NCBI GenBank assembly: GCA_000092065.1
Contig: CP000585.1
Reading direction: 5' to 3' (one strand)
Length of the DNA stretch: 64,000 bases
Source: Ostreococcus lucimarinus
Lineage: Eukaryota
Part shown: positions 1 through 64,000 of the stretch, piece by piece
How the letters are laid out: each line of letters starts with the position of its first letter
Numbering within the stretch: the first letter of the stretch is position 1
The notes under the pieces: model-generated
Told to the model about the DNA's origin: nothing
What the model saw: the letters and a program-made list of their open reading frames with translations, nothing else
Database searches by the model: none
Position numbers and translations under genes: made by a program

Positions 1-28
1 TCGTTCGTCGCACGCATTTAACACAGCC

Positions 29-970
29 ATGATCGCACAACGCGCGTCCACGACGCGAACGATCGCGACGCCGACGCGCGCGACCGAAGCGCGACGCGCG
101 CGCGTCGTCGCGAACGCGGCGGACCGAAAGATGTGGTGCGTACGAACGGAAGCGCGGATGGGGGAATCGGAAGGAAGAATTACGTCGCGGGCGAACGCGC
201 GAGCGTCGCGCGCGCGCGACGCGTCGCGCGACGCGTCGATGCGCGCGCGATGGCATCGGACGTATCCGAGATACGGGATATCTGATATGGCGCGCCGCGC
301 GCGATCGGGCGACGACGGTTGGGAGGGCGAATCGGTCGCGCGACGCGCGAGTGACGCGCGGGTGGCGATGCGAATGATGATACTGACGGAATGATTCGAT
401 GCTTACGCGCGATGTAGGTTGCCCGCACCGTACAAGGCGCCGGCGCACCTCGACGGCACCGTCGCCGGGGACTACGGCTTCGATCCTCTCGGCTTGGGCA
501 GCGACCCGACGCGCCTCAAGTATTACCAAGAGGCGGAGCTCATGAACGCTCGATGGGCGATGATGGCTGTTGCGGGTATTGTCGGTACCGAAATCGCGGG
601 CATCGAACCGCGATGGTGGGAAGCCGGCACCGAGGATTACGGATTCCCGCCGCAAGCGCTCCTCGCGGTGCAGCTTCCGGTGATGGGGTACCTCGAGAAC
701 AAGCGCATTCAAGGTTGGTTGGCCACCGGTTCGAGCGGTGTGAACGAAACCTTCCCGTTCGACCCGATGGGCATGGGCTCTAAGGACGAGAAGATGAAGC
801 TCAAGGAGATCAAGAACGGCCGCGCCGCCATGATCGCCTTCGTCGGCATCGTCGTGCAAGGCATCGTCTACCGCGAGGGCCCGGTCGCCGCGCTCAAGGA
901 TCACGTCGCCAACCCGTTCGGTTGCAACATGGCGACGAACATCATGAACATCCCGGTGAACTTGGCGTAA
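29..970 (+). CDS. Light-harvesting chlorophyll a/b-binding protein (green-lineage LHC, prasinophyte Lhcp-like), 2 exons: join(29..135,418..970)
   Basis: Exon 2 has the LHC helix-1 and helix-3 motifs (GDYGFDPLGLG, ELMNARWAMMAVAG, EIKNGRAAMIAFVG) and carries no in-frame ATG. ATG 29 opens an Ala/Arg/Thr-rich 35-aa transit-peptide-like exon that ends ...RKMW at a GTGCGT donor (136). The acceptor TAG|G at 415-417 restores frame (TG+G = Trp) into LPAPYKAPAHLDG. Confidence 0.8.
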
Positions 971-1144
971 ACTGAGCTACGACGTTTAACGGACGTACGA
1001 TTACGCCCGATGTGTACACCGATCAGTCAACAAACAACCACCCTTAGAAGCGCGTAGCGTCGTTGTGAGCACGAGAGACGTAAAAAGCGAATCCGCGCGA
1101 ATCCGCGCGTCACATCGCCGCGTTCGCCCGGTCTGCGTCGCGCG

Positions 1145-2701
1145 ATGCCGCCGAAGCGCGCGCACGACGCGCCCGCGTCGACGATCGACGTGCGCGTGCG
1201 ATTCCCCGGCGAACGCGACGCGACGCGCCTCGCCATCGACGCGCGCGCGCCGACGGTGCGCGCCGCGATCGAGGCGCTCACGAAGGCGCGTCGGGACGTG
1301 CGCGACGCGCTGTCGACGTCGTACGCCGGGTTTGAGATCGCGCTGAGCGCGCGAGGAACGAACGACGACGGCGCGACGCTGCGGGAAGACGCGCCGTGCG
1401 CGAAAGACGAAGAGTACGTCGCGCGGTTGACGCGAGCGTACGCGCTGCGAGCGACGACGCATCCGACGCGCAAGTACGTCGTGGGACGATTTAAGGGAGA
1501 ACGCACGCCGGTGTTCAGCGTGGGAGAGCGCGCGCCGGTGGAGTGGCAGATGCGACACGCGAAGAGCGATGCGAGTGGGAACGCGTTGGTGCTCACGGGA
1601 GGGAAAAAGGGGAACAAGGGCGCGTACACGGGGACGCGAGACGCGCAGAGCGCTTCGTACTTTGTGCTCATGTCGCACAGGGATGAAGCGACGGCGACGG
1701 TGCGAGAATTCGTGGCGATGCCGTGTGAGGACTGGTATACGTTCACGCATAACGTACAGCGGCGAGTGTTCACGCTGGAAGAGGCGGAGGCGAGGATGGA
1801 GGCGGGGAAACGCGCGGTGGGCGAGGCGTGGGGACGCATGGATCGAACGGTGGACGAACCGGGGTACTCGGACGACGAGAGCGACGGCGATAGAGGTGAG
1901 CAGAGGGACGAATCGAGCGATGAAGAGGACGCTTTTAAGGCAAAGAAAGGGAAGAAAAAGGCGATTCAAGGCGTCGGTCTCGATAGCGACGACGAAGACG
2001 ACACCGGGAAGAAATCGGGCAAGCCGGCGCGCAAAAGTCAGGACGAAGGAGGCGAGGATTGGGAGCACGACGAGGAGTGGGACGACGACGAGGATGACGT
2101 CGCGATTCCAGAGGACGAAGAGGCACCGAAAGACCCGACGAAGACGCACGCAGACAGCGATGCGGAGGACGAGGGATTAGATGAAGAAGGTTTAGCCGTG
2201 AAAAAGTTGCTCGGCAAGCAAGAAAAAATGCAAGCCGGTCAGTTTAGCGATTCCGACTCAGACTCCGAACTCGAGGAAGATTTTAACCCGGACAACGACG
2301 ATATCGCCGCCAAGGTCGTCGGCTCTTTCGTCGAAAGAAGCAAAAAATTGGAGGCTGAGGAAAAAGCCGAAGCGGCTGCGCAACCGATGGCGAAATCCGC
2401 GTCGGCGTCCTCCATCGGCGTCAAGCGGAGCGCGAGCGACGTCGACACCGCCGCGCCACTGGCCAAGACAGCACGCGTCGCGCCACCGACGGCACCGAAA
2501 CAATCTCCGATCCAGGCTGTGATCATCGACGTCGTGCGCAAAAATCCCGACAGCACCACCGTCAAGCTCATCACGAAGACGTGTCGCAAGAAAGGCTTGT
2601 TGAACAGCACCGCCGGTGCCGAGGAGCTCAAGGAAGCGATCAAAAACTTGCTCGTCATGAAGAAACTTCGCGATGGCTCTCAAGTCTTAGTGTTGAAATA
2701 A
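1145..2701 (+). CDS. TFIIF alpha (RAP74)-like transcription initiation factor
   Basis: 518-aa ORF starting at ATG 1145. It has an N-terminal globular region, a long Asp/Glu/Ser-rich charged middle and a C-terminal winged-helix-like tail (KKGLLNSTAGAEELKEAIKNL), matching the known TFIIF-alpha architecture. Confidence 0.45.
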   Translation: MPPKRAHDAPASTIDVRVRFPGERDATRLAIDARAPTVRAAIEALTKARRDVRDALSTSYAGFEIALSARGTNDDGATLREDAPCAKDEEYVARLTRAYALRATTHPTRKYVVGRFKGERTPVFSVGERAPVEWQMRHAKSDASGNALVLTGGKKGNKGAYTGTRDAQSASYFVLMSHRDEATATVREFVAMPCEDWYTFTHNVQRRVFTLEEAEARMEAGKRAVGEAWGRMDRTVDEPGYSDDESDGDRGEQRDESSDEEDAFKAKKGKKKAIQGVGLDSDDEDDTGKKSGKPARKSQDEGGEDWEHDEEWDDDEDDVAIPEDEEAPKDPTKTHADSDAEDEGLDEEGLAVKKLLGKQEKMQAGQFSDSDSDSELEEDFNPDNDDIAAKVVGSFVERSKKLEAEEKAEAAAQPMAKSASASSIGVKRSASDVDTAAPLAKTARVAPPTAPKQSPIQAVIIDVVRKNPDSTTVKLITKTCRKKGLLNSTAGAEELKEAIKNLLVMKKLRDGSQVLVLK

Positions 2702-2712
2702 CGAACGGTAAT

Positions 2713-3282
2713 ATGCTTCTCCGACTCGTTCCTCGCGTCGGTGCCGCACTCTGCGCCGCGAGCCGTCGCGGCGTCATGAATTCTCCCTGGTCCGACGTCG
2801 TGCGATCGATCTCGGCCTCGTGGACCTCCATAGCGGTCACCATCGCATGTATATACGTCTTGCGCCTCTTCTTAATCCCCAAGCGCGGCGCGGTGACGCG
2901 CGGCGACGACGAAGACGAGGACGAGGACGATGAGACTTTTCCCGAGCCCATGCCAAAGGGCGACTTGACGACGGCTGCGTTGCGCGCGTACGACGGGAGC
3001 GACCCCGCGAAGCCAATACTGCTCGCCGCGAAAGGCATCGTGTTCGACGTCACGCGTGGGAGGGACTTTTACGGAAAAGGTGGACCGTACAACGCGTTCA
3101 CTGGGATCGACTGCTCGCGAGCGCTGGGCAAGGTGAGCCTGGAGAAGGAAAATTTATGCGCCGACGTGGGGGATTTCGCGGCGAGCGAGCGAGATGCGCT
3201 GAATCAGTGGGTGGGGAAATTTGAGGATAAGTATCCAGTCGTCGGAAAGCTGACGGATGGGAAGTACAACGGGAAGTTTTAG
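2713..3282 (+). CDS. Cytochrome b5-like heme/steroid-binding domain protein (MAPR/PGRMC family)
   Basis: N-terminal TM segment, acidic linker, then the Cyt-b5-like MAPR motif LRAYDGSDPAKPILLAAKGIVFDVTRGRDFYGKGGPYNAFTGIDCSRAL. ATG at 2713 is in frame just after the TFIIF stop. Confidence 0.75.
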   Translation: MLLRLVPRVGAALCAASRRGVMNSPWSDVVRSISASWTSIAVTIACIYVLRLFLIPKRGAVTRGDDEDEDEDDETFPEPMPKGDLTTAALRAYDGSDPAKPILLAAKGIVFDVTRGRDFYGKGGPYNAFTGIDCSRALGKVSLEKENLCADVGDFAASERDALNQWVGKFEDKYPVVGKLTDGKYNGKF

Positions 3283-3350
3283 GAGATTTAACGTGACGAC
3301 TTCGCCTCTGTAGCCGGCGACGACTTTGTAGTTACATCAGCATCTAGTTT

Positions 3351-5093
3351 TTAAAATCTACGCGCGCGACCGCCTTTGAATCCTCTATCGTAAGCCGAGC
3401 TAATGCCTCCCACAGACCCTCGCGCATCACGCGATTGCAGAAACCATCCCGGAAGTTCGTTCTGCGTTTCCTCAAACACGAGCTTTAAATTTTCGTAAAT
3501 GGGTCCATTGCCTATGTCCTCGGCGAAACCGGGGATGTAGAAAGAAGTGGCGATGCCTTTGCGCCCTGCGCGACCGGTTCGACCGATACGGTGAATGTAA
3601 TCGTCGAATTCACTCTTCTTCGTCGGCATGTCGAAATTTATGACGTGGTTGACATCCGGCATGTCCAAGCCTCTGGCCGCGACGTCGGTGGCGACTAGTA
3701 TTTTCGCGGCGCCGGTTGCGAACGCATCCAACGCGCGAAGTCTCGCACCTTGCGTGAGCGACCCGTGCAGCTCTTCGACCGCGAGCGAGGGAGTGACTTC
3801 GACGATTTGTTGCCGCAACCACTCGGCGGTGCCTTTTTGCTTGCAGAAAATCAACGTCAAACCGACATCTTCGCCGTCGTTCTCGCGCTTTGCCTCGACG
3901 GCTTCTAATACGCGCAGTAAATATGGCAACTTTTGTTCCCTCAAATGTGGAGTCTCGATGAGAACCTGCTTAATGTTTGCGACGGTCGATCCGACGCGGC
4001 CGCAGATGACCCGCGCAGCGTGGGGAGGCGCGCGCATGTAATAACTCGCGAGCCGCAAAACTTGCGGCGGAAACGTCGCGGAGAACATTAGAGTCTGACG
4101 CTCGTTCTTGGCCGGAATGCCGTAGTCCCCGAGAAGTTCGTTGAGCTGTGGCTCGAAACCCATGTCGAGCATGCGATCGGCTTCGTCCATCACGAGTGTC
4201 TGGACGCCCGACAAATCCACGTAGCGCGCGTCTTCTCGCACCATGGACAACAATCTTCCCGGCGTGGCGACGATAATCTCCGGCGCAAACGCCAGTTCCT
4301 CCAGCTGTGGTTTAATAGACGATCCCCCGTACGCGCACGCGCACCACAGAGGCGTCCCGAAGATAAACTTTCGAGTCTCCATATGAATTTGCAGCGCCAG
4401 CTCCCTCGTCGGCGCCAAGACGAGGACCTTCGGTCTCGCCGGCACCCCAAACTCTCCATCGACAACCTCTGCCTCCGTCGGCGCCTCCGCGCTCTCTCTG
4501 ACCAATCTCGAGATGAGCGGAAGCATGAAAGCCGCCGTCTTCCCGCTCCCCGTCGGCGCGTTACACAGCACGTCTACTCCTCGCGGTCCCGCGAGCGGCA
4601 TCGCGTATCGCTGCACGACGGTCAGCTTCCGCATCCCCATCCGCCGTAAATTCTCCACCACCATCCCCGGCACCCCTAATGTCGTCTCCAACGCCTCCAC
4701 ATCGCCATCGATCCCGGCGTATCCTTCCTCGACGCCGAGCGCGCGCGCGCCGACGTCTTCGTACGCCGACGCGTCCCCGTCCCGCTCGTCCCGTCGTTCG
4801 AACAGCGTCTCCACCGCGTCCACAGCGCACCGTCCGTGCGAGCGCGCACCACCCACGCCGCTTCGCGCCGCCTCGCACTCCGCGATCCAGTGCGCGCGCT
4901 CGTCCGCCGCGCGCGCCGCGAGTTTCTCCAGTTGCGCGCTCGTCAACGGTTTCGCCTCGCGCGGCCGTCGCTCGACGTACGACGCCCGTCCGCGCCCGCG
5001 TCCGCCGCGTCCGCGTCCGCGACCGCCTCGGCCGCCTCGTCCGCGCCCGCGATCGGCCGCGCGCGCGACGACGCGCGCGCGCGCCGTCGCCAT
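3351..5093 (-). CDS. DEAD-box ATP-dependent RNA helicase with N-terminal RGG repeats
   Basis: APTGSGKT (motif I), PTRELA, TPGRL, DEAD (VMDEADRML), SAT, ARGLD and HRIGRTGRAG motifs, preceded by GRGRGGRGGRGRGRGG. ATG at 5093-5091 (minus) confirmed on the sequence; the ORF-track extension upstream is Arg-rich junk. Confidence 0.85.
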   Translation of the reverse strand: MATARARVVARAADRGRGRGGRGGRGRGRGGRGRGRASYVERRPREAKPLTSAQLEKLAARAADERAHWIAECEAARSGVGGARSHGRCAVDAVETLFERRDERDGDASAYEDVGARALGVEEGYAGIDGDVEALETTLGVPGMVVENLRRMGMRKLTVVQRYAMPLAGPRGVDVLCNAPTGSGKTAAFMLPLISRLVRESAEAPTEAEVVDGEFGVPARPKVLVLAPTRELALQIHMETRKFIFGTPLWCACAYGGSSIKPQLEELAFAPEIIVATPGRLLSMVREDARYVDLSGVQTLVMDEADRMLDMGFEPQLNELLGDYGIPAKNERQTLMFSATFPPQVLRLASYYMRAPPHAARVICGRVGSTVANIKQVLIETPHLREQKLPYLLRVLEAVEAKRENDGEDVGLTLIFCKQKGTAEWLRQQIVEVTPSLAVEELHGSLTQGARLRALDAFATGAAKILVATDVAARGLDMPDVNHVINFDMPTKKSEFDDYIHRIGRTGRAGRKGIATSFYIPGFAEDIGNGPIYENLKLVFEETQNELPGWFLQSRDARGSVGGISSAYDRGFKGGRARRF

Positions 5094-5186
5094 CGACGGC
5101 GTCGCGAAGTGCTGCCGAAACGTGACGACGTCGTCACGTCGCGTCGCGCCGCCGCGCGGGGGCGATCGCGCCGCCTCGCGACGGCG

Positions 5187-6074
5187 ATGGCGATGCCGGC
5201 GCGCTCGAGCGCGTCGGCGTCGGCGCCGCGCGCGGTCGACGTCCGCGCGAGGCGTCGACGAACGCGGGACGGTGGACGGCGGGCGACGGTGAGACCGACG
5301 GCGACGCGCGACGGCGACGCGCGGGCGCGCGCGCGGGACGAAAACGAGGCGTCGACGTCGATGGGAAGCGTGTGCCTCGTCGGGGCGGGGCCGGGAGGCG
5401 TGGACGCGCTGACGATGGGCGCGGCGAGGGCGCTCGCGAACGCGGACGTCGTCGTCTACGACGATTTGGGTGGGTCTTCCGAGGACGTGCTGGCGCTCGC
5501 GACGAAGGCGAACGCGGAGTTCGTGAGCGTAGGGAAGAGGGGTGGGTCGGCGAAGTCTTGGACGCAGAGCGATATATGCGAGTTGTTGGTGGAGCTCGCG
5601 CGAAGCGGTAAGCGCGTGGCGCGACTGAAAGGTGGGTGTCCGAGCGTGTTTGCGCGCGTCAGCGACGAGATCGCGGCGCTGCGAAAGCATGGAGTGCACA
5701 CGACTATGATTCCTGGAATATCGTCGGCGTTGAGCGCGCCGCTGAGCGTGGGGATTCCGTTGACGGATCGAGAGTTGGGACGGCACTTTTCCGTGACGAG
5801 CGCGCACGATCCAAATTCGATCGATTTTGCCGCGTTCGCTGGAATCGACACGTGCGTATTTCTGATGGTTGGGAGGACACTTCCAATAGTCGTCGAATCG
5901 CTCACGCGGGAAGGGAATAAGTCACCGACGACGCCGTGCTGCGTGATTCGAAACGGGATGCAACCGGACGAGCGTTCGTGGTTCGGCTCGTTGCGGGATA
6001 TCGTCGAGAAAACGTCCGGTGAGTCTCTATCTCCGTGCATTTTAGTCGTCGGAAACGTCGTCACGCTGGCTTGA
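5187..6074 (+). CDS. Uroporphyrinogen-III C-methyltransferase (siroheme branch, CobA/UPM1-like) with transit-peptide-like N-terminus
   Basis: VCLVGAGPGGVDALTMGAARAL...VVYDDL, ARLKGGCPSVFARVSDE and TTMIPGISSA are characteristic class III tetrapyrrole methylase motifs. ATG 5187 (MAMPARSSASASAPRAV...) is a plausible plastid presequence. Divergent from the helicase start 93 bp away. Confidence 0.7.
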   Translation: MAMPARSSASASAPRAVDVRARRRRTRDGGRRATVRPTATRDGDARARARDENEASTSMGSVCLVGAGPGGVDALTMGAARALANADVVVYDDLGGSSEDVLALATKANAEFVSVGKRGGSAKSWTQSDICELLVELARSGKRVARLKGGCPSVFARVSDEIAALRKHGVHTTMIPGISSALSAPLSVGIPLTDRELGRHFSVTSAHDPNSIDFAAFAGIDTCVFLMVGRTLPIVVESLTREGNKSPTTPCCVIRNGMQPDERSWFGSLRDIVEKTSGESLSPCILVVGNVVTLA

Positions 6075-6204
6075 ATTAGTCAAGCAGTCACGCTCGTGAC
6101 CATACGCGAGTATAGTAGGCAGCTTGTTGTCAGTCAATGAAGTACGGAAATAGATAGTTTGCCGACAGAAACAGAAACACTCCCCACTTATCGCCGCACT
6201 CTCG

Positions 6205-7920
6205 ATGCAAAGCGCGAGAACGAAACAGCTGCTCATTCTCGGGCATCGAAAAAATCGTACGAACGACTTGCTTCGTGAGCTCAGCGCGCGACGCGAATGT
6301 GACCCACAACTTTTGCTACGGCGAGAGAACTTGTCTGGAGAGCGTGACTCGAGCGGTGGGAGACGATGGAAGAGGACGCGTGAGCGATTGAAATCGGTAA
6401 CCGCCAAAGTCGATACTGGGCTACACCGTAAAAGGTTCACTCCGAGCGCGCCACGAGAGGCATTGTTGCCTCGAGTGGTTGTTGAACCAGCAGCACCCGC
6501 GTCTCCGGAGCACTCGTTCGAAGGCGCTCGCGGCGAGACTGAGTCATCGACCTCGACGAGTGATAACGGTGATATCAGCGCCTTTGCAGACGATGGTGAC
6601 GATCTAGAGCTTCCACCCCGTACTCGCGTGCGGATTAAGTGCGCTCGAGACGCCCGAGAGGCTTTGGAGGTTTTACGCTCGCGACCGCTCAGTCCGAGGT
6701 CCGTCGAAAAGTTTCGCGGCGCGCTAGAATTAATGCGAGCACAGCGCGCGCTGATTGAGGCTGAGTTGTTGAGAGCGAACGCGTCGAATCGCCTCGACGA
6801 GAGCGCAAATGGTGCAGGCATCGATGACGAAGGATCTGAGTCTGAGGTTGACGCCGTTGAAGATTACGATCCGACGGAGCAAATATCCGAAGAATTTGGC
6901 TCCGTCTTCGGCGCGGTGGCGCACGAGTCCAGAGACCTCCTCAAACGAGAGGCCGGAGGAACTAACATGAAAGAAGTCGAGAAACACTTACTTGAACACT
7001 ATCCAGCAATACGGAATATATTCAAGTACTACTCGAGCATGACGAAGCCTTTCGATGAGAACATCACCGCCGCCGAGTTGGGGAGCATGACGCTATCGGA
7101 TTGGATGACGTTTGTGAAGGACTGTAAACTCATCGGACCGCATCCCAGGCATCAGCTCGTGAAATCGAGCGCGGAGTTATTGTTCATAAGACTCAACTGG
7201 GTCACCGACGATCGCGGCAGAAAGGTGAAGAACCGAGATTTGTCCAACAGCGACCGGACGTTGATCATGCCCGAGTTCATTTGCGGCATACTGCGTTTGG
7301 CGAAGCAATGCGGCGTGCGGATGGATAATTTCGGGCTCACAGCGAGCCGTTTCATCAAAGATATCGTCTATCCACGCGCACACTCGGTGGACGTCGAAGA
7401 GTTCCGCACGCGAATGCGATTTCGCTCGGCAAGAGCCGCGCTCGACGCGTTTCAAGCCGACATCCGATCCGTCTTCGTGCGATACGCCGCCGCGGAGGCG
7501 AAATCCGCCATCGGTGGCGGTCTGGAGACCATGGATCTCAAAGAGCTCATGCAACTATGCCGCAACATCGACATCGTCACTTTCAACGACGCCGATCATC
7601 ACCTTCTCTCGCCGCTCGCCGTGCAGCACGCCTTCGCGCTCAGCCAGCTGCAAGTCGTCGGCGACGACGCCGGCGAGATCGACGCCGACGAGTTCATCGA
7701 GCTCATCGCTCGTCTCGCCGAAAACTTCTTCGACGTCTACTTCACCGCCATCGCTAACGCTCAATCCGCGCGCCTTCACCGCGTCTCCCATCCGGGCGAA
7801 AACGTCCTCGCCCTCGCGCCCGCCCCGCGCGTCGACGACGTCGCCCTCGCGCCCAAGCTCCGCTGGTTCCTCCCGCGCCTCGCCGCGGCGTCGTCGTCTC
7901 GTTCGGTACCTGTCCATTGA
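6205..7920 (+). CDS. Hypothetical protein (conserved-looking, unassigned)
   Basis: 571-aa uninterrupted ORF from ATG 6205 with non-repetitive composition in its C-terminal half (KHLLEHYPAIRNIFKYYSSMTKPFDENITAAELGSMTLSDWMTFVKDCKLIG...). No family recognised. Confidence 0.5.
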   Translation: MQSARTKQLLILGHRKNRTNDLLRELSARRECDPQLLLRRENLSGERDSSGGRRWKRTRERLKSVTAKVDTGLHRKRFTPSAPREALLPRVVVEPAAPASPEHSFEGARGETESSTSTSDNGDISAFADDGDDLELPPRTRVRIKCARDAREALEVLRSRPLSPRSVEKFRGALELMRAQRALIEAELLRANASNRLDESANGAGIDDEGSESEVDAVEDYDPTEQISEEFGSVFGAVAHESRDLLKREAGGTNMKEVEKHLLEHYPAIRNIFKYYSSMTKPFDENITAAELGSMTLSDWMTFVKDCKLIGPHPRHQLVKSSAELLFIRLNWVTDDRGRKVKNRDLSNSDRTLIMPEFICGILRLAKQCGVRMDNFGLTASRFIKDIVYPRAHSVDVEEFRTRMRFRSARAALDAFQADIRSVFVRYAAAEAKSAIGGGLETMDLKELMQLCRNIDIVTFNDADHHLLSPLAVQHAFALSQLQVVGDDAGEIDADEFIELIARLAENFFDVYFTAIANAQSARLHRVSHPGENVLALAPAPRVDDVALAPKLRWFLPRLAAASSSRSVPVH

Positions 7921-8054
7921 TGGACACTCATTCAGGTTCTTTACGCATTATTTACGCTCGATCGCGATAAACCGATCTAGGGTTTTGGGCTCGCGTCTCG
8001 CCCATCCGGCGACGCGCGCGTTTCGATCCGTCTTTCACCGACGCGCCGTCCATC

Positions 8055-8815
8055 ATGGCTGACCAAATGGTGCGTCCCGACCTCGCGTCGAACGACAGAA
8101 ACAACCTTCGCGTCGTTCGTTCGTTCGCGCGCGCGCGCTTCGACTCGCCTCGCGCGCATCGTCGCGTCATCGTCTCGTGCGTATTGACCCTAACCGCGAC
8201 GTCCTCGGACGATCTTTCTCGACGCAGAGCGTGCAAACCTTCGGGCGCAAGGTACGTCGTCGCGCATCGATCGGTGACTCGTAATCGCATCTCTCGTATC
8301 GCGCGTCGTTCGCGACGCGGCGTCATCGGTGGGAGGCGCTCGTGCGGGATGGTTTCGCGGCGTGCGATCCGCTAGGGCTTGGGTTTGGACTCGACTGACG
8401 CCGAAACGCTCTTCTCGCGCAGAAAACTGCCGTCGCCGTGGCGCACACGAAGCGGGGCAAGGGCTTGATTCGCCTTAACGGTGTCCCGATCGATCTCGTG
8501 CAGCCGGACACGCTCCGACTCAAGGCGGTCGAACCCATTCTGTTGCTCGGTAAGGAGCGATTCGCGAACGTGGACATTCGCATTCGCGTGAAGGGTGGCG
8601 GACACGTGTCGCAAATGTACGCCGTGCGTCAGGCGATTGCGAAGTCTCTCGTGGCGTATTACCAGAAGTATGTCGATGAGGCGAGCAAGAAGGAGATCAA
8701 GGACCTTTTGTTGGCGTACGACAGAACCTTGCTCGTCGCGGATCCGCGCCGCATGGAGCCGAAGAAGGCTGGCGGTCGCGGTGCCCGCGCGCGCTTCCAA
8801 AAGTCTTACCGTTAA
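8055..8815 (+). CDS. RPS16: 40S ribosomal protein S16 (uS9), 3 exons: join(8055..8069,8227..8250,8423..8815)
   Basis: Exon 3 matches eukaryotic RPS16 almost residue for residue ([20 protein letters not shown]...[51 protein letters not shown]). Exon 2 is the 8-codon SVQTFGRK between CAG| and a GTACGT donor. Micro-exon 1 is ATGGCTGACCAAATG ending at a GTGCGT donor. Spliced product is 143 aa: [21 protein letters not shown]... Confidence 0.85.
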
Positions 8816-8992
8816 AATTTCTCGCGTTATCGTGGAAATTTTATGGCGGGGGACGACTTTGTGAGTGTCGACATAGTATTAGACGGACAGACAATTTAGG
8901 TTTTGTGATTAAAGGAGAGACGCAGACCGACGAAAATGGTGAAACGCGCGCATCCCGGCAGACCCACAGCAAGAACCTTTTTACACTAATCA

Positions 8993-10510
8993 TTACAACA
9001 TTGAATCCAAAGAATCGCTCATCGAGCGAACGCGCGATACGGAAGAGCGGAGACGCTTCGCCAAGCCCGCTCCGAACTCTACCAGCACGAAACCGCTCGC
9101 GCTGGCGATGATGGCAAATGCCCACGCCGTGCTCGCGGCCGGGTATCCGAGCTCGTGCACCAAGGAAGAACCGAATAACTGACCGAGCATTTCTCCAAAA
9201 AAGTAGCAGCTCACGAAAAGTCCGTTTGCTAAATCTGCGTACTTTGGTCCGTCGTTTCTGACAGACGCTTGCATCAAGGGCAAGAGCGGTACAAACGCAA
9301 AGGCGCTTCCGACCCCGTAAACAACGCTTGGAAACCACACGCAAAGCCGCCTTCGGGCCGTCGCACTCAGTGGATCAGGCAATCCTAGCAAAGACGAAGG
9401 GCCGAAGAAAAAGTGTGCGACTGACATGGACGCCATGCCGATGAGGCACAGTACGATGTCGCCCACTTTTGAGTTCGGAGTGTGCGAAACAATGCCAACG
9501 ATCGGCGTCACGAGCGCATACAGCCCAGCGAGTAACGAGTACACCAAGCCAATCGTAGCTGGTGAAAAGTTCAGCGTTTGATGAAGATATAGCGGAAGAG
9601 TGGTCGGAATCCCGCCGAAACTCGTGGACACGACAAGTTCGGCCAAGGCGGCGGCCAAGAAAGTCGGCCGACGAAGCACGCGAGCATAACTCGGCCTTTC
9701 CTCCTGCGAGGGCCCGGACATTTGACCACGGTCGTCGCGACCGTCGAGTCGACGCATCGCGTACATCACTGGAGGAATTGACAGCAAAATGGCGGCGCCG
9801 TTCGCCATCAGAGGTAACTTTGGCGACGAATGAATGTCGTACAAAAATCCACCGAAAATCGGCCCAAAGAGAGTCCCGAAGCCCGCGGCTACTTCTTGCA
9901 ACCCGCTTGTGATGCTCACCGCATCTGGCGCCGCTCGCGTCACCACGCACAGCATTGTCACGCTCGTCAACGCGTTGAAAAATCCCTGAAACAACCTACA
10001 CACCAACCAAACTCTCCAGCGCGCTCGTCCCGCGAACGCGCTCGTCGCCAATACGCACGCCGCCTGCCCCAAGAGCGAATATTTCGCCACCATCGTCGCG
10101 TCGAACCGCCACAGTACCCTCGGTGCGATCGTCGGCGACACCACGAGCACGCCGAACGGCAACGCCGCGAACGTCGCTCCCACCCGCGTCGCGTCGAGTC
10201 CCGCTCGCGCGAACTCTTGGCTCAGAAATGGAAACGGCACCGACATCGACATCGTCGTCACGACCAGCGACAGCGCGAACGCCCCGAGCACCCATCCGTG
10301 CTCGCGCACGACCTCCCTCGCGCTCGCGCGCCGCCCCGACGCGTCCAAGTCGTCGCGCGTTCCGTCTTCGCGAGGCGTCCCGAGCAACGGCGCCGTCCCG
10401 AGCTCGACGCTCCGCGCGTCGCGTTCCGAGTCGGACTCGCTCGAGCGATCGCGCGCGTCGTCGTCGTTTCCGTCGCCGTCGTCGTCGTCCGTCGCGCTCG
10501 CGCTCGACAT
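8993..10510 (-). CDS. Major facilitator superfamily transporter (12 TM)
   Basis: 505 aa from ATG 10510 (minus, checked). Acidic N-terminus, then 12 hydrophobic segments with an MFS-like spacing and a central loop. The ORF-track N-terminal extension is antisense to the homeobox gene. Confidence 0.7.
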   Translation of the reverse strand: MSSASATDDDDGDGNDDDARDRSSESDSERDARSVELGTAPLLGTPREDGTRDDLDASGRRASAREVVREHGWVLGAFALSLVVTTMSMSVPFPFLSQEFARAGLDATRVGATFAALPFGVLVVSPTIAPRVLWRFDATMVAKYSLLGQAACVLATSAFAGRARWRVWLVCRLFQGFFNALTSVTMLCVVTRAAPDAVSITSGLQEVAAGFGTLFGPIFGGFLYDIHSSPKLPLMANGAAILLSIPPVMYAMRRLDGRDDRGQMSGPSQEERPSYARVLRRPTFLAAALAELVVSTSFGGIPTTLPLYLHQTLNFSPATIGLVYSLLAGLYALVTPIVGIVSHTPNSKVGDIVLCLIGMASMSVAHFFFGPSSLLGLPDPLSATARRRLCVWFPSVVYGVGSAFAFVPLLPLMQASVRNDGPKYADLANGLFVSCYFFGEMLGQLFGSSLVHELGYPAASTAWAFAIIASASGFVLVEFGAGLAKRLRSSVSRVRSMSDSLDSML

Positions 10511-10761
10511 CACGCGCCGGCGTCGCCGCGCATCGAGTCGTCGAGTGCCGCGACGGCATTGGTCGACGTCCGACGCGCGCGATGGCGACGACTCGATGCG
10601 CGACGACGGTGCGAAGCGCGACGTGCATCGCGCACGCGCGATTCGCTCGGTCGACGCGCGACGCGCGGTGCGCGACGGCGACGACGACGCGCGCGCGGTG
10701 TCCCGGTGGCGGCGGCGCGTTCGCTTTTTCGACGACGAATGCGACGCGTGCGACGCGCGTG

Positions 10762-11544
10762 ATGACGCGCGGGACGGAAGAGCGCGACGAAGGGTCGAGT
10801 TCGAACTGGGAAGATCTGTTCGAGCAGTTTGAACGGCAGAACGCGGACGCGGAGGCGGCGCAAGCGATCCCACGGCACAAGACGAGGGCGCTCGAGCGCG
10901 CGCTCGCGCGGGGACGGCGCAAGGTTGAGGTTCGAGAGCTGTGTCGCGAGCTGGAATTGGAGCGACACGAGGTTCTGGGATGGTTAAAGCGCAATGGACA
11001 TCGCGCCGAGACGCTCGCGAAGAAGTTTGCGGAAGAGTTAGTGCAGGAGGATGAGGCGGCGGCGGCGGCGGCGGCGGAGCGCGAGGCGCGCGCGCAAGCC
11101 AAGGCAAAGCGAGACGCGGCGGATGAGGCGAAGGGATCTGGAGCGCGCGGTCCGGGTGGGATGCCGGCGTATAAGTCGTACAAGAAGACGAGGTTGGGAT
11201 CGTCGAACGTGGCGACGCTGGAAAAGGTGTACGCCATGACGCAGTATCCCGACGACGCCCTGATCGAGAGCGTACGACAGGCAACCAAGCTGCCGGCGAG
11301 TAAGATTATCAACTGGTTTCAAGAACGCCGTCGAGGAGCGTCGCCGTCGGCGATGCGACGCGACCGTGACGTTGTGAATAGGCAGGTGGATCGGCGAGGG
11401 ACGACCGGCGGGTACTCGTACACGCGCCGAGATGAACGCGACGAAGGAAGAGGTCTCCGCAGAGGCGATGCTCGCGACGAGTACGGTGGAGGCGGTGGTG
11501 AGCGTCGCGGACGAGACGATGCTTCCGATTGGTCTCCGAATTAA
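10762..11544 (+). CDS. Homeobox-domain protein (atypical homeodomain)
   Basis: KKTRLGSSNVATLEKVYAMTQYPDDALIESVRQATKLPASKIINWFQERRR follows the three-helix homeodomain pattern with WFQ.RR in helix 3. First ATG after the divergent MFS gene is 10762; the start could lie further upstream (ATG 10582). Confidence 0.55.
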   Translation: MTRGTEERDEGSSSNWEDLFEQFERQNADAEAAQAIPRHKTRALERALARGRRKVEVRELCRELELERHEVLGWLKRNGHRAETLAKKFAEELVQEDEAAAAAAAEREARAQAKAKRDAADEAKGSGARGPGGMPAYKSYKKTRLGSSNVATLEKVYAMTQYPDDALIESVRQATKLPASKIINWFQERRRGASPSAMRRDRDVVNRQVDRRGTTGGYSYTRRDERDEGRGLRRGDARDEYGGGGGERRGRDDASDWSPN

Positions 11545-11592
11545 ATCACGCGAACGCGCACTGTTGTATTTAAACGCAATTTTTACATCAAT

Positions 11593-13533
11593 TTACAACG
11601 TGTTAAAATCCTTCAAGCCGACGGCGGAAAATTCACCATCGTTGAATTCATCTTCATCGGTAGAGAGCAATCGAGGCGAACGATAAATTCGCATTCTTAA
11701 GTCTCGCGTGGTCTTCAATGCGCGAATCAAGGCGACGCTCGTGGCGAGCCAAAGGAGGAGGATGGCGACGAGGGCAATGGAGAGCGCAGTAGTGCTCGAT
11801 TCCGGTATGTAAGGTGTCTGTGACGCGCCCGTTCTCGCCGCGGTTCCAGCCAATTTGTTTGGACAGACATCCACGTCACGACGGAATATAGCCACATCGA
11901 CGGGCTCCATCGCCTGGGCGGAGATGTCTGGGATGGTGCGGCATGTGCTTGCCTCTCCAGTTCTTTCAAAGTACGTCTGCGCGCTCGTCGTGTTCGCTAC
12001 GCAAGTCGTTCGGCGCCACTCCCAGGTCGCGTGAGTGTCGTTATGAATCGTGAGCGAGCCCGCACCGAAAGAACCCTCCCTGAACGCGCTATACGACGGC
12101 TGAGGTTCCATCCAGGAATTACCGTACGGGCCTTCGTAATTTCCTCCGTCGCCGACGACGACGTGCACGGGACCGCACTCATGCACGTGAAAGTCGTGCA
12201 CCGGATGGGACCTTTCGTAGGCATGCACGTGGCCATTGAACACGAGATCAACGCCCGCGTCGAAAAGGATTTGCTCGAGCGCTTTTCTCATACGTTCAGC
12301 CTCTTTGAAGTGTCCTCGGTTGGAATTGTACCAAGGCGCGTGAAACACGACGACGACCCAAGGGGTATACTGCCGATTGATGGTGGCTAAATCTTTGCGT
12401 AACCACGCCATCTGAGGCGTATCAGCACCATCGTACACCCCAGTCTGCGAGTTGGCGTAGCTATTCAAACCAATGATGTGCGCCTGACCGACTTCGTGAG
12501 ACCAAAACAGTTGCGATGGACTCTTCGATGCTGTGTAAGGGGAGGGATATCGCGCCATGTAGGACACGAGATCCATTCCATTTTGCGCCACGTCGTGATT
12601 TCCAGGCACGGTCAACATCGGCATACCATCCAGCAAGAATTCGCTCAGGGTGCCGAAACTATCCCATCTTGGCGCGAAGCCATCCGCGTACGACACGTCT
12701 CCTGTGTGTATCAACAACTCTGAGTCCCCCAAAGCGTCTCGAACGTGCGTCAGCACCTCCCGCGTCACGTCCGTCTGACCCGTATCGCCCACAACGGCTA
12801 TTTTTGTCGTCTCCTTCCCGTGCTTCTTCGGCGTCTTCGGCGCCCTGAAGCTTCTCGTCGTCTCGCTCCCTGGCAGCGCGTACGAATACCGCTCTCCAGC
12901 CATCAATCCCGTCATCTTCGCCGTGTGCACGATCGGCGAGTGATACACGGCGTCGGGATTGGCGTAATCCAAACACACCCCCTTAGACATCGGCGCGTCC
13001 GTCCAGAAAGCGCTCGGAATCACATCCTCGAACGTCCGCACCGAGCGATAGTTTGAAGCGTCGGCGTCCGCCCACGCCGACGTGTTCGCCAACGTCATCA
13101 GCACCCCCGGATCCACCGCCGGTGTCGTTCCCATGCGCGGCACGAATGCCGTCGGCGATCCGACGCACAACTGCGTCGTGTACGACGCGCTCATCGCCTC
13201 CGCGCGTCGTCTTTGTCTCCCGTCGCTCGCGCTCGCGTAGTACTCCACCGCCGCGTCCTCGTCCAGCGCCTCGCGCGTCGCCCAAACCACGCTCATCTCG
13301 CCCGCGCCCGTCGGCGCCAAGTGCACCTGCGTCACCGCGTCCGCGTCCGCCGTCGCGCGTCCGCGCGTCGCGCGCAGCGGCACCGCGGGCGAAGCCTCGG
13401 GTCGTTGAAATCCCGACGTCATCGACCCCGCGTCCGCCATCGCGCGCGTCCACGCGCGCGCGAACGCCGCGGTCGCCATCGCGCCCGCGCTCGCGCGCCT
13501 CCACGCCGCGCGCGCGCCTCGACGTCGCCCCAT
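11593..13533 (-). CDS. Purple acid phosphatase (metallophosphoesterase) with C-terminal membrane anchor
   Basis: All PAP metal-ligand blocks in order: GDTG, GDVSYADG, GNHD, VFHAPWYNS, GHVHAYER. Followed by a C-terminal TM (ALSIALVAILLLWLATSVALI). ATG 13533 confirmed; later Met codons (MATAAF...) are alternative starts. Confidence 0.85.
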   Translation of the reverse strand: MGRRRGARAAWRRASAGAMATAAFARAWTRAMADAGSMTSGFQRPEASPAVPLRATRGRATADADAVTQVHLAPTGAGEMSVVWATREALDEDAAVEYYASASDGRQRRRAEAMSASYTTQLCVGSPTAFVPRMGTTPAVDPGVLMTLANTSAWADADASNYRSVRTFEDVIPSAFWTDAPMSKGVCLDYANPDAVYHSPIVHTAKMTGLMAGERYSYALPGSETTRSFRAPKTPKKHGKETTKIAVVGDTGQTDVTREVLTHVRDALGDSELLIHTGDVSYADGFAPRWDSFGTLSEFLLDGMPMLTVPGNHDVAQNGMDLVSYMARYPSPYTASKSPSQLFWSHEVGQAHIIGLNSYANSQTGVYDGADTPQMAWLRKDLATINRQYTPWVVVVFHAPWYNSNRGHFKEAERMRKALEQILFDAGVDLVFNGHVHAYERSHPVHDFHVHECGPVHVVVGDGGNYEGPYGNSWMEPQPSYSAFREGSFGAGSLTIHNDTHATWEWRRTTCVANTTSAQTYFERTGEASTCRTIPDISAQAMEPVDVAIFRRDVDVCPNKLAGTAARTGASQTPYIPESSTTALSIALVAILLLWLATSVALIRALKTTRDLRMRIYRSPRLLSTDEDEFNDGEFSAVGLKDFNTL

Positions 13534-13566
13534 CGCGACGCCGCGCCTTTGTCTGCGGAATCTAAG

Positions 13567-14484
13567 ATGCGTCGCGTTTTCGCGTCATCCGCCGTCGCGT
13601 CGCGCCGCATGCCGCGCGTCACCGCCCGCGCGGCGACGCGCGCGCTCGCGTTCGTCTGCGTCCTTCTGACGCGAATCGCGCGCGCGCGCGCGAGCGATCG
13701 CGACTGGAGACGCTTTCGTTCGCCGCCGTTCGATGGACGACCGTGCACCGTCCCGCGCGCGTCGGTCGACGAGCTCTCGCTCGAGACGTTCGCGCGCACG
13801 TTCGAGAGCGCGGAGACGCCGGTGGTCGTCACCGGGCTCGGCGCGCGGCGAACGGGGTTCGTCGAGCGCGTCGAAAGAGGGGCGCTGCTTCGGGAGCTGG
13901 GCGCGGCGACGGTGACGCTGAGCAGCGCGAACGCGCACTCGCGCGGAAAACTTCGGAAGAGCCTGCGAGGATACGTCGAGGAGGACGTGGCGGCGAAGAG
14001 GAGAACGGATGGAAAGGAAGACGCGAGCGAGATATGGTACTGGTTCGGTGATCACGTGGAGAGCGATGGGACGATGTCGAACGGATTCGAGACGCTCTTC
14101 GGGGCGTACGACGATTTAGAATACGTCGGCGACGCGAACGTGGCGTATTCGTTCGGCGTGGGGGGACAGTTTAGCGGAGTGCCGATGCACACGCATGGGC
14201 CGGGGTGGTCGGAGAGTTTGATCGGGAGGAAGCATTGGTTCTTGGCGCCGCCGGACGCGACACCGAATTTCGATCCCAACGTGACGGCGTACGCGTGGGC
14301 GCTGGAGGCGCTGCGCCGGGGGGACGTGCGCGACGGTGAGGGTGGAATTTTAGAGTGCACGGTGAACGCAGGCGAATCGATTTACTTTCCACCGAATTGG
14401 TGGCACGCGACGGTGAATTTGGACGAGAGTGTCTTTATAAGTTCTTTCGTAAATTCAGTACAGCGCGCGCGCGATGAGTTGTGA
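13567..14484 (+). CDS. JmjC/cupin-domain protein with N-terminal signal peptide (JMJD8-like)
   Basis: MRRVFASSAVASRRMPRVTARAATRALAFVCVLLTRIARARA signal-like leader. JmjC core HTHGPGWSESLIGRKHWFLAPP ... ECTVNAGESIYFPPNWWHATVNLDESVFIS. ATG 13567 is only 33 bp from the PAP start on the other strand. Confidence 0.65.
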   Translation: MRRVFASSAVASRRMPRVTARAATRALAFVCVLLTRIARARASDRDWRRFRSPPFDGRPCTVPRASVDELSLETFARTFESAETPVVVTGLGARRTGFVERVERGALLRELGAATVTLSSANAHSRGKLRKSLRGYVEEDVAAKRRTDGKEDASEIWYWFGDHVESDGTMSNGFETLFGAYDDLEYVGDANVAYSFGVGGQFSGVPMHTHGPGWSESLIGRKHWFLAPPDATPNFDPNVTAYAWALEALRRGDVRDGEGGILECTVNAGESIYFPPNWWHATVNLDESVFISSFVNSVQRARDEL

Positions 14485-14502
14485 TATTTATGCAGTGGTT
14501 GG

Positions 14503-17223
14503 TTACTTTTCGGTGAGCTCGCGATAGCCTTTCCATGTCTTGGGCGCGATGAAGTCGTGCTTTTTCATCACCGCGAGTAAACTTTCGCTAGGGCCGTCGA
14601 GCGCTCGCTCGCCTTGCGCGGTGACGTACGTCCTCGTCGTGTGCAAGATTTCCTTCGCTTGAGACCATTCTCCGGCGACGTAATGACGTAAACCTCGCTT
14701 GAAATCTTGCAAAAAGTCCGCCGAAATACCCTCGCGCATTTTTAAAATATCTGGATGCTGCTTAAACTCGTCAGAGTATTCCATGAAGCTCAGCGTCTCT
14801 TCCTCAAACGTGCGATGTAAATTCACGTCGGCGGCGGGCGCCGCGATATTTTCTGGACGCACGTCAAAGGTGTAGAGCTCGACTGGATGCAGCGATCCCT
14901 TTACGGTGACGCAATCGATTTGCCTGCTTTCGTGTTGAACACTTGATGACAGCAAGGATGCGAATTGGCCGGTAAAGAGAAGCGGAACGCCGAATTGCTT
15001 CGTCGCTGCTTCGAGACGAGCGCTGATGTTGACATTCGGAGACAAGTACGAAGCATCCACCTTGTGCTCGCTCCCAATGGCGCCTTCGATCGCCCAACCC
15101 GCGTGAAGACCAAAACCCATCTTCACCTCGAAGTTCTTAATTCGCTCGTTCAGGGCCTCATTCCCGCGATACCGTTGTAACCGAGCGCTGCGCCGCAACG
15201 CTCCGATGATTGTGACGAATGAGGCGAGCGCGTTGTCGGCAATCATCTGAATCTTTCGACGTTTGTGTTCGTCTATATGCGCACAATTCGATATATCCGA
15301 TATATCCTCCGCAGAAATATCTTTAGGAAACTTCCACACCAATAAAAACGCATCGCCAATATTCTTATTCGCGCTCCCGCCGTGCACGTGTACTTCCACG
15401 TGCACAATCTTGGCGATCGTGTTCACAAACTCCATGATGTCCTCCTGTAACACCTCAGTCGTGTCCGTAAATTGCCGGATGTCACAAAACCCGAAAATAG
15501 CAACCATCTTTTTGCCAGGAATCATCGGATCAATCGCACCGCCGCGCTTCATGTTTTCAGCGATAATTTCGGAGCCCGCGTCACCGAATCCGACGGCGAG
15601 GAGAGAGCAAATGCGACAGATACTATTCTCTAGCAGTCGTGTCTCCATCTGATTATTTTCATCGCCACCGGTGATTTCAAATTGTGTCAGTGGATTCTCA
15701 CTCATCGCTTGAATCTTATTCACCATTCGGTCTAGTGGTCGGAGGACCAGAGCGTTGGTGTCTTTGCTGAACAGCACGGCGCCGATGGTGAGAATGAGGC
15801 ACACAAAAATTGTTCGCATGATGTTGAGCAAAGCCTGCAATTGACTCTCGCGCTGTCGATCGAAGAACGCGAAACTGAAACCACTAGGCACGTTTGCATC
15901 TGGTGTAGAAAACGTGGAGAATTCAAATTCGGTACAACGCAGTTTCTTATGCGCGTAACCGTCGAGTGCGAATGAGAGATTGCCATTGTTTGAGTAATCT
16001 GTGCCATTCACCACCAGTCGATACATTCCTTTAGTGCCGGCGTAGTATTGATTTAGCGACCGGTAAAATCCATCCGTTTCGTCGACGCTATTGATCAGGG
16101 TTTCATGCGCCATAGTGAGTCCGCCCTCTGCGAAATCCTGTCGCTCGCCGGCTGCGTACAAGCGGACATCAAACACTGGGAGCATGAAGAGCATGAGTAA
16201 AACGCCGATAATGACCCGTTTCGTCGTCAAATCGCCAAGCTTCTGCCCAACACGAGACTCAGACTGCTCAAAGTCCAACAAAGAATCTTCGTCTTCCTCT
16301 ACATACGCATTTACAGCGTTCTCGTCCATCCCTCCGACGACACTTTGCTTCACCAGACTATCGCGTTTGAGCTTGATCAAACTGTCGCGACGTTCGTTAC
16401 GCTCTCGATTGACTTCGTACGTTTTAAATATCTTCACCAATCGTATCAGGCGTATGATGCGAACGATGCGACCAGCTCGAGTTGCCGCGCGGGAAGCTCG
16501 ACCGGCTTTTGCAAATCCGGCGTCGGCGACGCCACTATCGCCGCCACCCGCGCCCGCCGTTCGAGTAGCTTCATCAAAGGTGGACCCATAAGAGTCGACA
16601 CCTTGACACGGATCCATACCAAGCGCTCGCATGAAAGCCGGAATGTCTGCGAGCAGACTTAACGTCGCCACAGAATCGAGCCAAAAGTAAAATCCTCCCG
16701 CATATTTTTCCAGGGCGAAGACGCTCAGCGCGAGTTCAATCGCGAAGCTCGCCAAGCACACCCACACCAGGACCAAAAACCCGAGATCTGCGTCTGCGTC
16801 GGTTGCGAACAAGCGCAAATCATCCCCGAAAAGGCTCCAAATCGTGATGTTTGCCATCCACATGGAGACGTGCCCGCTTTCGAGCGCCCCTCGAACGCGC
16901 CGCTTGAGCGCCTCGCCGCGCCAGCCCCTCTCGCCTTTCTCGAATTTGGTGCTCTTGCGGCCTTGCACAGTGGACGCGAAGCTCCTATCTCGCGCGGAGT
17001 CAAATATCCCGCTCGTTTTGCACGCATTTACTCCCTCACCACGCTCTTCATCCACGCTCTCACGTTCACCGCGCGATCGATATCTCGCATCGTTGGCGAT
17101 GTCCGCGTGGGCTTCCCCGAGCGTCGTCGAGTTTTGCACGAAGCACGACGCGCGGCGTCGCGCCTGCGTCTGCAAAGCCGCGCGCCTGGATGAATCGACT
17201 TTCTCTCCGTGTGCGTCAGCCAT
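14503..17223 (-). CDS. Voltage-sensor/ion-transport-like membrane domain fused to class III adenylate/guanylate cyclase catalytic domain
   Basis: 906 aa. Six hydrophobic segments include an S4-type RIVRIIRLIRLVKIFK. The C-terminal half carries a cyclase homology domain (FCDIRQFTDTTEVL...NKNIGDAFLLVWKF...MGFGLHAGWAIEGAIGSEHKVDASYLSPNVNISARLEAATKQFGV). ATG at 17223 confirmed. Confidence 0.7.
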   Translation of the reverse strand: MADAHGEKVDSSRRAALQTQARRRASCFVQNSTTLGEAHADIANDARYRSRGERESVDEERGEGVNACKTSGIFDSARDRSFASTVQGRKSTKFEKGERGWRGEALKRRVRGALESGHVSMWMANITIWSLFGDDLRLFATDADADLGFLVLVWVCLASFAIELALSVFALEKYAGGFYFWLDSVATLSLLADIPAFMRALGMDPCQGVDSYGSTFDEATRTAGAGGGDSGVADAGFAKAGRASRAATRAGRIVRIIRLIRLVKIFKTYEVNRERNERRDSLIKLKRDSLVKQSVVGGMDENAVNAYVEEDEDSLLDFEQSESRVGQKLGDLTTKRVIIGVLLMLFMLPVFDVRLYAAGERQDFAEGGLTMAHETLINSVDETDGFYRSLNQYYAGTKGMYRLVVNGTDYSNNGNLSFALDGYAHKKLRCTEFEFSTFSTPDANVPSGFSFAFFDRQRESQLQALLNIMRTIFVCLILTIGAVLFSKDTNALVLRPLDRMVNKIQAMSENPLTQFEITGGDENNQMETRLLENSICRICSLLAVGFGDAGSEIIAENMKRGGAIDPMIPGKKMVAIFGFCDIRQFTDTTEVLQEDIMEFVNTIAKIVHVEVHVHGGSANKNIGDAFLLVWKFPKDISAEDISDISNCAHIDEHKRRKIQMIADNALASFVTIIGALRRSARLQRYRGNEALNERIKNFEVKMGFGLHAGWAIEGAIGSEHKVDASYLSPNVNISARLEAATKQFGVPLLFTGQFASLLSSSVQHESRQIDCVTVKGSLHPVELYTFDVRPENIAAPAADVNLHRTFEEETLSFMEYSDEFKQHPDILKMREGISADFLQDFKRGLRHYVAGEWSQAKEILHTTRTYVTAQGERALDGPSESLLAVMKKHDFIAPKTWKGYRELTEK

Positions 17224-17342
17224 CGCGCGACGCGCGCGCGAAGTGAGGCGCGCGAGCGTTTTTCTCTTCCGAAGAAATGGCGACTGTTCGTCTCCCCTTC
17301 TGCGGCGGTTCGATTGGGATTATATTACAACTGACGCGCGCG

Positions 17343-20300
17343 TCAGCGGGAGTCGGCGCAACACGCGAAACAAGCCATAGACGCCGCGCAACACGCTTTG
17401 TGATACGTGTGCGCGCACATAAAGGTGATGAGCTCGCCGTCGTTGGGGCACAGGAGGGAGTGACTACACGCGGGGCAGCGACGAAGATCCATCTTGATGC
17501 CCCAGTCGCCAAAATCTTCGATGGCGGGCGCGATTGGGTTCTCGTGAGGCACTTTCAGAGTAAATTGTGACACTCCGTCATCAGCATCGGTAGACGAGCG
17601 ACATACAAACGGTAATTGGTCCACGACACCGTCGATCTCCGCCGCGAGCGCGGCTTGGAGCTGTGGAAATCTTCCAAACTGCCGCATGGGTGGCCGCGAT
17701 AAGTGTGCGTCAAGTGGCTCGAGAAGCTTGGCAGCGCCACGGCGTAAGTCCAAATCCACAGAATTTTCGGAAGTCAAGAATGTGGTGACATTTGTGAAAA
17801 TACGACTGAGAGCTCTGGATATGGATTCGTTCGTGTTCATCGGTGATATCGCTTTCGACAACTTCTCCTCTTCTGAAGCCTTGGCAAGCGCTCGAATGAC
17901 TTCCGCCGCTCCAACTGCGGCGGAACCTACGCGCGAGACTAACATAAGATGCGATACGCCGTGCTCGAGAGCCGCAGATGTGTCAGCGCCGTCAAGCGAC
18001 TCTAAAGTCTGGAGAAGCGCCCGCCTAAGACATTCTGATACGATAGCCGACGCTTCTGCAACATCGGTTGATCGAAGCGATGCCACACATTCGGACTCCA
18101 AAGATTGACTCATATCAATCGCACCTCCTTCCGTCAACGCTGCAGTTACACTTGCCATTGTCATTGAGTCCGTCGAATGTTCCGCTGACGCGAGAGACGT
18201 TTGAGTCTCACGATTCTTTGGCGGCGTTTGCTTTTTCACCGCTGCGACGTCGAGCTTGAGTTCATCACACACTGCGTCAAGCTCTTTCTCAACGTTTTCT
18301 AACAGCGAACTCCATTGCAGTTTTATCTTAGCGGTGAGTGGTGCATCTTCGCCCTTTTCAAAGCGTGTCAGAAGTTCAATCGACTCGGCGCGTATATTGC
18401 GCCAACGCCGAAGCGAAGGCAGGAGAATCGACGCGTCGAGGCTCATTCGACACTCTTTAAGTTTCGTGACGGAGTCGACGATCGCGGCGACTCGTACATT
18501 CGTCATAAATCTGTACTGAATCCGAGCGTTTTGCTCGGGCAATGGAGTGTCAGTGGAGTCAAGTGTCGACGTCGTCTTAATGTCTTCGTAACAGCTCCAA
18601 TGCTCAAAATGCGCCCCTCGAATTGGGAGCAAACACTTCACGCTATCCATCGCCTTTTGCCACTCTTGAGCATCGAACGCGTCACACTCTTCCCATTCGA
18701 TGTCATTGTTTGGTAAATCAACCCCGTAATTCTTGGATTTTGTCGGCGAGACTACTTTCACGTTGCTTTGTAGTATGACTGCAGGCTCGTTTGATTCGAC
18801 ATCGTCCAGAATGAGCGCGTGTCGCTTCTTCACCTTTCCATTTGCCTTCGGCGCGAATTCTCCATCTACCTTGGATGTCTTGGAAACGCCACGAGGATTG
18901 TAAAAGAAGATGCCTCCTTCGGTTTCCGCCTTCGGGAACTCGTTCGAAGCTGGGGCAGCCAATTCGGACAATGGTCGATCAATCGTCGAACGATCTCTAC
19001 CGAGAGGTGGTTTTCCGAGATCGAAGTCCGGCGTCTTTGGTGCTTTCGGTGATGATACTTCTTCCTCGGTCACGAGCTCGCGCAGGTCAACTTCGGTGTC
19101 CTTCTTCGCCGGCGCCAACTTCGAGCCCACTTGTTCGCCCCATTGCACGAGAAACGCAAGCCTACTATTTACTCCGGCGGCGTCCGCTTCCGACGAATCC
19201 AACGCCTCTTTCGCCCTTCTGAATAAGCCGTCGTCGTACGAGTTTGTCTTGCGGCAAATGTCTAGGGCACGGATGAATGCACTTGCAGAGGATGTCTCGC
19301 TCACGACGTCATGCGCAAGCGCCTTGGCGTCGACGAATGATTCCAAACACCACACCGAATTCCCACTGTCTTCAGATGGCGTCAGGAAAAACGCTCGATG
19401 ATCAACTGTGCATGCATCGACGAAACCAGCGCTCAAACTTTCGCTCCCTGGCTCTTTTAGGGGATACCATCTAACGATTGCTGGAGTAGCGACGTCGATG
19501 ATGGCGACTGCGCGCTCCGTCGTCGACAACACGCAAGGTCCTAAACGATGCAAGAGGCCAAACTCTAGTTTCTTTGACGCGCGTTTCACCGCATCCGCGG
19601 ATTCACTCGATTGATCCCATCCTGGTACGCTGGAAGGCACTGGCACTTCGGGTTTGATGGTTGCCATGATTTCCACGTCGGCTCGCTCAGAGTCAACATT
19701 GTCCACTTTGGCAATCCACAGCTTACGCCCCGGTCGTGACACCACAGCATGCTCTACTACCCTCACACCTTCTAATTCTTCGTCCCATTCGTCTTCCTCT
19801 TCCACGGGATCGTCATCTTCTACGCTCAAACTTGCGTACCCGTGGAAGCAACTTCCGTACGATCCTTCGCGCTGCTTGCTACCTATATTCGACGTCGTTC
19901 CGCTATGCGCTCCCTGCACAATCACGAGTTGTGCGCTAGATTGTGCGCTTGTTATCACGTGACGACCGCTCGGTGACGCATCGAGCTGATGCACCGCACT
20001 ACTCACGTCTGTGTACGATGTCTTATTCACCGGCGCCGGTCTCGCGCCCGTGCGGCCACCGTCGCACCACTCCACGAACGCTGCGCACGACGTCACCGTC
20101 ACCACCCCTTGATCGCTTCCCGCATACAACACCCGCGAATCGCTCGACCACGACAGCGCCGTGACAGCTCGTCCTTCATGCGTGCTCGACAGAAACGCCA
20201 CCGTCGATCCCAGCGCGCTTCTCCGCGGCGCCTCCTCCCGCGTCAATCCATCGAGCTCAATCACCCTCACGTGTCCATCTGCGAACCCCAGCGCGCACAT

Positions 20301-20699
20301 TCGTCCGCATGGCGACGCTCTGATCGTCCGCACGCTCTGCGGCGCCGCGCGCGCGCCCACATTCCCCTGTCGTCTCGCGCTCGGCTCGACCAATTCCGGC
20401 GACACCACCGCGACGAATCTCGCGCGTCGTTCCACGCCTCCCGCGCCATCATCGCGCGCCCTCGATCGCGCGAACACGTACGCCGACCCAGTGTTCGCCC
20501 CCAAAATCACCAGCGCGCGCGTGGCATCGACGCACGTGAACCGAACGCGTTTAGAGCTCACGGCTCGCAAATCCGCGCTCGACGCCACGCAGCGCCATCG
20601 CGGCGCCATCGCGCCCGCATCGTCCCCCGAGCGCGTCGACGCGACGCTCGCATCGTCCGCGCGCGCGCGTTCGATCGCCGCCGCGTCTTCGTCCGGCAT
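17343..20699 (-). CDS. Large WD40 beta-propeller / alpha-solenoid protein with C-terminal RING-H2 (Vps8-like CORVET/HOPS-type)
   Basis: 1118 aa from the first ATG (20699; the ORF-track M at 20759 is GTG). N-terminal propeller-like repeats (LVILGANTGSAYVF, VTALSWSSDSRVLYAGSDQGVVTV). C-terminal CPAC-x-CAHTYHKAC-x-CFAC RING-H2-like finger. Confidence 0.4.
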   Translation of the reverse strand: MPDEDAAAIERARADDASVASTRSGDDAGAMAPRWRCVASSADLRAVSSKRVRFTCVDATRALVILGANTGSAYVFARSRARDDGAGGVERRARFVAVVSPELVEPSARRQGNVGARAAPQSVRTIRASPCGRMCALGFADGHVRVIELDGLTREEAPRRSALGSTVAFLSSTHEGRAVTALSWSSDSRVLYAGSDQGVVTVTSCAAFVEWCDGGRTGARPAPVNKTSYTDVSSAVHQLDASPSGRHVITSAQSSAQLVIVQGAHSGTTSNIGSKQREGSYGSCFHGYASLSVEDDDPVEEEDEWDEELEGVRVVEHAVVSRPGRKLWIAKVDNVDSERADVEIMATIKPEVPVPSSVPGWDQSSESADAVKRASKKLEFGLLHRLGPCVLSTTERAVAIIDVATPAIVRWYPLKEPGSESLSAGFVDACTVDHRAFFLTPSEDSGNSVWCLESFVDAKALAHDVVSETSSASAFIRALDICRKTNSYDDGLFRRAKEALDSSEADAAGVNSRLAFLVQWGEQVGSKLAPAKKDTEVDLRELVTEEEVSSPKAPKTPDFDLGKPPLGRDRSTIDRPLSELAAPASNEFPKAETEGGIFFYNPRGVSKTSKVDGEFAPKANGKVKKRHALILDDVESNEPAVILQSNVKVVSPTKSKNYGVDLPNNDIEWEECDAFDAQEWQKAMDSVKCLLPIRGAHFEHWSCYEDIKTTSTLDSTDTPLPEQNARIQYRFMTNVRVAAIVDSVTKLKECRMSLDASILLPSLRRWRNIRAESIELLTRFEKGEDAPLTAKIKLQWSSLLENVEKELDAVCDELKLDVAAVKKQTPPKNRETQTSLASAEHSTDSMTMASVTAALTEGGAIDMSQSLESECVASLRSTDVAEASAIVSECLRRALLQTLESLDGADTSAALEHGVSHLMLVSRVGSAAVGAAEVIRALAKASEEEKLSKAISPMNTNESISRALSRIFTNVTTFLTSENSVDLDLRRGAAKLLEPLDAHLSRPPMRQFGRFPQLQAALAAEIDGVVDQLPFVCRSSTDADDGVSQFTLKVPHENPIAPAIEDFGDWGIKMDLRRCPACSHSLLCPNDGELITFMCAHTYHKACCAASMACFACCADSR

Positions 20700-20846
20700 C
20701 GCGCCGCCGCGCGCGCGACTCTGCCGCGCTCCAATCGCCGCGCGTCGCGTTCGACGCACTTCGCGGCGTCACACGCGCGCGCGCGTCTCGCGCCGCGCCG
20801 CGACGCGCATCGCGAGAGACTCGCGCGACGCCGCGCGCGCGCGACG

Positions 20847-21695
20847 ATGTCGACGCGCATCGCGCCGCGGTACGAGTTGTTTTTCAAAGATGTGAAGTGT
20901 CTCGAGACGGAACTGCGCGCGCTGCGTCGCCGAACGTCGTCGGCGACGACGCGCGTGAACGTGCCGAACAAGGATAAAAAAGACGATTTGATCGCGTGGA
21001 TCGACGCCGCGCGAACGCTGAGCGATGATGTCGATGTGGTGCCGCATTACTCGATGAAGAATCAGTACAGGAGGGACGCGAACCAAAGCGTCGAGGCGGT
21101 GAAGGCGTTCGCGGACGCGATGACGGCGCGGAACATCGATCGGTGCTTGTTGGTGAGTGGAAGTGGGAGTCGAAAGTGCGATAGCGTCGAGGTGCTGCGT
21201 CGGTTGGCGATGGATCGAGAGTGGAAAAGGCGGGCGTCGACTTTTCGATTCGACGTGGCGTATAATCCGCATTTTGACGAAGGAAGCGACGCGGCGGCGC
21301 GAGAGTTTGAACGGTTGGAGAAAAAAATGCGCGGAGGGCTCGTTCGTGGGGTTTGGTTTCAAATTGGAAGCGATGTGGAGAAGTTGGAGCGAGGTTTGGA
21401 GCGCGTCCGCGACTTGGCGCCGGATGCCGAAATTTACGGCTCGGTTTTTCTGCCTTCGAAGCAGCTTCTCGCGCGCATGAAATTCAGGCCGTGGGCTGGT
21501 GTTTTCTTGAGTGATGAATACTTGTCGAGCGTCGAACGCGCCGAAGAAATCACGATCGCTCAGATGGCGTGCCTGGTTCGGCATGGCGCGACGCCTTTCA
21601 TCGAGTCTCCGGTGACGAAAGACGAGGATTGGGCACAGTGTGAGCGCTTGCTGGCGGCGGCGGCGAAACGCGTCGACGAGAGCGGCAAACTTTAA
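20847..21695 (+). CDS. Hypothetical protein (possible TIM-barrel enzyme, unassigned)
   Basis: 282 aa from ATG 20847 (checked). Globular composition; no motif recognised with confidence. Confidence 0.4.
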   Translation: MSTRIAPRYELFFKDVKCLETELRALRRRTSSATTRVNVPNKDKKDDLIAWIDAARTLSDDVDVVPHYSMKNQYRRDANQSVEAVKAFADAMTARNIDRCLLVSGSGSRKCDSVEVLRRLAMDREWKRRASTFRFDVAYNPHFDEGSDAAAREFERLEKKMRGGLVRGVWFQIGSDVEKLERGLERVRDLAPDAEIYGSVFLPSKQLLARMKFRPWAGVFLSDEYLSSVERAEEITIAQMACLVRHGATPFIESPVTKDEDWAQCERLLAAAAKRVDESGKL

Positions 21696-21790
21696 GTGAT
21701 GGCGCGGTAGTGGGGGGGGTCATTAATATTCATTCTTCTAAATCAGTTGTAATTTTATTCATCAAAGCAATTCGTTTTGTTCGTCGTCCG

Positions 21791-23338
21791 TCACTCGCTC
21801 GCCGCGCTAAGAGAGCGCCAACTAGCGACGAGCAGTTTTTGCACGCACTGTAGCGCAGATTTGCGAACTTCGTCGTCTTCGTGCGACATCAATCGCATGC
21901 TATGTTCTTTACCCCCTAAATCATTCGCGAGGAATCGCCCGGCTGGATAGTGAACGGCAAATTCTCCGATGTCGTTGCACGCCACGGCGAGCGTCTTCGG
22001 ATCCATCGCCTCGCTACCGTCGATGAGTTTGATCAGCACGCGCAATATTTGACAGTTGTTATCCGTCAACTTTGTCGCGCACTCTCGCCAGAACCCTTCA
22101 TCCTTGTGCGCCGCGCTCCACTCCAAACTTCCGCTCATGACTTCGTCTCTGTATCTCTCCCAGCTGCTCGCCTCTTTGCGTCGAGCGCGCAAATCTTCGT
22201 CCAACTCAGCGAGCGTCGAAGCGAGCTCTTCGTCTTCGAACCCGCGAAGGGACAAGTTGTGCACGAGCTTGCGAAGGGACTCGTCCACGGCGGTGAAATT
22301 ATCACCCACAGCGTCGCCATCGACGCCATGCCGGTCGGTGATGTTCTTCAACGCCAAGATACACGCGCGAATGACTTTTTCCTTCGTCGCGGCGCCCGCG
22401 CACGACATCAAAGCCTTCACGCTCGCCGCACCTCGAGCGCACATTTCCCTCCGTCCTTCGGCGGAGAAACTCATCAACCAAAAACATAACGCCACCTCGT
22501 ACATCGTTTGCACGCTAAACCGATCGCTCGCTCGTAAAATCGGCGTCAACCCGTCCACAATCCCCTCGTTCGTCGCTAACGCCCGCGCCTCGGGCATGTC
22601 CAACACCCCCGCGAGCGCGGACGCCACCGACGGCACGACGTCGTCTCCGCGCTCCTCCACGCGCTCTCTCGCTCGCAGCTCCTTCCCGCACCACGACACG
22701 ATCGTCCGCACCGCGTGCGCCACGCTCTCCGCCTTCGCCCCTCCCCCCCCGTTCCTCGGCCGTCGACCTATCATCATCCTCAGCGTTCGACTCGCCGTCT
22801 CCTTGATGAACCGCGAGTTCGCGTCCTCCGGTCTCGCGAGCGTCTTCGCCAGCACTCGATACGCGTCCGCCTCCGCCGCGCCTCCGATCGCCGCCATCGT
22901 CTCGTCCTCGCACGTCTCCGGATCGTAATTCACGAACGCATCGACGCCGAGCCACTCGTCCTCCGCGCGGTCGTCGTCGTCCCTCGCGCCGTTCGTCCGC
23001 GTCGCCGCCTCCACCAGCGCCAGCACGTGCTCCGTCGCCGCCGTCGCGCCGACGTTCGACAGCGTCCCCAGCAGCGTCTCGCACACCGCCCGTCCGTGGT
23101 GTCGCATCGTCGCTCGCATCGTTTTCCTCGCCTCCATCGCGCGTCGCCGTCGTCCCTCGTCGTCGTCGTCGTCGTCGTCGTCGTCCATCGCGTCCCGCGC
23201 GACGTCCGCGATCTTCATCAACCGCGCGACGTCCTCCTCGCGAAGCAACCGACCGCGGACGAACGCGTCCCAGCGCGGGGCGTCGCGGAGTCGCGCCGCG
23301 CGCGTCCGCGCGCGCTCGGTGTCGCTCGCGCGCGACAT
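21791..23338 (-). CDS. V-type proton ATPase subunit H
   Basis: C-terminal domain aligns to V1 subunit H (LAVACNDIGEFAVHYPAGRFLANDLGGKEHSMRLMSHEDDEVRKSALQCVQKLLVASW vs human [58 protein letters not shown]). First true ATG is 23338 (the track start 23359 is TTG). Contains a poly-Asp run encoded by (GTC)n near 23160-23185. Confidence 0.85.
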   Translation of the reverse strand: MSRASDTERARTRAARLRDAPRWDAFVRGRLLREEDVARLMKIADVARDAMDDDDDDDDDEGRRRRAMEARKTMRATMRHHGRAVCETLLGTLSNVGATAATEHVLALVEAATRTNGARDDDDRAEDEWLGVDAFVNYDPETCEDETMAAIGGAAEADAYRVLAKTLARPEDANSRFIKETASRTLRMMIGRRPRNGGGGAKAESVAHAVRTIVSWCGKELRARERVEERGDDVVPSVASALAGVLDMPEARALATNEGIVDGLTPILRASDRFSVQTMYEVALCFWLMSFSAEGRREMCARGAASVKALMSCAGAATKEKVIRACILALKNITDRHGVDGDAVGDNFTAVDESLRKLVHNLSLRGFEDEELASTLAELDEDLRARRKEASSWERYRDEVMSGSLEWSAAHKDEGFWRECATKLTDNNCQILRVLIKLIDGSEAMDPKTLAVACNDIGEFAVHYPAGRFLANDLGGKEHSMRLMSHEDDEVRKSALQCVQKLLVASWRSLSAASE

Positions 23339-23376
23339 GCGGAGCGCGCGCGTCGTCAAATCACGACGCGCTTTCG

Positions 23377-23799
23377 ATGCCGATGCCGACGCTCGCGACG
23401 CGCGCGACGACGCCGGCGCGCGTCGCGAACCGCCGAGACGCGCCGATCGCGCGCGCGTTCGGCGACGCTCGCTTTTGGCGGTCGGACGCGCAGAAGATGA
23501 ACGCGCTGCGGCACGAGCTCGAGACGCAGCGGGCGGAGACGCTGCGGTTGCATCGCGAGCGACGCATCGCGGACGACGCGCGCGCGGTCGCGGAGGAGCG
23601 ATGCGCGATGTACGAGACGCGGTGCGAGCGGCAAGAGCGAGAGATCTTCGCGCTCGAGCGACAGTTGGAGGAGAAGACGAACGGGGTGGAGACGGCGATG
23701 ATGGTGGCGCGTCGACAGATCAAGTGGCAAGAAGAGCGCTACGAGGCGCTGGCGAAAGAAGCGGAGGCGCTGCGGGAAGCGATCGCTGCGGGTAAGTAA
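23377..23799 (+). CDS. Small coiled-coil protein (hypothetical)
   Basis: 140 aa with heptad-like charged repeats (ERQEREIFALERQLEEKTNG...). ATG 23377 lies 38 bp from the divergent V-ATPase H start; it could also start at the internal Met (23497). Confidence 0.35.
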   Translation: MPMPTLATRATTPARVANRRDAPIARAFGDARFWRSDAQKMNALRHELETQRAETLRLHRERRIADDARAVAEERCAMYETRCERQEREIFALERQLEEKTNGVETAMMVARRQIKWQEERYEALAKEAEALREAIAAGK

Positions 23800-23829
23800 A
23801 TTAAAAAATGTTGATCAAGCGCGCGGGAG

Positions 23830-26448
23830 CTAACGGGGCGAGGCGTCGTCGCCGTTGACGCGCGCGTTGGTGAGAACGTCGTCCTGACGAAGCGCGCCGA
23901 CGATGCAGCCTTGCTCGTCGACGACGGCGATTAAAGCGGCGGAGTCGCGAACGCACATCATGGCGACGTCGCCGACGGTGGTTTCGTCGAGCGAAAGACG
24001 CTCGGGGGCGGCGCTCATGACCTGACCGACGGTAATGTCGGTGCCGACGCAGCCGTCGGCCCGACGAAACGTGCCGACGGGGATGCCAGTTTCGTCGTCG
24101 ATGACGACGGCGTTGACGTTGGCGCCTAAAGACTCGAGCGCGTCGGCGACAGAGTCGCTGCGACGGACGATGTCGCCGCGGCGCATGCACTCGCCCACGT
24201 TTGGAAGCACGGATGCGATCGGTTCGCCCGGCGCGACGCCCTTCTTGAACAGGAGAGGCTCCACGGCGCCGACTTGCACGGCGTTGGCCCAACCGCCTCG
24301 CGGTGGAGGCGCCGGTGAGGCGCCGATGCCTTGCTCGTCGAATTCGTCGTACGACCACGCACCGTCGAGTAAGTCGAGCGCCTGCGTGACGCTCCACACG
24401 TCCGGCTTTTCCCATCGACAGAGCGAACCATTGTGATTTAACACGACGTCGTCGTCCAAGGGATCGAATTCTTGCGCGCCGTCGTCGTCCTCTTCATCGA
24501 ACGATTGCGCCGCGTTGTCGAAGTTGGCGTCACACTCGAGGACTTCCTGGACAAAGAGCGCGACGAGAACACCGGACGATCGGTCGCGAAATACCCTAGC
24601 CGCAGCCTCTTCGTTACCATTCTGAACGCGGAAAATCGCGGCGCGCGCACCCTCGACGTTGCCGGCCGCGGCGCACGCTTCGGCCTCAAACATGTCGCAC
24701 TCGGCTTTGATCTCGCCGCTCTTGTTCTTCCGCTGAAGCTTACTGCTCAGTTTTCGTACCCCTTGCTCGTCGCCGTTCGTCGCCAACAGTCGCATGGCGG
24801 AGAAGTACACGCTCGGACTGATGTACATCTTCTTCTCGTAGCCAAAGTCGAGCGCCGTCAAAGCGGTGTCGATGTCTCCGTACGCCACAAAGGCGTTCAC
24901 GAAGGCGCCGACGACGATGCCGTCTTGCTTCACACCCTTTGCTATGAAACGACTCCAAAGATCCTTCACCACATCGACGCCACCCGCGAATTCACCACCG
25001 ACAATGTCTCGAGCCGCCGCCGTCTCCGCCACCAACGTCGTCGTGTACGAAATTTCATTCGGATGCACGTTGGCGTCTTTGATCCTATCCATTCTTCGCA
25101 GCAACGCGCGGCACCAATCGGGGCGACCAGCCTTGGCGCACGCTGAGATGGTGATGTTGTACGTCACTCTGGTCGGCTCGACGCCAGCCTTGGACATTTC
25201 AGGAAGAATGTTCAAGCATCCCAACGCGTCCTGGCTTCGGGCGCACGCCTTGACGAGCGCGTTCCAAATATACTCGTCTTCGTTAAAGTTGTCGCCGCCG
25301 CGAACGCGTCCTTCCCACGTCGTGATGCGCTTCATAAACGTGCGCGTCCGTCGCACATCACCATTCGTCGCACACGCATCGAGCGCGGCGAAGAGCATGC
25401 GCGTCGTCGCCGTTCGTTTGGGGTGCCATTGCGTTCCCATGTCGTCGCGCTTTCCGTACTTTGGCACGTCGTCCTTTGACCATTTCCACGAACCTCGCAA
25501 GACGATGTTTCCGCGTTTACCTACGCCGAATTTCCCATCCTTCGGCCCGCGGCCCTTCTCCCACTGCTCTAGCAATCCGAGCGCCTCGGTGAGACGCCCC
25601 TGTCTGGCGTATCCCAGCATGAGCGCGCTGTACGCTGGCGCCCCCGCCCCGCACTCGGACACTCCGTCGAGCTTCATCAGGAGCTTGTACGCCGTATCTA
25701 GCTCGTTGCACTTCACGCACGCCCCGATCACCGCACCCATCGTGATCTTCCTCCCCTTCGGCGTGGTCGGTATCGCGGACATCTCCAGCAAATCAAACAC
25801 GGCGTCCAGTCGTCTCGCGTCGCCCAACTCTTTGATCTTCTTCGTCAGCAGTTTCCCGTACAGCGGCCTCAACCCGTACGTCACCTTACCCGAATCTCGA
25901 CTCTGACTCCCCACCGACTGAAAACCTTGCGGCTTCACGCTTCGAATCTCCTCGTCCAGCGCCGCCGCCCGCTCCGGCGTCCCCACGAACGCGTCGTTTT
26001 CCTCGTCGAACGGCGACGCCCACCCATCGTCCTCGATCTCGTGCGCCTCCACCATCGGATCCATCGTCCCCCCCGTCGCCGTGAGATGCTCCCACGCGTC
26101 GAACCCGCGCTCGACGCCACGTCCGCGTCGCCCTCCGCGTTCGCCGCGTCTCCCGCGCGTCGCCGTCCCGTCCCTCGCGTCGTCCCCTCCCTCGTCCCTT
26201 CCCCGCTCGCCCCACGCCGCCGCGCGCGCCCGTTCGCCTCGCCGCGCGTTTCCCGCGTCACCCGCCGTCGTCGCTCGCGCGATTCCGCGCGTTCGCGTCC
26301 TCGCGCGCGCGCCCGCGTCCTCGTCCCGCGCGCGCGTCGCCATCGCGCGCGCATCCATCGCGCGTCGCCATCGCGCGCGCGCGCGTCCGATCGCGTCGCC
26401 GCGCGTCGACGCCGACGTCGACGGCGTCGACGCGATCGTCGCCCGCAT
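23830..26448 (-). CDS. Pentatricopeptide-repeat protein with C-terminal CBS-domain pair, organelle-targeting N-terminus
   Basis: Repeated ~35-aa helical hairpins (VTYNITISACAKAGRPDWCRALLRRM, ISYTTTL...). Tandem CBS-like modules at the C-terminus (VGDVAMMCVRDSAALIAVVDEQGCIVGALRQDDV). ATG 26448 confirmed; the N-terminus is Arg/Ala-rich presequence-like. Confidence 0.6.
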   Translation of the reverse strand: MRATIASTPSTSASTRGDAIGRARARWRRAMDARAMATRARDEDAGARARTRTRGIARATTAGDAGNARRGERARAAAWGERGRDEGGDDARDGTATRGRRGERGGRRGRGVERGFDAWEHLTATGGTMDPMVEAHEIEDDGWASPFDEENDAFVGTPERAAALDEEIRSVKPQGFQSVGSQSRDSGKVTYGLRPLYGKLLTKKIKELGDARRLDAVFDLLEMSAIPTTPKGRKITMGAVIGACVKCNELDTAYKLLMKLDGVSECGAGAPAYSALMLGYARQGRLTEALGLLEQWEKGRGPKDGKFGVGKRGNIVLRGSWKWSKDDVPKYGKRDDMGTQWHPKRTATTRMLFAALDACATNGDVRRTRTFMKRITTWEGRVRGGDNFNEDEYIWNALVKACARSQDALGCLNILPEMSKAGVEPTRVTYNITISACAKAGRPDWCRALLRRMDRIKDANVHPNEISYTTTLVAETAAARDIVGGEFAGGVDVVKDLWSRFIAKGVKQDGIVVGAFVNAFVAYGDIDTALTALDFGYEKKMYISPSVYFSAMRLLATNGDEQGVRKLSSKLQRKNKSGEIKAECDMFEAEACAAAGNVEGARAAIFRVQNGNEEAAARVFRDRSSGVLVALFVQEVLECDANFDNAAQSFDEEDDDGAQEFDPLDDDVVLNHNGSLCRWEKPDVWSVTQALDLLDGAWSYDEFDEQGIGASPAPPPRGGWANAVQVGAVEPLLFKKGVAPGEPIASVLPNVGECMRRGDIVRRSDSVADALESLGANVNAVVIDDETGIPVGTFRRADGCVGTDITVGQVMSAAPERLSLDETTVGDVAMMCVRDSAALIAVVDEQGCIVGALRQDDVLTNARVNGDDASPR

Positions 26449-26683
26449 CGTCGCGCGCGCGCCGTCGCGCGCGCGCCGCCGTGCCGGCGACGTCGCGCCG
26501 CGCCGCGCATCTTATCCTGAGACGCTCGAGGCGACACACGGAACAGTCCGCGGTCGGTCTGTATGCGCAAACAGTGAGAGACTGATATATGACGCGGTCG
26601 GTCGGTATGGGTAAACAGTGTGCGTACGAATACCGACGGCCCGACCGCGCGCGCCGACCGCGCGCCCGGCAGAGCGCGACGCG

Positions 26684-28461
26684 ATGGCGCGCGACGACGA
26701 CGACGACGACGACGACCGGCGGTGGTACGCGCGGCTGGTGCCCATCGTCGATGAGTCCGCGCGCGTGAAACACGTCGATCGAGCGGCGCTGACGAAGACG
26801 GCGGACGGATGCGCGCGCGCGCGCGACGCGGCGACGGCGACGGCGCGCGACGGCGCGCTGCGACTGCGCACGCGAAGCGCGGTCCTCGGACGGATCGTCA
26901 TGAACAAGGAGGGCACGGCGCGGGCGAAGACGCAACCGGCGGATCTGGCGCTGGACGTCGCGAGCGGTGCGCGCGAGGCGAGGGCGAGGCGAGAGAGGGG
27001 GAGCGCGAGCGACGCGTTTGAAATTTGGATTCAAACGCGCGCGAGGACGAGGGGCGAAGGGTTCGGGCGCGAGCGAGCGGGCGATCGATGGCGCGGACGG
27101 ACGATCGAAAGATCGAGGGAATCGAACGCGCGGGGGACTGACGGACGCGCGCGCGTCGTGGAATCCAAATCGTAGTGAGCGCGAAGCACGCGGTGATTAC
27201 GTGCGAGGTGAAGGACGCGAAGGTGTCGCCGCCCGAGTTTGAGATTAAAATCATCGACTTGTCGCGAAATGGGGTGATGCTGAACGGCGAACGGATCAAT
27301 AAGGATGAGTATTACGAGCTCAAGGATGGGGACGCGGTGACGATGCCGTTTCATTTGGAGTATAGGTTTGAGCTGAATCCGGACGGAACGTTGCCGAGGG
27401 CGACGCGCGTGCCCGTGGACGAGACGCCGACGCCGCTGCAAAAGAAGCGCGCGTCGCCGGCGACGGCGGCGGTGGAGAACGGCGGCGGTGCGAAGAAACC
27501 GCGCGAGAGCTGCGATGATAACGAGGGACAAGGCCAGGCCATGCGCGAGTTGACGACGGAGAACGGAGAGTTGCGTCAACGCGTGGAGGCGCTCGAGAAG
27601 GAGCTCGAAGAGGCGCGACGCCGCGAAAAGGAGGCAGCGGCGCCGACCGAGGCGGCGGAGGGCGACAACGATGACGTACGCGCGGAAGCGCTTCGCGAAG
27701 CCGAGGAAAAAGTGAAACAAGCCGAAGCACGCGCGGAAAAGCTCAACGCTGAGCTCGAGGAGGCGCAGGCGGTGGTTGAAGGCGCGGCGAGCGCGACGAA
27801 GGAGATGGAAACCAAGCTCGCGGAGTTGCAATCGGCGCTCGACGCCGCCGAGACGAAGCGCGTGGAAGCCATCGCGAGTGTTCAAAAGGAATGCGCCGAG
27901 GAGATTGAAAATTTGAACGCCCGCGTCGCTCGAATCCAGTCGGTTCGCAAGGAGGAGCTTGAAGAAGCCGAAGCTCGCGTCAAGGCGTTCGCGTCATCGG
28001 CGCGAGAATCGCGCGATTTAGCAAAGCAACTCTTGGACAAACTCAACGAAAGCGTTCAATTGGTCGCGAGCGACGCGGACGCCGCTCACGGCGACGACGA
28101 CGAGATGACGCACGAGACGACGCCTCAAAGACGAGACGGCTCCGACGAAAAAGCCGCCGAGGACGCCGCCGAGGACGAACCCGCAAAGGACGACGACGAC
28201 GACATCAACGATAACGACGACGACGACGACATCAACGATAAAGACGACGATTCCCTCGAACAATTGGACGTCGACAACCACTTTTCCGACTCCATCTTAG
28301 CCGACGTCGAGTTCCCGCCGACGGAGAAGCCGACGCAAGTCGCCGCGCCTCTGCACGACATCGGCAACTCGCCGCGCACCGACCAACCGTCTCCGAGCAA
28401 GCGCGTCGGTCGCGATATCGACGACCGTTCGCCCCTTCCCGCGAGCGTCCTCGAGGACTGA
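26684..28461 (+). CDS. FHA-domain coiled-coil protein, 2 exons: join(26684..26966,27176..28461)
   Basis: Exon 2 opens inside an FHA fold (VSAKHAVITCEV...IIDLSRNGVMLNGERINKDEYYELKDGDAVTM) without an ATG. The upstream frame (MARDDDDDDDDRRWYARLVPI...AVLGRIV...LALDVAS) ends at G|GTGCGC (26967) and joins TAG|TG at 27175 in phase to give ...DVAS-V-SAKHAV. Long coiled coil and an acidic DDDDINDNDDDDD tail follow. Confidence 0.6.
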
Positions 28462-28548
28462 TCCGACGCATCGCCGACGTTCGCGCCTCGGCGCGCCGCA
28501 CCATGAATACATAACGACCGTTTCGTAACGACCGCCGCACTCTTTGAC

Positions 28549-30045
28549 ATGCGCGTCGCGCCCGCGCGCGATTTCACGCCCGCGCGTTCGACGACGACGA
28601 TGCGCGCGTCGCTCTCGCGCGCGATCGCTCGCGCCGTCCTCCGCGCGCCGTCGCGCGCGTCGCCGTCCCGGCGGCGTCCCGGCGCGTCCCGAGCGTTCGC
28701 GCGCGACGCCGACGACGCCTCGCGCGTCGCCGTCCTCGGCGGCGGCGCCGCCGGACTCACCGCCGCGTACTTCGCCGCGCGCGCGGGCGCGCGGGTCACG
28801 GTGTACGAACGAACGAGCGAGTGCGGGAAGAAGATTTTGATGTCTGGCGGCGCGCGGTGCAACGTGCTGCCGACGAGCGCGACGGCGAACGATTTCACCA
28901 CGGAGAGCGCGAATCGACGATTGAAGGCGGTGCTCGCGTCGTGGTCCGTCGAAAGATGTCGAGAGTGGCTGGAGACGGAGATTGGATTAGGGCTGGGGAT
29001 TGAGATCGCGTCGAATAAATACTTTCCGCTGAGCAACTCGTCGAGGGAGGTGCGGGATAGATTGGTCGCCGCGTGCGAGAAGGCGGGAGTGGAATTCAAG
29101 TACGAGACGAGCGTCGATGGGGTGGTGCGAGGAAGCGATGGGATGGGATGGACGCTTCGAGTGCGAGGGTCGGGAGACGAACGCGCGCGCGCGATCGTGC
29201 TCGCGATGGGAGGGCTGAGTTTTCCCGCCGTCGGAACGGATGGCACCGGGTACGCCATCGCGAGGCGGGATTTAGGACACGCGTTACACGAGCCGTATCC
29301 CGCGTTGGTGCCGCTGACGGGACCGCATCCGGGCGGCGAACCCTTACCAGGGGTCTCCGTCGAAGTCGAGCTGAAGGTAGCGGCGGCGAACGCCGACGGT
29401 GGCGGTGGGAAGAAGAAGGCGCAAGCGATTCGCAAGGGGTTTCTCTTCACGCATCGCGGGTATTCTGGACCGAGCGTTTTGGATCTGAGCCATCACCTGG
29501 TACGGCCGCTGGTGCGAGCGAACGAATCCAAAGGTGGAAGCTTACGAGACGAAGATTTTGACGCTCCGACGTCGTCGTCGCCGAGAATGGTGATTAATTG
29601 GAGCGGCATCAAACGAGAAGAGTGGCAAGAGCGCCTCACAGCGCCGCCGGGCCGAGCGCTCGTCGTCAGCCGACTACGCGAAGCGCTTCCGAGTCGCCTC
29701 GCCGACGCCCTCGTCGCTGAATCCGGCGTTGATTCGCGATGTAAAATTGCCGAACTGAAAAAGGACGATCGCGCGAAGCTTCTGCGCGTGTTGACTGAAT
29801 ACGAAATCGCGGTGAAAGGTCATCAAGGGTATCGCAAGGCTGAAGTCACGGGTGGCGGCGTAGCTTTGGATGAACTCGACACGGCGTCGATGGCGAGCTT
29901 GAAGGCGCCGGGAATTTATATGTGCGGTGAAGTTTGTGACGTGTTCGGCAGAATCGGTGGATTTAATTTTCTATGGGCGTGGTGTAGCGGTAGACTGGCA
30001 GGAATGAGTGCGGCGAAGGCCATTTCGAGCGCGGACGACGAGTGA
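28549..30045 (+). CDS. HI0933/BaiN-like FAD-dependent oxidoreductase (aminoacetone-oxidase family) with transit peptide
   Basis: VAVLGGGAAGLTAAYFAARAGARVTVYER dinucleotide-binding motif; SGGARCN; C-terminal GEVCDVFGRIGGFNFLWAWCSGRLAG. ATG 28549; the first ~60 residues are Arg/Ala/Ser-rich. Confidence 0.75.
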   Translation: MRVAPARDFTPARSTTTMRASLSRAIARAVLRAPSRASPSRRRPGASRAFARDADDASRVAVLGGGAAGLTAAYFAARAGARVTVYERTSECGKKILMSGGARCNVLPTSATANDFTTESANRRLKAVLASWSVERCREWLETEIGLGLGIEIASNKYFPLSNSSREVRDRLVAACEKAGVEFKYETSVDGVVRGSDGMGWTLRVRGSGDERARAIVLAMGGLSFPAVGTDGTGYAIARRDLGHALHEPYPALVPLTGPHPGGEPLPGVSVEVELKVAAANADGGGGKKKAQAIRKGFLFTHRGYSGPSVLDLSHHLVRPLVRANESKGGSLRDEDFDAPTSSSPRMVINWSGIKREEWQERLTAPPGRALVVSRLREALPSRLADALVAESGVDSRCKIAELKKDDRAKLLRVLTEYEIAVKGHQGYRKAEVTGGGVALDELDTASMASLKAPGIYMCGEVCDVFGRIGGFNFLWAWCSGRLAGMSAAKAISSADDE

Positions 30046-30086
30046 TGTAATGTAACATACATATGTGTTTACAAGTGTACAGCTTT

Positions 30087-32126
30087 TCACAGCACGACAG
30101 TAAGCGGAGACGGATTCGGAATGAATCGTCGGAGCTTAGGCATGACTGTCGCATCGACGAACTGCGGTCCTTCGATGCTTGTTGGCATCGGGATCAACGT
30201 CGAGTGCGACTCGGCGACGCGCACGTTTGGCGCGTCGGCGTGCATACTTTCTCCCTCCACAAGCACGCGGCTCCATCGCACGTTTCCACGATCTATCGCG
30301 ATGTTGCACAGATTTCCGTTGATCTCACAATGAATCACGTCAACATTCGCGCCACCAGACACGCACACGCCGTCGTTCGCGTTTTTGGAAACATGGCACC
30401 CCTCGACGAGGACGTCAATCTCCTCGGAAGATTTTTCGTTTTCGAAGTCATCCGAGTCTAAATCCATGAGAAATGCGGAAAATTCTTCTTCAAGATCGAG
30501 CTCTTCGTCAGTACCTGCGTCAAATCTCGCAGTAAGGTAGTCGCGGTTCGTGTACCGCTGCGCGATATCGATCCCGTTGAATGCGTTGCCTCGGACTTCA
30601 GAGTGCCGAATCGTGCCCCGACCGCACATTGCGATACCGACACTGGAGTTGTTCGCGACTATCGTGTTAGAAATATTTGCCGTGGAAGATACACCCACGG
30701 AAATACCCGCGCCAACGTTGTTCGCGATGAGGTTGTCGTGGATATTGCCGTGCGCGCAATCAAACAAGACGACGCCATGCGCGAACCCGTTTACGATGCG
30801 ATTGTTGCAAATCTCCACCGGGCCCGACAAAGCCGTGACGGCGGCAAACAAACGATCGTACCCCAAAGACGAAGGTAAGCTTTCGATCTCATCGATGACT
30901 TCCTCTTCGTGCGCGTCTTCGACGCTAGACTTGGCGGCGGTGATTCTGCACGCCGTGAGCGAGCTGCCGCGTCGCGACGTGCTTAAAAACGACGACAGCA
31001 CTGAGTGAATGTTACACGCGTGCACGTGCACCGCGGAGTCTTGCGCCGTCGCCACCACGCCTTCACCAGCGCTCACGATATCGCAACTGTCAAGTCGCAA
31101 TCGCGAGCCGTCGGAAACGTACACGCACGCCTGGTGGCCGTATCCAGACGAGCTGCTGCGTTTCGCAGAGCCCCGTCGCAACAGCGTGACGTTGGTAACC
31201 ACGGACGCGACGGAACGGGAAGCGTTCATCGCCGTCGATGTCATCATCGCTGGAGTTTCGTCGCTCACGATGAGCACGTTCTCTCGTTTGTCGACACCCA
31301 CAATCTCGATCCCGCGAGGAATGGTTAACGATCCTTCGTACGTGCCTTTGCCCAAGCAAACGACGTCGCCCGGCAAGGTGGCGTTGAGAACGCGCTGCAG
31401 CGCGCTCGCCTGCATGACTCCTCCGTCGCATTCAACTCGAATCACGCGCTTACCCGCCACTCGTGCGATTCCTCGGGTTTGCAAACGCTCCTTATAAGCC
31501 CGTCGCCAGCCCTCCCCCCCGCGGAAAATATCTCGGCGCTTTTCGGCGTTGGCGCTCGTGCCAAACACCGACTCGAAAGGCAACCGCGCGCTCCGAGCCC
31601 ACGTCCCGCTCGCCCGCCACCGCCATCGAGCTTCACACAGCGACTTCCACAGCGAATCATCGAGCGTCGCCTCTCGCATCGTCCGAGACGTCAACCCGAG
31701 CGCCTCCACCGTCGCCGCGTCCGCGAACGAGCACGCGTGCGCCAAGCAATCCCGCGGCAAATTCTCGATCTCGCTCCCCCCTCCCGCGCGCACCTCTTCC
31801 CTCCCACTCACATCCCGCGCCGTCTCGCTCGCGCGTCCCTCCCACCGTCGTCGTCCGTCCCGTTCCCGTCGTCCTCGCGCCGCGCGTTCGAACGCGTCCC
31901 GCCCGCGCGCGTCCCCCGCCCCCCCCGACGTCTCCGGCGACCCCACCGGCGTGTCGAACCGCTCCCGTCGCCTCCGTCGCGCGTTCCCGCGTCCGCTCGC
32001 GTCCCCTCGCGCGTCGCTTCGCGCCCAGCGTTCTCCCGCGCGCCTCCGCGCGTCGCCTCGCGCGCGCTGACGCGGCGTCGTCGTCCCATCCATCGTCGCC
32101 CGCTTCCCATCGCGTGTATCGTCCAT
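30087..32126 (-). CDS. F-box protein with parallel beta-helix (CASH/pectin-lyase-like) repeats, FBXO11-like
   Basis: F-box LPRDCLAHACSFADAATVEALGLTSRTMREATLDDSLWKSL. Many right-handed beta-helix repeat units follow (NNRIVNGFAHGVVLFDCAHGNIHDNLIANNVGAGISVGVSSTANISNTIVANNSSVGIAM...). Start set at ATG 32126 (MDDTRDGKRATMDG...); a start at 32093 or 32297 is also possible. Confidence 0.6.
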   Translation of the reverse strand: MDDTRDGKRATMDGTTTPRQRARGDARRRAGERWARSDARGDASGRGNARRRRRERFDTPVGSPETSGGAGDARGRDAFERAARGRRERDGRRRWEGRASETARDVSGREEVRAGGGSEIENLPRDCLAHACSFADAATVEALGLTSRTMREATLDDSLWKSLCEARWRWRASGTWARSARLPFESVFGTSANAEKRRDIFRGGEGWRRAYKERLQTRGIARVAGKRVIRVECDGGVMQASALQRVLNATLPGDVVCLGKGTYEGSLTIPRGIEIVGVDKRENVLIVSDETPAMMTSTAMNASRSVASVVTNVTLLRRGSAKRSSSSGYGHQACVYVSDGSRLRLDSCDIVSAGEGVVATAQDSAVHVHACNIHSVLSSFLSTSRRGSSLTACRITAAKSSVEDAHEEEVIDEIESLPSSLGYDRLFAAVTALSGPVEICNNRIVNGFAHGVVLFDCAHGNIHDNLIANNVGAGISVGVSSTANISNTIVANNSSVGIAMCGRGTIRHSEVRGNAFNGIDIAQRYTNRDYLTARFDAGTDEELDLEEEFSAFLMDLDSDDFENEKSSEEIDVLVEGCHVSKNANDGVCVSGGANVDVIHCEINGNLCNIAIDRGNVRWSRVLVEGESMHADAPNVRVAESHSTLIPMPTSIEGPQFVDATVMPKLRRFIPNPSPLTVVL

Positions 32127-32450
32127 CGGTCCGAGCGTTCGCCGTCGATCGATGGACGCGCGACGTCGCGAGTCACCGCGCCTCCGTCGCGTCGTCGGCG
32201 GGTCGCGTCGCGTCGCGCGTCGCGCGATGGCGATTCGCGGCGATGCGCGCGCGACCGGCCGTCGCCCGACGCGTCTGTTTCCGTACTGTTTGCGCATACG
32301 AGTGTAAAGCGGTCGGTCGCCGCGACCTCGTGGTCCGTGTGTCGACGTTCCGAAAGGCGATCCGACGCCGACGCGCGCGCGCGCGACGACGCGACGCGAC
32401 GCGCGCGCGCGCGCGACGACGACGCGAGCTCGATCGCGGATCGCGTCGCG

Positions 32451-34511
32451 ATGTGCGGGATCTTCGCGTACAGTAATTGGAACTGCCCGAAGAGCCAGAA
32501 GGAGATCGTCGAGAAGCTGCTCACGGGACTGAAGCGATTGGAGTACCGCGGATACGACAGCGCGGGACTGGCGCTCGAGGACGGGGAGGACGTGTCGCGG
32601 ACGACGGCGAAGGTGTTTCGCGAGACGGGGAAGATCGCGAACCTGGAGGGGTTGCTGGAGGCGAGTGAGAAGGATCTGCACGGGGATTTGGTGTTCGAGT
32701 CGCACTGCGGCATCGCGCACACGAGATGGGCGACGCACGGACCGCCGGCGCCGAAGAATTCGCACCCGCACACGAGCGATGAGGAGAATGATTTTTTGGT
32801 GGTGCATAACGGGATCATAACGAATCATCAGGCGCTCAGGGAGACGTTGCAGCGGAAGGGGTACATGTTTGAGAGCGATACGGATACCGAGGTCATTCCA
32901 AAGTTGACAAAGTATTTATTCGATAAATTTCACGATAAGTGCTCGTTCAGACAGCTGGTGATGGAGGTGTTGAGACAGTTGCACGGGGCGTACGCGCTGG
33001 CGTTTAAATCGAGGCATTACCCGGGGGAGTTGGTGGCGGCGAAGCGCGGGTCGCCGTTGCTCTTGGGCATCGCCGAGGGACCGCATCCGGGAGAGCAGCA
33101 CGCGTTGGTGACGAGCGAAGGCTTCGTGCCGACGTCTAAGCGCGCGAAGCGGACGTCGATGGAATTTTACTTCGCTTCCGACGCATCGGCCATGGTAGAG
33201 CACACTAAGCGCGTGTTGCACCTGGAGGACGACGACGTGGCGCACATTCACAACGGAGGGTACGGCATCTATCGCATGGAGAAGATTCACACCGAGGGCG
33301 AAGATTCGCCGAGTTTGGCGTATGCTCCGACGGTGAAATCCGCTGAAGTCGAGCGTACGATTGAGACGCTGACTATGGAGGTTGAGCAAATCATGAAGGG
33401 AAACTTTGATCACTTTATGAAGAAGGAAATTCACGAACAACCGGACGCGATTCAGCAGACGATGCGCGGTCGCGTCGTCTTCGACGCCGACGGAAACGTG
33501 CAACGCGTGTTCCTCGGTGGCATGGTTGATTACTTGTCCACCATTCGACGGTCACGTAGAATAATCTTGTGTGGATGCGGGACGAGTTATAACAGCGCCA
33601 TCGCTGTTCGTCAGCTCATGGAAGAACTGACCGAGTTGCCGGTGACGCTCGAGCTCGCCTCGGACGTCCTAGATCGTCAGTGCCCGTTCTTCCGCGATGA
33701 TTCCATTATTTTCATCTCGCAATCCGGTGAAACCGCGGATACTTTGCGCGCTCTCGAGTACGCGAAGTCCAAGGGGGCGTTGTGCATCGGGATCGTCAAC
33801 GTAGTCGGTTCGGCGATTTCCCGCGCCACCGATTGCGGTCTCCACATCAACGCCGGCGCCGAAATCGGCGTTGCCTCCACCAAGGCTTACACGTGCCAAA
33901 TCACCTCCATGGTGCTCCTCGCCTTGGCTCTCAGCGAAGATTCTCGCTCTCGCGCTGATCGCCGCATGGACATCATGCGCGGCGTCGTCACATTGCCAGA
34001 CACCATGCGCCGTGCGCTCGAGCTCGATCAGAAAATGCTCGCGCTCGCCCGCACTCTCGTGGACGAGAACTCTTTGCTGTTATTCGGTCGTGGTTACAAC
34101 TACGCCACCGCCCTCGAAGGCGCCCTGAAGGTGAAAGAAGTCGCCCTTCTTCACTCTGAAGGCATCTTGGCGGGTGAGATGAAACACGGTCCATTGGCGT
34201 TGGTCGACGAGACCCTTCCTTTGGTCGTCATCGCCACGCGCGATTCCTCCTACCTCAAGCAAAAGTCCGTCATCGAGCAGCTTCGCGCTCGCGACGCGCG
34301 CTGCATCTTGATCGTCAGCGAAGACGATGATTCTTTGGACAAATTCGCCTCGAACGAAGACATGATCATCAAGGTTCCCGAGGTGTGCGACTGCTTGCAA
34401 CCTTTGATCAACATCGTCCCCTTGCAGTTGCTCTCGTATCACCTCACCGTCTTGCGCGGGCACAACGTCGATCAACCGCGCAACCTCGCGAAATCGGTGA
34501 CGGTAGAATAG
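32451..34511 (+). CDS. GFAT: Glutamine--fructose-6-phosphate amidotransferase (GFAT/GlmS)
   Basis: Begins MCGIFAY (Cys2 nucleophile of Ntn amidotransferases). Two SIS domains (GCGTSYNSAIA..., SQSGETADTL) and C-terminal ...LLSYHLTVLRGHNVDQPRNLAKSVTVE. 686 aa; the ORF-track upstream extension is spurious. Confidence 0.95.
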   Translation: MCGIFAYSNWNCPKSQKEIVEKLLTGLKRLEYRGYDSAGLALEDGEDVSRTTAKVFRETGKIANLEGLLEASEKDLHGDLVFESHCGIAHTRWATHGPPAPKNSHPHTSDEENDFLVVHNGIITNHQALRETLQRKGYMFESDTDTEVIPKLTKYLFDKFHDKCSFRQLVMEVLRQLHGAYALAFKSRHYPGELVAAKRGSPLLLGIAEGPHPGEQHALVTSEGFVPTSKRAKRTSMEFYFASDASAMVEHTKRVLHLEDDDVAHIHNGGYGIYRMEKIHTEGEDSPSLAYAPTVKSAEVERTIETLTMEVEQIMKGNFDHFMKKEIHEQPDAIQQTMRGRVVFDADGNVQRVFLGGMVDYLSTIRRSRRIILCGCGTSYNSAIAVRQLMEELTELPVTLELASDVLDRQCPFFRDDSIIFISQSGETADTLRALEYAKSKGALCIGIVNVVGSAISRATDCGLHINAGAEIGVASTKAYTCQITSMVLLALALSEDSRSRADRRMDIMRGVVTLPDTMRRALELDQKMLALARTLVDENSLLLFGRGYNYATALEGALKVKEVALLHSEGILAGEMKHGPLALVDETLPLVVIATRDSSYLKQKSVIEQLRARDARCILIVSEDDDSLDKFASNEDMIIKVPEVCDCLQPLINIVPLQLLSYHLTVLRGHNVDQPRNLAKSVTVE

Positions 34512-34672
34512 ACTGCACCAGGCATAGTCTTGATTAATAATACGTAGAGACGTAGACACGTAAAGACGAGAGAATGCGTCTCTCTGCCGCTCGCGCGCGC
34601 TCGACGCGTCCCGCTCGCCTCTTTCTTCTCCAGAGTTCGACGCCGCGCGTCCTCGCTCGGCGCAACCGCGCC

Positions 34673-36814
34673 ATGGCCGGGTTCTGGCGCCCAGGCGCGG
34701 ACGCTCCCTCGACGTCCGCGCCGTCGACTCTCTTAACTCTCGACGTCGACGCCGATGCCGACGCCACGGGGACGTTGATTCAATTCGAGAAAAATCCGAA
34801 AGCGTCGCTGAGCGCGCGTCGTCGCGCGCTCCCGATCGCGGCGCACGCGGACGAATTGATGTACTGCGTCGAGAAACATCAAACCACGGTCATCGTCGGG
34901 CACACGGGGTGCGGAAAGACGACGCAGATACCGCAGTACCTGCGAGACGGCGGCTGGTGCGGCGGCGGCGCGACTGTGGCGGTGACGCAGCCGAGACGAG
35001 TGGCGGCGCAGACGGTGGCGCAACGCGTCGCAGAGGAGGTAGGGTGTGTGATAGGGGATACAGTTGGGTACGCGATACGATTTGAGGACGTGTGCACGCC
35101 GGGGAAGACGGAGATTAAATTTTGCACGGATGGAGCGCTGTTGCGCGAGCTCGCGGAGGATCCGTTGTTGACAAAGTATTCGGTGGTGATAGTGGACGAG
35201 GCGCACGAGCGCACGTTAGCGACGGACGTGTTGTTAGGATTATTGAAGAAAGTGCAGCGCGCGAGAAGGGATTTGCGGTTGATCGTGTCGAGCGCGACGA
35301 TTCAGGCGGAATCATTCGCGGCGTTCTTTGACGCGAGCGGCGAGGACGACGACGGCGATGGACCTTCGAGAAAGCCCATCATCATGTCCGTCGAAGGTCG
35401 AGCGCACGGTGTGTTGATTCATTATCTGGATGAACCGACCGGAGATTACGTGTTGAGCGCGGTAGAGACGGCGTTGGAAGTGCATCGAAACGAAGGACCA
35501 GGTGATATATTAATCTTTCTCACAGGCGAGGGCGAGATCGACGACGCCGTCAACTTGCTCGAAGAGGAAGCGCGAGAGATGAAACGCGATCCGAGACGGT
35601 CACACGATGCGCTGGATTTAGTGGTTTGTCCACTGTATGCGGGATTAAATCCTGCGGCGCAGTTGGAGGCGTTTCGACCGCCGCGCAGAGGCGCGCGCAA
35701 AGTCGTCGTGGCGACAAACGTTGCCGAAACGTCTGTGACGATTGAAGGTGTCGTGTACGTCATAGATTCATGCTTTGCGAAGCAAAAGGCGTTCGACCCA
35801 GAGCGCGGCATGGAGAGTTTGTTCGTCGCACCCGCGAGCAAGGCGAGTACGAACCAACGCGCCGGTCGCGCCGGTCGCGTGCGTCCGGGTAAATGCTTTC
35901 GCTTGTGCACCGAGATTGACTATCGCTCGTTGGCCGACGTCACGGCTCCGGAGATCGTTCGAAGTGACCTCGCGAGTACGGTTTTGCAGATCAAGGCGAT
36001 GGGTATTGATAATATCATGAACTTTGAGTGGGTGTCGCCGCCGCCCGCGGCGAACATGATCAAGGCGCTCGAGCTTTTATACGCGCTCAGGGCTTTGGAC
36101 GACGACGCCAAGCTCACGAGTCCGCTCGGCGTGCACTTAGCCGAAATCCCACTCGAGCCGCAGCTAGGGAAGATGCTCCTCGTGAGTGGAGAGATGGGAT
36201 GCGTAAGGGAAGCGTTGACTGTCGCGGCGTACATGCAAGTGCAGTCGTTGTGGGTCACGCATCGCGGGCAAAAGAAACGCTTAGATGAGATGCGCGACCG
36301 CTTTGCCGTGGAAGAAGGAGACGCAGTGATGATGTTGAACATCCACGACGCGTACTGTGACGCGAGAAACCAGGCAAAGTTTGCGAGCAACAACATGCTC
36401 AATCATCGAGCGCTGCTTCGGGCTGGAGATGTACGCAGTCAATTGAAAAAGCATCTCGCTAGACTGGGAGTCGTCACGAATTCGTCTTGCGGCGATGATA
36501 CGGTACCAATTCGACGTGCGATTGCTGCTGGGTTCTTTGCTAACGCTGCAACGCTCGCGCCCTACGGTGGCGGCCCCGATGGTTCCGTCTTTCATTCTCT
36601 CCGCGCGATGAGTGCGCGCGCGCGTGCTCGAGAGCTCCGAATACATCCAAGCTCCGCGCTGTTCCGCTCGCGACCGCAATGCGTGGCGTATTGCTCCGCC
36701 GTTCGCACAGATCGCGAGTACATGCGCGACGTCACCGTCGTCGAAGCCGATTGGTTGCGCGAGCTCGCGCCGCACTTCTATCGCGCGGTGAGCGCCAATC
36801 CGACGACGCAATAG
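34673..36814 (+). CDS. DEAH-box helicase DHX35-like
   Basis: GHTGCGKTTQIPQYL, VDEAHERT (DEAH), SATI, FLTG, TNVAETSVTIEGVVYVID and QRAGRAGR motifs, plus HA2/OB C-terminal region. N-terminus MAGFWRPGADAPS matches the FWRPG start of metazoan DHX35. ATG 34673. Confidence 0.85.
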   Translation: MAGFWRPGADAPSTSAPSTLLTLDVDADADATGTLIQFEKNPKASLSARRRALPIAAHADELMYCVEKHQTTVIVGHTGCGKTTQIPQYLRDGGWCGGGATVAVTQPRRVAAQTVAQRVAEEVGCVIGDTVGYAIRFEDVCTPGKTEIKFCTDGALLRELAEDPLLTKYSVVIVDEAHERTLATDVLLGLLKKVQRARRDLRLIVSSATIQAESFAAFFDASGEDDDGDGPSRKPIIMSVEGRAHGVLIHYLDEPTGDYVLSAVETALEVHRNEGPGDILIFLTGEGEIDDAVNLLEEEAREMKRDPRRSHDALDLVVCPLYAGLNPAAQLEAFRPPRRGARKVVVATNVAETSVTIEGVVYVIDSCFAKQKAFDPERGMESLFVAPASKASTNQRAGRAGRVRPGKCFRLCTEIDYRSLADVTAPEIVRSDLASTVLQIKAMGIDNIMNFEWVSPPPAANMIKALELLYALRALDDDAKLTSPLGVHLAEIPLEPQLGKMLLVSGEMGCVREALTVAAYMQVQSLWVTHRGQKKRLDEMRDRFAVEEGDAVMMLNIHDAYCDARNQAKFASNNMLNHRALLRAGDVRSQLKKHLARLGVVTNSSCGDDTVPIRRAIAAGFFANAATLAPYGGGPDGSVFHSLRAMSARARARELRIHPSSALFRSRPQCVAYCSAVRTDREYMRDVTVVEADWLRELAPHFYRAVSANPTTQ

Positions 36815-36843
36815 ATAGCCGTTTTAGCGATTAAAATTACAAA

Positions 36844-37992
36844 CTAGGAGTTTCGTCGATTCACGACTGATATATCACCATCCTTTAGAACAGAAACCTC
36901 GAGAACACCACTCGATCTCGTCGCAACTTTGCCGACAACCTCGACATGAACATCCGTGTCGGGGTAGGGGTTGTCCGAGAGACTCACCGTGATGTCGCCC
37001 CTGGGTTTCGACATTTGACAACCGCGCTTTTTACCGACGACCTCGGGCAACTTGTCATCAAGAAATCTAGCATAGCCGCTCGCCGCGCTACCCGTCACGG
37101 GATCTTCGTCGATACCGACATCCGGCCCAAACCATCGCGTGTAGAAATCGTACGAATGATTCGGCCGATTTTTCACCGTCAAGAGCACGCACAAACCACG
37201 AAAACCTTGAACCATTTCAAAGTCGTACTTCATTTCCTCGATGAAGCACCTCCCCACTTCCGATATCGCCTTCAGATCGGGCGCGTGATTCATGAAGCGG
37301 TCGAAACACGCCTCAAACACCTCGTCGGGTGCATCATCCGTGTCGATTATGAAAAACAAGTCGCCGATGAAGTTGTACCGAAGCTCGTACTTCGCCTTGG
37401 AAGTCGCAGAGCTCTGCGAGTTCGAGCGCTCGTGGTCGTCGCCAAAGCAGCCTCGAATCATGTTCACGATTTCTTGAGGGTGTAAGAACCCATCCTCACC
37501 AAGCGCGTCCGGAAAGGATCTCGCGCGTTCCTCCGGAAGTGCCATCGCGTAGGACGACTCTACACCGCCGTCCAAATCTTTCCACACGAACAACGACTCG
37601 TAAGCGGCTTTCACTTGTGTTCCATCGCACACATCACGCGGCTTGCCGTATAAAAATCCAATCTTAGTGACGTGCTCGTTCCCCGGCGCTCGAAAAATCT
37701 CGTGCGCCGTCGCCATCGACGCGTGCCCGCACAGATTGATCTCGCACTTTGGCGTAAACCACCGTATGTCGTACATCCGATGCACCATCGCGCCGACGAC
37801 CTCCACGTCTGCCCGCTTCGCGAACGCCGTCTCGCTCAAGCCTAATTCGCTCGCCGCCGCCTGCATCACCGCGTCCGGCGGCCACGGTCCATCGTCCGGC
37901 AAAAGCACCACGGCCGCGGGATTCCCACTGTCGTCGCCTTTCGTCGCCGACGGGAACGCGTTCGCGATCGCGTACGCGTGCCTCGTCGTCAT
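36844..37992 (-). CDS. PhzF-family (phenazine biosynthesis-like / DAP-epimerase fold) protein
   Basis: GNPAAVVLLPDDG...SELGLSETAFA...RWFTPKCEINLCGHASMATAHEIF plus a second half-domain. ATG 37992 (MTTRHAYAIANAF) sits directly downstream of a (TCAA)n leader on the minus strand. Confidence 0.75.
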   Translation of the reverse strand: MTTRHAYAIANAFPSATKGDDSGNPAAVVLLPDDGPWPPDAVMQAAASELGLSETAFAKRADVEVVGAMVHRMYDIRWFTPKCEINLCGHASMATAHEIFRAPGNEHVTKIGFLYGKPRDVCDGTQVKAAYESLFVWKDLDGGVESSYAMALPEERARSFPDALGEDGFLHPQEIVNMIRGCFGDDHERSNSQSSATSKAKYELRYNFIGDLFFIIDTDDAPDEVFEACFDRFMNHAPDLKAISEVGRCFIEEMKYDFEMVQGFRGLCVLLTVKNRPNHSYDFYTRWFGPDVGIDEDPVTGSAASGYARFLDDKLPEVVGKKRGCQMSKPRGDITVSLSDNPYPDTDVHVEVVGKVATRSSGVLEVSVLKDGDISVVNRRNS

Positions 37993-37996
37993 GTCT

Positions 37997-38023
37997 GATT
38001 GATTGATTGATTGATTGATTGAT
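37997..38023. repeat. (GATT)n tetranucleotide microsatellite, ~6.75 units
   Basis: gattgattgattgattgattgattgat read directly. It lies 5 bp upstream of the PhzF ATG in its 5' leader. Confidence 0.95.
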
Positions 38024-38734
38024 CGACGCAACCGTTTCGCTTCGCAACCGTCGACGCGCGCCGCCGGTCGCAAAAGAAACAGCGCGCGCTTCGCGCCGGC
38101 GACGCGCCGACCGCGCCGCGGCCCGCTCTCGCGCGCTCCCCGCTCGCCGCTCGCGGCGGCCGGTGACGCAGTTCGGTTCCCCGCCTCGCGCGGTGTCCGG
38201 CGCTCCAACCGCGCCGCGGCGCCCCGTCAGGGACGCCGCGACGCGGACCGCGAGCTCGAAGGCGGACGCGCGATCCGCGCGGATGGATTCCGCGGCCGTC
38301 GACGCGTCGCGGACGCGGCACGCGCGCTCGCCCTCCGCGCGGAGTTACAAGCCACCGCGACGTGACCCGGCGAAACGTTCATGGCGCCGTTCGGCGCGCA
38401 CTACGACGATCGAGCGCTAAAAAATCTAGACGGACGCGTCGGACGCCGCGCGGGATGGAAATTACGGGTTTTTCGTGAAGAAGGGAATCTTAAATCGCAT
38501 CGTCGTCGGCGATCAATCTCGCGCGCGCGGACGCGCGAGACGCGCGTCGCGCGCGCGGATCGATCGTGGATCGATCGCTTGGGTCGATCGGGGGTCAAGA
38601 CGCGCGCGATCGGGCGAGACGGGCGCGCGGACGCGAGAGACGCGGCGGTGCGACGGTGATTATCGACGCGACAGTTGTGGGACGCGCGCGCGCGCGACGA
38701 CGACGACGCGCGCGCGGGGGGGGCGACGGGATCG

Positions 38735-41700
38735 ATGACGACGTCGGGATCGACGTGGCGCGCGATACGACGGGGAGGATCGATGCACGCGCCGGCGACG
38801 GGGACGCGGCACGGGTCGATGTCGTCCAACGGCGGGTCGTTCAACGGGACGAGCGGCGCGGCGGCGAACGACGGCGGCGGAGGGTTTCGAGCGGCGGTGA
38901 TCGATGCGAACGAGATCGACGCGCCGCACGTGGAAGCGTTGGTGGCGTCGAAACGCGCGCGGTGGTTGGCGCTGGAGATGGGAGCGAACGATGGGTGGGC
39001 GCGAGGGGCGGAGACGAGCGAACGCGCGAGGGAGCGATACGACGAGGAGGAGGACGAGACGAGACAGACGACGTCCGCGTCGACGTCGACGTCGGGTGAG
39101 GGTGAGAGTGATGCCGGTGCGAACGATGATGTCAGCGAAGATGGGTCGCTGATGCGTTTGTACGACACGGGCATTCGAGGGACGCACCCGCTGCCCGGTT
39201 CGCTCGCGCTTCCGAAGACGCCGGCGAGCGCGTTGGGGAAAATGCCCGCTGTTTCCTTGAGCGCGGCGACGCGCGAAAGGCAAACCGTGAGATTCACGTT
39301 GGAAATCGCGGAGATTTACTTTGAAGTCGGGGCGCTGGAGACCATCGAAGGGACGATGGCGCTTTACGACGTACAAACGCGCACAAAGGTGAGCGAAAAT
39401 TTCCACTTCTCTTGGCCGAATGCAAAACAGAGCACGATCGCGGCGTTCACCGTACCCGCCGAGTCGCTCACGCTCAACATTCGTCTTCTCGTACATTTCA
39501 CTCATCTCGCCGCGGATGAGGGTGGGATCGAGGACAAGGTGTACACGTACAAGGATTTGCGCAAGGCCAAGGTGCATGCCGAGAAGGAGCGGCAACGCGT
39601 GCTCGGTATGGAAGCGCTTCGTCAGCATGAAGCGCAAGCGAGTCAAAAGTCAGCTGCATCAGTGCACTCATCCGACGGCAGCACTCAGTTAGCCGCGAAT
39701 GAGGTCGAGAACCCGAACATTTCCAAGAGGCGGAACACGCTCGCGTGGGCCGTGCTGCCGATTTTCGACGCGCGCGCGGGCGCCGCGCCGGACAGAGCCA
39801 CACTACTCAGCGAAACGAAGTGTAGCGAGATGTACCGTGTGAAAGAGGCTTACACCGAATTCTCACTCATGGAGGCGGCGATCTCGAGCGGGACGAGCCA
39901 CTCTTTGAAGTCTCACAAACCGATTAGATGCAAGCTGGTTTGTCTGTTGAATCCGCTCGACGTGCCCGCGCCGGGCGCGGAGACGAACGCGTTTAAATTC
40001 CCTCCTGGTTTAGTGCACGTCAAAGAATTGCTTTCGTTTTGTCCTCGCACGCAAAATGGTGAGCTCGATTGGGAAACCGCATGGGGTGGCGCCGTAGACG
40101 ACGGTTTGTCGAGAGATTTGTACGTGTACGTCAAGACGATTGACATCGGCAAACGACAAGATCTTCGTGTGCGCATGCAGCTCAGAGACGATGATTTAGA
40201 CATAGACGGTAGAGGATTGCTCGCATTTCCATCACCTTGCGGGCGCGGACTTTGTCGCGAAAGTTGGACGGCGATGAGTCGCTTGCGATCAAAGGGGGGT
40301 GTTTTTTACCACGAGGCGCGAGTGCGTTTGCCGGTGCGATTGAATCCGTCACATCACCTAGTGTTGAGTATTTTTGGAGCACAGAGTGCCTCGACCGGCC
40401 TTTTTAGCGCTGGCGCTGGAGAAGAAGAATTGCTCGGACACTCGGTCATCAATCTCTGCTCGCAACCAGAGACGTTAGCGTCGAAGATTGCAAGTGCGAC
40501 GACGCCCACGGGTGGCGATTTAAGTCTCGTCGCCGTGCGCGAGCTCTTGCCGAAATACTTGCAGTCGAACGTCCGAACGCACATGCCGTACTGGGAAGAA
40601 CGAAAAGAGTGTGTGCATGTGAGACTTCGACTCGCATCTACCATGCACACGGGGGACGTTCACATAGGCGCTCTCTTTGCCGCCTCTGCGGCGTGGTGCA
40701 ACGCGCAAACGCCCGAAACGGAGGATAAGCTACGAATCGCTGTGAGCGAACTCTCTCTCGCGAGTGATCGCGCATTGATTCAACACTTGCCCGCGATATT
40801 GAACTTGTTGGTGAGTTTGACGCTGCGAATCGCCGATCCAGAAGTAGAGATGGACCAAACAGAGGAACAACTTAGCTCACGTTTGAGCAAGGATTCGCGA
40901 AGAGATGATGATGACGACGCAATTTCCCTCGCCTCAGCCGCACTGAGCGACGATTTGGCGGGCAGCATCGATACTATCGCGAACAAACAGCAATCACTCA
41001 TTTCGTCGCTTTCGAAGAACGAACGCGTTGATGAAACTCAAGACATCGGAACCTTGGCGTTCCACACCCTTGTGCGTGTCGTGGCCGCGGTTCAACGCGT
41101 CGACCCTGGCCCGAAGCCTGCCGTCGCCGGTGTCGTGAGTCATAGTCCTCCTCTTGAAGCTTATATTACACTCGCCTTCGGTTCTCTCGAACGGTCGTCA
41201 AGCAAACAGTTGACAAAGTTACAAACGCTCGGGACGTCGCGAAGCAACGTCCCAGTGCACGCTGTCCTTGCCAAGCGATATTCAGCCGTGTTGGGAGCAA
41301 TACGAGAGTCTTACATTCCTTACGAAGAGGCGTTGTCTATGTCGTGGTTCTTTCTCGGTATGATATACCGTGCCATTGCGCTCGACCGCGCTCAGTCTCC
41401 GAGCGATACGATTTCTATGGAACACGACGACGCGGCGCTAAGACAAGTTGTCGACATCCTGTCGAATGAAGTGAAGACTCGCGGCGAGCGCACGTCGCCC
41501 TCGAACGCCGATCTCGAGCAGGCGAGAAATCTGAACTGTGGGGTCGCCATGTTCTTAACAGCGTTATTCACTGTTCCCGGGATCAAGAAGCAAATGGACG
41601 GTGCGAAAGACGTCAAAACTCTGGGACGCGCTGGTCCGCTTGCGCCGTTGGCGACGACTCTCGCGGCGTTGCACGTCAAGAGTCTCGGCGAAGGCAACGC

Positions 41701-44700
41701 TGTGCACACAGCGTTGTTGCGCGAGTTCTTCGATACTCTGTGCGCATCACCGGTGATACTGGACATCATCACAGCATCTGCCGTCTATGAAGGTAAGAAT
41801 GGTTGGACTCAAGAGACGGCAAAGTTTAGCGCCGGTGACGTCCTCGTCAACGCCTTTACTGATGCAATGGAGTCAAATTTGCTGACAATCGATCCCATGC
41901 GACCGCACGGCGTCAAAAGAGCCGAATGCGCGACTCGGATTATTGCGTCAGCACTCACGAGGCATGCATGGGATCGCGCGTGGCAGTCCACGGGCGCACG
42001 TCGATCCATCGCCGCCGCGTACGCGCCGCTCCTGCGCTTACTCATCGCGCAATGTCAAACCATTGAAACCCTACCCCTAGTGGCACGCAGAGACGCTTTG
42101 GTGAGCATTCTCTCATTAGCTCGCGATTCCGACGCGAATAAACTTTGGACTTGGCTCAGTGACGACGCCTCACGAATGAAACACTTCGTGAGCATCCTTT
42201 CGATGGCGGCTAAAGACTTTGCCTACGAGCGCGACGAAAAGGGAGCGTGGTCGCCCGCCGGCCCGGTGTCCGTAGACGTCTTGGATTCTCAAATCGTTTC
42301 GGACAGACGCATGGGCGCAGGTCATCTAAACACATGCGTGTACATGATCGTTTTGCGTCTGATACGCGAATGGCACGCGCGTGGTAGCTCGAAGTCGAAC
42401 TGGGGCGTCATACGCGTCGCGGCTCGAGCGATGGGCTATCGCAGCAAAGTTCCAGATCCAAATGAGACGGTGCAGATCACGAGGTCTGTGTCATTATCTC
42501 CATCGGAGTCGTTATCGTTCGACGATTTTGCCAGAGAAGGTACGCAGGGCGACGAGGAGTGTGAAGTTGAATCGTTCAACGCGTTGGAGGGCGTCTTGGG
42601 CGTGATGCTCGCTATTTTATCGAGGCCGCAGAGCGCTGCCGCTTGGAAATTGTCGGCGCCAATTTTGAATTCACTCTTAAGAGAACACAGAAAGGTGCTC
42701 ATGGCGTCGTTGCACCAACGTAAGGATAATGTTCCGATAGAAGATTATCCACCGAAGCCCGCGAAGGCACCAGGAGTAAGTCCGTACGCATTTTTACAAG
42801 GTGCCGCCATCGCGGTGTTCAAAGCCGCGGCGCGTCCACCGCCCACGCGTGATCTCGCAGTGGCAAGTTTACGAACGATGCTCGAGGCCGCTGTGGATAT
42901 CTTTGGTACGAGTGAACAACTGTGTCCGACGCTGATTTACGCCATGCATGCCGCGTTCTTTCCGTTGAGACCCATTTCATGCGCAGATGGTGTGGCAATT
43001 TCCTTGGAGGCTCTCAAATCCGGCAACGAGGTGAGCCCGGCGGGTTGGAACAACTCGGTCAAGGAAACGCTGCAAACGCTTCAGTATGCGGAGATCTGCA
43101 TTCGAAAATTAGCAAACGCGACGATGAATCCAAGTTCGATGTTCGATGTATCGTGTGCGGTTGAGCTCGAGTCATCGCTTGCGCTCGCTCTCAAGTCTTC
43201 TCCCGCGGCGCACGTCAAGGTGTTGCATTCGTTGTCAAATAGACTCGCCGCGAACGAGCACTGGGTGGAAGCCGCGGAAGCATCGACGGCTGCTGGCATC
43301 ATCGCTATGCAAGCTTTCTCAATTGCCGCTCCTACGTTGTGTGTGTGGTTCGATCACGATGTGCAGTCATTGCGAGACTCATTCTTTGCTTTACCCGACG
43401 GCGCATCGCCAGTTCCTGCTGTCGCCGGCATCCGCTGTGGCACGGAAGAAATCAGCGAGGCACAAATATTAACTCATCTATCTCGAGCGGTGGACTTGTT
43501 TACCAAGGGTGGTCACCTCGAAGCTGCAATCCGCGTCAACGAAACCGCGCAAATCGCATGGGAGACGCACAGACAGTTTGATTCGCTGAGCGAATCACAC
43601 GCCATGATGGCTGAACTTTTCCGCCGTCTCGACGCGACATCTGGCGTTGGCGATCCCAAGCGCTACGAATGGGACATCACGAGTAAACCACCACCTGAGT
43701 CGGCGACATTTTGGCGTATACGTCTACTCGGTGATGTGTGGGATAAAATGCAAGGTTTGGAGTGGGTCTATCGCGAGAGCCAAGATCGAACGCTCGGCGA
43801 CATGAATAAAAAGATCATCTCGCAACTTTCGCCGTATCTTCCTTCAGGTACACGCGTCACGGCAATGTCAACGAATGCAGAAAGTGTGATCGAAGAAGGA
43901 TGTGCCGGTGTGCAAATAACAGCGGTGCAGAGAGACTTAGAGTCGATTAATCAAGCCGCCATTGGTGGCGGCGTTGGCGGCACTGGTTTCACACGGTGTG
44001 GGCGGTTCATGTTTGACACTCCAGTTTTGTTCACCGAAGACGGTGAGGTCAGTCAAGGGCAAGGTGCAGTCGTCGCATCCCTTCGTTATCAAGGACGACG
44101 CCGTACGATTATCACGGTCGATGGGCAGTTCCCAAGTCTTCTCCCCCGTGCGCCCATTATTGACACCACTGTCGAAGAAATGAACCCGTGTCAGAGCGCG
44201 ATTCAAATGCTCGAGGAGCAAACCATCGCGTTATTAGCAGCGGCGCACGCTCGTAGACCTCACGCTGAGCTCTTACAAAGGTTACTACAAGGATCTCTTG
44301 CGGCTGGCGTGAACGGCGGCGTACCGTCGTTGATACATTCATTTTTTCGAACCGAATTGCCGAGCGCGGTAGCGTATCATGGTGAAGCGATGCGTGAGGC
44401 TGAATTTTTGACGCCTGCGCGCGCTGTCGAAGTTTCGCCAGAAACACCGACTCCATCATCGCGCCATTCGACGCCGAGGTTACCGATGATTCACCACAAG
44501 CGAGGCTTGAGTGAAAATGCCGTCCCCATGGGTGCCGGCATTCCGCTCGACACGCCGACGAGCGCATCGTATCCGACGCCATCACCGAGCGCAAAAGCAC
44601 CACCACCGTCTCCAGCCTCGGTCGCAAAATCAGTGCTAATAACGCCCATCTCTACAACAACGCTATCACCGAGCACGCCGGCGCCACCACTATCGAGATC

Positions 44701-44902
44701 AGATAGCCTGGGGTTAGTGCAAGCGCTTTGGAAACTTTACCGAGCGTGCGTGAAAGTTTTTGAGACACACCAAAAGCTGGAGCAAGCGGAACATTTGGAG
44801 CGGTTGTTCGAGAGCGCGATTCAAGATTTGCGCGTAAGCATCGAATCAGTGGAAAATGACTTGGAGTTCGAAGAAGCTACGGACGAGATCGCGTCGCCGT
44901 AG
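38735..44902 (+). CDS. DOCK-family Rho/Rac guanine-nucleotide exchange factor (SPIKE1-like), ~2055 aa
   Basis: N-terminal DHR-1/C2-like region. C-terminal DHR-2 with diagnostic blocks TFWRIRLLGDVWDKMQGLEWVYRESQDRTLGDMNKKIISQL and RCGRFMFDTPVLFTEDGEVSQGQGAVVASLRYQGRRRTIITVDGQFPSLLPRAP. First ATG 38735 (the ORF-track start 38675 is TTG). Confidence 0.75.
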   Translation: MTTSGSTWRAIRRGGSMHAPATGTRHGSMSSNGGSFNGTSGAAANDGGGGFRAAVIDANEIDAPHVEALVASKRARWLALEMGANDGWARGAETSERARERYDEEEDETRQTTSASTSTSGEGESDAGANDDVSEDGSLMRLYDTGIRGTHPLPGSLALPKTPASALGKMPAVSLSAATRERQTVRFTLEIAEIYFEVGALETIEGTMALYDVQTRTKVSENFHFSWPNAKQSTIAAFTVPAESLTLNIRLLVHFTHLAADEGGIEDKVYTYKDLRKAKVHAEKERQRVLGMEALRQHEAQASQKSAASVHSSDGSTQLAANEVENPNISKRRNTLAWAVLPIFDARAGAAPDRATLLSETKCSEMYRVKEAYTEFSLMEAAISSGTSHSLKSHKPIRCKLVCLLNPLDVPAPGAETNAFKFPPGLVHVKELLSFCPRTQNGELDWETAWGGAVDDGLSRDLYVYVKTIDIGKRQDLRVRMQLRDDDLDIDGRGLLAFPSPCGRGLCRESWTAMSRLRSKGGVFYHEARVRLPVRLNPSHHLVLSIFGAQSASTGLFSAGAGEEELLGHSVINLCSQPETLASKIASATTPTGGDLSLVAVRELLPKYLQSNVRTHMPYWEERKECVHVRLRLASTMHTGDVHIGALFAASAAWCNAQTPETEDKLRIAVSELSLASDRALIQHLPAILNLLVSLTLRIADPEVEMDQTEEQLSSRLSKDSRRDDDDDAISLASAALSDDLAGSIDTIANKQQSLISSLSKNERVDETQDIGTLAFHTLVRVVAAVQRVDPGPKPAVAGVVSHSPPLEAYITLAFGSLERSSSKQLTKLQTLGTSRSNVPVHAVLAKRYSAVLGAIRESYIPYEEALSMSWFFLGMIYRAIALDRAQSPSDTISMEHDDAALRQVVDILSNEVKTRGERTSPSNADLEQARNLNCGVAMFLTALFTVPGIKKQMDGAKDVKTLGRAGPLAPLATTLAALHVKSLGEGNAVHTALLREFFDTLCASPVILDIITASAVYEGKNGWTQETAKFSAGDVLVNAFTDAMESNLLTIDPMRPHGVKRAECATRIIASALTRHAWDRAWQSTGARRSIAAAYAPLLRLLIAQCQTIETLPLVARRDALVSILSLARDSDANKLWTWLSDDASRMKHFVSILSMAAKDFAYERDEKGAWSPAGPVSVDVLDSQIVSDRRMGAGHLNTCVYMIVLRLIREWHARGSSKSNWGVIRVAARAMGYRSKVPDPNETVQITRSVSLSPSESLSFDDFAREGTQGDEECEVESFNALEGVLGVMLAILSRPQSAAAWKLSAPILNSLLREHRKVLMASLHQRKDNVPIEDYPPKPAKAPGVSPYAFLQGAAIAVFKAAARPPPTRDLAVASLRTMLEAAVDIFGTSEQLCPTLIYAMHAAFFPLRPISCADGVAISLEALKSGNEVSPAGWNNSVKETLQTLQYAEICIRKLANATMNPSSMFDVSCAVELESSLALALKSSPAAHVKVLHSLSNRLAANEHWVEAAEASTAAGIIAMQAFSIAAPTLCVWFDHDVQSLRDSFFALPDGASPVPAVAGIRCGTEEISEAQILTHLSRAVDLFTKGGHLEAAIRVNETAQIAWETHRQFDSLSESHAMMAELFRRLDATSGVGDPKRYEWDITSKPPPESATFWRIRLLGDVWDKMQGLEWVYRESQDRTLGDMNKKIISQLSPYLPSGTRVTAMSTNAESVIEEGCAGVQITAVQRDLESINQAAIGGGVGGTGFTRCGRFMFDTPVLFTEDGEVSQGQGAVVASLRYQGRRRTIITVDGQFPSLLPRAPIIDTTVEEMNPCQSAIQMLEEQTIALLAAAHARRPHAELLQRLLQGSLAAGVNGGVPSLIHSFFRTELPSAVAYHGEAMREAEFLTPARAVEVSPETPTPSSRHSTPRLPMIHHKRGLSENAVPMGAGIPLDTPTSASYPTPSPSAKAPPPSPASVAKSVLITPISTTTLSPSTPAPPLSRSDSLGLVQALWKLYRACVKVFETHQKLEQAEHLERLFESAIQDLRVSIESVENDLEFEEATDEIASP

Positions 44903-44983
44903 TGTATACTCTGTTCAGTGTAAAAAAATAGAATGTCTTTCATTACCAGTAATCGTTTCTTCATTCATGTTCCATCAAGCGTT

Positions 44984-47900
44984 TCAACCAAAGACGAACT
45001 CCCAGTTTTCTTCCTTGTCCGAATCGGATGCGTCGTTCACCGTCGTTGTCGTGTCGTCAAGCGAAGCAAAGACGTCGGCCACGCTTGGACAATCTCGAGC
45101 CCGATGGCCGTGCTGCTGACAAATTTTGCATGTGTCCTCGTCGAACGAACAATCGCGAGCGAAGTGCCCAAGCTCACCGCATCTACGACATTTGTCCGTC
45201 GGTTTCGGCCCTGGTCGCAGCTCTTCGGGTCGATTGTCGGGATATAAGCAGTCCTTTGCCCAATGGCCTTTGACACCGCACCTATTGCAAACATCTTCTG
45301 AACGCGACGTAGCTTTGCGTTCACGCGGACTCGAGTTCGGCGACGATTCGTTAGACAGCTTAAAGTCTTCGAATGCCACCTTCCGGCGAACTTCGTCGTC
45401 CGAATTCATCAGTCTGAATTTTTTGGTGTGCGCGTCAGCGATAATCTTTGTTTGTTTCATCGTTGACGCGGGCGTCGTCGACGTGGGCGACTTCGCGGGA
45501 GAAACACCTGATTTGTCCGGAGTTCGCGGACTCGCGCCGCCGCGATTGACAACGTGGTATTCGACGACGTCGCGACCGATGCAACGTTCGAAAATCACAC
45601 GCGCCACGAAACAAAGCGGGACGTTTCCGCTCGACACGTTCGTACACGTGAACCGGCCGTGGAAGACGATGTTCGCGGATGCGTCCATGTTAGCATCCAA
45701 ATCAAACTCTCGCGTCGGCAAACGCTGAACGTACAACAACCGGTCGTCGTGCTCTGAGCCGATGAAGAGCATCCCCGGATATTTTGCCGGTAGATGATTC
45801 GTGCTCAAGCGGCTCTCAGAAGTATTCTTAAACGACAGCTTGACGTCGACGCTGTAGGACTCCTTCGACATGGCGTGATGCGTCATTTCAACCTTGAGCT
45901 CGGATGGAAAATCCTTTACGTCACCTTGAAGGGTGTTGCCAAACGGAAACGACTTGCCGAGCTTCATTTCGATGCGACGCGGATCTGCGTCTTCAACGTC
46001 TTCGAGCGTCATAATTCTAGCTTCAATGAGCTTTTCGATAACTTTTTTCATGCGCGAGTGCTTGAGCTGTCGAATTTGCACTTTCGTGTCCGGCCACATG
46101 TGCACGTCGAGACCTTTGGCGAGCGAAAAGGCGTTCGCTGCAGCGGTAAACGTCAACGTGGATTGATAGTACTCTGACGCCGCGCGCATGATGCGAGTTC
46201 CGAGCTGAAGAACTTTATCACCTTCCATTCGCATCGACGGATGCGAGAGCGTGATGCTCGGTTCGACCACGTCAGTTAAAATATACTGCGCCAAAAGATA
46301 CAGCTTTTCGCCCGGCGTACGAATTACCTTCGCTAAGGACAACTTTTGCGACTTTCCAGTAGTCTCTTGCACGGGAAAGCGAATAATCTTTTGATCTGTG
46401 TTCAACTGCTTCAACAACTTCCTTTCATCTCGGCGAAGCTTGATGTCTTTGAACTCGTAACTCTCACACAACATTCTTAAAAGATCCGCGTACGACGGTG
46501 TCGCGACGTTTCGCATGATGTTCTTCATCGTTTTGAAGCGCAAATAACGAAGAGACATGATGTCTCCGGCTTTGAGCGGTTGAAGCGCGCTATTTCCTAC
46601 CACGGCGCACATTCCTGACGCAATAAGCTCATCCAAAGTCGCCTTGATTAACCGCTTCACGTGTTCTGTCACCGTATCATCGTTCTTAATTCCGTACTTT
46701 CTTGGTTCCGCGCAAACGCGAATATAGTAATACGTGCTTTGCACCCACTCCAGGACGTCGTCCACCGTGTTCACAGTTCGACAGCTTATTTCAGCGTTTA
46801 AGTACTCAGGCAGCGATGAACCGAGACTTGACTCGAGCGGATACTTGCCATGAACTAATCCCTCGTAGCGCGATCGCAAAGAGTTCTTCGTCATCACCAC
46901 CGCCACGCCCTCGGTGTCGAATTGAGGTCGCCCCGCGCGGCCGATCATCTGAAGTAGGGTGTCCATGGATATTTCCTTGTACGCGCCACCACCGTCGTAA
47001 ATATCCGTACCAGCGACGACGCACAAGTACGCTGGAAGATTAACGCCCACAGCTAAAGTGCTCGTACTGCACAAAACCATAATAGCGCGAGAGCAAAACA
47101 ATCCCTCGACCAACTCGCGATCGCCTCGTTCCAGCCCGGCGTGATGAAACGCTACGCCGGCGGTGATACACTCAGCAAGATGTTTGTTCTGCGCTTGCAT
47201 GGACGCTTCGAGCAAGAATTGGGAGAGTTGTGGGTTTACGAACTGTCTACGAGAGTCCACCACGAGCTGCTTCGCCGTCTGCTGCGCGTCATTGCGACTG
47301 CCCAAAAACACGAGCGTCTGCTTGCCGCGATAGAATTCCCGAATCACCGCAAACACTTTTTGCTTGAGATACTTGTTGAATAAAAAATCGCTCGTTGTGT
47401 CCGGAAAACTGCGCACGTACGTCTGTAACTTGACAGGTCGAAACTCTTCACCGAACACAAACGTGCCATCGCGATTGGCGCCGAGCCAATTCGCGAGGTT
47501 TTCAATGTTCGGAATCGTCGCACTCACGGCGCCAAAGCGAACGTTTCGCAAGTGCGATTGCAATAGAGCCGACGACTTGCTCAGCAACTTTAAACGACTA
47601 ACAATGGCTTCCAAACACCCTCCACGAATGTCACCGATGAGATGCACTTCATCAATCAACACCGCGGCGACGTCGCTGAAGAACGACATCCCGCCGCGGT
47701 TCGCGTCCAGACGAGTCACGCGGTCGAATTTTTCCGGCGTGGCCAAAATCGCATCGACATTCTCAATCTCCCCCCACACGTCCCCACCAAAATCGTTATC
47801 TCCCGTCAACTCCGCAAACGTGATTCCGATCCGGCCTAATCGTTCTCGCCATTCGCGCGCCTTTTCGCTCACCAAAGCCCGACTCGGCGCGAGATAAATC

Positions 47901-48483
47901 ACCTTTCTCCGCCCTCGCGCCGCGCTCAATCCCCCCTCCGTCGCGTTCGGTCCTCGCAACGCCGCCAACATCGCCAACTCAAACACCGTCGTTTTCCCGC
48001 TCCCCGTCGGCGCGCCTGCGTTCGCGTTCGACGCGCGATCACGCGTTCATTCGTCAGTCCTTTCCAAAACGAGGCACTCGCCGCGCGTCTCGCGTTCGCG
48101 TCGCGTCACGCACTCATCACGAAGCTCCGTCGCGTGTTCACCAAAAACTCGAGCATCTCGCTCTGAATGCTGTTGAAATACCTACGACGCGCGCGTCGTC
48201 GCGACGCCTTCGCGTCAGTCCGTCGCGTCGCGCGCGACACCGTCGTTCCCGCGCGACCGTTGCGAACGCACTTGAAATCAAACGCTCTGGCCGTGTCTAA
48301 AGGTTCTATGTCCGTCGTCGCGCGCAGCGCGTCCCGACGCGGACGCGCGTACATGACGCGTCGCGATGATTTCTTTCGTTCGCGCGCGCGCGCGCGTCGT
48401 CGCGCGACGCGCGTCGTCGTGTGCGGACCGCTCTTTCCCCTCGCGCGAAGTGCCGAGTCTCTCGGAACTGGAGACGAGTCCAT
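44984..48483 (-). CDS. MER3: MER3/HFM1-type Ski2-like DNA helicase (meiotic crossover helicase) with three C-terminal CCHC zinc knuckles, 2 exons: join(complement(48113..48483),complement(44984..48014))
   Basis: Exon 1 ends ...RYFNSIQSEMLEFLVNTRRSFVM at A|GTGCGT. Exon 2 begins after ACGCAG| giving VMSAPTGSGKTTVFELAMLAAL (motif I). DEVH (LIDEVHLIGD), a Sec63 domain, and CNRCGVKGHWAKDC / CRRCGELGHFARDC / CKICQQHGHRARDC knuckles follow. The exon-1 start is uncertain (ATG 48483 or 48354). Confidence 0.75.
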
Positions 48484-48570
48484 CTCGCTGAGTCGTGACT
48501 CGTCAAAATCAAATCGACGTGAGGAATTCGCGCGTCGAGTCGACACACGGCGACGCGCGCGCTCGACTCG

Positions 48571-50313
48571 ATGCGCGCGCGACGCGAGACGACGACGGAC
48601 GACGCGAGTCGCGCGTCGGACGCGCGCGACGACGCGTCGACGCCGGAGACGTCGGCGAAACGCGACGCGCGATACGAATATGAGATCGCGTTGGGGAGCA
48701 GTGGATGGTTGTTCGTGTATTACGTCGGCGTCGTCAAGGCGATGCGCGAACGAGGGATGGCGAGGTGCGCGTTGAAGATGTTTGCGCGGTGCGCGCGCGG
48801 TTCGGAACGCGACGGCGCGCGAGAGGGTGGTTCGGTGGCGTAAGATGGGGACGCCGACGCCGGACGACGCGTCTCGCGCGACGACGGATGACTGACGAAA
48901 CGGCGGCGATTTTACGATGCGCGCAGTAAAACGAAGGTGTACGGGACCTCTGGTGGGGCACTTTCGGGGGCGTTGTTGTTCATGGACTGCGATTTGGACG
49001 CGTTGGCGCAGTATGTGTACATTTGCGCGGCGCGAGCGCGGCGGTCGGTGTTGGGGGCGTTTCAACTGCGCGCGTACTGTCGAGGCGCGATGACGGAGTT
49101 TTGTGATCCCAAGGCGCATGAGTTACTGTCCGGGAGGTTTGAAGTGTCGATCACGAGAATACTGCCGTCGTGGAAGAATCTACGAATCAGTTCGTTTCCG
49201 ACGTATGACTTTTTGATTCAGGCGTTGTTGTGCTCGGCGTGCATCGTGCCGCTGAGCGGGTTGCCGATGTGGTTGCGAGGTTTCGGTTTGTGCCTGGACG
49301 GTGCTGTGACGGACATGCAGGTTTGGAAAGGGTTTAAGAAAGATGGCACCTTCAGCAAGTTGCATTGCAAGGAGGCGAACCCGAACATCGTCATCGTCAA
49401 TCCATTTTATTCGTCGCGGGCGGACATCAAGCCGAGCAAGTACATCCCGGTTTGGTGGTGCTTTTACCCGCCAGAGCCGTACAAATTGAAGCAGCTCTTC
49501 GAGATGGGATACGCAGACGCGCACGATTGGTACGAGCGCACGCACGGCTTAGCGAAAACATTGAAGTCGTCGCCCAAAACGCGAGCGGTGGGCAGCGACG
49601 ACGGCGCTTCCGCGGAAGACGAAGAACCGCCGCGAAGCTGGGCGACAGACTGTCAAGAGTGGGCGAGCCAGAGCGCAGAGACGGCGGCTCGCCGCGCGGC
49701 CGCTGCGGCTGAATCCGCGCGTCGTGCGGCGGCAAAACACGCCGACGAGTTTGGATCTTTCATGAAGCACGAAGCCGAGCTCGTGACGCGCATGAGTTTC
49801 AAAGCAGCCGAGGTTGCGTCCGCGGCGGCGCGAAGCGTGAGCGAGATGAAGGACGACAGAAATTTCGCAGAGCGCGCCGACGCCGCGGCGCACGCCACCT
49901 TAGACGCGTTTGTCGTCGTCGGCAAGGGTACCATCATACCCTTCAGATTGGTTCTCAAAATTGCCGCCTGTTTGCTCGTTTACATGGAGCTCGTAGTTCA
50001 AGCGTTCGTCGCCTTTGTCGGCGCCACGGTGGCGTGCATCTTTCCGGGTAAAGTCGGTCGACAGGGCACTGAGTTGTGGCACAGGTGCCGGGCATTTTCC
50101 CAACCGTTGCCGCGTGTGTTGCTCCAAGCCGTACCAGGAATCAAAATTGAGGCGAAAATCAACGAACGTACCGCTAAACAGCTCGGAGAGCTGTCCGCGT
50201 TGTACCGTTTGCTGTGTTATCTCGTGCACATGGAGGAGCGCGAGTTCGAGATTCTTCGAAAACGACTTTCGCAAGGCAATCTAAGCGCGCTCGTAGACGA
50301 CGTTAAAACGTAG
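48571..50313 (+). CDS. Patatin-like phospholipase domain protein, 2 exons: join(48571..48764,48927..50313)
   Basis: Exon 1 carries the oxyanion-hole block EIALGSSGWLFVYYVGVVKAMRERGMA and ends AG|GTGCGC. Exon 2 follows GCGCAG| and continues S-KTKVYGTSGGALSGALL (the GxSxG lipase motif). Long C-terminal extension with predicted helices. Confidence 0.7.
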
Positions 50314-50445
50314 AAACGTAGCCCATCATGTATCAAAAATTAGAACGTCTCGTGTTGTTTATTAAAAACTGATTTGTCATCGCGTGTCGCGCTCTTCGAA
50401 AGAGTCCAGAGGCGTCGACGGAAAAAACGCCGCGGGAAGAATCGT

Positions 50446-51318
50446 CTACCACCACGCCTTTTCGCCGTCGGTACCCGCCACGCGGATACCGTCGCTTCCG
50501 GCGACGATGACTTGGTACGCCATGCCAACGAACAAACCGTGATCGACAACGCCGACGGTGTTCTTCAACTGGTTCGCCGCAGCCACCGGGTCCGCGAGCG
50601 GCGTCTTGAAGTGCAAATCCACGATGTAGTTGCCGTTATCCGTCACCGCGATGTTATCGCCGTCGTTCTTATTGTTCGACGACGACCCCATGCGCAAGAT
50701 CGGTTCGCACCCAGCCAACGCCGGAAGCTTACCGATCGTTCGCAGCGTGTGCATGTGGCAAAACGGCGTGATTTCCACCGGCAAAGGGAAACCCGGTCCG
50801 AGACCCTTGCAAAGCTTGGACTCGTCCACGATGACGACAAACTTCTTCGCCATGACCTCAACCATCTTTTCTCGCAGCAGCGCACCACCGCCGCCCTTCA
50901 CGAGCGCCAACGCCGGATCAACCTCATCCGCACCATCGATCGCGACGTCCAATTCGCTCTTTTCATTCAGCGTGCACAACGGAATGTTCAGCGACTCGGC
51001 TTGCTCGCGCGTGCGCTCGCTCGTCGGGATGCAAATCACATCCTTGAGCTCCCCGCTCGCCAGCTTTTGTCCGACGCGTTCGACCGCGTAGTACGCCGTG
51101 GATCCCGTACCGAGGCCGACGACCATACCGCTCGTCACGTGGTCGTCCACGGACTTGTATCCGACGAGTTTCTTCAGTTCGTCTTGGCTCAGCGCCATGG
51201 TTTTCGTCGTCGAAGATCGCGCCTTGGCGAAGCGTCGCGCGGGCGCGAGCTTGGAGCGGTCGAGCGCTTTGGAGACGACGGTCGTTCGCGCGGTCGCGGT
51301 GAGGCCTTGGGCGAGCAT
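50446..51318 (-). CDS. RPI: Ribose-5-phosphate isomerase A with plastid-type transit peptide
   Basis: VVGLGTGSTAYYAVERVG...DVAIDGADEVD...KGGGGALLREKMV... is typical RpiA. ATG 51318 (MLAQGLTATARTTVVSKALDRS...) gives a 40-aa presequence; the internal Met at 51198 is the alternative start. The rest of the 841-aa track ORF upstream is spurious. Confidence 0.85.
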   Translation of the reverse strand: MLAQGLTATARTTVVSKALDRSKLAPARRFAKARSSTTKTMALSQDELKKLVGYKSVDDHVTSGMVVGLGTGSTAYYAVERVGQKLASGELKDVICIPTSERTREQAESLNIPLCTLNEKSELDVAIDGADEVDPALALVKGGGGALLREKMVEVMAKKFVVIVDESKLCKGLGPGFPLPVEITPFCHMHTLRTIGKLPALAGCEPILRMGSSSNNKNDGDNIAVTDNGNYIVDLHFKTPLADPVAAANQLKNTVGVVDHGLFVGMAYQVIVAGSDGIRVAGTDGEKAWW

Positions 51319-51400
51319 CGACGGGCAGACGGCGCGCGCGTCACGGTATGAGGCGCGGCCGCGTGTTATCCATCGGCACTCACGCGCGCCCGCGAGCGCG

Positions 51401-53860
51401 ATGCGCGCCTCCGACGACGCGGGCGTCGATCGCGATGTCGTCGATCGCGCGGACGACGCGGGGCGCGACGACGCGTCGACGGCGCGCGCGAAAGGCGTGG
51501 ATGAGGAAACGGCGTTGCCGCTCTGGACGCGCTTTCTGTGCGAACTGCGCGGCGAATTGAGCGCGGAATCCATCGCGGTGCGCTCGCACACGTGGCGGGA
51601 GATCGACATCGTGTCCTCGCTCGTGCGCAAGGTGGCGGGACGGACGACGGGGACGGTGAAGATCGGAAGGGTGTTCACGGCGGCGAACGAGCGCGGCTGC
51701 GCGGCGCTCGTGGGCGAGGAGATGGAAGATTTCGGCGGTGAAGACGAGATATCGAGGGATGGGGACGTGATGGCGAAGAGATTACGAGCGAGGACGTGCC
51801 GAGTGGCGGTGAGCACGCTGGAGCGGGACGTGAACCTGGGTGCGGTGGACGGGAGAAATACGAAGGTGGTGCTCTTCGTGACGGTGCCGCAGTCGTTGCA
51901 CCCGCGAGGGGCGCTGGAGGATCTGAGCCGGTTGGAGGCGCTGAAGACGATGAAAATGGGATTTAGAAAATTGATCGCTGAGACAGATTTCGTGCGGGAC
52001 TGCAGAGGGGCGAAGATGGCTTCGGAAGTTGTGAGCGCGTACGAGGAGGCGTGTTCGGTGCTCACCGGACAACATTTTCGCCGAGCCGAGGCGGAGGCGC
52101 AGATGGCGTCCAAGCGAGGCGCCGATTTCACAGGAAAATTTGCTGGGGGTATTGTGAGCGATTTCAAGCGACGATGGGCGGTGTATAAGAGTGATTGGGT
52201 CGATGGATTCAAGGCGCCGACGAAGTGCTTGAGCGCGACGCTCTTCATGTACTTTGCTTGTCTCGGACCTGCAATCGCGTTCGGGGGGTTGGCGTATAAA
52301 GAAACGGACGGGCACGTCGGGGCGATGGAATATTTGTGCAGCCAAGCGCTCAGTGGGATAATATGGGCCGTGTTCTCGGGACAGCCCGAGATCGTGCTAC
52401 GCCCGGCGGGTCCGCAGACGGTGTTCCTCATAGAACTGTTCAAACGATGCAAGGCGTGGAGGATCGACTTCCTCGTCACGTCTGCGTGGGTCGGGGTTTG
52501 GACTGGGATTTTCATGCTATGTATTGCCTCATTCGACGCGTGCGCTTGGGTCGCGAACAAGTGCACAAAGTTTACGCAAGATATATTCAGTCTCTTTGTG
52601 TGCGCGATTTTCATCTTTGAAGGATTCAAAAACTTGTTCACGTACTTTTCAGACGACAAATACTCAACCGCAGCCGCTTTGTTTAGCTTGATGTTAGGTG
52701 TCATGACGTTACAACTTGGTCTGTGGGCGGTGCATCTTCGCAGTTCGCCGTATATGAACGCGACTATTCGTGAACTCACCGCGGATTTTGGTCTGGCCTC
52801 CGCCGTCATCATCGCGAGCGTCACGGCGAAGCTGTCGAAGATTTCGGGGCTGGAGCACTTACAAATTTCAAACAACTTTGAACCTTCTATGCAGCGCGAT
52901 TGGTGGATTGATTTGGGTTCAGGCGATAAGTTCATCCCCTTGATTGCAATCTTCCCAGCTCTCATGCTCACGGCGTTGTACTACGTCGACATGAACGTGG
53001 CGACATTGCTTTGCAACACGCCGCGCCTGAAGATGCGTAAGGGCGCGGCTTATCATTACAACTTTGCCGTGCTCGCAATATTGGTCTTCATCACCTCGAT
53101 GCTCGGACTGCCACCTCCCACGGGATCGCTGCCGCACTCGCCGCAGTACGTGTTGGCGCTCAGCGACGTAGAAGAGTACACCGTGGACGGCGAGACGCGC
53201 ACGAAAGTCATCAAGGTGCATGAACAGCGACTCAGTCCGCTGCTTGTCAACGTTCTCGTAGCTCTGAGCTTCGTCGTGATACCCGCGCTAAAATCAATCC
53301 CCATGAGTGTGCTCTTCGGATTGTTCATCTACACCGGCATCATGGGATTGTACGACAACCATTTCTGGGAGCGGATCACCATCGCGTTCATGGAACCGCG
53401 CTTGCATCCGCCGACGTCGTACGTCAGGCACGTACCGCTCAGTCGCGTGCACGCATTTACGTGCGTACAAATCGCGTGTGTCGGTGTGCTATGGGGTATT
53501 CGAAGCTCGCCGATCGCCTTGACGTTTCCCATCTTTATTTTAGCGTTGATGCCGCTTCGCATTTTACTGTTCAAGAAGTTCAACATGTTTTCGCCGGAAT
53601 GGCTCGAACTCTTGGACGCAAAGGGCGCAAAACCGTACGAGGTGGACGAAGACAACCAAATCATGGAAGATGGTCGGGAGAACAAATGGTTGTCCAACAC
53701 CGGCACGGCGAGCGCTTCGAATTTCATGGAATTCGCCGGCTTGCACGAATCCGGTCCCGCATTCGGCAACGCGGCGTCCTTACACGCGCACACGCGTTCC
53801 GACGCGGATGCCATGATAACAGCGCGAAATCGGATACCACTTACACCGCTTACGAAATAA
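51401..53860 (+). CDS. SLC4-family anion exchanger / borate (BOR1-like) transporter
   Basis: Cytoplasmic N-domain followed by ~12-14 TM segments. Conserved blocks are FGGLAYKETDGHVGAMEYLCSQALSGIIWAVFSGQP, IPLIAIFPALMLTALYYVDMNVATLL and VLALSFVVIPALKSIPMSVLFGLFIYTGI. ATG 51401 chosen as the first Met beyond the divergent RpiA start. Confidence 0.75.
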   Translation: MRASDDAGVDRDVVDRADDAGRDDASTARAKGVDEETALPLWTRFLCELRGELSAESIAVRSHTWREIDIVSSLVRKVAGRTTGTVKIGRVFTAANERGCAALVGEEMEDFGGEDEISRDGDVMAKRLRARTCRVAVSTLERDVNLGAVDGRNTKVVLFVTVPQSLHPRGALEDLSRLEALKTMKMGFRKLIAETDFVRDCRGAKMASEVVSAYEEACSVLTGQHFRRAEAEAQMASKRGADFTGKFAGGIVSDFKRRWAVYKSDWVDGFKAPTKCLSATLFMYFACLGPAIAFGGLAYKETDGHVGAMEYLCSQALSGIIWAVFSGQPEIVLRPAGPQTVFLIELFKRCKAWRIDFLVTSAWVGVWTGIFMLCIASFDACAWVANKCTKFTQDIFSLFVCAIFIFEGFKNLFTYFSDDKYSTAAALFSLMLGVMTLQLGLWAVHLRSSPYMNATIRELTADFGLASAVIIASVTAKLSKISGLEHLQISNNFEPSMQRDWWIDLGSGDKFIPLIAIFPALMLTALYYVDMNVATLLCNTPRLKMRKGAAYHYNFAVLAILVFITSMLGLPPPTGSLPHSPQYVLALSDVEEYTVDGETRTKVIKVHEQRLSPLLVNVLVALSFVVIPALKSIPMSVLFGLFIYTGIMGLYDNHFWERITIAFMEPRLHPPTSYVRHVPLSRVHAFTCVQIACVGVLWGIRSSPIALTFPIFILALMPLRILLFKKFNMFSPEWLELLDAKGAKPYEVDEDNQIMEDGRENKWLSNTGTASASNFMEFAGLHESGPAFGNAASLHAHTRSDADAMITARNRIPLTPLTK

Positions 53861-53981
53861 TACCAGTGAGCTTCGGTGCGAGGGGGTTTGGACCGCAATT
53901 GGTAGACGTTTTTAATATTTAGTGAATTTTTGTGCGTTGCACTCATGAATCTTGAATTTCGATGGGTCGACTAACGATTGA

Positions 53982-54722
53982 CTAACGATCGGGCGAAAGA
54001 GGTCTAAGTTCGACGGATTTGCTTCGCACGTGGCGCGGCACGCTTCGCGAGCGCCGACCGAACGCGAATCGATACAACACTCCCAGCGTGCGATGCACGC
54101 AGAGCGCCAAGATGAGCGTGTACGTCGCCTGAAACAAAGTGTTTATGTGTCGATCCGTCGCGTAAGGCTTCAGAAGATCGATTTGTTTCATCTTTGCCTT
54201 CATCTTTCGACGCACAGGCGCTAGATTGCTTTGTACGTTTCTGATTTGCCGCGCGTACCCGCGCTTGGCGCGCTCGCCCGCGTTCTTCAGCGCCGGCGCC
54301 GCCTTACGCATCCCGTCTTCAATCAACGGTTTCGCATCGCGAACGAGCGTCTTCGCGCGTTTCACACCCTCATTCGCCGCATCCTTCGCCATTCGCACCA
54401 CTTCCGCCGCACCCGCGCCTCGGCGCGCTTCCTCCAGAGCCTCCTCCAGTTTCGCCACCTCCGCCCGCGCCTTCTTCTTCTCCGCCGCCTCGAAATTCGC
54501 CCGCGCTCGCTCCCGCATCGCCTCGCCTCGAAACTTCGCCGCCTCCGATTTCGCCGCGCCGACGTCCCGCCGCATCGCGCTCAGGTGCCTCTGGCACTCC
54601 GCGACGCCCTCGTTCGCCTCCGCGCGTCCCGCCGCGAGCGCGCACGCGCACGCGCACGCGCACGCCGCGACCAACCTCACCGTCGTCCGACGCCGTCCGC
54701 GCGCGCGTCCCGACGCCCGCAT
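53982..54722 (-). CDS. Hypothetical amphipathic-helix protein with signal-like N-terminus and C-terminal TM
   Basis: 246 aa from ATG 54722. MRASGRARGRRRTTVRLVAACACACACALAAG leader, with the (CA)4 run encoded by a (GCGCAC)4 repeat. Lys/Glu/Ala-rich helices follow, and the C-terminus has lower-GC, clearly coding-like sequence (KMKAKMKQIDLLKPYATDRHINTLFQATYTLILALCVHRTLGVLYRF). Confidence 0.4.
   Translation of the reverse strand: MRASGRARGRRRTTVRLVAACACACACALAAGRAEANEGVAECQRHLSAMRRDVGAAKSEAAKFRGEAMRERARANFEAAEKKKARAEVAKLEEALEEARRGAGAAEVVRMAKDAANEGVKRAKTLVRDAKPLIEDGMRKAAPALKNAGERAKRGYARQIRNVQSNLAPVRRKMKAKMKQIDLLKPYATDRHINTLFQATYTLILALCVHRTLGVLYRFAFGRRSRSVPRHVRSKSVELRPLSPDR
54640..54663. repeat. 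(GCGCAC)4 hexanucleotide repeat inside a coding region
   Basis: gcgcacgcgcacgcgcacgcgcac read directly. Encodes the ACACACAC tract of the hypothetical protein on the minus strand. Confidence 0.9.
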
Positions 54723-55029
54723 GTCCGCCGCTCACTTCGTCGCCGTCGACGCGCGCAGCGCGAACCCGTGCGCGAACACGAGCACCGCCAGCGCCGCGCC
54801 CACCGGCGCCCCGATCTTAATCCTCGAATCGCTCGACCGCCTGACCGCGATCCCGAGCGCCGGTATCGCCGGCGCGAGCGCGATCGGCCAGAGGTTTCCG
54901 TATTCCACCGCGCGCGTTCGTCTCGCGTCGCGCGCGTCGCTCGCGTCGCGCATGCGCGCGCCGCGATCTGTCGCGCGGGCCGTCGGTCTTCTTCTTCGCG
55001 TTACAATCGATCGTCGCGCGCGCTACGAG

Positions 55030-55408
55030 CTACGACAGCGCGCTTCTCGCGCCCGCGATCACCACCGCCCATCCACCGAGCACGGCGAACACCACCTGCG
55101 TCGCGTCGCGCGCGTCAGTCGTGGAATTCGCGTCGCATCGGCGTCGAGGGCGTCTCGGATCGATCGATCGATCGCGCGCGTCGCGGCGTCGCGCGATCGA
55201 TCGCGCGTCGCGGTCGCGCGCGACGCGTCGCGAGACGCACGTGCTCCTCCTTCCAATTGCTCGGGTTCATGGGGTCGTGCCACGGGTAGGGCACCTTGGG
55301 CGGCGCGTTCGGGTCGCTCGCGTACGACCGGCGCGCGATCGTCGACGGCGCGCGCGCGGGCGCGTTCGCGAGCGCGCGATGCGCGACGCGACGGAGGGCG
55401 GCGTGCAT
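55030..55408 (-). CDS. Small (~77 aa) mitochondrial-type single-pass membrane protein, 2 exons: join(complement(55241..55408),complement(55030..55095))
   Basis: Exon 1: MHAALRRVAHRALANAPARAPSTIARRSY (presequence-like) then ASDPNAPPKVPYPWHDPMNPSNWKEEH, ending at CAC|GTGCGT. Exon 2 after GACGCAG| encodes VVFAVLGGWAVVIAGARSALS* (one TM helix). Resembles small respiratory-complex accessory subunits, but the family is not identified. Confidence 0.5.
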
Positions 55409-55770
55409 GACGTCGAGCGACGGCGCGCGAGGGCGACGGTCGAGCGCGGGCGTCGACGAGCGTCGACGAGTGCGGGGGGGGGCGCGAGAGGGCGACGCGC
55501 GGGCGACGACGCGGCGCGGGAGAGGGTTCGAGGAAGGCGCGCGAGCGACGGGCGCGAACATCGATTGGGTGCGCGCGGTGTTTTTCTTCGCCGGGCTGGG
55601 GATCGGGTTGCGCGCGTTCGGCGAGCGGGGGGTGCGGGGACGCGCGAAGACGCGCGCGCGCGACGAAGGCGGGCGACGCGGCGGCGAGCCTTTGTAATAA
55701 TTTGTTGTAATCATCACATCACTAGGCGGCTAGCTATGGTCAAACGCTCGAACGTTCTTTACCGCTTTTT

Positions 55771-56954
55771 TTATTGCGGCGGCGGCGGCGGGACGTTCAT
55801 CATCCCGGGCGGCGGTGGCACGTTCATCATCCCGGGCGGCGGCGGCGCGTTCATCGTCCCGGGCGGCGGCGCGACGCCGGGCGGCGGCATCGCGAACCCA
55901 CCGACGGGGGCGAAACCGCCCATCATGGGTGGTGGTGGTATTCCACCCATCATTCCCGGCGGCGGCGGCGGCATGCCGACCATTCCGGGCGGAGGCGGCG
56001 GCAAACCCATCATGCCGCCCATCGCCGCGGGCGTGCTCGAGGGGCCGGCGCTGAACAACGTGTGCGGGCGAACCATCGTCGGTCGTTCGATCGATTGCGC
56101 GAGCAAACGCTCGGCTTGTGACCCATGACGCTCGCCTTTGCTATCCTTCTTGTACGCGTACTGAACGTTGATTTGCTTGTTGCACAAGAACTGTCCGTTC
56201 ATCGCCTCGATGGCGGCGTCCGAGGCCTCAAACGAATCGTACGCCACGAATCCGAATCCCTTGCTCGCCCCGTTATCCGGGTCGCGCATGATTTTAGGAG
56301 TGTTAATCACCACCCCGAACGCGCTGAAGGTGTCGTACAACAGCTTTTCGTCGATGTCTGGATCGAGGTTACCGATGAACAAGTTGGCGCCGACTTCGTC
56401 GCGTCTGTCGCCCACCGACTTGTTCACCTTGATCGGTTTCCCGAACAGTTTCACCATGTTCAAAATTTTAATACCCTACACGCGCACATCGCCATCGCAC
56501 CGTCTCGTCAGTCTCCACGTCGAGCTTCGATCGCGTCGCGTCTCCCATCGCGCGGTGACTCAGCCGAAGAAATTCAACCATAATATCGTCTAACCTCACG
56601 AGCGTGAACTCATCAGAAGCGCGGATATTTTTATCATCATCGTCACCGATCTCGCATCCCATCGCGTCGCGTCGCGTCGCGTCGCGTCGCTCGACGCACG
56701 TATTCCGCGTCTTCCTCGTTTCTGAACTCCACGAACCCGTACCCCTGGTGCGTGCTCGTCACCCTATCCTTCGGCACGTACACGTTCGTCACCGGTCCCG
56801 CCTGCAGGAACAGCTCCCACAGCACCTCCTCCGTGACTTGCGGGTCGAGATTCCCGACGTACACCGTCGCCTCGGCGTTCCTATCCGCGCCGTGCTGCCC
56901 GAGCAAGTTCACGCCCGCGCCCGCGGTGATTCGCCCGCCTGCGATCGGCGCCAT
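55771..56954 (-). CDS. SF3B4: Splicing factor 3B subunit 4 (SF3B4/SAP49), 2 exons: join(complement(56700..56954),complement(55771..56475))
   Basis: Exon 1 holds RRM1 ([57 protein letters not shown]) and ends at a GTGCGT donor. Exon 2 after TAG| reads [19 protein letters not shown] + RRM2 ([25 protein letters not shown]...[55 protein letters not shown]) and a PPPPGM-repeat tail. Near-identical in order to human SF3B4. Confidence 0.9.
56666..56690. repeat. (GTCGC)5 pentanucleotide repeat within the SF3B4 intron
   Basis: gtcgcgtcgcgtcgcgtcgcgtcgc read directly. It sits 9-33 nt downstream of the GTGCGT donor (on the minus strand). Confidence 0.9.
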
Positions 56955-57437
56955 TCGTCCGTCAGTCGCCGCATCGCGCGCGCATCGCGCCGCGCGCGTC
57001 GCTCGTCGCGCGATTCGCGTTCGTCGTCGTCGCGCGTCGCCGTCGAATCGCGCGCGAACGCACCCGCGCTCCCACCGACGCTCGCCATCGTCGTCGACGC
57101 CTCGCGCGGTGTCGCGCCTTCTCGTTCGCGCCGTCGCGCGTCGCGCCCTCGCGCGCGCGCGCGCGCGCGAGACGGTCGACGCGCTTCTTTCGCGCGTTCG
57201 CGCGCGCTCGGAGCGCTTTTTCGAGCGTCGCGCGGCGCTGTGCGGCGACCGGGACGCGAATCGCGCCGCGTCCCGGTCGCGCCGCCGCCGCTCGGCGCCG
57301 CATTTCGCGCCTCGCCGCGCGCGCGTCGACGCCCCGTCGCCGAGCCGCGCGCGTCGAGCGCGCGAAACGCCGCGTCGCGGTCGCCTCGCGCGCGCCTCGC
57401 GTCGGTTCGCGCGCTCGACGCGCCGCGCGCGCGCGCC

Positions 57438-57995
57438 ATGCGCCCGCTCGAGGAGTCCGAGCTCGAGCAGGTGCTCGCGAAGCTGTTCCAGTTCGTCGGG
57501 AAGAACATCGAGCGGGTGCTGCGGCGCGCGGACGCGCCGCACTCGCTGCGATTGCACAAGAAGCGGGTGTACTACGTGCGGGACGAGGTGATGCGGCGGG
57601 CGACGAGCGTCGGACGGGAGCAGTTGGTGGCGCTGGGGACGTGCCTGGGGAAGTTTACGCACAGCGATAAGTTTCGGTTGACGATCGGGGCGCTGGACGT
57701 GCTGGCGGCGCACGCCAAGTATAAGATGTGGGTGAAACCGACGAGCGAGATGGGGTTCATGTACGGGAATCACCTGCTGAAGAGCGGGTTGGGGAGGATA
57801 TCGGAGAACACGCCGGCGAACGCGGGGGTGGTGATTTACTCGATGGCGGACGTGCCGGTGGGATTCGGCGTCGCGGCGAAGAGCACGCAGGATTGTCGTA
57901 AATTAGACCCGAGCGCGATCGTGGCGTATCATCTCGCGGACGTGGGGGAGTACTTGCGCGCGGAAGACACGTTCGTGAGCGGGAAGAAGGATTGA
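57438..57995 (+). CDS. NIP7: 60S ribosome subunit biogenesis protein NIP7
   Basis: 185 aa; [13 protein letters not shown]...[15 protein letters not shown]...[39 protein letters not shown]...[65 protein letters not shown] is colinear with eukaryotic NIP7 (PUA domain). ATG 57438 checked. Confidence 0.9.
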
Positions 57996-58099
57996 CGAGT
58001 TTGGTTCGTCGAGCGTCGTTCGATGCGTGAAAAATATTCCTAGTAGTCTAATCGTCGTTTCGTTCGTCGTCATCGTTCGTTCGTCGTCTCGCGTTCGTC

Positions 58100-59050
58100 T
58101 CACTCGATGCCATCGGCCGCGTCCACGACCGGGATGCGCACCATGAATCCGACGCTGTCGCCCTCGCGTTCCGTCTGCGCGCCGTACCGAAACACGAGCT
58201 CGAAGAAATTCGCGTTGTGCGAAATCCCCAACAACAGCGTGCTCGGATGGCTCGCGCACCCCAAAAACCCGCGCTGAAGATGTTTCACGCTCAGCGTCAC
58301 GCTCGTCCCGATCGCCGCGCTCTTAATCTCCGCTAATCTCGCCGCCACCCCCCCCGCCTCGGGCGCGCCCTCGTCGTACTCGTCCGCCTCCTCCGGCAGC
58401 ACGCGCAGACCGCGATACTCCATCCCGAGCGCTCGCACGCTCCCCCCGCTCGCATTCATGTACAGCCCCCCCTGCCGCGTCGTCGTCACCTCCACCACAT
58501 CGCTCACCCGCGCGAACCGCTCCACGCACTCCCGCAGCGATTCCAACGCGAACCGGTCGCACTCCAACCAATACCCCACGTCCCGCACGCTCGCCTCCAC
58601 CGCCGCCTCGCACGCCCTGACCTCCTCCCCCCTCAGCGGTCCCACCACCGGCACGTCCCGCTCCACCTCCACGCTCGCCTCCGTCGTCTTAAAGTTTACG
58701 CACGGCGCGCTCGCGCTCGCCGCGCTTCGTCGCCGTTTGATCAGCCTGCACTCCGCCCGCGTCGCCTCCAGCGCGATCATCCCTCGCACCGTCCCCGCCA
58801 GCGCGCTCGGCTCGAGCTTCACCGCGATCTTATCGTCGCACGCGGACGAGATCCTGCACCGCTCGAACACCTCGTCGACGCGAAAGTCGGCGTGCGCGGC
58901 GACGCCGTCGGCGACGCGCGAGCTTTGGACGACGCGAACCGTCGTCGGCGTCAGCAGCAGCGTCGCCTCGCCGCCGAGCCGGTCGAACACGGGGGCGAAG
59001 CGATCGAGCCAGCGCGCGCCGACGTCGCCGAGCGTCGCGCGGAACTTCAT
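58100..59050 (-). CDS. HUS1: Checkpoint clamp protein HUS1 (9-1-1 complex)
   Basis: Starts MKFRATLGDVGARWLDRFAPVFDRLGGEATLLLTP, the characteristic MKFRA(K/T) HUS1 N-terminus. 316 aa with a PCNA-like two-domain length. ATG 59050 checked. Confidence 0.65.
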   Translation of the reverse strand: MKFRATLGDVGARWLDRFAPVFDRLGGEATLLLTPTTVRVVQSSRVADGVAAHADFRVDEVFERCRISSACDDKIAVKLEPSALAGTVRGMIALEATRAECRLIKRRRSAASASAPCVNFKTTEASVEVERDVPVVGPLRGEEVRACEAAVEASVRDVGYWLECDRFALESLRECVERFARVSDVVEVTTTRQGGLYMNASGGSVRALGMEYRGLRVLPEEADEYDEGAPEAGGVAARLAEIKSAAIGTSVTLSVKHLQRGFLGCASHPSTLLLGISHNANFFELVFRYGAQTEREGDSVGFMVRIPVVDAADGIE

Positions 59051-59128
59051 CGCGCGCGGCGTCGCGATGTGTCGCGACGAATTCAAATTTAAATCCGAGC
59101 TGTCGGCGACACATCTCGACGCACCGCG

Positions 59129-62100
59129 ATGTCGCGGCGCGTCGACGCGATGCGCGACGCGTGCGAGACGTGGCGGGAGACGTTCTCGACGACGCACGGG
59201 CGAAGCGCGACGCGCGCGGACGTCGAGCGCGACGCGAACGCGCGATTAATGTTTCGAGCGTATAAAAATGCGAGAGACGGACGAGGGGGGGGCGACGACG
59301 ACGGCGCGAGGGACGCGGCGCGCGCGACGCCGAGGAAGAGGACGACGCGAACGTACGGCGAGATGCGCGAGATGCTGCGCGAGGGGGGGGAGAGCGATGG
59401 GGAGAGCGATGGGGAGGCGATCGAGGCGACGCCGATCAAGACGCGCGGCGACGGCGACGGCGACGGGACGACGCGAGCGAGCGACGCGCGAAGGTCGCCG
59501 AGATTGCTCGAAAAGCGCGCGAAAGGCGCGAACTGGGACGGGCGGGACGCGCTGCGGGAGATGGGGGGGAACGCGACGGCGGAGGGGGGGGGGGCGAGCG
59601 GGGCGAGGGCGAAACCGGCGTGCGCGCGGCCGCTGACGTGGACGGACGCGGAGCCGAGCGCGGGGGGGTTTAAATCGAGGCTCGCGAGGAGAGCGGGCGC
59701 GGGTGGAGAGGGCGGGTTCGCGGCGGTGAAACGGGCGCGAGACGAGGCGATCGAACGCGGCGGTGGGGTGGAAGATTTGCTGTGCGAGGCGACGGTGGCG
59801 GCGATGCGTAACGAGGCGGCGGCGCCGAAGAAGGCGACGATGGAGTTGAGCGTGAGCGCGATGTTGAAGCAGGACGGTTCGAAACGGCGTAAGAAACCTG
59901 CAGAACGATTCGTGGGCGCGGCGACGAGCGCCGGCGTCGCTCGTCGCGCGGTGACGTCGACGAGCGGCGCCGCGAGCGAGGACGCGGCGCCGAAACCGTC
60001 AAAGACGGCGGCGGAGATCCGCGCCGAGTTCGAGGCGGAGAAGGCCAGGGTGAAGGCGATGTCTGGTAAAGGTAACTACGTCAAGACGAACCTCAAACGC
60101 ACGTGGAAGTCCAAGGTGAAAAATGGCGCGCGCAAAAAGGCGGCGCAGCACTATCGATTCGGCGGCGGACGACGTTCAAAGAACAAGGCGGAGGATTACG
60201 AGGCGAAGGATAGAGATCCCAACGCACCGCCACCCGAGGCGCCTTCCGTGTGGGCTTCGGGAGAGTATCCACTCGAGCCTCCCCCTGAATGCGCGAACGC
60301 GACGGAAGACGAGAAATTGACGCCGGCGAAGAAGGCTTTGCGAGCGCGAGAAGTCGCAGACGGCATCGCGCGAGAGTACATCACGGCGGCGGCGGCGGAG
60401 AGCGCCAGAGCCGAAGCCGAGCGGCGAGCAAAGTTAGAAGTAGGACCAGAGATGCAAGCCGCGGTTTTGCGAGCGAAGAGCGATCCTAGCGAAGCGAATC
60501 TCACGGAAGTTCTCAATCGAGGATTCGGTCACGAACAGTTTCGTCCTGGACAACTCGAAATCGTTCAACGCGTGTTGCGCGGAGAAAACACGTTGGCGCT
60601 TTTGCCTACGGGTGCGGGGAAGAGTCTTACGTACCAGCTTCCCGCGTTACTGTTGCCCGGGCTCACCATCGTCATCTCGCCTTTGCTCGCGCTCATGGCG
60701 GATCAAATGGATTCTTTACCTCCGTCGCTTCCCGGCGGAGCTTTGCGAAGCGACATGGATCGGAGGGACATGTGGGAGACGCTCACTCGCTTGCGCGCGG
60801 GAGAACTTAAAGTGCTATTCGTATCTCCCGAAAGACTGCTGAATGAACACTTCGTGAATGATTTGCAGAACGTACCCGGCGGCGTTTCACTGGCGTGTAT
60901 CGATGAAGCGCATTGCGTGAGCGAATGGTCGCACAACTTTCGACCGGCATATCATCGATTGGGCCGCATCTTGAACGATCGAGTTCAAGCGCAGACCACG
61001 CTCGCGCTCACCGCGACGGCGACGAAGAAAACCGAAGTGTCATTGATCAAGCAGTTGGGTATCCCCAGCGAAGGCGTCATGCGAAATGTTCGAGTGAGAG
61101 ACAATTTAATTTTGTCCGTCATGCGCGTGCCCGACGTGGCGCGCGAAAGGACTCTGTGTCACATGTTGAAGCACGATGAATTGTTGCAAGAGGGGAGCAT
61201 CATCGTTTACACCGCGACACAGCGGGACTCCGAGCGCGTGGCGAGTTATCTATACAACGAAGGCATCAAGGCGAAAGCGTACCACGCAGGTCAAGAGCCT
61301 GCGCAGCGGAGACAGACGCAAGCTGAATTCATGATGAGCAGAGTACGCGTCGTCGTCGCCACAATCGCGTTCGGCATGGGTTTAGACAAATCCGACGTAC
61401 GCGCGGTGATAAATTTCTCCCTGCCGCGATCTCCCGAGGCATACATCCAACAAGCGGGGCGCGCGGGACGCGACGGAGCTCCCGCGGCGTGCGTCACTTT
61501 TCTCGATCCAAAGGATTATTTACGCTCGAGATCGCTGACATTTAGCGACGGAGTGGACCGACCTTCCATCACGAGACTTTTGCAATCTGTCTTCGAATCC
61601 GGCCCCGTGATGAAAAAAGCTAAAGACGAAGCGGAGTGGACACCGTGCGTGGGTGCGTTATCCGCGAGTGAGATGGAAATCAAGCTCGACATGCGCATAG
61701 AAGCTATCGAGACTGTGCTTTCGTGTTTGGATCTATGGGGTGAAGGTCTCATTGATATTCGTTCAAAAGACCCTTCGTCGGTGAACGAACTCGACGCCGC
61801 ACACGCCAAAGGTCTTATTCGGATCTTGCCGGATATTCGTTCGACGTGCGAGGCACAATTTTACGGGCGTTCGCCGGCAGAAATCGGCAAAGACTGCCCT
61901 CTCGCTGCAGCCATAGTGAAGCTCGTGCCAAAGCCGAAAGCGTCGATGTACAAATTCAAGATTGTTGACGCGTGCATGCACATGCAAACCGGTTTCGAAG
62001 ATGTCGCATCGCAGCTGAAGGCCATGTCGAAGAATGATAACGTGACGTACACGCTCTCCGATCGAGCAGTTGGTTTTGAAATCGTCCGCGCGCCACCAAA

Positions 62101-62575
62101 GGATATCATTCCTCTCGCGAAGGCACTCGCAGACCATTGCTCGGAGATTGAAGCGTGCTCGGTCGGGAAATTAGACGCACTGTACAACGCCATGGATGAA
62201 GCCGCTAACGCGGAGGACGAAGAAGCCCAAGGCGAGCACCTGCGCCAGTGTTTAGCAGAGTACCTGAACGAAGATTCCGACATGCTCCCGTCGCCGCCCG
62301 AGTGCGTCAAGCAAGAGTCGCAGCTCTTGGCGCCCGACATTAAAACTCTCCTCGCGCACAGAAGCGGTGGCAAGGTTGGCGGAGCGGGGATGATGACCGC
62401 GCGCGCCATTGCGCGTGTTCTGCACAAGCTCCATTCTCCGGCTTACCCGAGCAAGGAGTGGTCGCGACATCACACCTGGGGCCGACACGCTGAGGTTGAC
62501 TTTAAAGTCATCCTCTCTCGCGCTGAGGAGGCAATCGCGAAGGCGCGCGGGATCGATACAGGCGCTCTCAAGTAA
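59129..62575 (+). CDS. RecQ-family ATP-dependent DNA helicase with long basic N-terminal region (RECQL4-like)
   Basis: [36 protein letters not shown], DEAH ([19 protein letters not shown]), TATAT, and helicase C ([18 protein letters not shown]...AYHAG...RQTQAEFM...[43 protein letters not shown]). Lys-rich N-terminal ~400 aa; no obvious HRDC domain. Confidence 0.8.
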   Translation: [1148 protein letters not shown]

Positions 62576-62630
62576 TCACAATCGCGTAGCGAATGTTCTA
62601 GCAATATTATATTACACATAGGTAGACCGT

Positions 62631-63881
62631 TTATTTCAACAAGTCGCGAACTTGCCCAATGGACGCGATGCCGTCGCTGACGCCGCCCACGAGCGTCGAC
62701 CCGACGTTCGTCACGCCCGAAGCCACACCGCCTACGATCGTCGTACCAGCACCGAGAATGGTCGACGTTACGTTCCCGACGCCATCCGTCACTCCGCTAA
62801 AAATTTTTCTGTGAAAATCGTTGAGAATTTCCGTGACCAACCCGATGCCGACGTCTTTACCCAGTTGACCGGGTCGACCGATGAAATCGTTCATTTCAAA
62901 CTGCGTGAATTGGAAAGGCGTCGAAGCGACGGAATGAATCGTCAACGACCAGTCGTAGAACGTGAGATTGTTCACCTTCAACACCGTCGGCGCTCGCCGT
63001 AAAGAAAACGAGTTCAAATGCTTTTCTTCCTCGTCATCGATAGGGGAGGCTCTCTTCAGCTTGTCTAAAATTTCCGCCAAAGCGTATAGGCGTTTAGTGA
63101 CGTCCGATCCCGCATTTTGCAACGTTCCCAGCGCGGCACCAGGAAGTTTCATCGCCTCTTTCAGTTGCGCGTCAATGGCCTTTTGCGTCGCCTCGAGCGA
63201 ATTTGAGATACCCGCGAAAAACCCATCCGCCGCCGGCGCCGCTGCCTCTGCCTCAGATTTTTCCTCACCCTTCACCTCCACCACTTTCTCGTCTTCGCGC
63301 GCGCGCATGATTTTATAATTTTTCGCCCGTCCACGCTCCTCGAGCACGATCGACCCGCCGCTGACGAATATTTCGTCGACTTTCGTCGTGACAAATCCGA
63401 ACACAAAGTTCCCCACTTGCATCCGTCCCAGCGCGCTAAAAAAATCAATCGCAATTTTAATCTCGTCAAACTTCGCCAAATGCGGCGACGTGAACTCGGC
63501 AGCATCCGAGTTTCCGATCGTCAAACGTCGCAGTGTCACCTCGTTCATCCGCACGCGGCACGCGTCCAACGCGCACGTCGCCGTCGTTCGCTTCCGAAGC
63601 TCCATCAAACACCGGTTCCGCGCCCACTCATCGAAACGGTTGACGAAACGATCACGATTCGCGTACGCGAACGCCGCGAACCCGCACGCGACGACGATGA
63701 CGAGCGCGAAAACTTTCACGACCAAGCGAAACATCAAACCGACCAACGACGCGCCACCGAAAGTCATCGAGGACACGAATTTGATCTTTTGCGACTTCGC
63801 GAGGTCGAAGTTTCCACTGAGCACGTCTTCGCTCATCGCCACCGCGAGCGTCTTGAGGACGTCGGGCGCGAGGTCCTCCAT
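62631..63881 (-). CDS. Hypothetical membrane-anchored protein (unassigned)
   Basis: 416 aa from the first ATG 63881 (the track start 63953 is TTG). N-terminal TM (VFALVIVVACGFAAFAY), a central coiled region, and a Gly/Val/Thr-rich C-terminal repeat (VTDGVGNVTSTILGAGTTIVGGVASGVTNVGSTLVGGVSDGIASIG). Confidence 0.45.
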   Translation of the reverse strand: MEDLAPDVLKTLAVAMSEDVLSGNFDLAKSQKIKFVSSMTFGGASLVGLMFRLVVKVFALVIVVACGFAAFAYANRDRFVNRFDEWARNRCLMELRKRTTATCALDACRVRMNEVTLRRLTIGNSDAAEFTSPHLAKFDEIKIAIDFFSALGRMQVGNFVFGFVTTKVDEIFVSGGSIVLEERGRAKNYKIMRAREDEKVVEVKGEEKSEAEAAAPAADGFFAGISNSLEATQKAIDAQLKEAMKLPGAALGTLQNAGSDVTKRLYALAEILDKLKRASPIDDEEEKHLNSFSLRRAPTVLKVNNLTFYDWSLTIHSVASTPFQFTQFEMNDFIGRPGQLGKDVGIGLVTEILNDFHRKIFSGVTDGVGNVTSTILGAGTTIVGGVASGVTNVGSTLVGGVSDGIASIGQVRDLLK

Positions 63882-64000
63882 CCTGAGGCGGCGAGGGGCG
63901 AGGCGACGAGTGCGGACTCGGTCGAACCACGAGAACGACTGAAAGCACTGCAATTACAAGCTAAGCGCGCGCGACGCGGAAACGAACGAAACGCACGAAA

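Follow-up and report, generated by a model that had tools for sequence, protein, structure and literature searches.

Nearly uniform GTGCGY donors and a shared branch-site octamer in the introns of a 64-kb stretch of the Ostreococcus lucimarinus genome

In the window, by which I mean the whole stretch of 64,000 nucleotides of Ostreococcus lucimarinus DNA that was analysed, nine of ten introns start with GTGCGY and the remaining one with GTACGT, and this almost invariant donor is a lineage-wide consensus, not an artefact of the introns chosen in the initial annotation. There is every indication that these U2-type spliceosomal introns belong to the ordinary, canonical class found on the normal-GC chromosomes of this member of the Mamiellophyceae. 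Their GTGCGT and GACTGACG signals are already known, as they were published for Ostreococcus and Micromonas between 2008 and 2013. The specific intron marker is the branch octamer GACTGACG, not the donor hexamer alone. The ten introns are:

136..417, plus strand: LHC (Lhca5-like) intron, 282 nt; donor gtg/GTGCGTAC, branch TACTGACG at 382-388 (31 nt to the 3' end), acceptor TAG.
8070..8227, plus strand: RPS16 intron 1, 158 nt; donor atg/GTGCGTCC, branch CCCTAACC at about 8190, acceptor CAG.
8252..8422, plus strand: RPS16 intron 2, 171 nt; donor aag/GTACGTCG (the exception, GTACGT), branch GACTGACG at 8394-8400, acceptor CAG.
26967..27175, plus strand: intron of the FHA-domain gene, 209 nt; donor gcg/GTGCGCGC, branch GACTGACG at 27137-27143, acceptor TAG.
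48182..48271, minus strand: MER3/HFM1 intron 1, 90 nt, missed in the initial annotation; donor caa/GTGCGTTC, branch GACTGACG at 48219-48213, acceptor TAG.
48016..48113, minus strand: MER3/HFM1 intron 2, 98 nt; donor tga/GTGCGTGA from 48113, branch GACTGACG at 48058-48052, acceptor CAG.
48765..48926, plus strand: intron of the patatin-like gene, 162 nt; donor gag/GTGCGCGT, branch GACTGACG at 48891-48897, acceptor CAG.
55096..55240, minus strand: intron of the gene for a 77-aa predicted protein, 145 nt; donor cac/GTGCGTCT, branch GACTGACG at 55119-55113, acceptor CAG.
56476..56699, minus strand: SF3B4 intron 2, 224 nt, host of a C/D snoRNA; donor tac/GTGCGTCG, branch GACTGACG at 56512-56506, acceptor TAG.
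56939..57063, minus strand: putative SF3B4 intron 1, 125 nt; donor cgg/GTGCGTTC, branch GACTGACG at 56966-56960, acceptor CAG 23 nt downstream.

Seven of the eight donors first reconstructed had been given as GTGCGT or GTGCGC, and all seven hexamers, at 136(+), 8070(+), 26967(+), 48113(-), 48765(+), 55240(-) and 56699(-), are true intron starts; six of the positions were given correctly, whereas that in MER3 had been placed at 48112 and is actually 48113, with the minus-strand hexamer running from 48113 to 48108. The GTACGT of RPS16 intron 2, singled out as the exception, is indeed seen at 8252, and every acceptor is CAG or TAG, in line with the (C/T)AG proposed. Both introns added beyond these eight, MER3 intron 1 (annotated) and SF3B4 intron 1 (putative and unannotated), start with GTGCGT. 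With 2.1% of the GT dinucleotides in the window starting GTGCGY, the binomial probability, given GT, of at least seven such donors among eight is 1.3e-11, and of at least nine among ten, with the two extra introns included, 6.9e-15. Position +4 is a C in all ten donors, while +7 is a G in just three introns and the last exon base (-1) in just six. All ten have GT...YAG boundaries with a G at -4, and the branch signal contains ACTGAC in nine, extended to GACTGACG in eight; the sole other branch site, CCCTAACC in RPS16 intron 1, has CTAAC. Branch-to-acceptor distances range from 19 to 38 nt, intron lengths from 90 to 282 nt and intron GC from 58 to 74%; the GC of the window (0.53-0.67) fits a normal-GC genome.

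The junctions of nine of the ten introns, namely all eight of the initial annotation and MER3 intron 1, are used by NCBI models of O. lucimarinus CCE9901: XP_001417828 (LHC), XP_001417833 (RPS16), XP_001417838 (FHA), XP_001418083 (MER3/HFM1), XP_001417843 (patatin-like), XP_001418086 (77-aa protein) and XP_001418087 (SF3B4). The three-exon MER3/HFM1 model (1060 aa), the two-exon SF3B4 protein and the spliced patatin-like and 77-aa proteins are identical to their entries, and XP_001417838 reads ...DVAS/VSAKHAV across the FHA junction, which the FHA Pfam domain spans. Splicing of MER3 intron 2 restores the helicase motif S/APTGSGKT, and that of SF3B4 intron 2 the RRM1 frame EEDAEY/GIKILNM. The spliced open reading frames carry the expected Pfam domains (Chloroa_b-bind, Ribosomal_S9, FHA, DEAD+Sec63, Patatin and two RRM); the 77-aa protein, earlier called small mitochondrial-type, has no Pfam match. 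In the patatin-like gene another in-frame GTGCGC is present at 48789, 24 nt downstream of the donor.

A check of the junctions against transcripts had been called for, and removal from transcripts is observed for three of the ten introns. Exact 30-nt exon-exon junctions are found for the LHC intron (135/418) in six contigs (L001-L006), and for both RPS16 introns (8069/8228 and 8251/8423, flanking the 24-nt exon 2 at 8228-8251) in three (L007-L009). These nine independent, intron-less contigs are read as transcript assemblies, and the unspliced donor is absent from all of them. Support of the ten junctions thus comes from transcript sequence in three cases, from public models, reading frame and homology in six, and from signals alone in one (SF3B4 intron 1). 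It could be argued that the boundaries were set at GTGCG simply since the motif is common in GC-rich DNA, and the hexamer is indeed frequent (157 copies) without overall enrichment. However, transcripts and public models fix the junctions independently, the binomial probability is 7e-15, and no further introns with other donors came to light when gene starts and branch-like motifs in the window were surveyed, so that I regard such an ascertainment artefact as having a negligible chance of being the explanation.

The donor had also been considered diagnostic of introns, a claim that the counts contradict: of the 157 GTGCGY copies on both strands nine act as donors, so that the hexamer predicts a donor in about 6% of cases, and the total of copies lies below the 184 +/- 14 expected from shuffles. 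The scan for G/GTGCGY that had been proposed fares little better, with five true donors among 26 sites. A depletion of cryptic donors in the coding sense was looked for and none was found (76 copies sense vs. 61 antisense in coding sequence). A loose scan for GT[AG]CGY, CTRAC and the first AG gives 120 mostly spurious candidates, and the combination of loose donor, CTRAC and YAG is not enriched (18 observed vs. 28 +/- 6 in shuffles). The octamer GACTGACG, in contrast, occurs eight times in the 128 kb of both strands, and all eight copies are intronic; the strict triple signal marks 11 donor sites (shuffles: 4.5 +/- 2.4) and is confined to intron-bearing loci. With so many donor hexamers in coding sequence, site choice would have to rest on a combination of signals: the donor, the branch octamer, which is far less frequent, and a YAG close by, all within the limits of a short intron, i.e. 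intron definition.

Several further candidates were rejected. The CTGAC of 17418-17331(-) shares bases with the stop codon of the gene upstream, and at 38401-38204(-) the gene starts at the ATG at 37992. Candidates 29250-29350(+) and 46320-46257(-) lie within continuous open reading frames and would shift the frame, and 5807-5625(-) and 44248-44169(-) are antisense to coding genes.

The rigid donor had been taken to suggest U1 and U6 snRNAs tuned to GC-rich donors, i.e. that one or both have co-evolved to complement GUGCGU, as U1 has in Entamoeba. The donor does differ from GTAAGT at +3 and +4, where U1 positions 5 and 6 pair, and the possibility was raised in Irimia & Roy 2008 (PMC2483917). 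However, O. tauri snRNAs are canonical, with ATACTTACCTG at the 5' end of U1, GTAGTA in U2, the loop CTTTTAC in U5 and ACAGAGA in U6 (PMC7671301, supplement). A compensatory U1 was moreover sought with a flexible protocol in five Mamiellales including O. lucimarinus (Roy & Bowser 2022, bioRxiv 10.1101/2022.06.08.495308), and every species in which a single strong U1 candidate was identified has the standard pairing region. This evidence comes from a congener and a preprint survey, not from O. lucimarinus DNA read directly, and the window itself contains no snRNA gene. One spliceosome must also serve the very different introns of chromosome 2 (Irimia & Roy 2008). Co-evolution of U1 or U6 is already largely refuted, and I consider it very improbable.

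Under the preferred reading, ordinary U2-type introns, the very uniform signals of an intron-poor genome (G/GTGCGT at the donor, (G)ACTGAC(G) as branch site, and 19-38 nt further on a YGYAG acceptor without pyrimidine tract) would be recognised by a standard spliceosome with unchanged snRNA recognition sequences. The G at +3 would still wobble-pair with U1 position 6, and +1, +2, +5 and +6 would pair normally; likewise, the G of CUGAC would wobble-pair with U2, and the C at +4 would be a tolerated mismatch to both U1 and U6.

Pairing with snRNAs does not explain the preference for +4C. With U1, U2, U5 and U6 canonical and +3G and +4C almost invariant, recognition of the donor may lie with a protein or RNA modification peculiar to the spliceosome of the Mamiellales (e.g. 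U1C/LUC7-type factors, Prp8 or the modification state of U6) that has been retuned, which would make +3G/+4C a positively selected signal, more than a tolerated GC-biased variant. Consistent with such a readout, +4C is nearly invariant (10/10 here) although, judging from the standard U1 and U6 registers, it would pair with no snRNA, and the donor is fixed while intron interiors vary: environmental variants of the 77-aa gene have many SNPs and indels inside the intron, with GTGCGT, GACTGAC and CAG invariant. However, GC- and CpG-rich non-coding DNA (the introns are 58-74% GC) could favour GCG with unchanged machinery, and the same spliceosome handles the GTRNGT donors of chromosome 2 (PMC2483917). 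I regard a retuned reader of the donor as rather unlikely.

The ten introns could also be copies of one propagated, introner-like element, as in Micromonas, where introner families have GYGCGT donors and GACTGACG branch sites (PMC3879977); the introns of the window do share (GACGCG)n-like stretches. However, the matches in an all-against-all BLAST of the ten are only short, of low complexity and in several registers, without any collinear similarity, and the introns vary in length from 90 to 282 nt. The snoRNA of the SF3B4 intron also bears on this matter:

56556..56645, minus strand: box C/D snoRNA (Rfam snoU36a) in SF3B4 intron 2; Rfam 68.9 bits, E = 1.2e-12.

The branch A follows 48 nt downstream of the snoRNA's 3' end. 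The snoRNA has no variable sites in ten environmental contigs, and both its guide elements are identical to those of Ot-CDsno52, which is located on O. tauri chromosome 5. Synteny links the window to that chromosome and not to the outlier chromosome, and a counterpart there argues for the age of the intron. Introner copies thus seem a scarcely credible source of the shared signals.

SF3B4 may carry a further, unannotated 5' intron, the putative intron 1, and its retention or removal would switch between two in-frame start codons. It is absent from the public model and has a complete strict signal set, and its removal would bring 56938 into frame with a 25-nt first exon whose ATG is at 57088. 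Its signals and the mini-exon are invariant in ten environmental contigs (L011-L020), which say little on the matter because they are too close (97-99.5% identity). The protein collection has no entry for the 322-aa product of its splicing, a homology search for algal SF3B4 N-termini gave mostly plant proteins and no full-length Ostreococcus entry, and metagenome scans for the SF3B4 exon junctions 57064/56938 and 56700/56475 matched neither.

As the signals are published and the search for a compensating U1 has already been made with a negative outcome, the discovery value of these observations is small. Their value lies in annotation, as the signals, chiefly the branch octamer, recover tiny 5' exons missed by calling based on open reading frames. 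For RPS16 this is a 15-nt first exon, for LHC the exon of the transit peptide, and for SF3B4 possibly a first exon of 25 nt. The question posed by the literature is the strong preference for +4C though no snRNA pairs with +4; a protein or modification readout, if true, would amount to a retuned, non-snRNA recognition of 5' splice sites in the Mamiellales.

Among known systems, Entamoeba is also intron-poor with a nearly universal atypical donor, but its U1 has a compensating recognition sequence, which that of the Mamiellales lacks (bioRxiv 10.1101/2022.06.08.495308). The BOC or chromosome 2 introns of the Mamiellophyceae are found in the same genomes and are apparently served by a single common spliceosome, but they are 40-65 nt long and AT-rich, their GTRNGT donors are weak and a branch motif cannot be recognised in them (PMC2483917; PMC3879977), whereas those of the window are 90-282 nt long and 58-74% GC with strong signals. 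The canonical introns of Micromonas RCC299 and CCMP1545 are alike in donor and branch though of another genus; they prefer AG/GTGCGT and NCTGAC, and the class was described in all Mamiellophyceae (Verhelst 2013, PMC3879977). Their branch-to-acceptor distance is 43-52 nt, compared to 19-38 nt here, and the -1 G is present in six of the ten introns here. Closest are the EST-confirmed O. lucimarinus introns outside chromosome 2, with the donor consensus GTGCGTG (4.8 bits; Irimia & Roy 2008, PMC2483917), although the +7 G occurs in three of ten here. ACTGAC is found in 87.2% of those introns and 90% of these, and GACTGACG in 66.5% and 80%, respectively. The extended acceptor YGYAG of the window introns is not stated in the accessible part of that paper, from which nothing substantive differs: organism, donor, GT-AG boundaries and intron-poor, GC-rich context are the same.

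Every intron to which the initial annotation had assigned a GTGCGY donor (GTGCGT or GTGCGC) does begin with it, at the position claimed in all cases except MER3, where the minus-strand hexamer exists but starts at 48113, not 48112. The exception named for RPS16 intron 2 was also found, a GTACGT starting at 8252. Once spliced at these junctions, the genes read as open frames and show the domains expected of them (Chloroa_b-bind, Ribosomal_S9, FHA, DEAD plus Sec63, Patatin and two RRMs); the 77-aa protein, product of the gene with an intron at 55096-55240 (-), has no Pfam match to back its initial label of mitochondrial-type. Four of the spliced proteins match NCBI entries of O. lucimarinus CCE9901 exactly, namely XP_001418086 (77 aa), XP_001418087 (SF3B4), XP_001417843 (patatin-like) and XP_001418083 (MER3/HFM1), and the NCBI models of LHC, RPS16 and FHA contain the same introns as found here, with starts at further-downstream ATGs. 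The proposed check against transcripts was passed for three introns, that of LHC and both of RPS16, as the exact 30-nt exon-exon junctions 135/418, 8069/8228 and 8251/8423 are present, at 99-100% identity, in nine short contigs without introns, which I take to be transcript assemblies; eight come from Logan assemblies of sequencing runs and the ninth from a JGI sample. An unspliced donor was seen in none of the nine.

These contigs also support longer N-termini than those in NCBI. LHC (29-135, +) would comprise 219 aa from the ATG at 29, vs. 185 aa in NCBI, the extra stretch being a transit-peptide-like leader, and RPS16 (8055-8069, +) 143 aa from the ATG at 8055, vs. 139 aa; RPS16 of O. tauri likewise has 143 aa. 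One LHC contig of 2522 nt, aligned to 1-2721, spans the spliced LHC, a 174-nt spacer and the entire neighbouring TFIIF-alpha gene, which suggests overlapping or read-through transcripts in a very compact genome. At 51092-51318, high-scoring coding frames overlap head-to-head by 100-200 nt, one belonging to a gene on the minus strand (50446-51318) and the other to a plus-strand gene with an open frame from 51092 and a first ATG at ~51197. Two microsatellites were observed on the minus strand: (GTGCGC)4 at 54640-54663, within a coding region and translated to the Cys-Ala repeat ACACACACA, and (AATC)n at ~37996-38023, just ahead of the start codon (37992).

The window holds ~36 genes according to a codon-usage map. 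Inspection of every gene start, and of every branch-like motif outside the known introns, brought the census to ten introns in seven genes, two more than the eight listed initially, both with GTGCGT donors. A number of plain ORFs match NCBI or transcript-derived proteins exactly, and hence contain no annotated introns. The two additional introns, and a snoRNA discussed below, are as follows; GACTGACG is the branch-site octamer containing ACTGAC.

48271-48182, minus strand: MER3 intron 1, GTGCGT donor; in the NCBI model, absent from the initial list
57063-56939, minus strand: putative SF3B4 intron 1, GTGCGT ... GACTGACG ... CAG; unannotated in the NCBI model
56556-56645, minus strand: box C/D snoRNA, Rfam snoU36a, 68.9 bits; within SF3B4 intron 2

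The ten introns are 90-282 nt long with a GC content of 58-74%, in a window of 53-67% GC throughout. GTGCGY donors are found in nine of them, within the consensus (a/g)G/GTGCGT, and since only 2.1% of the GT dinucleotides in the window begin this hexamer, the probability of at least nine in ten is 7e-15. The branch site contains ACTGAC in 9/10 and GACTGACG in 8/10, with CTAAC in RPS16 intron 1, and 19-38 nt separate the branch A from the 3' end. Acceptors read YGYAG (e.g. 413-417, 8223-8227), with G at -4 in all ten introns and C at -5 in eight. Between branch site and acceptor, no polypyrimidine tract was found in any of the ten; the segment is GC-rich, e.g. GACGCGCGCGACGCGACGCAG. The patatin gene has two GTGCGC donors 24 nt apart (48765 and 48789, +), either of which is in frame with one shared acceptor; the donor at 48765 is that of the public model, and use of the other would add 8 codons.

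To call the donor diagnostic was, however, an overstatement, as the predictive value of GTGCGY alone is ~6%. The hexamer occurs 157 times in the window, less often than dinucleotide shuffles predict (184 +/- 14), and its 76 copies in coding sense give no sign of depletion there. The scan for G/GTGCGY suggested initially does recover five true donors, but among 26 sites in all. A loose triple of donor, CTRAC and YAG is not enriched (18 observed vs. 28 +/- 6 in shuffles), while the strict triple, which requires ACTGAC, leaves 11 donor sites, every one of them at an intron-bearing locus (shuffles 4.5 +/- 2.4). All eight copies of GACTGACG on both strands of the window are the branch site of an intron. 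As the donor is common in coding sequence, it is thus the branch site that provides the useful anchor for hidden exons.

SF3B4 probably carries an unannotated 5' intron, judging from its sequence. Removal of the putative intron 1 would connect a first exon of 25 nt, in frame, to the next exon (first exon and intron together 56939-57088, -), and the NCBI start codon at 56954 sits between its branch site and acceptor; both possible starts are in frame. The 322-aa product spliced at intron 1 had no match in the protein collection, two junction scans came back empty, and transcript evidence for the intron was not found. The snoRNA in intron 2 is invariant in ten environmental contigs; its 3' end precedes the branch A by 48 nt, near the optimum reported for splicing-coupled snoRNP assembly in mammals. 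It is the ortholog of Ot-CDsno52 on O. tauri chromosome 5, both guide elements being identical. Together with the GC content of the window and the exact protein matches, this places the window in the normal-GC genome and not in the low-GC outlier region on chromosome 2.

Ten environmental Ostreococcus contigs, 97-99.5% identical to the window, were compared. Inside the intron of the 77-aa gene they show many SNPs and indels, with GTGCGT invariant in the seven contigs covering it and GACTGAC and CAG in the six covering those. In four contigs (L012, L014-L016) multiple indels relative to 55096-55240 (-) leave the three splice signals unchanged; one of these indels, an insertion of ~11 nt downstream of the branch site, increases the distance to the acceptor from 19 to ~30 nt. 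The ten introns share only low complexity of the (GACGCG)n type, and intron-to-intron comparison found no collinear similarity among them; they are therefore not an introner family.

All ten introns are of the standard U2 type, and their signals are homogenised. The proposal that U1 and U6 are tuned to GC-rich donors is contradicted by the canonical snRNAs of O. tauri (U1 5' end ATACTTACCTG, U2 GTAGTA, U5 loop CTTTTAC, U6 ACAGAGA; PMC7671301 supplement), and by a screen for a compensating U1 in five Mamiellales with GYGCGY donors, with O. lucimarinus in the genome set, where the U1 pairing region was standard wherever a candidate was identified (Roy & Bowser, bioRxiv 10.1101/2022.06.08.495308). 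In the established U1 and U6 registers, GUGCGU would keep Watson-Crick pairing at four positions (+1, +2, +5, +6), with a G-U wobble at +3 and, at +4, a C mismatched to both RNAs, and the G of CUGAC would wobble with U2. Canonical snRNAs and this expected pairing leave the tuning idea unsupported at the RNA level. Behind the preference for C at +4 may lie a readout at the level of proteins, or simply a GC/CpG-biased drift that stays within what is tolerated.

The donor observation is correct and statistically overwhelming, yet already known. For O. lucimarinus introns confirmed by ESTs and lying outside chromosome 2, Irimia & Roy (2008, PMC2483917) reported an "atypical consensus GTGCGTG" of 4.8 bits, with ACTGAC in 87.2% and GACTGACG in 66.5%, whereas chromosome 2 introns have weak signals. 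The window (donor 90%, ACTGAC 90%, GACTGACG 80%) agrees with those figures. The canonical introns of Micromonas, with AG/GTGCGT and NCTGAC, have likewise been described as a class common to all Mamiellophyceae (Verhelst et al. 2013, PMC3879977).

Follow-up and report, generated by a model that had tools for sequence, protein, structure and literature searches.

A green-algal AC-alpha ortholog in Ostreococcus lucimarinus: a probable voltage-sensor-regulated adenylyl cyclase lacking the S5-pore-S6 domain

The 64,000-nucleotide stretch of Ostreococcus lucimarinus DNA analysed here (the window) encodes a protein that carries six membrane helices and a class III cyclase domain in one chain. This protein lacks the S5-pore-S6 domain of channels, and it is probably a voltage-sensor-regulated adenylyl cyclase orthologous to AC-alpha. 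The gene is a complete single-exon CDS of 906 amino acids and a stop codon (14503..17223 (-); ORF call and NCBI/UniProt identity), which starts with ATG and is uninterrupted over 906 codons. The translation is identical to XP_001418077.1 / ABO96370.1 / UniProt A4RXY6 (OSTLU_31861) of O. lucimarinus CCE9901, which bears out an earlier note on this DNA in which one 906-residue ORF was said to join a membrane module and a cyclase. A scan of the protein against NCBIfam gave no match, as expected since the protein is eukaryotic. The precomputed Pfam entry PF26726 (“Helical_RasGEFs”) is attached to every member of the AC-alpha-type family.

The unbroken frame and the identical NCBI model speak against the possibility that the fusion is an artefact, with two adjacent genes taken as one ORF, or that the gene is a contaminant or was recently transferred. 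This explanation is extremely improbable. Nothing positive favors it; the only mild oddity is the GC content of the gene, which is 0.52-0.56 as compared to 0.64 in the adjoining 12-14 kb, but GC is equally low in other parts of the window. The gene is flanked by ordinary Ostreococcus nuclear genes, and neighbour-joining groups the sequences from green algae in a single clade. Moreover, over 70 homologs display the same architecture, among them complete MMETSP transcripts (P0011, P0022, and P0025) and ciliate genome proteins, and conservation along the chain is highest in the linker joining both halves.

The best-known relatives are the AC-alpha proteins of Paramecium, Tetrahymena, and Plasmodium, known as “ion channel / adenylyl cyclase fusion proteins” (Weber et al. 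2004; Schultz et al. 1992). The Ostreococcus protein matches its counterparts from Paramecium tetraurelia and P. octaurelia (P0037/P0038) over the full length, with E about 1e-141 and 39% identity. Other full-length relatives occur in Perkinsus, Ichthyophthirius, Vitrella, Stylonychia (“adenylyl cyclase”), oomycetes, Mesostigma, and Pyramimonas. A protein search found 82 word-sharing homologs, and the membrane module alone retrieved 1094 cluster representatives at E<=1e-10. With so many proteins sharing this module, the feature is clearly no product of chance. A word-indexed search with residues 520-790 yielded 1742 matches, the best 120 of which are all family fragments, and it included a Scenedesmus match. 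Since the homology to alveolate and oomycete proteins is full-length, the protein is, judged from its sequence, an ortholog in the known Paramecium / Plasmodium AC-alpha family and did not arise as a separate invention of green algae. The relation to alveolate channel-cyclases suggested in the earlier note is therefore closer than had been proposed.

The novelty claimed for a green alga holds only in part. The green-algal member is real, but its accession is already listed as a family homolog in Supplementary Dataset 2 of a 2025 Phytophthora paper (PMC12223298), and a 2016 paper had pointed to homologs of the AC domain in Ostreococcus tauri and Micromonas (PMC5159850). One copy is present per green alga as compared to 6-16 in ciliates (PMC12223298, Supplementary Fig. 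4c). Two papers from 2025 nevertheless describe the family in their main text as protozoan or as restricted to stramenopiles and alveolates. The green-algal clade, consisting of Mamiellophyceae, Pyramimonas, Mesostigma, and Scenedesmus, contradicts main-text statements that confine the family to protozoans, to stramenopiles and alveolates, or to flagellated or ciliated organisms. Likewise, the class III cyclase described here contradicts a published statement that Ostreococcus is devoid of such enzymes.

The protein begins with a cytosolic tail (residues 1-96; 16936..17223 (-)) that is predicted to be disordered, with pLDDT about 30. Conservation, given throughout as the mean majority-residue fraction per segment in an alignment of 72 homologs, is poor at this end (0.15 over residues 1-110). 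Six membrane helices follow, on which hydropathy and two AlphaFold2 models agree: S1 (residues 117-140), S2 (143-170), S3 (178-201), S4 (232-293), S5 (324-351), and S6 (457-509). The helix count thus fits the S1-S6 topology that had been anticipated.

S1-S4 is a canonical voltage-sensor domain (residues 117-270; 16414..16875 (-)). Its charge-transfer centre consists of F160-x-x-E163 in S2 and D183 in S3, and its outer acidic residues are D134, D135, D146, and D193. S4 (residues 242-270; 16414..16500 (-)) carries nine basic residues, R242, R245, R249, R252, R255, R258, R261, K264, and K267, mostly at every third position. Shaker R1, R2, R3, R4, and K5 align with the last five of them, R255, R258, R261, K264, and K267. 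The arginine ladder quoted earlier, RIVRIIRLIRLVKIFK, corresponds to residues 252-267, and the real ladder is longer. The median number of basic residues in the S4 window is 10 across the 72 homologs, and S4 and the charge-transfer residues are strongly constrained. The Pfam Ion_trans profile (PF00520), which had been recommended as a check, scored the query at 20.0 bits, under the cut-off of 25, and matched it over profile positions 36-115 of 241 only. Six of eight representative homologs pass, at 26-33 bits, and they cover only profile positions of about 2-121 of 241. Because the query is below threshold, the voltage-sensor assignment needed additional support, which is provided by the S1-S4 signature residues and the six helices.

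S4 leads into a long cytosolic S4-S5 connection (residues 271-323; 16255..16413 (-)), in which the S4 helix is modelled to about residue 293 and is followed by disorder (pLDDT below 50 for 292-322; conservation 0.18). An interfacial helix and S5 come next (residues 324-351, RVGQKLGDLTTKRVIIGVLLMLFMLPVF; 16171..16254 (-)), with conservation rising to 0.69. Between S5 and S6 lies an ectodomain (residues 352-456; 15856..16170 (-)) with an alpha/beta fold of two helices and three strands, modelled at pLDDT about 80-90 in both AlphaFold2 models and containing two N-x-S/T sequons. Neither sequence profiles nor structure models reveal a pore helix or a selectivity filter between S5 and S6. A G[YF]G motif is absent from this segment of the query and is found there in only 3 of 72 homologs; the claim that the loop contains no GYG or recognisable filter can thus be extended to GFG. 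Hence, the description as a six-helix ion-channel-like domain is correct for the number of helices and for S1-S4, whereas S5 and S6 flank a folded ectodomain rather than forming S5-P-S6. The Ostreococcus protein lacks the S5-pore-S6 domain of voltage-gated cation channels.

A confidently folded segment of 105 residues with two N-glycosylation sequons would suit a receptor-type cyclase, in which the ectodomain would sense an external ligand or condition, as in bacterial two-helix sensor-linker-cyclases, and S1-S4 would be an anchor or modulator. The helix-connector-helix transmitter that follows the ectodomain, with its weak resemblance to HAMP (E=0.12), points in the same direction. Nevertheless, the ectodomain ranks with the less conserved regions (0.31), varies in length from 85 to 228 residues across homologs, and has no significant fold match, while the strong constraint falls on S4 and the charge-transfer residues. 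A receptor of this kind is therefore quite unlikely. When a model of the membrane part alone, ectodomain included, was compared with the PDB by Foldseek, no match was found at E<=1e-3, and a LapD-like periplasmic domain was discarded as a candidate for the ectodomain (E=1.8). HAMP itself, searched for between S6 and the cyclase, reached only 13.1 bits in Pfam against a cut-off of 25 and was rejected as unsupported; nor did the PDB yield any HAMP protein when searched with the family profile of residues 484-562.

In the AlphaFold2 models, S6 is continuous with a cytosolic helical extension, the stalk (residues 457-509; 15697..15855 (-)), which contains the invariant P496. It is followed by a pre-catalytic helix (residues 526-559, METRLLENSICRICSLLAVGFGDAGSEIIAENMK; 15547..15648 (-)), which is helical in both models and surpasses every other segment of the protein in conservation (0.70). 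This helix includes VGFGDAG (residues 544-550; 15574..15594 (-)), the “GXG after TM6” motif. G545 is conserved in 70/72 homologs, F546 in 68/72, and G547 in 72/72, and G550 is invariant. The earlier account of pore motifs had overlooked this conserved G545-F546-G547. The motif is a known feature of the family and has been discussed as a possible K+ pore loop (PMC3283738).

The motif is central to the view that these proteins are truly bifunctional, being both K+ channel and cyclase, with GFG after S6 as an unconventional pore loop and with ion flux or potential controlling the cyclase. Such bifunctionality was first proposed for Paramecium. The near invariance of GXG and its resemblance to the xxGFGD filters of protozoan K+ channels (PMC3283738) are in keeping with this proposal, as is the K+ conductance reported for the purified native Paramecium cyclase. 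On the other hand, GFG is about 60 residues past the membrane part of S6, on the cytosolic side, and is modelled within an alpha-helix that abuts the cyclase. Also, helix 526-559 and the LLxTYVGPHASEQILAG segment of class III cyclases from rhizobia are co-linear, so that GFG falls in line with the pre-catalytic linker of soluble bacterial enzymes that have no membrane part; the linker segment alone does not reach significance. The S5-S6 segment offers neither a pore helix nor a filter, the dimeric make-up of class III cyclases fits poorly with a four-fold pore, and according to reviews, the channel activity of recombinant family proteins is unconfirmed (PMC3283738, PMC5746546, PMC10651576). 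Taken together, a channel-cyclase in this sense appears unlikely.

The helix model, the highest conservation in the protein, and the co-linearity with the segment upstream of the bacterial catalytic core favor a linker role for GFG. In class III cyclases, a cyclase transducer element (CTE) adjoins the catalytic core upstream and has a conserved helix-breaking pair as its hallmark (PMC13466520, PMC5995499). Helix 526-559 is proposed to be the counterpart of this element. It has two invariant glycines that are potential helix breakers, and AlphaFold2 draws it as an unbroken helix. When a family profile of residues 524-640 is aligned to bPAC and OaPAC, the match starts only at the catalytic core.

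The catalytic portion is a class III (IIIb-like) adenylyl-cyclase domain (residues 571-787; 14863..15513 (-)), supported by Pfam, bPAC alignment, and Foldseek. Pfam Guanylate_cyc covers residues 574-784 and scores 32.2 bits, the cut-off being 21.9. The alignment with bPAC yields a complete catalytic hexad, whose members we take to have the roles established for class III cyclases: D581 and D624 bind metal, K620 and S725 define the substrate, and N732 and R736 stabilise the transition state. The assertion that the cyclase domain is complete is therefore upheld. The hexad is intact in 43 of 72 homologs, among them every green-algal one. Foldseek matched the domain to OaPAC (E=3.5e-10) and to CyaC (TM-score 0.73 on target), and rhizobial cyclases match it at E=1e-17 to 1e-21. 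Given the complete hexad and a fold that matches class IIIb adenylyl cyclases, the domain is predicted to be active. As all six residues are present in one chain, the enzyme would be competent as a homodimer, and the combination of Lys and Ser/Thr is typical of class IIIb adenylyl cyclases.

The protein ends with a conserved helical domain (residues 835-906; 14506..14721 (-); pLDDT above 89), which displays Y848-x-x-G-x-W853 (one TPR-like repeat), D876-G-P, W897-x-G-x-R, and a terminal LTEK. Its matches to TPR-like profiles are weak or marginal (PcrH, E=0.03). In AC-alpha-type proteins, a TPR-like domain after the cyclase is said to have been recognised by Weber in 2004.

Regulation of the cyclase by the voltage sensor, the reading we consider probable, would operate as follows. 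Both termini would be cytosolic, with S5 and S6 flanking the variable ectodomain and forming no pore. S6 would continue into a cytosolic helix-connector-helix stalk, the GFG helix, the class IIIb-like cyclase, and a small TPR-like cap. All class III cyclases must dimerise, and two subunits would pair through their cyclase domains. A change in membrane potential would move the arginine-rich S4, whose motion would travel along the interfacial helix, S5, and S6 to the stalk in the cytosol and on to the transducer-like helix. This may then re-set the cyclase dimer interface and alter cAMP synthesis. By analogy with Ci-VSP or SLC9C1, the protein would then be an enzyme under voltage control, lacking a canonical K+ pore. 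The Paramecium cyclase responds to hyperpolarisation, and PfAC-alpha makes cAMP (PMC12414865, PMC5746546, PMC10651576). Activation by hyperpolarisation is suggested for the Ostreococcus enzyme by analogy with Paramecium only.

The question of channel, voltage-regulated enzyme, or both at once dates back to 1992/2004. In the present analysis, sequence profiles concur with structure models that no pore domain is present, and the GFG motif is given a testable alternative role. The basic picture is unchanged, as the protein belongs to a known family and is not a new kind of protein. To our knowledge, voltage sensors coupled to non-pore modules are rare, the known examples being Ci-VSP, Hv1, and SLC9C1, and no member of the cyclase-coupled family has been characterised in recombinant form. 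It may be, although we put this forward tentatively, that the whole AC-alpha family consists of pore-less voltage-sensor enzymes, in which the “K+ pore loop” is the CTE and the core task is the conversion of plasma-membrane potential into cAMP and not ciliary control. A general role of this kind is suggested because the gene persists in the non-flagellate Ostreococcus, Bathycoccus, and Coccomyxa. If so, the Ostreococcus version, being compact, intron-less, and catalytically complete, would make a handy model for the 30-year-old question of channel or sensor. With 906 residues and predicted activity, it could serve in electrophysiology, in structural work, and as the basis of a voltage-to-cAMP tool. 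O. tauri, a close relative of the host, is genetically tractable.

Among known systems, the AC-alpha family and the oomycete proteins PPTG_13136/PPTG_13761 (PMC12223298) show the same order of parts as the Ostreococcus protein from end to end. With the AC-alpha family, it shares the arginine-rich S4, S5, the variable ectodomain, S6, the ET..LE..I.KI..LL.VGFG(E/D)AG helix, the single class III cyclase domain, and the C-terminal Y..G.W / DGP / W.G.R.LTEK. The host sets it apart, being a green picoalga that has no flagella; earlier discussion placed the family among protozoans, among stramenopiles and alveolates, or in a ciliary context. In addition, the oomycete members lack both metal-binding aspartates, whereas the Ostreococcus protein keeps the full hexad.

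Voltage-gated cation channels (Shaker/Kv, Nav, Cav, and HCN) match it in the S1-S4 fold, F-x-x-E, the S3 Asp, and the S4 arginines (Shaker R1-K5). Unlike them, it has no S5-P-loop-S6, and the Ion_trans matches end after S4. Its S4-S5 connection, of about 50 residues and partly disordered, contrasts with the short amphipathic helix of the channels. OaPAC/bPAC, Spirulina CyaC, and the plasmid-encoded rhizobial cyclases have the same catalytic fold and residues, Lys and Ser/Thr included, and a helical linker into the core. These bacterial and cyanobacterial class IIIb cyclases rely on BLUF or other soluble sensors, none of them having a voltage-sensor domain. With Ci-VSP and SLC9C1, the likeness is a structural resemblance of the voltage sensor and, in function, an analogy only. 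In those proteins, the effector follows directly from the end of S4, whereas in Ostreococcus the effector, a cyclase that is putatively dimeric, would be reached through two more membrane helices and a coiled stalk.

The 906-aa cyclase of Ostreococcus lucimarinus is best read, with moderate confidence, as a homodimeric adenylyl cyclase under membrane-voltage control. Its gene lies on the minus strand (window 14503-17223) as one unbroken ORF of 906 codons, and the product is identical at every residue to XP_001418077.1 (ABO96370.1, UniProt A4RXY6, strain CCE9901), called "predicted protein" by NCBI and "Guanylate cyclase domain-containing protein" by UniProt. Public annotation thus agrees on one and the same exon, and the fusion in one frame claimed in the earlier note is real. 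An independent 19-kb Logan contig carries the gene with the same neighbours, which in contig and window encode an HPS5-like beta-propeller, a Cupin_8-like protein, a purple acid phosphatase, and a homeodomain protein. That the fusion is an artefact is extremely improbable.

The surroundings are compact. The convergent Cupin_8/JmjC-like ORF (window 13213-14484, plus strand) ends 18 bp from the cyclase stop codon, and no more than 119 bp separate the end of the upstream HPS5-like gene (17343-20759, minus strand) from the cyclase ATG; this very tight packing leaves scant promoter space. At 0.52-0.56, GC content is lower in the cyclase and the gene upstream of it (14001-20000) than in the adjoining 2 kb (12001-14000; 0.64), but equally low values occur in several other stretches of the window (42-48 kb, 52-54 kb), so that this looks like ordinary gene-to-gene variation. 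Some 34 kb away from the cyclase is an SLC4-type bicarbonate transporter (51098-53860, plus strand; Pfam HCO3_cotransp, E=5e-134). Class IIIb, which the cyclase resembles, includes bicarbonate-responsive enzymes; such proximity in a eukaryotic genome is most likely a coincidence. The large ORFs for a 2075-aa DOCK-family GEF (38675-44902, plus), a glutamine-fructose-6-phosphate aminotransferase-like protein with GATase and SIS domains (31479-34511, plus), a PPR protein (23830-26448, minus), and an F-box/beta-helix protein (30087-32828, minus) are ordinary nuclear genes with no evident functional tie to the cyclase.

Pfam, proposed in the earlier note as a check on both halves of the protein, does not confirm the membrane half. 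The Ion_trans match reaches 20 bits, under the cut-off of 25, and covers only profile positions 36-115 of 241, corresponding to S2-S4, so the case for a voltage sensor had to be tested by other means. Conservation was counted in a family alignment of 72 sequences. The S2 charge-transfer centre F-x-x-E is almost invariant (F160 in 71/72, E163 in 72/72), D183 of S3 is retained in 70/72, and the outer acidic residues D135 (72/72), D146, and D193 are conserved too. The arginine ladder quoted from the first reading is present at residues 252-267. In S4, each of the basic positions 242, 245, 249, 252, 255, 258, 261, 264, and 267 is R or K in 67-72 of the 72 sequences, and the family median is 10 basic residues across the S4 window. 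An S1-S4 profile searched against the PDB matched Shaker Kv channels (E=7e-7), aligning the Shaker S2 F-x-x-E pair with F160/E163 and the first five Shaker S4 charges, named R1-K5 by convention, with R255, R258, R261, K264, and K267. The S1-S4 voltage sensor is well supported by this conservation and by the Shaker match. In one homolog, the 980-aa Logan metagenome protein P0057, an EF-hand pair (residues 229-292; Pfam EF-hand_7, 31.7 bits) is inserted straight after S4, within the cytosolic S4-S5 connection, which suggests a Ca2+-modulated variant.

S5 (residues 324-351) and the membrane part of S6 (457-486) are separated by a 105-residue segment, which both AlphaFold2 models draw as two helices and three strands (pLDDT 80-90) and which contains two N-x-S/T sequons. 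Across the family it measures 85 to 228 residues, is poorly conserved (0.31), and carries G[YF]G in only 3/72 sequences. It is a variable ectodomain with no pore helix and filter, and the canonical pore is missing. That this ectodomain drives the enzyme, as in a receptor cyclase, is improbable.

The absence of a filter between S5 and S6, asserted at first reading, thus stands, but a conserved GFG after S6 had been overlooked. From S6 the chain continues as a cytosolic helix (487-509) that includes the invariant P496, runs through a connector in which P511 is invariant, and enters a second helix (526-559, METRLLENSICRICSLLAVGFGDAGSEIIAENMK). Nowhere else is the protein as well conserved (0.70): G545 is kept in 70/72, F546 in 68/72, and G547 and G550 in all. 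This GFG corresponds to the "GXG motif after TMD6", one of the grounds for the view that the family forms K+ channels (PMC3283738). A true K+ channel-cyclase is nevertheless unlikely. Both models draw the segment as a cytosolic helix leading into the catalytic domain, and the BLAST matches in three class III cyclases of rhizobia (E=1e-17 to 1e-21) begin at residue 531, pairing LLAVGFGDAGSE-IIAENMKRG with LLxTYVGPHASEQILAGATxRG directly upstream of the rhizobial catalytic core. This is the position of the cyclase transducer element (CTE) of class III cyclases, a unit of roughly 19 residues with a conserved helix-breaking pair (PMC13466520) or, in Cya2, an -FGRY- motif (PMC5995499). On these grounds we infer that GFG is a cyclase linker rather than a pore loop; the claim is kept at that strength because the linker segment by itself gives no significant BLAST match to the rhizobial cyclases and the HMM alignment to bPAC stops short of it. 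A second HMMER domain against bPAC likens the GFG helix (LLxVGFGxAGxEIIxxNM..G) to the cyclase's own beta4-beta5 segment (MGFGLHAGWAIEGAIGS; residues 540-570 versus 700-733, window 15547-15648 versus 15100-15200); with E above 900 this is insignificant and probably due to chance.

The catalytic half agrees with the first reading, being recognized by Pfam Guanylate_cyc (residues 574-784, 32.2 bits over a cut-off of 21.9) and complete. Alignment to bPAC and rhizobial enzymes assigns the metal-binding aspartates to D581 and D624, the substrate-defining pair, Lys with Thr/Ser as is characteristic of class IIIb adenylyl cyclases, to K620 and S725, and the transition-state pair to N732 and R736; these roles we take from established class III cyclase knowledge. 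A Foldseek search with the full model (pLDDT 76.9) ranks OaPAC, bPAC, and Spirulina CyaC highest. A single chain supplies all six residues, and a homodimer should therefore be active. The hexad is full in 43/72 family sequences, including all green-algal and the Paramecium ones, and incomplete in 29/72. In all oomycete members (P0062-P0070) Ile and Ala/Ser replace both metal-binding aspartates, so that these are probably inactive or in need of a partner. For the conserved C-terminal domain (835-906), TPR-like matches are no more than marginal. A precomputed Pfam label, PF26726 ("Helical_RasGEFs"), accompanies every homolog, short fragments limited to residues 520-790 (window 14854-15666) among them.

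In the proposed voltage-controlled cyclase, S4 movement would be passed through a conserved interfacial helix and S5 to S6, from there through the cytosolic helix-connector-helix stalk to the transducer-like GFG helix, and would finally alter the catalytic dimer. What the analysis shows is the protein's anatomy and conservation, its place in the family, and the lack of a canonical pore; voltage dependence and its polarity, the oligomeric state, and a transducer role for the GFG helix are inferred.

Full-length homologs occur in Paramecium (E about 1e-141), Perkinsus, Ichthyophthirius, Vitrella, Stylonychia, Blepharisma, and oomycetes, and in the green lineage in Mesostigma, Pyramimonas, and many Mamiellophyceae-like metagenome sequences; a further protein search has Scenedesmus among the matches listed. 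With the membrane module as the sole query, 2768 cluster representatives are retrieved at E<=1e-3, of which 1094 reach E<=1e-10. In a neighbour-joining tree without bootstrap support, the green sequences form one clade adjoining ciliates and Perkinsus.

The interpretation as a voltage-sensing cyclase was essentially right; the protein nonetheless belongs to a known family (Weber et al. 2004; Schultz et al. 1992), adenylyl cyclases whose membrane part holds a voltage sensor. According to PMC12414865, PMC5746546, PMC10651576, and PMC3283738, the Paramecium members have been linked both with hyperpolarisation-induced cAMP formation and with an intrinsic K+ conductance, and channel activity of recombinant proteins was never confirmed. 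A 2025 FEBS Journal viewpoint states that such cyclases "appear restricted to protozoans". The Ostreococcus protein is already tabulated, with one Bathycoccus and one Coccomyxa protein, in Supplementary Dataset 2 of a 2025 Phytophthora paper (PMC12223298), although the main text there treats the family as limited to stramenopiles and alveolates; one row of its Supplementary Fig. 4c reads "Chlorophyta, green algae, 1". A 2016 paper noted AC-domain homologs in O. tauri and Micromonas, the membrane part being unmentioned (PMC5159850). According to PMC5508029, flagella are absent in Ostreococcus and class III cyclases have no orthologues there; the present gene contradicts the latter statement. 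To this known family are added here evidence against a pore domain, an alternative reading of its GFG motif, and its persistence in non-flagellate green algae.

Follow-up and report, generated by a model that had tools for sequence, protein, structure and literature searches.

The minus-strand gene ending at position 44984 of the window (the whole 64-kb stretch of DNA that was analysed) encodes a protein of 1060 residues; this position is the last base of its stop codon, as placed in the first-pass annotation. The translation of its three exons is identical to XP_001418083.1 / A4RXZ9_OSTLU from Ostreococcus lucimarinus CCE9901. The locus is the O. lucimarinus MER3/HFM1 orthologue, with a probable meiotic helicase role that is proposed from its orthologues. 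It is already present in public databases and fits the published meiosis toolkit of these algae: the O. tauri orthologue carries the GenBank name 'meiotic recombination protein MER3' and near-identical metagenome proteins carry the JGI name 'ATP-dependent DNA helicase HFM1/MER3'. The finding is an ordinary one because Ostreococcus meiosis genes have been in print since 2006–2007; no published table explicitly naming MER3 for O. lucimarinus was found in the papers and supplements consulted. The sole unusual trait of the protein is a lineage-specific tail with three zinc knuckles. The gene is organized as follows.

48355..48483, minus strand: 43-codon 5' extension of the first-pass annotation; not conserved and absent from the NCBI model
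48272..48354, minus strand: coding exon 1, MYARPRRDALRATTDIEPLDTARAFDFK, with the ATG at 48354..48352; ends in phase 2
48182..48271, minus strand: intron 1, 90 bp, GTGCGT...CGTAG, with a CTGAC branch point at −37
48114..48181, minus strand: coding exon 2, YFNSIQSEMLEFLVNTRRSFVMS, Q-motif region
48016..48113, minus strand: intron 2, 98 bp, GTGCGT...CGCAG, with CTGAC at −42; position conserved in five species
44984..48015, minus strand: coding exon 3, including the stop codon (44986..44984)

A start at the ATG at 48483 and a single intron, giving 1133 residues, had been proposed originally. This model gave way to the three-exon model starting at ATG 48354, on the strength of the identity of the latter to XP_001418083.1 and of the introns of related species. 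Intron 1 was taken as coding in the first reading because in O. lucimarinus it is in frame and stop-free; its equivalents in four related species (64–92 bp) are not multiples of three and contain in-frame stops, and its removal restores the family-wide F-x-F-[KR]-Y-F-N spacing. The 98-bp intron (48113..48016) splits ...SFVMS / APTGSGKT just as had been claimed. Exon 1 keeps its start and its peptide in O. tauri MER3 as well as in four related loci (related-species start consensus M[FY]ARxR..LRATxDxEP), and at locus L005 the conserved ATG is preceded, five codons away, by a stop codon. The segment 48355..48483 is probably 5' UTR or promoter rather than coding sequence; it is GC-rich DNA, which keeps spurious ORFs open. 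The 5' end is thus corrected: the public O. lucimarinus model is right, and the GenBank model of O. tauri MER3 leaves both 5' introns unspliced.

The Ski2-like helicase and Sec63 domains described previously were recovered by Pfam as DEAD, Helicase_C, winged-helix and Sec63 matches. Together with the AlphaFold2 (AF2) model they give the following domain map upstream of the tail.

47498..48171, minus strand: RecA1 / DEAD domain, aa 32–223 (Pfam PF00270, E 2.4e-26)
48004..47990, minus strand: Walker A motif GSGKT, inside RecA1
47653..47642, minus strand: DEVH motif, inside RecA1
47524..47516, minus strand: SAT motif, inside RecA1
46925..47188, minus strand: RecA2 / Helicase_C domain, aa 327–414 (Pfam PF00271)
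46951..46928, minus strand: motif VI, QMIGRAGR, inside RecA2
46601..46834, minus strand: winged-helix domain, aa 445–522 (Pfam PF23445, E 8.9e-14; AF2 model)
45548..46579, minus strand: Sec63 unit, aa 530–873 (Pfam PF02889, E 5.3e-25; AF2 pLDDT mostly 85–95)
45305..45535, minus strand: predicted disordered Ser/Pro/Thr-rich linker, aa 878–954 (pLDDT below 50)

The Sec63 unit consists of a helical ratchet, a helix-hairpin-helix (HhH) and an Ig-like β-sandwich (aa 757–873). The AF2 model is ordered over aa 30–875 (full-length mean pLDDT 77) and superposes on one Brr2 cassette (Foldseek, about 890 columns, E 5e-53), and in the tail alignment the linker holds a conserved stretch, KKFRL..DDEVRRKVAFEDF. 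The N-terminal FNSIQSE/GSGKT block is present as annotated but is not diagnostic of MER3, being the Q-motif/motif I form common to Brr2-like cassettes; its MER3-like part is the exact sequence YFNSxQSE only.

Within the Brr2-like branch of the Ski2-like SF2 helicases, MER3/HFM1 is the member with a single cassette. Pfam, AF2 and Foldseek gave a single Brr2-type cassette for the O. lucimarinus protein, with RecA1, RecA2, winged helix, ratchet, HhH and Ig-like domains in one copy each, and the same single-cassette Pfam architecture was obtained for named HFM1/MER3 proteins of gar, oyster, Saitoella, Mesostigma and a chytrid. The first-pass annotation had named best matches to Brr2, ASCC3 or Ski2 as the outcome that would overturn its assignment, i.e. 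a paralogue of the RNA helicases Brr2, ASCC3/SLH1 or Ski2/Mtr4 mistaken for MER3. Among solved structures, sequence and fold comparisons alike give ASCC3, SLH1 and Brr2 as best matches, but this is because the PDB yielded no Mer3/HFM1 chain; in the raw list the two-cassette ASCC3 totals also interleave with the MER3 scores. When scored per cassette, however, plant and algal MER3 reached 530–610 bits, animal HFM1 395–415 bits and fungal MER3 405 bits, against at most 327 bits for ASCC3/SLH1 and 188–268 bits for the human Brr2 cassettes over the helicase core. In neighbour-joining trees (distance-based, with Kimura-corrected distances over 583 and 439 columns) the protein was placed inside MER3/HFM1, apart from the N- and C-terminal cassettes of ASCC3/SLH1, in 200/200 bootstrap replicates; the value was unchanged when the human Brr2 N- and C-terminal cassettes, Brr2 being represented by this one species, were added. 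The Viridiplantae grouping within MER3/HFM1 received 172/200.

The architecture points the same way. One cassette in 1060 residues is set against two tandem cassettes in Brr2/ASCC3/SLH1 (taken as about 1700–2100 or about 1700–2200 residues). Ski2 and Mtr4 are marked by an Arch/KOW insertion in the winged helix and by the lack of a Sec63 unit, which is unreported for them (PMC10946056) and is present here, and both align to the RecA2 region alone (62–76 bits). A profile of the winged-helix–Sec63–Ig region run against 1.84 billion representatives returned only single-stretch proteins among its top 150 matches, and among the ten of these that were looked up are HFM1 from four animals, a fungal MER3 and proteins of Mesostigma and Salix; a word-indexed search with this profile returned plant MER3 fragments only, with no animal or fungal proteins. 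A mistaken RNA-helicase paralogue is thus effectively refuted, and the test came out for MER3 both by per-cassette score and by tree.

The gene was also found to be intact, as first described. Its helicase motifs GSGKT, DEVH, SAT and QMIGRAGR are all preserved, and there are no stops or frameshifts over the 3.2 kb coding sequence, nor in the ORFs called in at least five related species. The dN/dS ratio against sister species is about 0.1 (0.09–0.12, with dS saturated), and O. lucimarinus MER3 is under purifying selection; the within-species comparison yielded just eight differences and is uninformative for dN/dS. These observations leave hardly any room for a gene in decay after the loss of sex, whether functionless or an incipient pseudogene, for which nothing speaks besides the fact that sex has gone unobserved.

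The three C-terminal CX2CX4HX4C knuckles of the first-pass annotation are real, with three Pfam zf-CCHC (PF00098) matches (whole-protein E 1.3e-15, 57 bits against a cut-off of 20.8). The tail beyond the linker comprises the following elements.

45248..45289, minus strand: CCHC knuckle 1, CNRCGVKGHWAKDC, aa 960–973
45149..45190, minus strand: CCHC knuckle 2, CRRCGELGHFARDC, aa 993–1006
45089..45130, minus strand: CCHC knuckle 3, CKICQQHGHRARDC, aa 1013–1026; absent from O. tauri and two related clusters
44987..45010, minus strand: C-terminal acidic/aromatic peptide ENWEFVFG, aa 1053–1060; kept in relatives with and without knuckles

The array follows the Gly/aromatic/basic pattern of zf-CCHC; knuckle 3 is without the usual Gly after the second Cys. 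O. lucimarinus and two related clusters have three knuckles; O. tauri has two, apparently through a knuckle 2/3 fusion-deletion, and Micromonas and the P0007/P0008 clade, whose proteins are otherwise collinear, have none. From its lower GC content only, our guess is that the P0007/P0008 clade is Bathycoccus. No CCHC knuckles were found in any other MER3/HFM1 examined outside the Ostreococcus lineage. As judged from the sequences compared, the array is an insertion of the Ostreococcus lineage and not a hallmark of MER3. A search with the knuckle tail alone matched two weak knuckle proteins and, apart from these, nothing but pieces of this gene from metagenomes, which did not reveal the origin of the insert, and no paper tying Mer3 to zinc knuckles was found.

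CCHC knuckles are a hallmark of retroelement Gag proteins, and a weak Gag-type Pfam match (zf-CCHC_5) was obtained below the cut-off, so that the tail was also considered as an artefact: a fused neighbour gene, a Gag fragment or a mis-assembly. However, a single uninterrupted ORF spans the Ig-like domain, the knuckles and the conserved C-terminal peptide, and since this peptide is common to knuckle-free relatives the knuckles, which sit between it and the disordered linker, are an internal in-frame insert. Four independent O. lucimarinus metagenome contigs and five related clusters have the same tail. Downstream, the convergent DOCK-like gene ends only 81 bp past the MER3 stop codon, which leaves no room for another gene. 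An artefact is accordingly very improbable, and the array is treated here as a genuine part of the protein. Patatin-like and DOCK-like genes are syntenic neighbours in the related metagenome loci.

Animal HFM1 and fungal MER3 carry another Cys/His element, CxHxCxxKxxCxHxCC, known in work on HFM1 as its 'zinc finger motif' (PMC8383409). It was detected in 49 of the 372 proteins compared, all 49 being matches of the MER3/HFM1 representative search or members of their clusters, the named carriers being animal HFM1 and fungal MER3, and no Pfam family (an NF-X1 type was suspected) matched it. After the Sec63 unit of O. lucimarinus MER3 this motif is absent, as it is from the land-plant MER3 checked and from the Micromonas-group representatives (P0009–P0015); missing from the latter two, it is not universal in MER3/HFM1. 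The streptophyte alga Mesostigma has a variant form, and the motif may be ancestral. It is conceivable, if somewhat doubtful, that the CCHC array functionally replaces the missing Cys/His motif or, as a second possibility, that the aromatic C-terminal peptide, to which related aromatic C-termini exist in plant and animal MER3/HFM1, is a partner-docking motif. Were the array a functional substitute restoring zinc-dependent single-strand binding, it would represent an undescribed module replacement in a core crossover helicase; were the peptide to dock partners, it would be an undescribed MER3/HFM1 motif shared from animals to algae.

By analogy with the yeast, Arabidopsis, rice and mouse orthologues, O. 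lucimarinus MER3 would be a DNA helicase of 3'-to-5' polarity, loaded on early intermediates of meiotic recombination, where it would extend and stabilize D-loops and single-end invasions; these intermediates would thereby be directed into the ZMM (class I, interfering) crossover pathway in a cryptic sexual cycle. If the three copies behave as CCHC knuckles generally do, they may give the helicase a flexible, zinc-dependent hold on single-stranded nucleic acid and so might help to keep it on the displaced or invading strand. Meiosis-specific expression, a crossover function and activity on DNA rather than RNA are what we infer from orthology only. In a Pfam scan no other ZMM genes were found among the 20 long ORFs of the window.

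That an intact copy argues for meiotic recombination, as was noted at first, is correct, but this had been published earlier for the genus (PMC8557840, PMC2488364): meiosis genes, population recombination and candidate mating-type loci have been reported in Ostreococcus. The protein could nevertheless be MER3/HFM1 by descent and yet act mainly outside meiosis here, in mitotic recombination and repair or in a knuckle-aided RNA-linked role, with little bearing on sex. Consistent with this, sex has never been directly observed in Ostreococcus (PMC8557840), the presence of meiosis-toolkit genes supports sex without proving it (PMC2488364), and the CCHC knuckles, confined to the Ostreococcus lineage among the MER3/HFM1 proteins examined, are of a kind usual in proteins that bind RNA and ssDNA. 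Against it, MER3/HFM1 mutants have meiosis-restricted phenotypes in every organism studied (PMC3605105, PMC2488364), the recombination and mating-type loci reported for Ostreococcus speak for sex (PMC8557840), and the catalytic core keeps the MER3 pattern, with knuckle-free orthologues that are collinear apart from the array. A mainly non-meiotic role is therefore considered unlikely and the meiotic role is preferred.

With MER3 intact and under purifying selection, the genomic argument already published for cryptic sex in Ostreococcus gains a further gene of the ZMM pathway. Beyond this confirmation its significance is small, since that argument already had meiosis-gene inventories, population recombination and candidate mating-type loci behind it. 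Two modest leads, both open to experiment, concern the way in which the MER3/HFM1 tail contacts DNA or partners: the knuckle array and the conserved C-terminal peptide. Because gene targeting works in O. tauri, a knockout there could tie MER3 to recombination once sex can be induced.

Among known systems, the combination of an SF2 core with an array of CX2CX4HX4C knuckles is shared with the invertebrate Vasa/GLH germline helicases. These differ in belonging to the DEAD-box family, in having N-terminal knuckles and in being RNA helicases, and there is no evidence of a common origin. Each cassette of Brr2 and ASCC3/SLH1 has the same fold as O. lucimarinus MER3 (22–27% identity), but these proteins are RNA helicases with two tandem cassettes and extra domains. 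Animal HFM1 and fungal Mer3 (395–415 bits) have the same cassette and belong to the same clade; their zinc-binding-type Cys/His element lies 40–100 residues past Sec63, comparable to the position of the knuckles, but is of the CxHxCxxKxxCxHxCC rather than the CX2CX4HX4C type, and they have long N-terminal extensions that are absent in O. lucimarinus. Plant MER3 (Arabidopsis RCK / ROCK-N-ROLLERS, i.e. DExH17, and rice MER3) is sister to the algal protein within the Viridiplantae tree, with 34–36% identity over about 75–80% of the length. It has the same single cassette (DEAD, Helicase_C, winged helix-turn-helix and Sec63), the YFNSxQSE...SAPTGSGKT block and an aromatic C-terminal peptide, and likewise no HFM1-type Cys/His motif; unlike O. 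lucimarinus MER3 it has no CCHC knuckles, and the tails are unrelated save for the last few residues. The direct orthologues are O. tauri MER3 (OUS47812.1 / XP_022839086.1; 64% identity, two knuckles) and the Micromonas pusilla 'DNA helicase' XP_003057342.1 (38% identity, no knuckles), both of which have the same start peptide and the same type of C-terminal peptide as O. lucimarinus MER3.

The gene was rebuilt on the minus strand, where a 1000-codon open reading frame (44984..47986) is preceded, across a 98-bp gap, by a short open segment encoding ...YFNSIQSEMLEFLVNTRRSFVMSA. Removal of the intron at 48113..48016 (GTGCGT...CGCAG) joins the reading frame between VMS and APTGSGKT, confirming the 98-bp intron reported in the first-pass annotation. 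The complete three-exon model is as follows.

48354..48272, minus strand, exon 1
48271..48182, minus strand, intron 1 (90 bp, between ...FDFK and YFNSIQ)
48181..48114, minus strand, exon 2
48113..48016, minus strand, intron 2 (98 bp)
48015..44984, minus strand, exon 3

Its translation is identical at all 1060 residues to XP_001418083.1 (A4RXZ9_OSTLU, O. lucimarinus CCE9901, 1060 aa), a member of the closest database cluster (99% identity). This public model begins at Met44 of the 1133-aa first-pass protein and has a further 90 bp spliced out (...FDFK / YFNSIQ). Since intron 1 is in frame and stop-free in O. lucimarinus, it was invisible to a reader without tools. Four syntenic loci of related picoalgae (62–71% protein identity), each with a patatin-like gene upstream and a DOCK-like one downstream, were used for comparison. 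Their counterparts of intron 1 measure 80, 71, 64 and 92 bp, none divisible by three, and contain one or two in-frame stops; the codon positions of both introns are identical across the four. In the related loci both introns have a GTGCGT-type donor, a YAG acceptor and a CTGAC branch point 19–42 nt before the acceptor. The donor inferred for intron 1 of the orthologue at locus L006 is GCGCGT, not GT, which is either a GC–AG intron or a boundary misplaced by a few bases.

The peptide M[FY]ARxR..LRATxDxEP...F[DPE]F[KR] is kept from the ATG onward in the related loci, locus L005 has a stop codon five codons upstream of this conserved ATG, and the O. tauri GenBank protein opens with the same peptide; the family-wide F-x-F-[RK]-Y-F-N spacing ahead of the Q motif is recovered once intron 1 is removed. 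On the evidence of the related loci and O. tauri, the 43 extra codons of the first-pass model appear to be GC-rich non-coding DNA. Such DNA holds long arginine-rich reading frames open on both strands here (48106..49119, minus; 48167..48775, plus), and within 48001..50000 intergenic and intron DNA is ∼61% G+C with CGCG-type runs, against ∼53% for coding DNA. Because G+C-rich DNA keeps reading frames open, the start codon was misjudged and intron 1 hidden. The 1133-aa model with its ATG at 48483 is disfavoured by the identity of the three-exon translation to XP_001418083.1 and by the stops and frame shifts in the related loci; the strand and the end at 44984 stand, and the start lies at 48354. 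The O. tauri GenBank entry (OUS47812.1, protein P0402 of the comparison) starts at the conserved Met with both 5' introns read through and hence is without the YFNSIQSE block, so its N-terminus is probably mis-modelled.

Pfam assigned DEAD (aa 105–296), Helicase_C, an SNRNP200-type winged helix, Sec63 (aa 603–893) and three zf-CCHC knuckles (57 bits, cut-off 20.8), all in the 1133-aa numbering, so that the full Ski2-like helicase and Sec63 domains originally described are present; this set is not a chance pattern, and it recurs in the Pfam architecture of five named HFM1/MER3 proteins. An AlphaFold2 model (mean pLDDT 77, pTM 0.70), well ordered over residues ∼30–875, predicts RecA1, RecA2, a winged helix, a helical ratchet, a helix-hairpin-helix and an Ig-like sandwich (aa 757–873), with the linker (aa 878–954) and last 30 residues disordered and the knuckles of intermediate confidence. 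A single Brr2 cassette superposes on it (∼890 columns, E 5e-53); no Mer3/HFM1 chain was found in the PDB by sequence or by fold search.

Raw match lists mislead because the two-cassette ASCC3/SLH1/Brr2 proteins add two domain scores, and orthology was therefore judged by the bit score of a single cassette. Related green algae reach about 600 bits, land-plant MER3/RCK/DExH17 about 540, Mesostigma 464, fungal MER3 (Saitoella) 405 and animal HFM1 395–415, whereas the 65 two-cassette proteins reach at most 327 (median 300). For the helicase core only, the values are about 412 for plant MER3, 321–347 for animal HFM1, and 268 and 188 for the N- and C-terminal cassettes of human Brr2. Two neighbour-joining trees were calculated (Kimura distances, 200 bootstraps each). 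In the first (583 columns, full cassette) the window protein falls within the MER3/HFM1 clade, apart from the N and C cassettes of every ASCC3/SLH1 protein in the tree (200/200), and the internal topology matches the species tree (Viridiplantae 172/200); the second (439 columns, both human Brr2 cassettes added) gives the same split (200/200). A profile of the winged-helix, Sec63 and Ig region alone was searched exhaustively against 1.84 billion representatives, and its best 150 matches are single-stretch proteins. Seven of ten looked up are informatively named (HFM1 of oyster, scallop, gar and toad, MER3 of Saitoella, a Mesostigma protein and a Salix 'DNA 3'-5' helicase'), an eighth, from a chytrid, has only a generic Sec63-domain name, and none of the ten is named Brr2 or ASCC3. 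Several near-identical metagenome proteins in the closest cluster carry the JGI name 'ATP-dependent DNA helicase HFM1/MER3'; among deposited orthologues, that of O. tauri (64% identical) bears the title 'meiotic recombination protein MER3' and that of Micromonas pusilla the title 'DNA helicase'. Scores, trees, profile and orthologue names thus point to MER3/HFM1 and not to Brr2, ASCC3 or Ski2, supporting the interpretation first given.

The gene is intact, as had been claimed, with each of Walker A (GSGKT), DEVH, SAT and QMIGRAGR in place. Comparison with four sister-species genes gives a pN of 0.19–0.25 and a pS of 0.69–0.77, so that synonymous sites are at or near saturation, and dN/dS, where calculable, is about 0.09–0.12; the eight differences over four metagenome contigs within the species are too few to inform. 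The protein has the complete MER3/HFM1 catalytic and accessory architecture, conserved under constraint. By its orthologues, yeast Mer3, Arabidopsis RCK/MER3 and mouse HFM1 (PMC2488364, PMC3605105), it would be a 3'-to-5' DNA helicase that acts on nascent strand-invasion intermediates, stabilising and extending them, and that promotes class I crossovers through the ZMM pathway; the knuckles would, by analogy, add flexible single-stranded nucleic acid binding.

Sex has never been seen directly in Ostreococcus; signatures of recombination are reported, as are candidate mating-type loci (PMC8557840; also PMC2488364, PMC11603280, PMC11106453), and others have specifically looked for MER3 in O. lucimarinus (PMC6652019). 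RefSeq and UniProt both list the gene and the O. tauri orthologue already bears the name MER3, so the proposal that an intact copy argues for meiotic recombination capacity is sound, consistent with the published signatures (PMC8557840), and not new. The first-pass observation is confirmed in part: the gene holds, as do its domains, the 98-bp intron and the knuckles, and the 5' end is wrong. Only the lineage-specific knuckle insert and a pan-eukaryotic C-terminal peptide look unpublished, and both are modest; no publication was found that connects Mer3 to zinc knuckles.

Pfam scans of 20 long open reading frames in the window found no other recognizable meiotic gene. They are housekeeping genes only, including TFIIF-alpha, DEAD and DEAH helicases, an MFS transporter, purple acid phosphatase, V-ATPase H, a PPR protein, a GlmS-like enzyme, ribose-5-phosphate isomerase, a bicarbonate transporter and NIP7. 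The DOCK-family gene and three SF2 helicase genes are located as follows.

3354..5807, minus strand, DEAD-box protein
34574..36811, plus strand, DEAH/HA2/OB-fold protein
38675..44902, plus strand, DOCK-family gene (about 2075 codons), convergent with the MER3 gene
59129..62572, plus strand, 1148-codon reading frame with DEAD and Helicase_C

The stop codons of the DOCK-family and MER3 (44984) genes are separated by 81 bp, and the order patatin-like/MER3/DOCK is kept in the related metagenome loci L001–L008.

Three exact CX2CX4HX4C motifs lie close to the C-terminus, in agreement with the Pfam match and the first-pass annotation. The knuckles are real, yet no MER3 hallmark: O. lucimarinus and two related clusters have three, O. 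tauri and two related clusters two, and a related two-cluster clade (P0007/P0008), Micromonas pusilla and relatives, all plant MER3 examined and all 146 other MER3/HFM1 representatives none. In the tail alignment the knuckles form an in-frame insert between a linker segment (K[KR]F[RK]L..DDEVRRKVxFEDF) and an acidic/aromatic C-terminal peptide ([ED]NW[ED]F[VI]F), both kept in relatives without knuckles. In the alignment the two-knuckle form passes from the first half of knuckle 2 straight into the second half of knuckle 3, as a deletion between repeats would leave it. Knuckle 3 (CKICQQHGHRARDC; 45089..45130, minus strand) is without the Gly found after the second Cys of the other two knuckles; as O. 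tauri also lacks this copy, it may be under the weakest constraint.

A short aromatic end is found in MER3/HFM1 of animals (FSSIFDGIF), plants (FLGFxSVFSFL), Mesostigma (SVFSFW) and Ostreococcus relatives (ENWEFVFG); here it occupies 44987..45010 (minus strand), and it is also present in the compared proteins P0235, P0240, P0251, P0079, P0090 and P0216. At least three aromatics occur in the last ten residues of 18 of 72 long representatives (background 2.9%), and by analogy the peptide may be a conserved docking motif.

Many animal and fungal orthologues carry CxHxCxxKxxCxHxCC 40–100 residues past the Sec63 unit (49 of 372 compared proteins), with a variant in Mesostigma; no Pfam model matches it, though it is strongly conserved among the HFM1/MER3 representatives (P0235–P0352). 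Going by published human residue numbers, its position would fit the 'zinc finger motif' to which the clinical HFM1 literature assigns the region of human C1157 and Q1164 (PMC8383409). Because the motif was not found in the land plants or green algae examined, the Ostreococcus knuckles, although comparably placed, are a different motif from that of animal and fungal HFM1 and a later addition.
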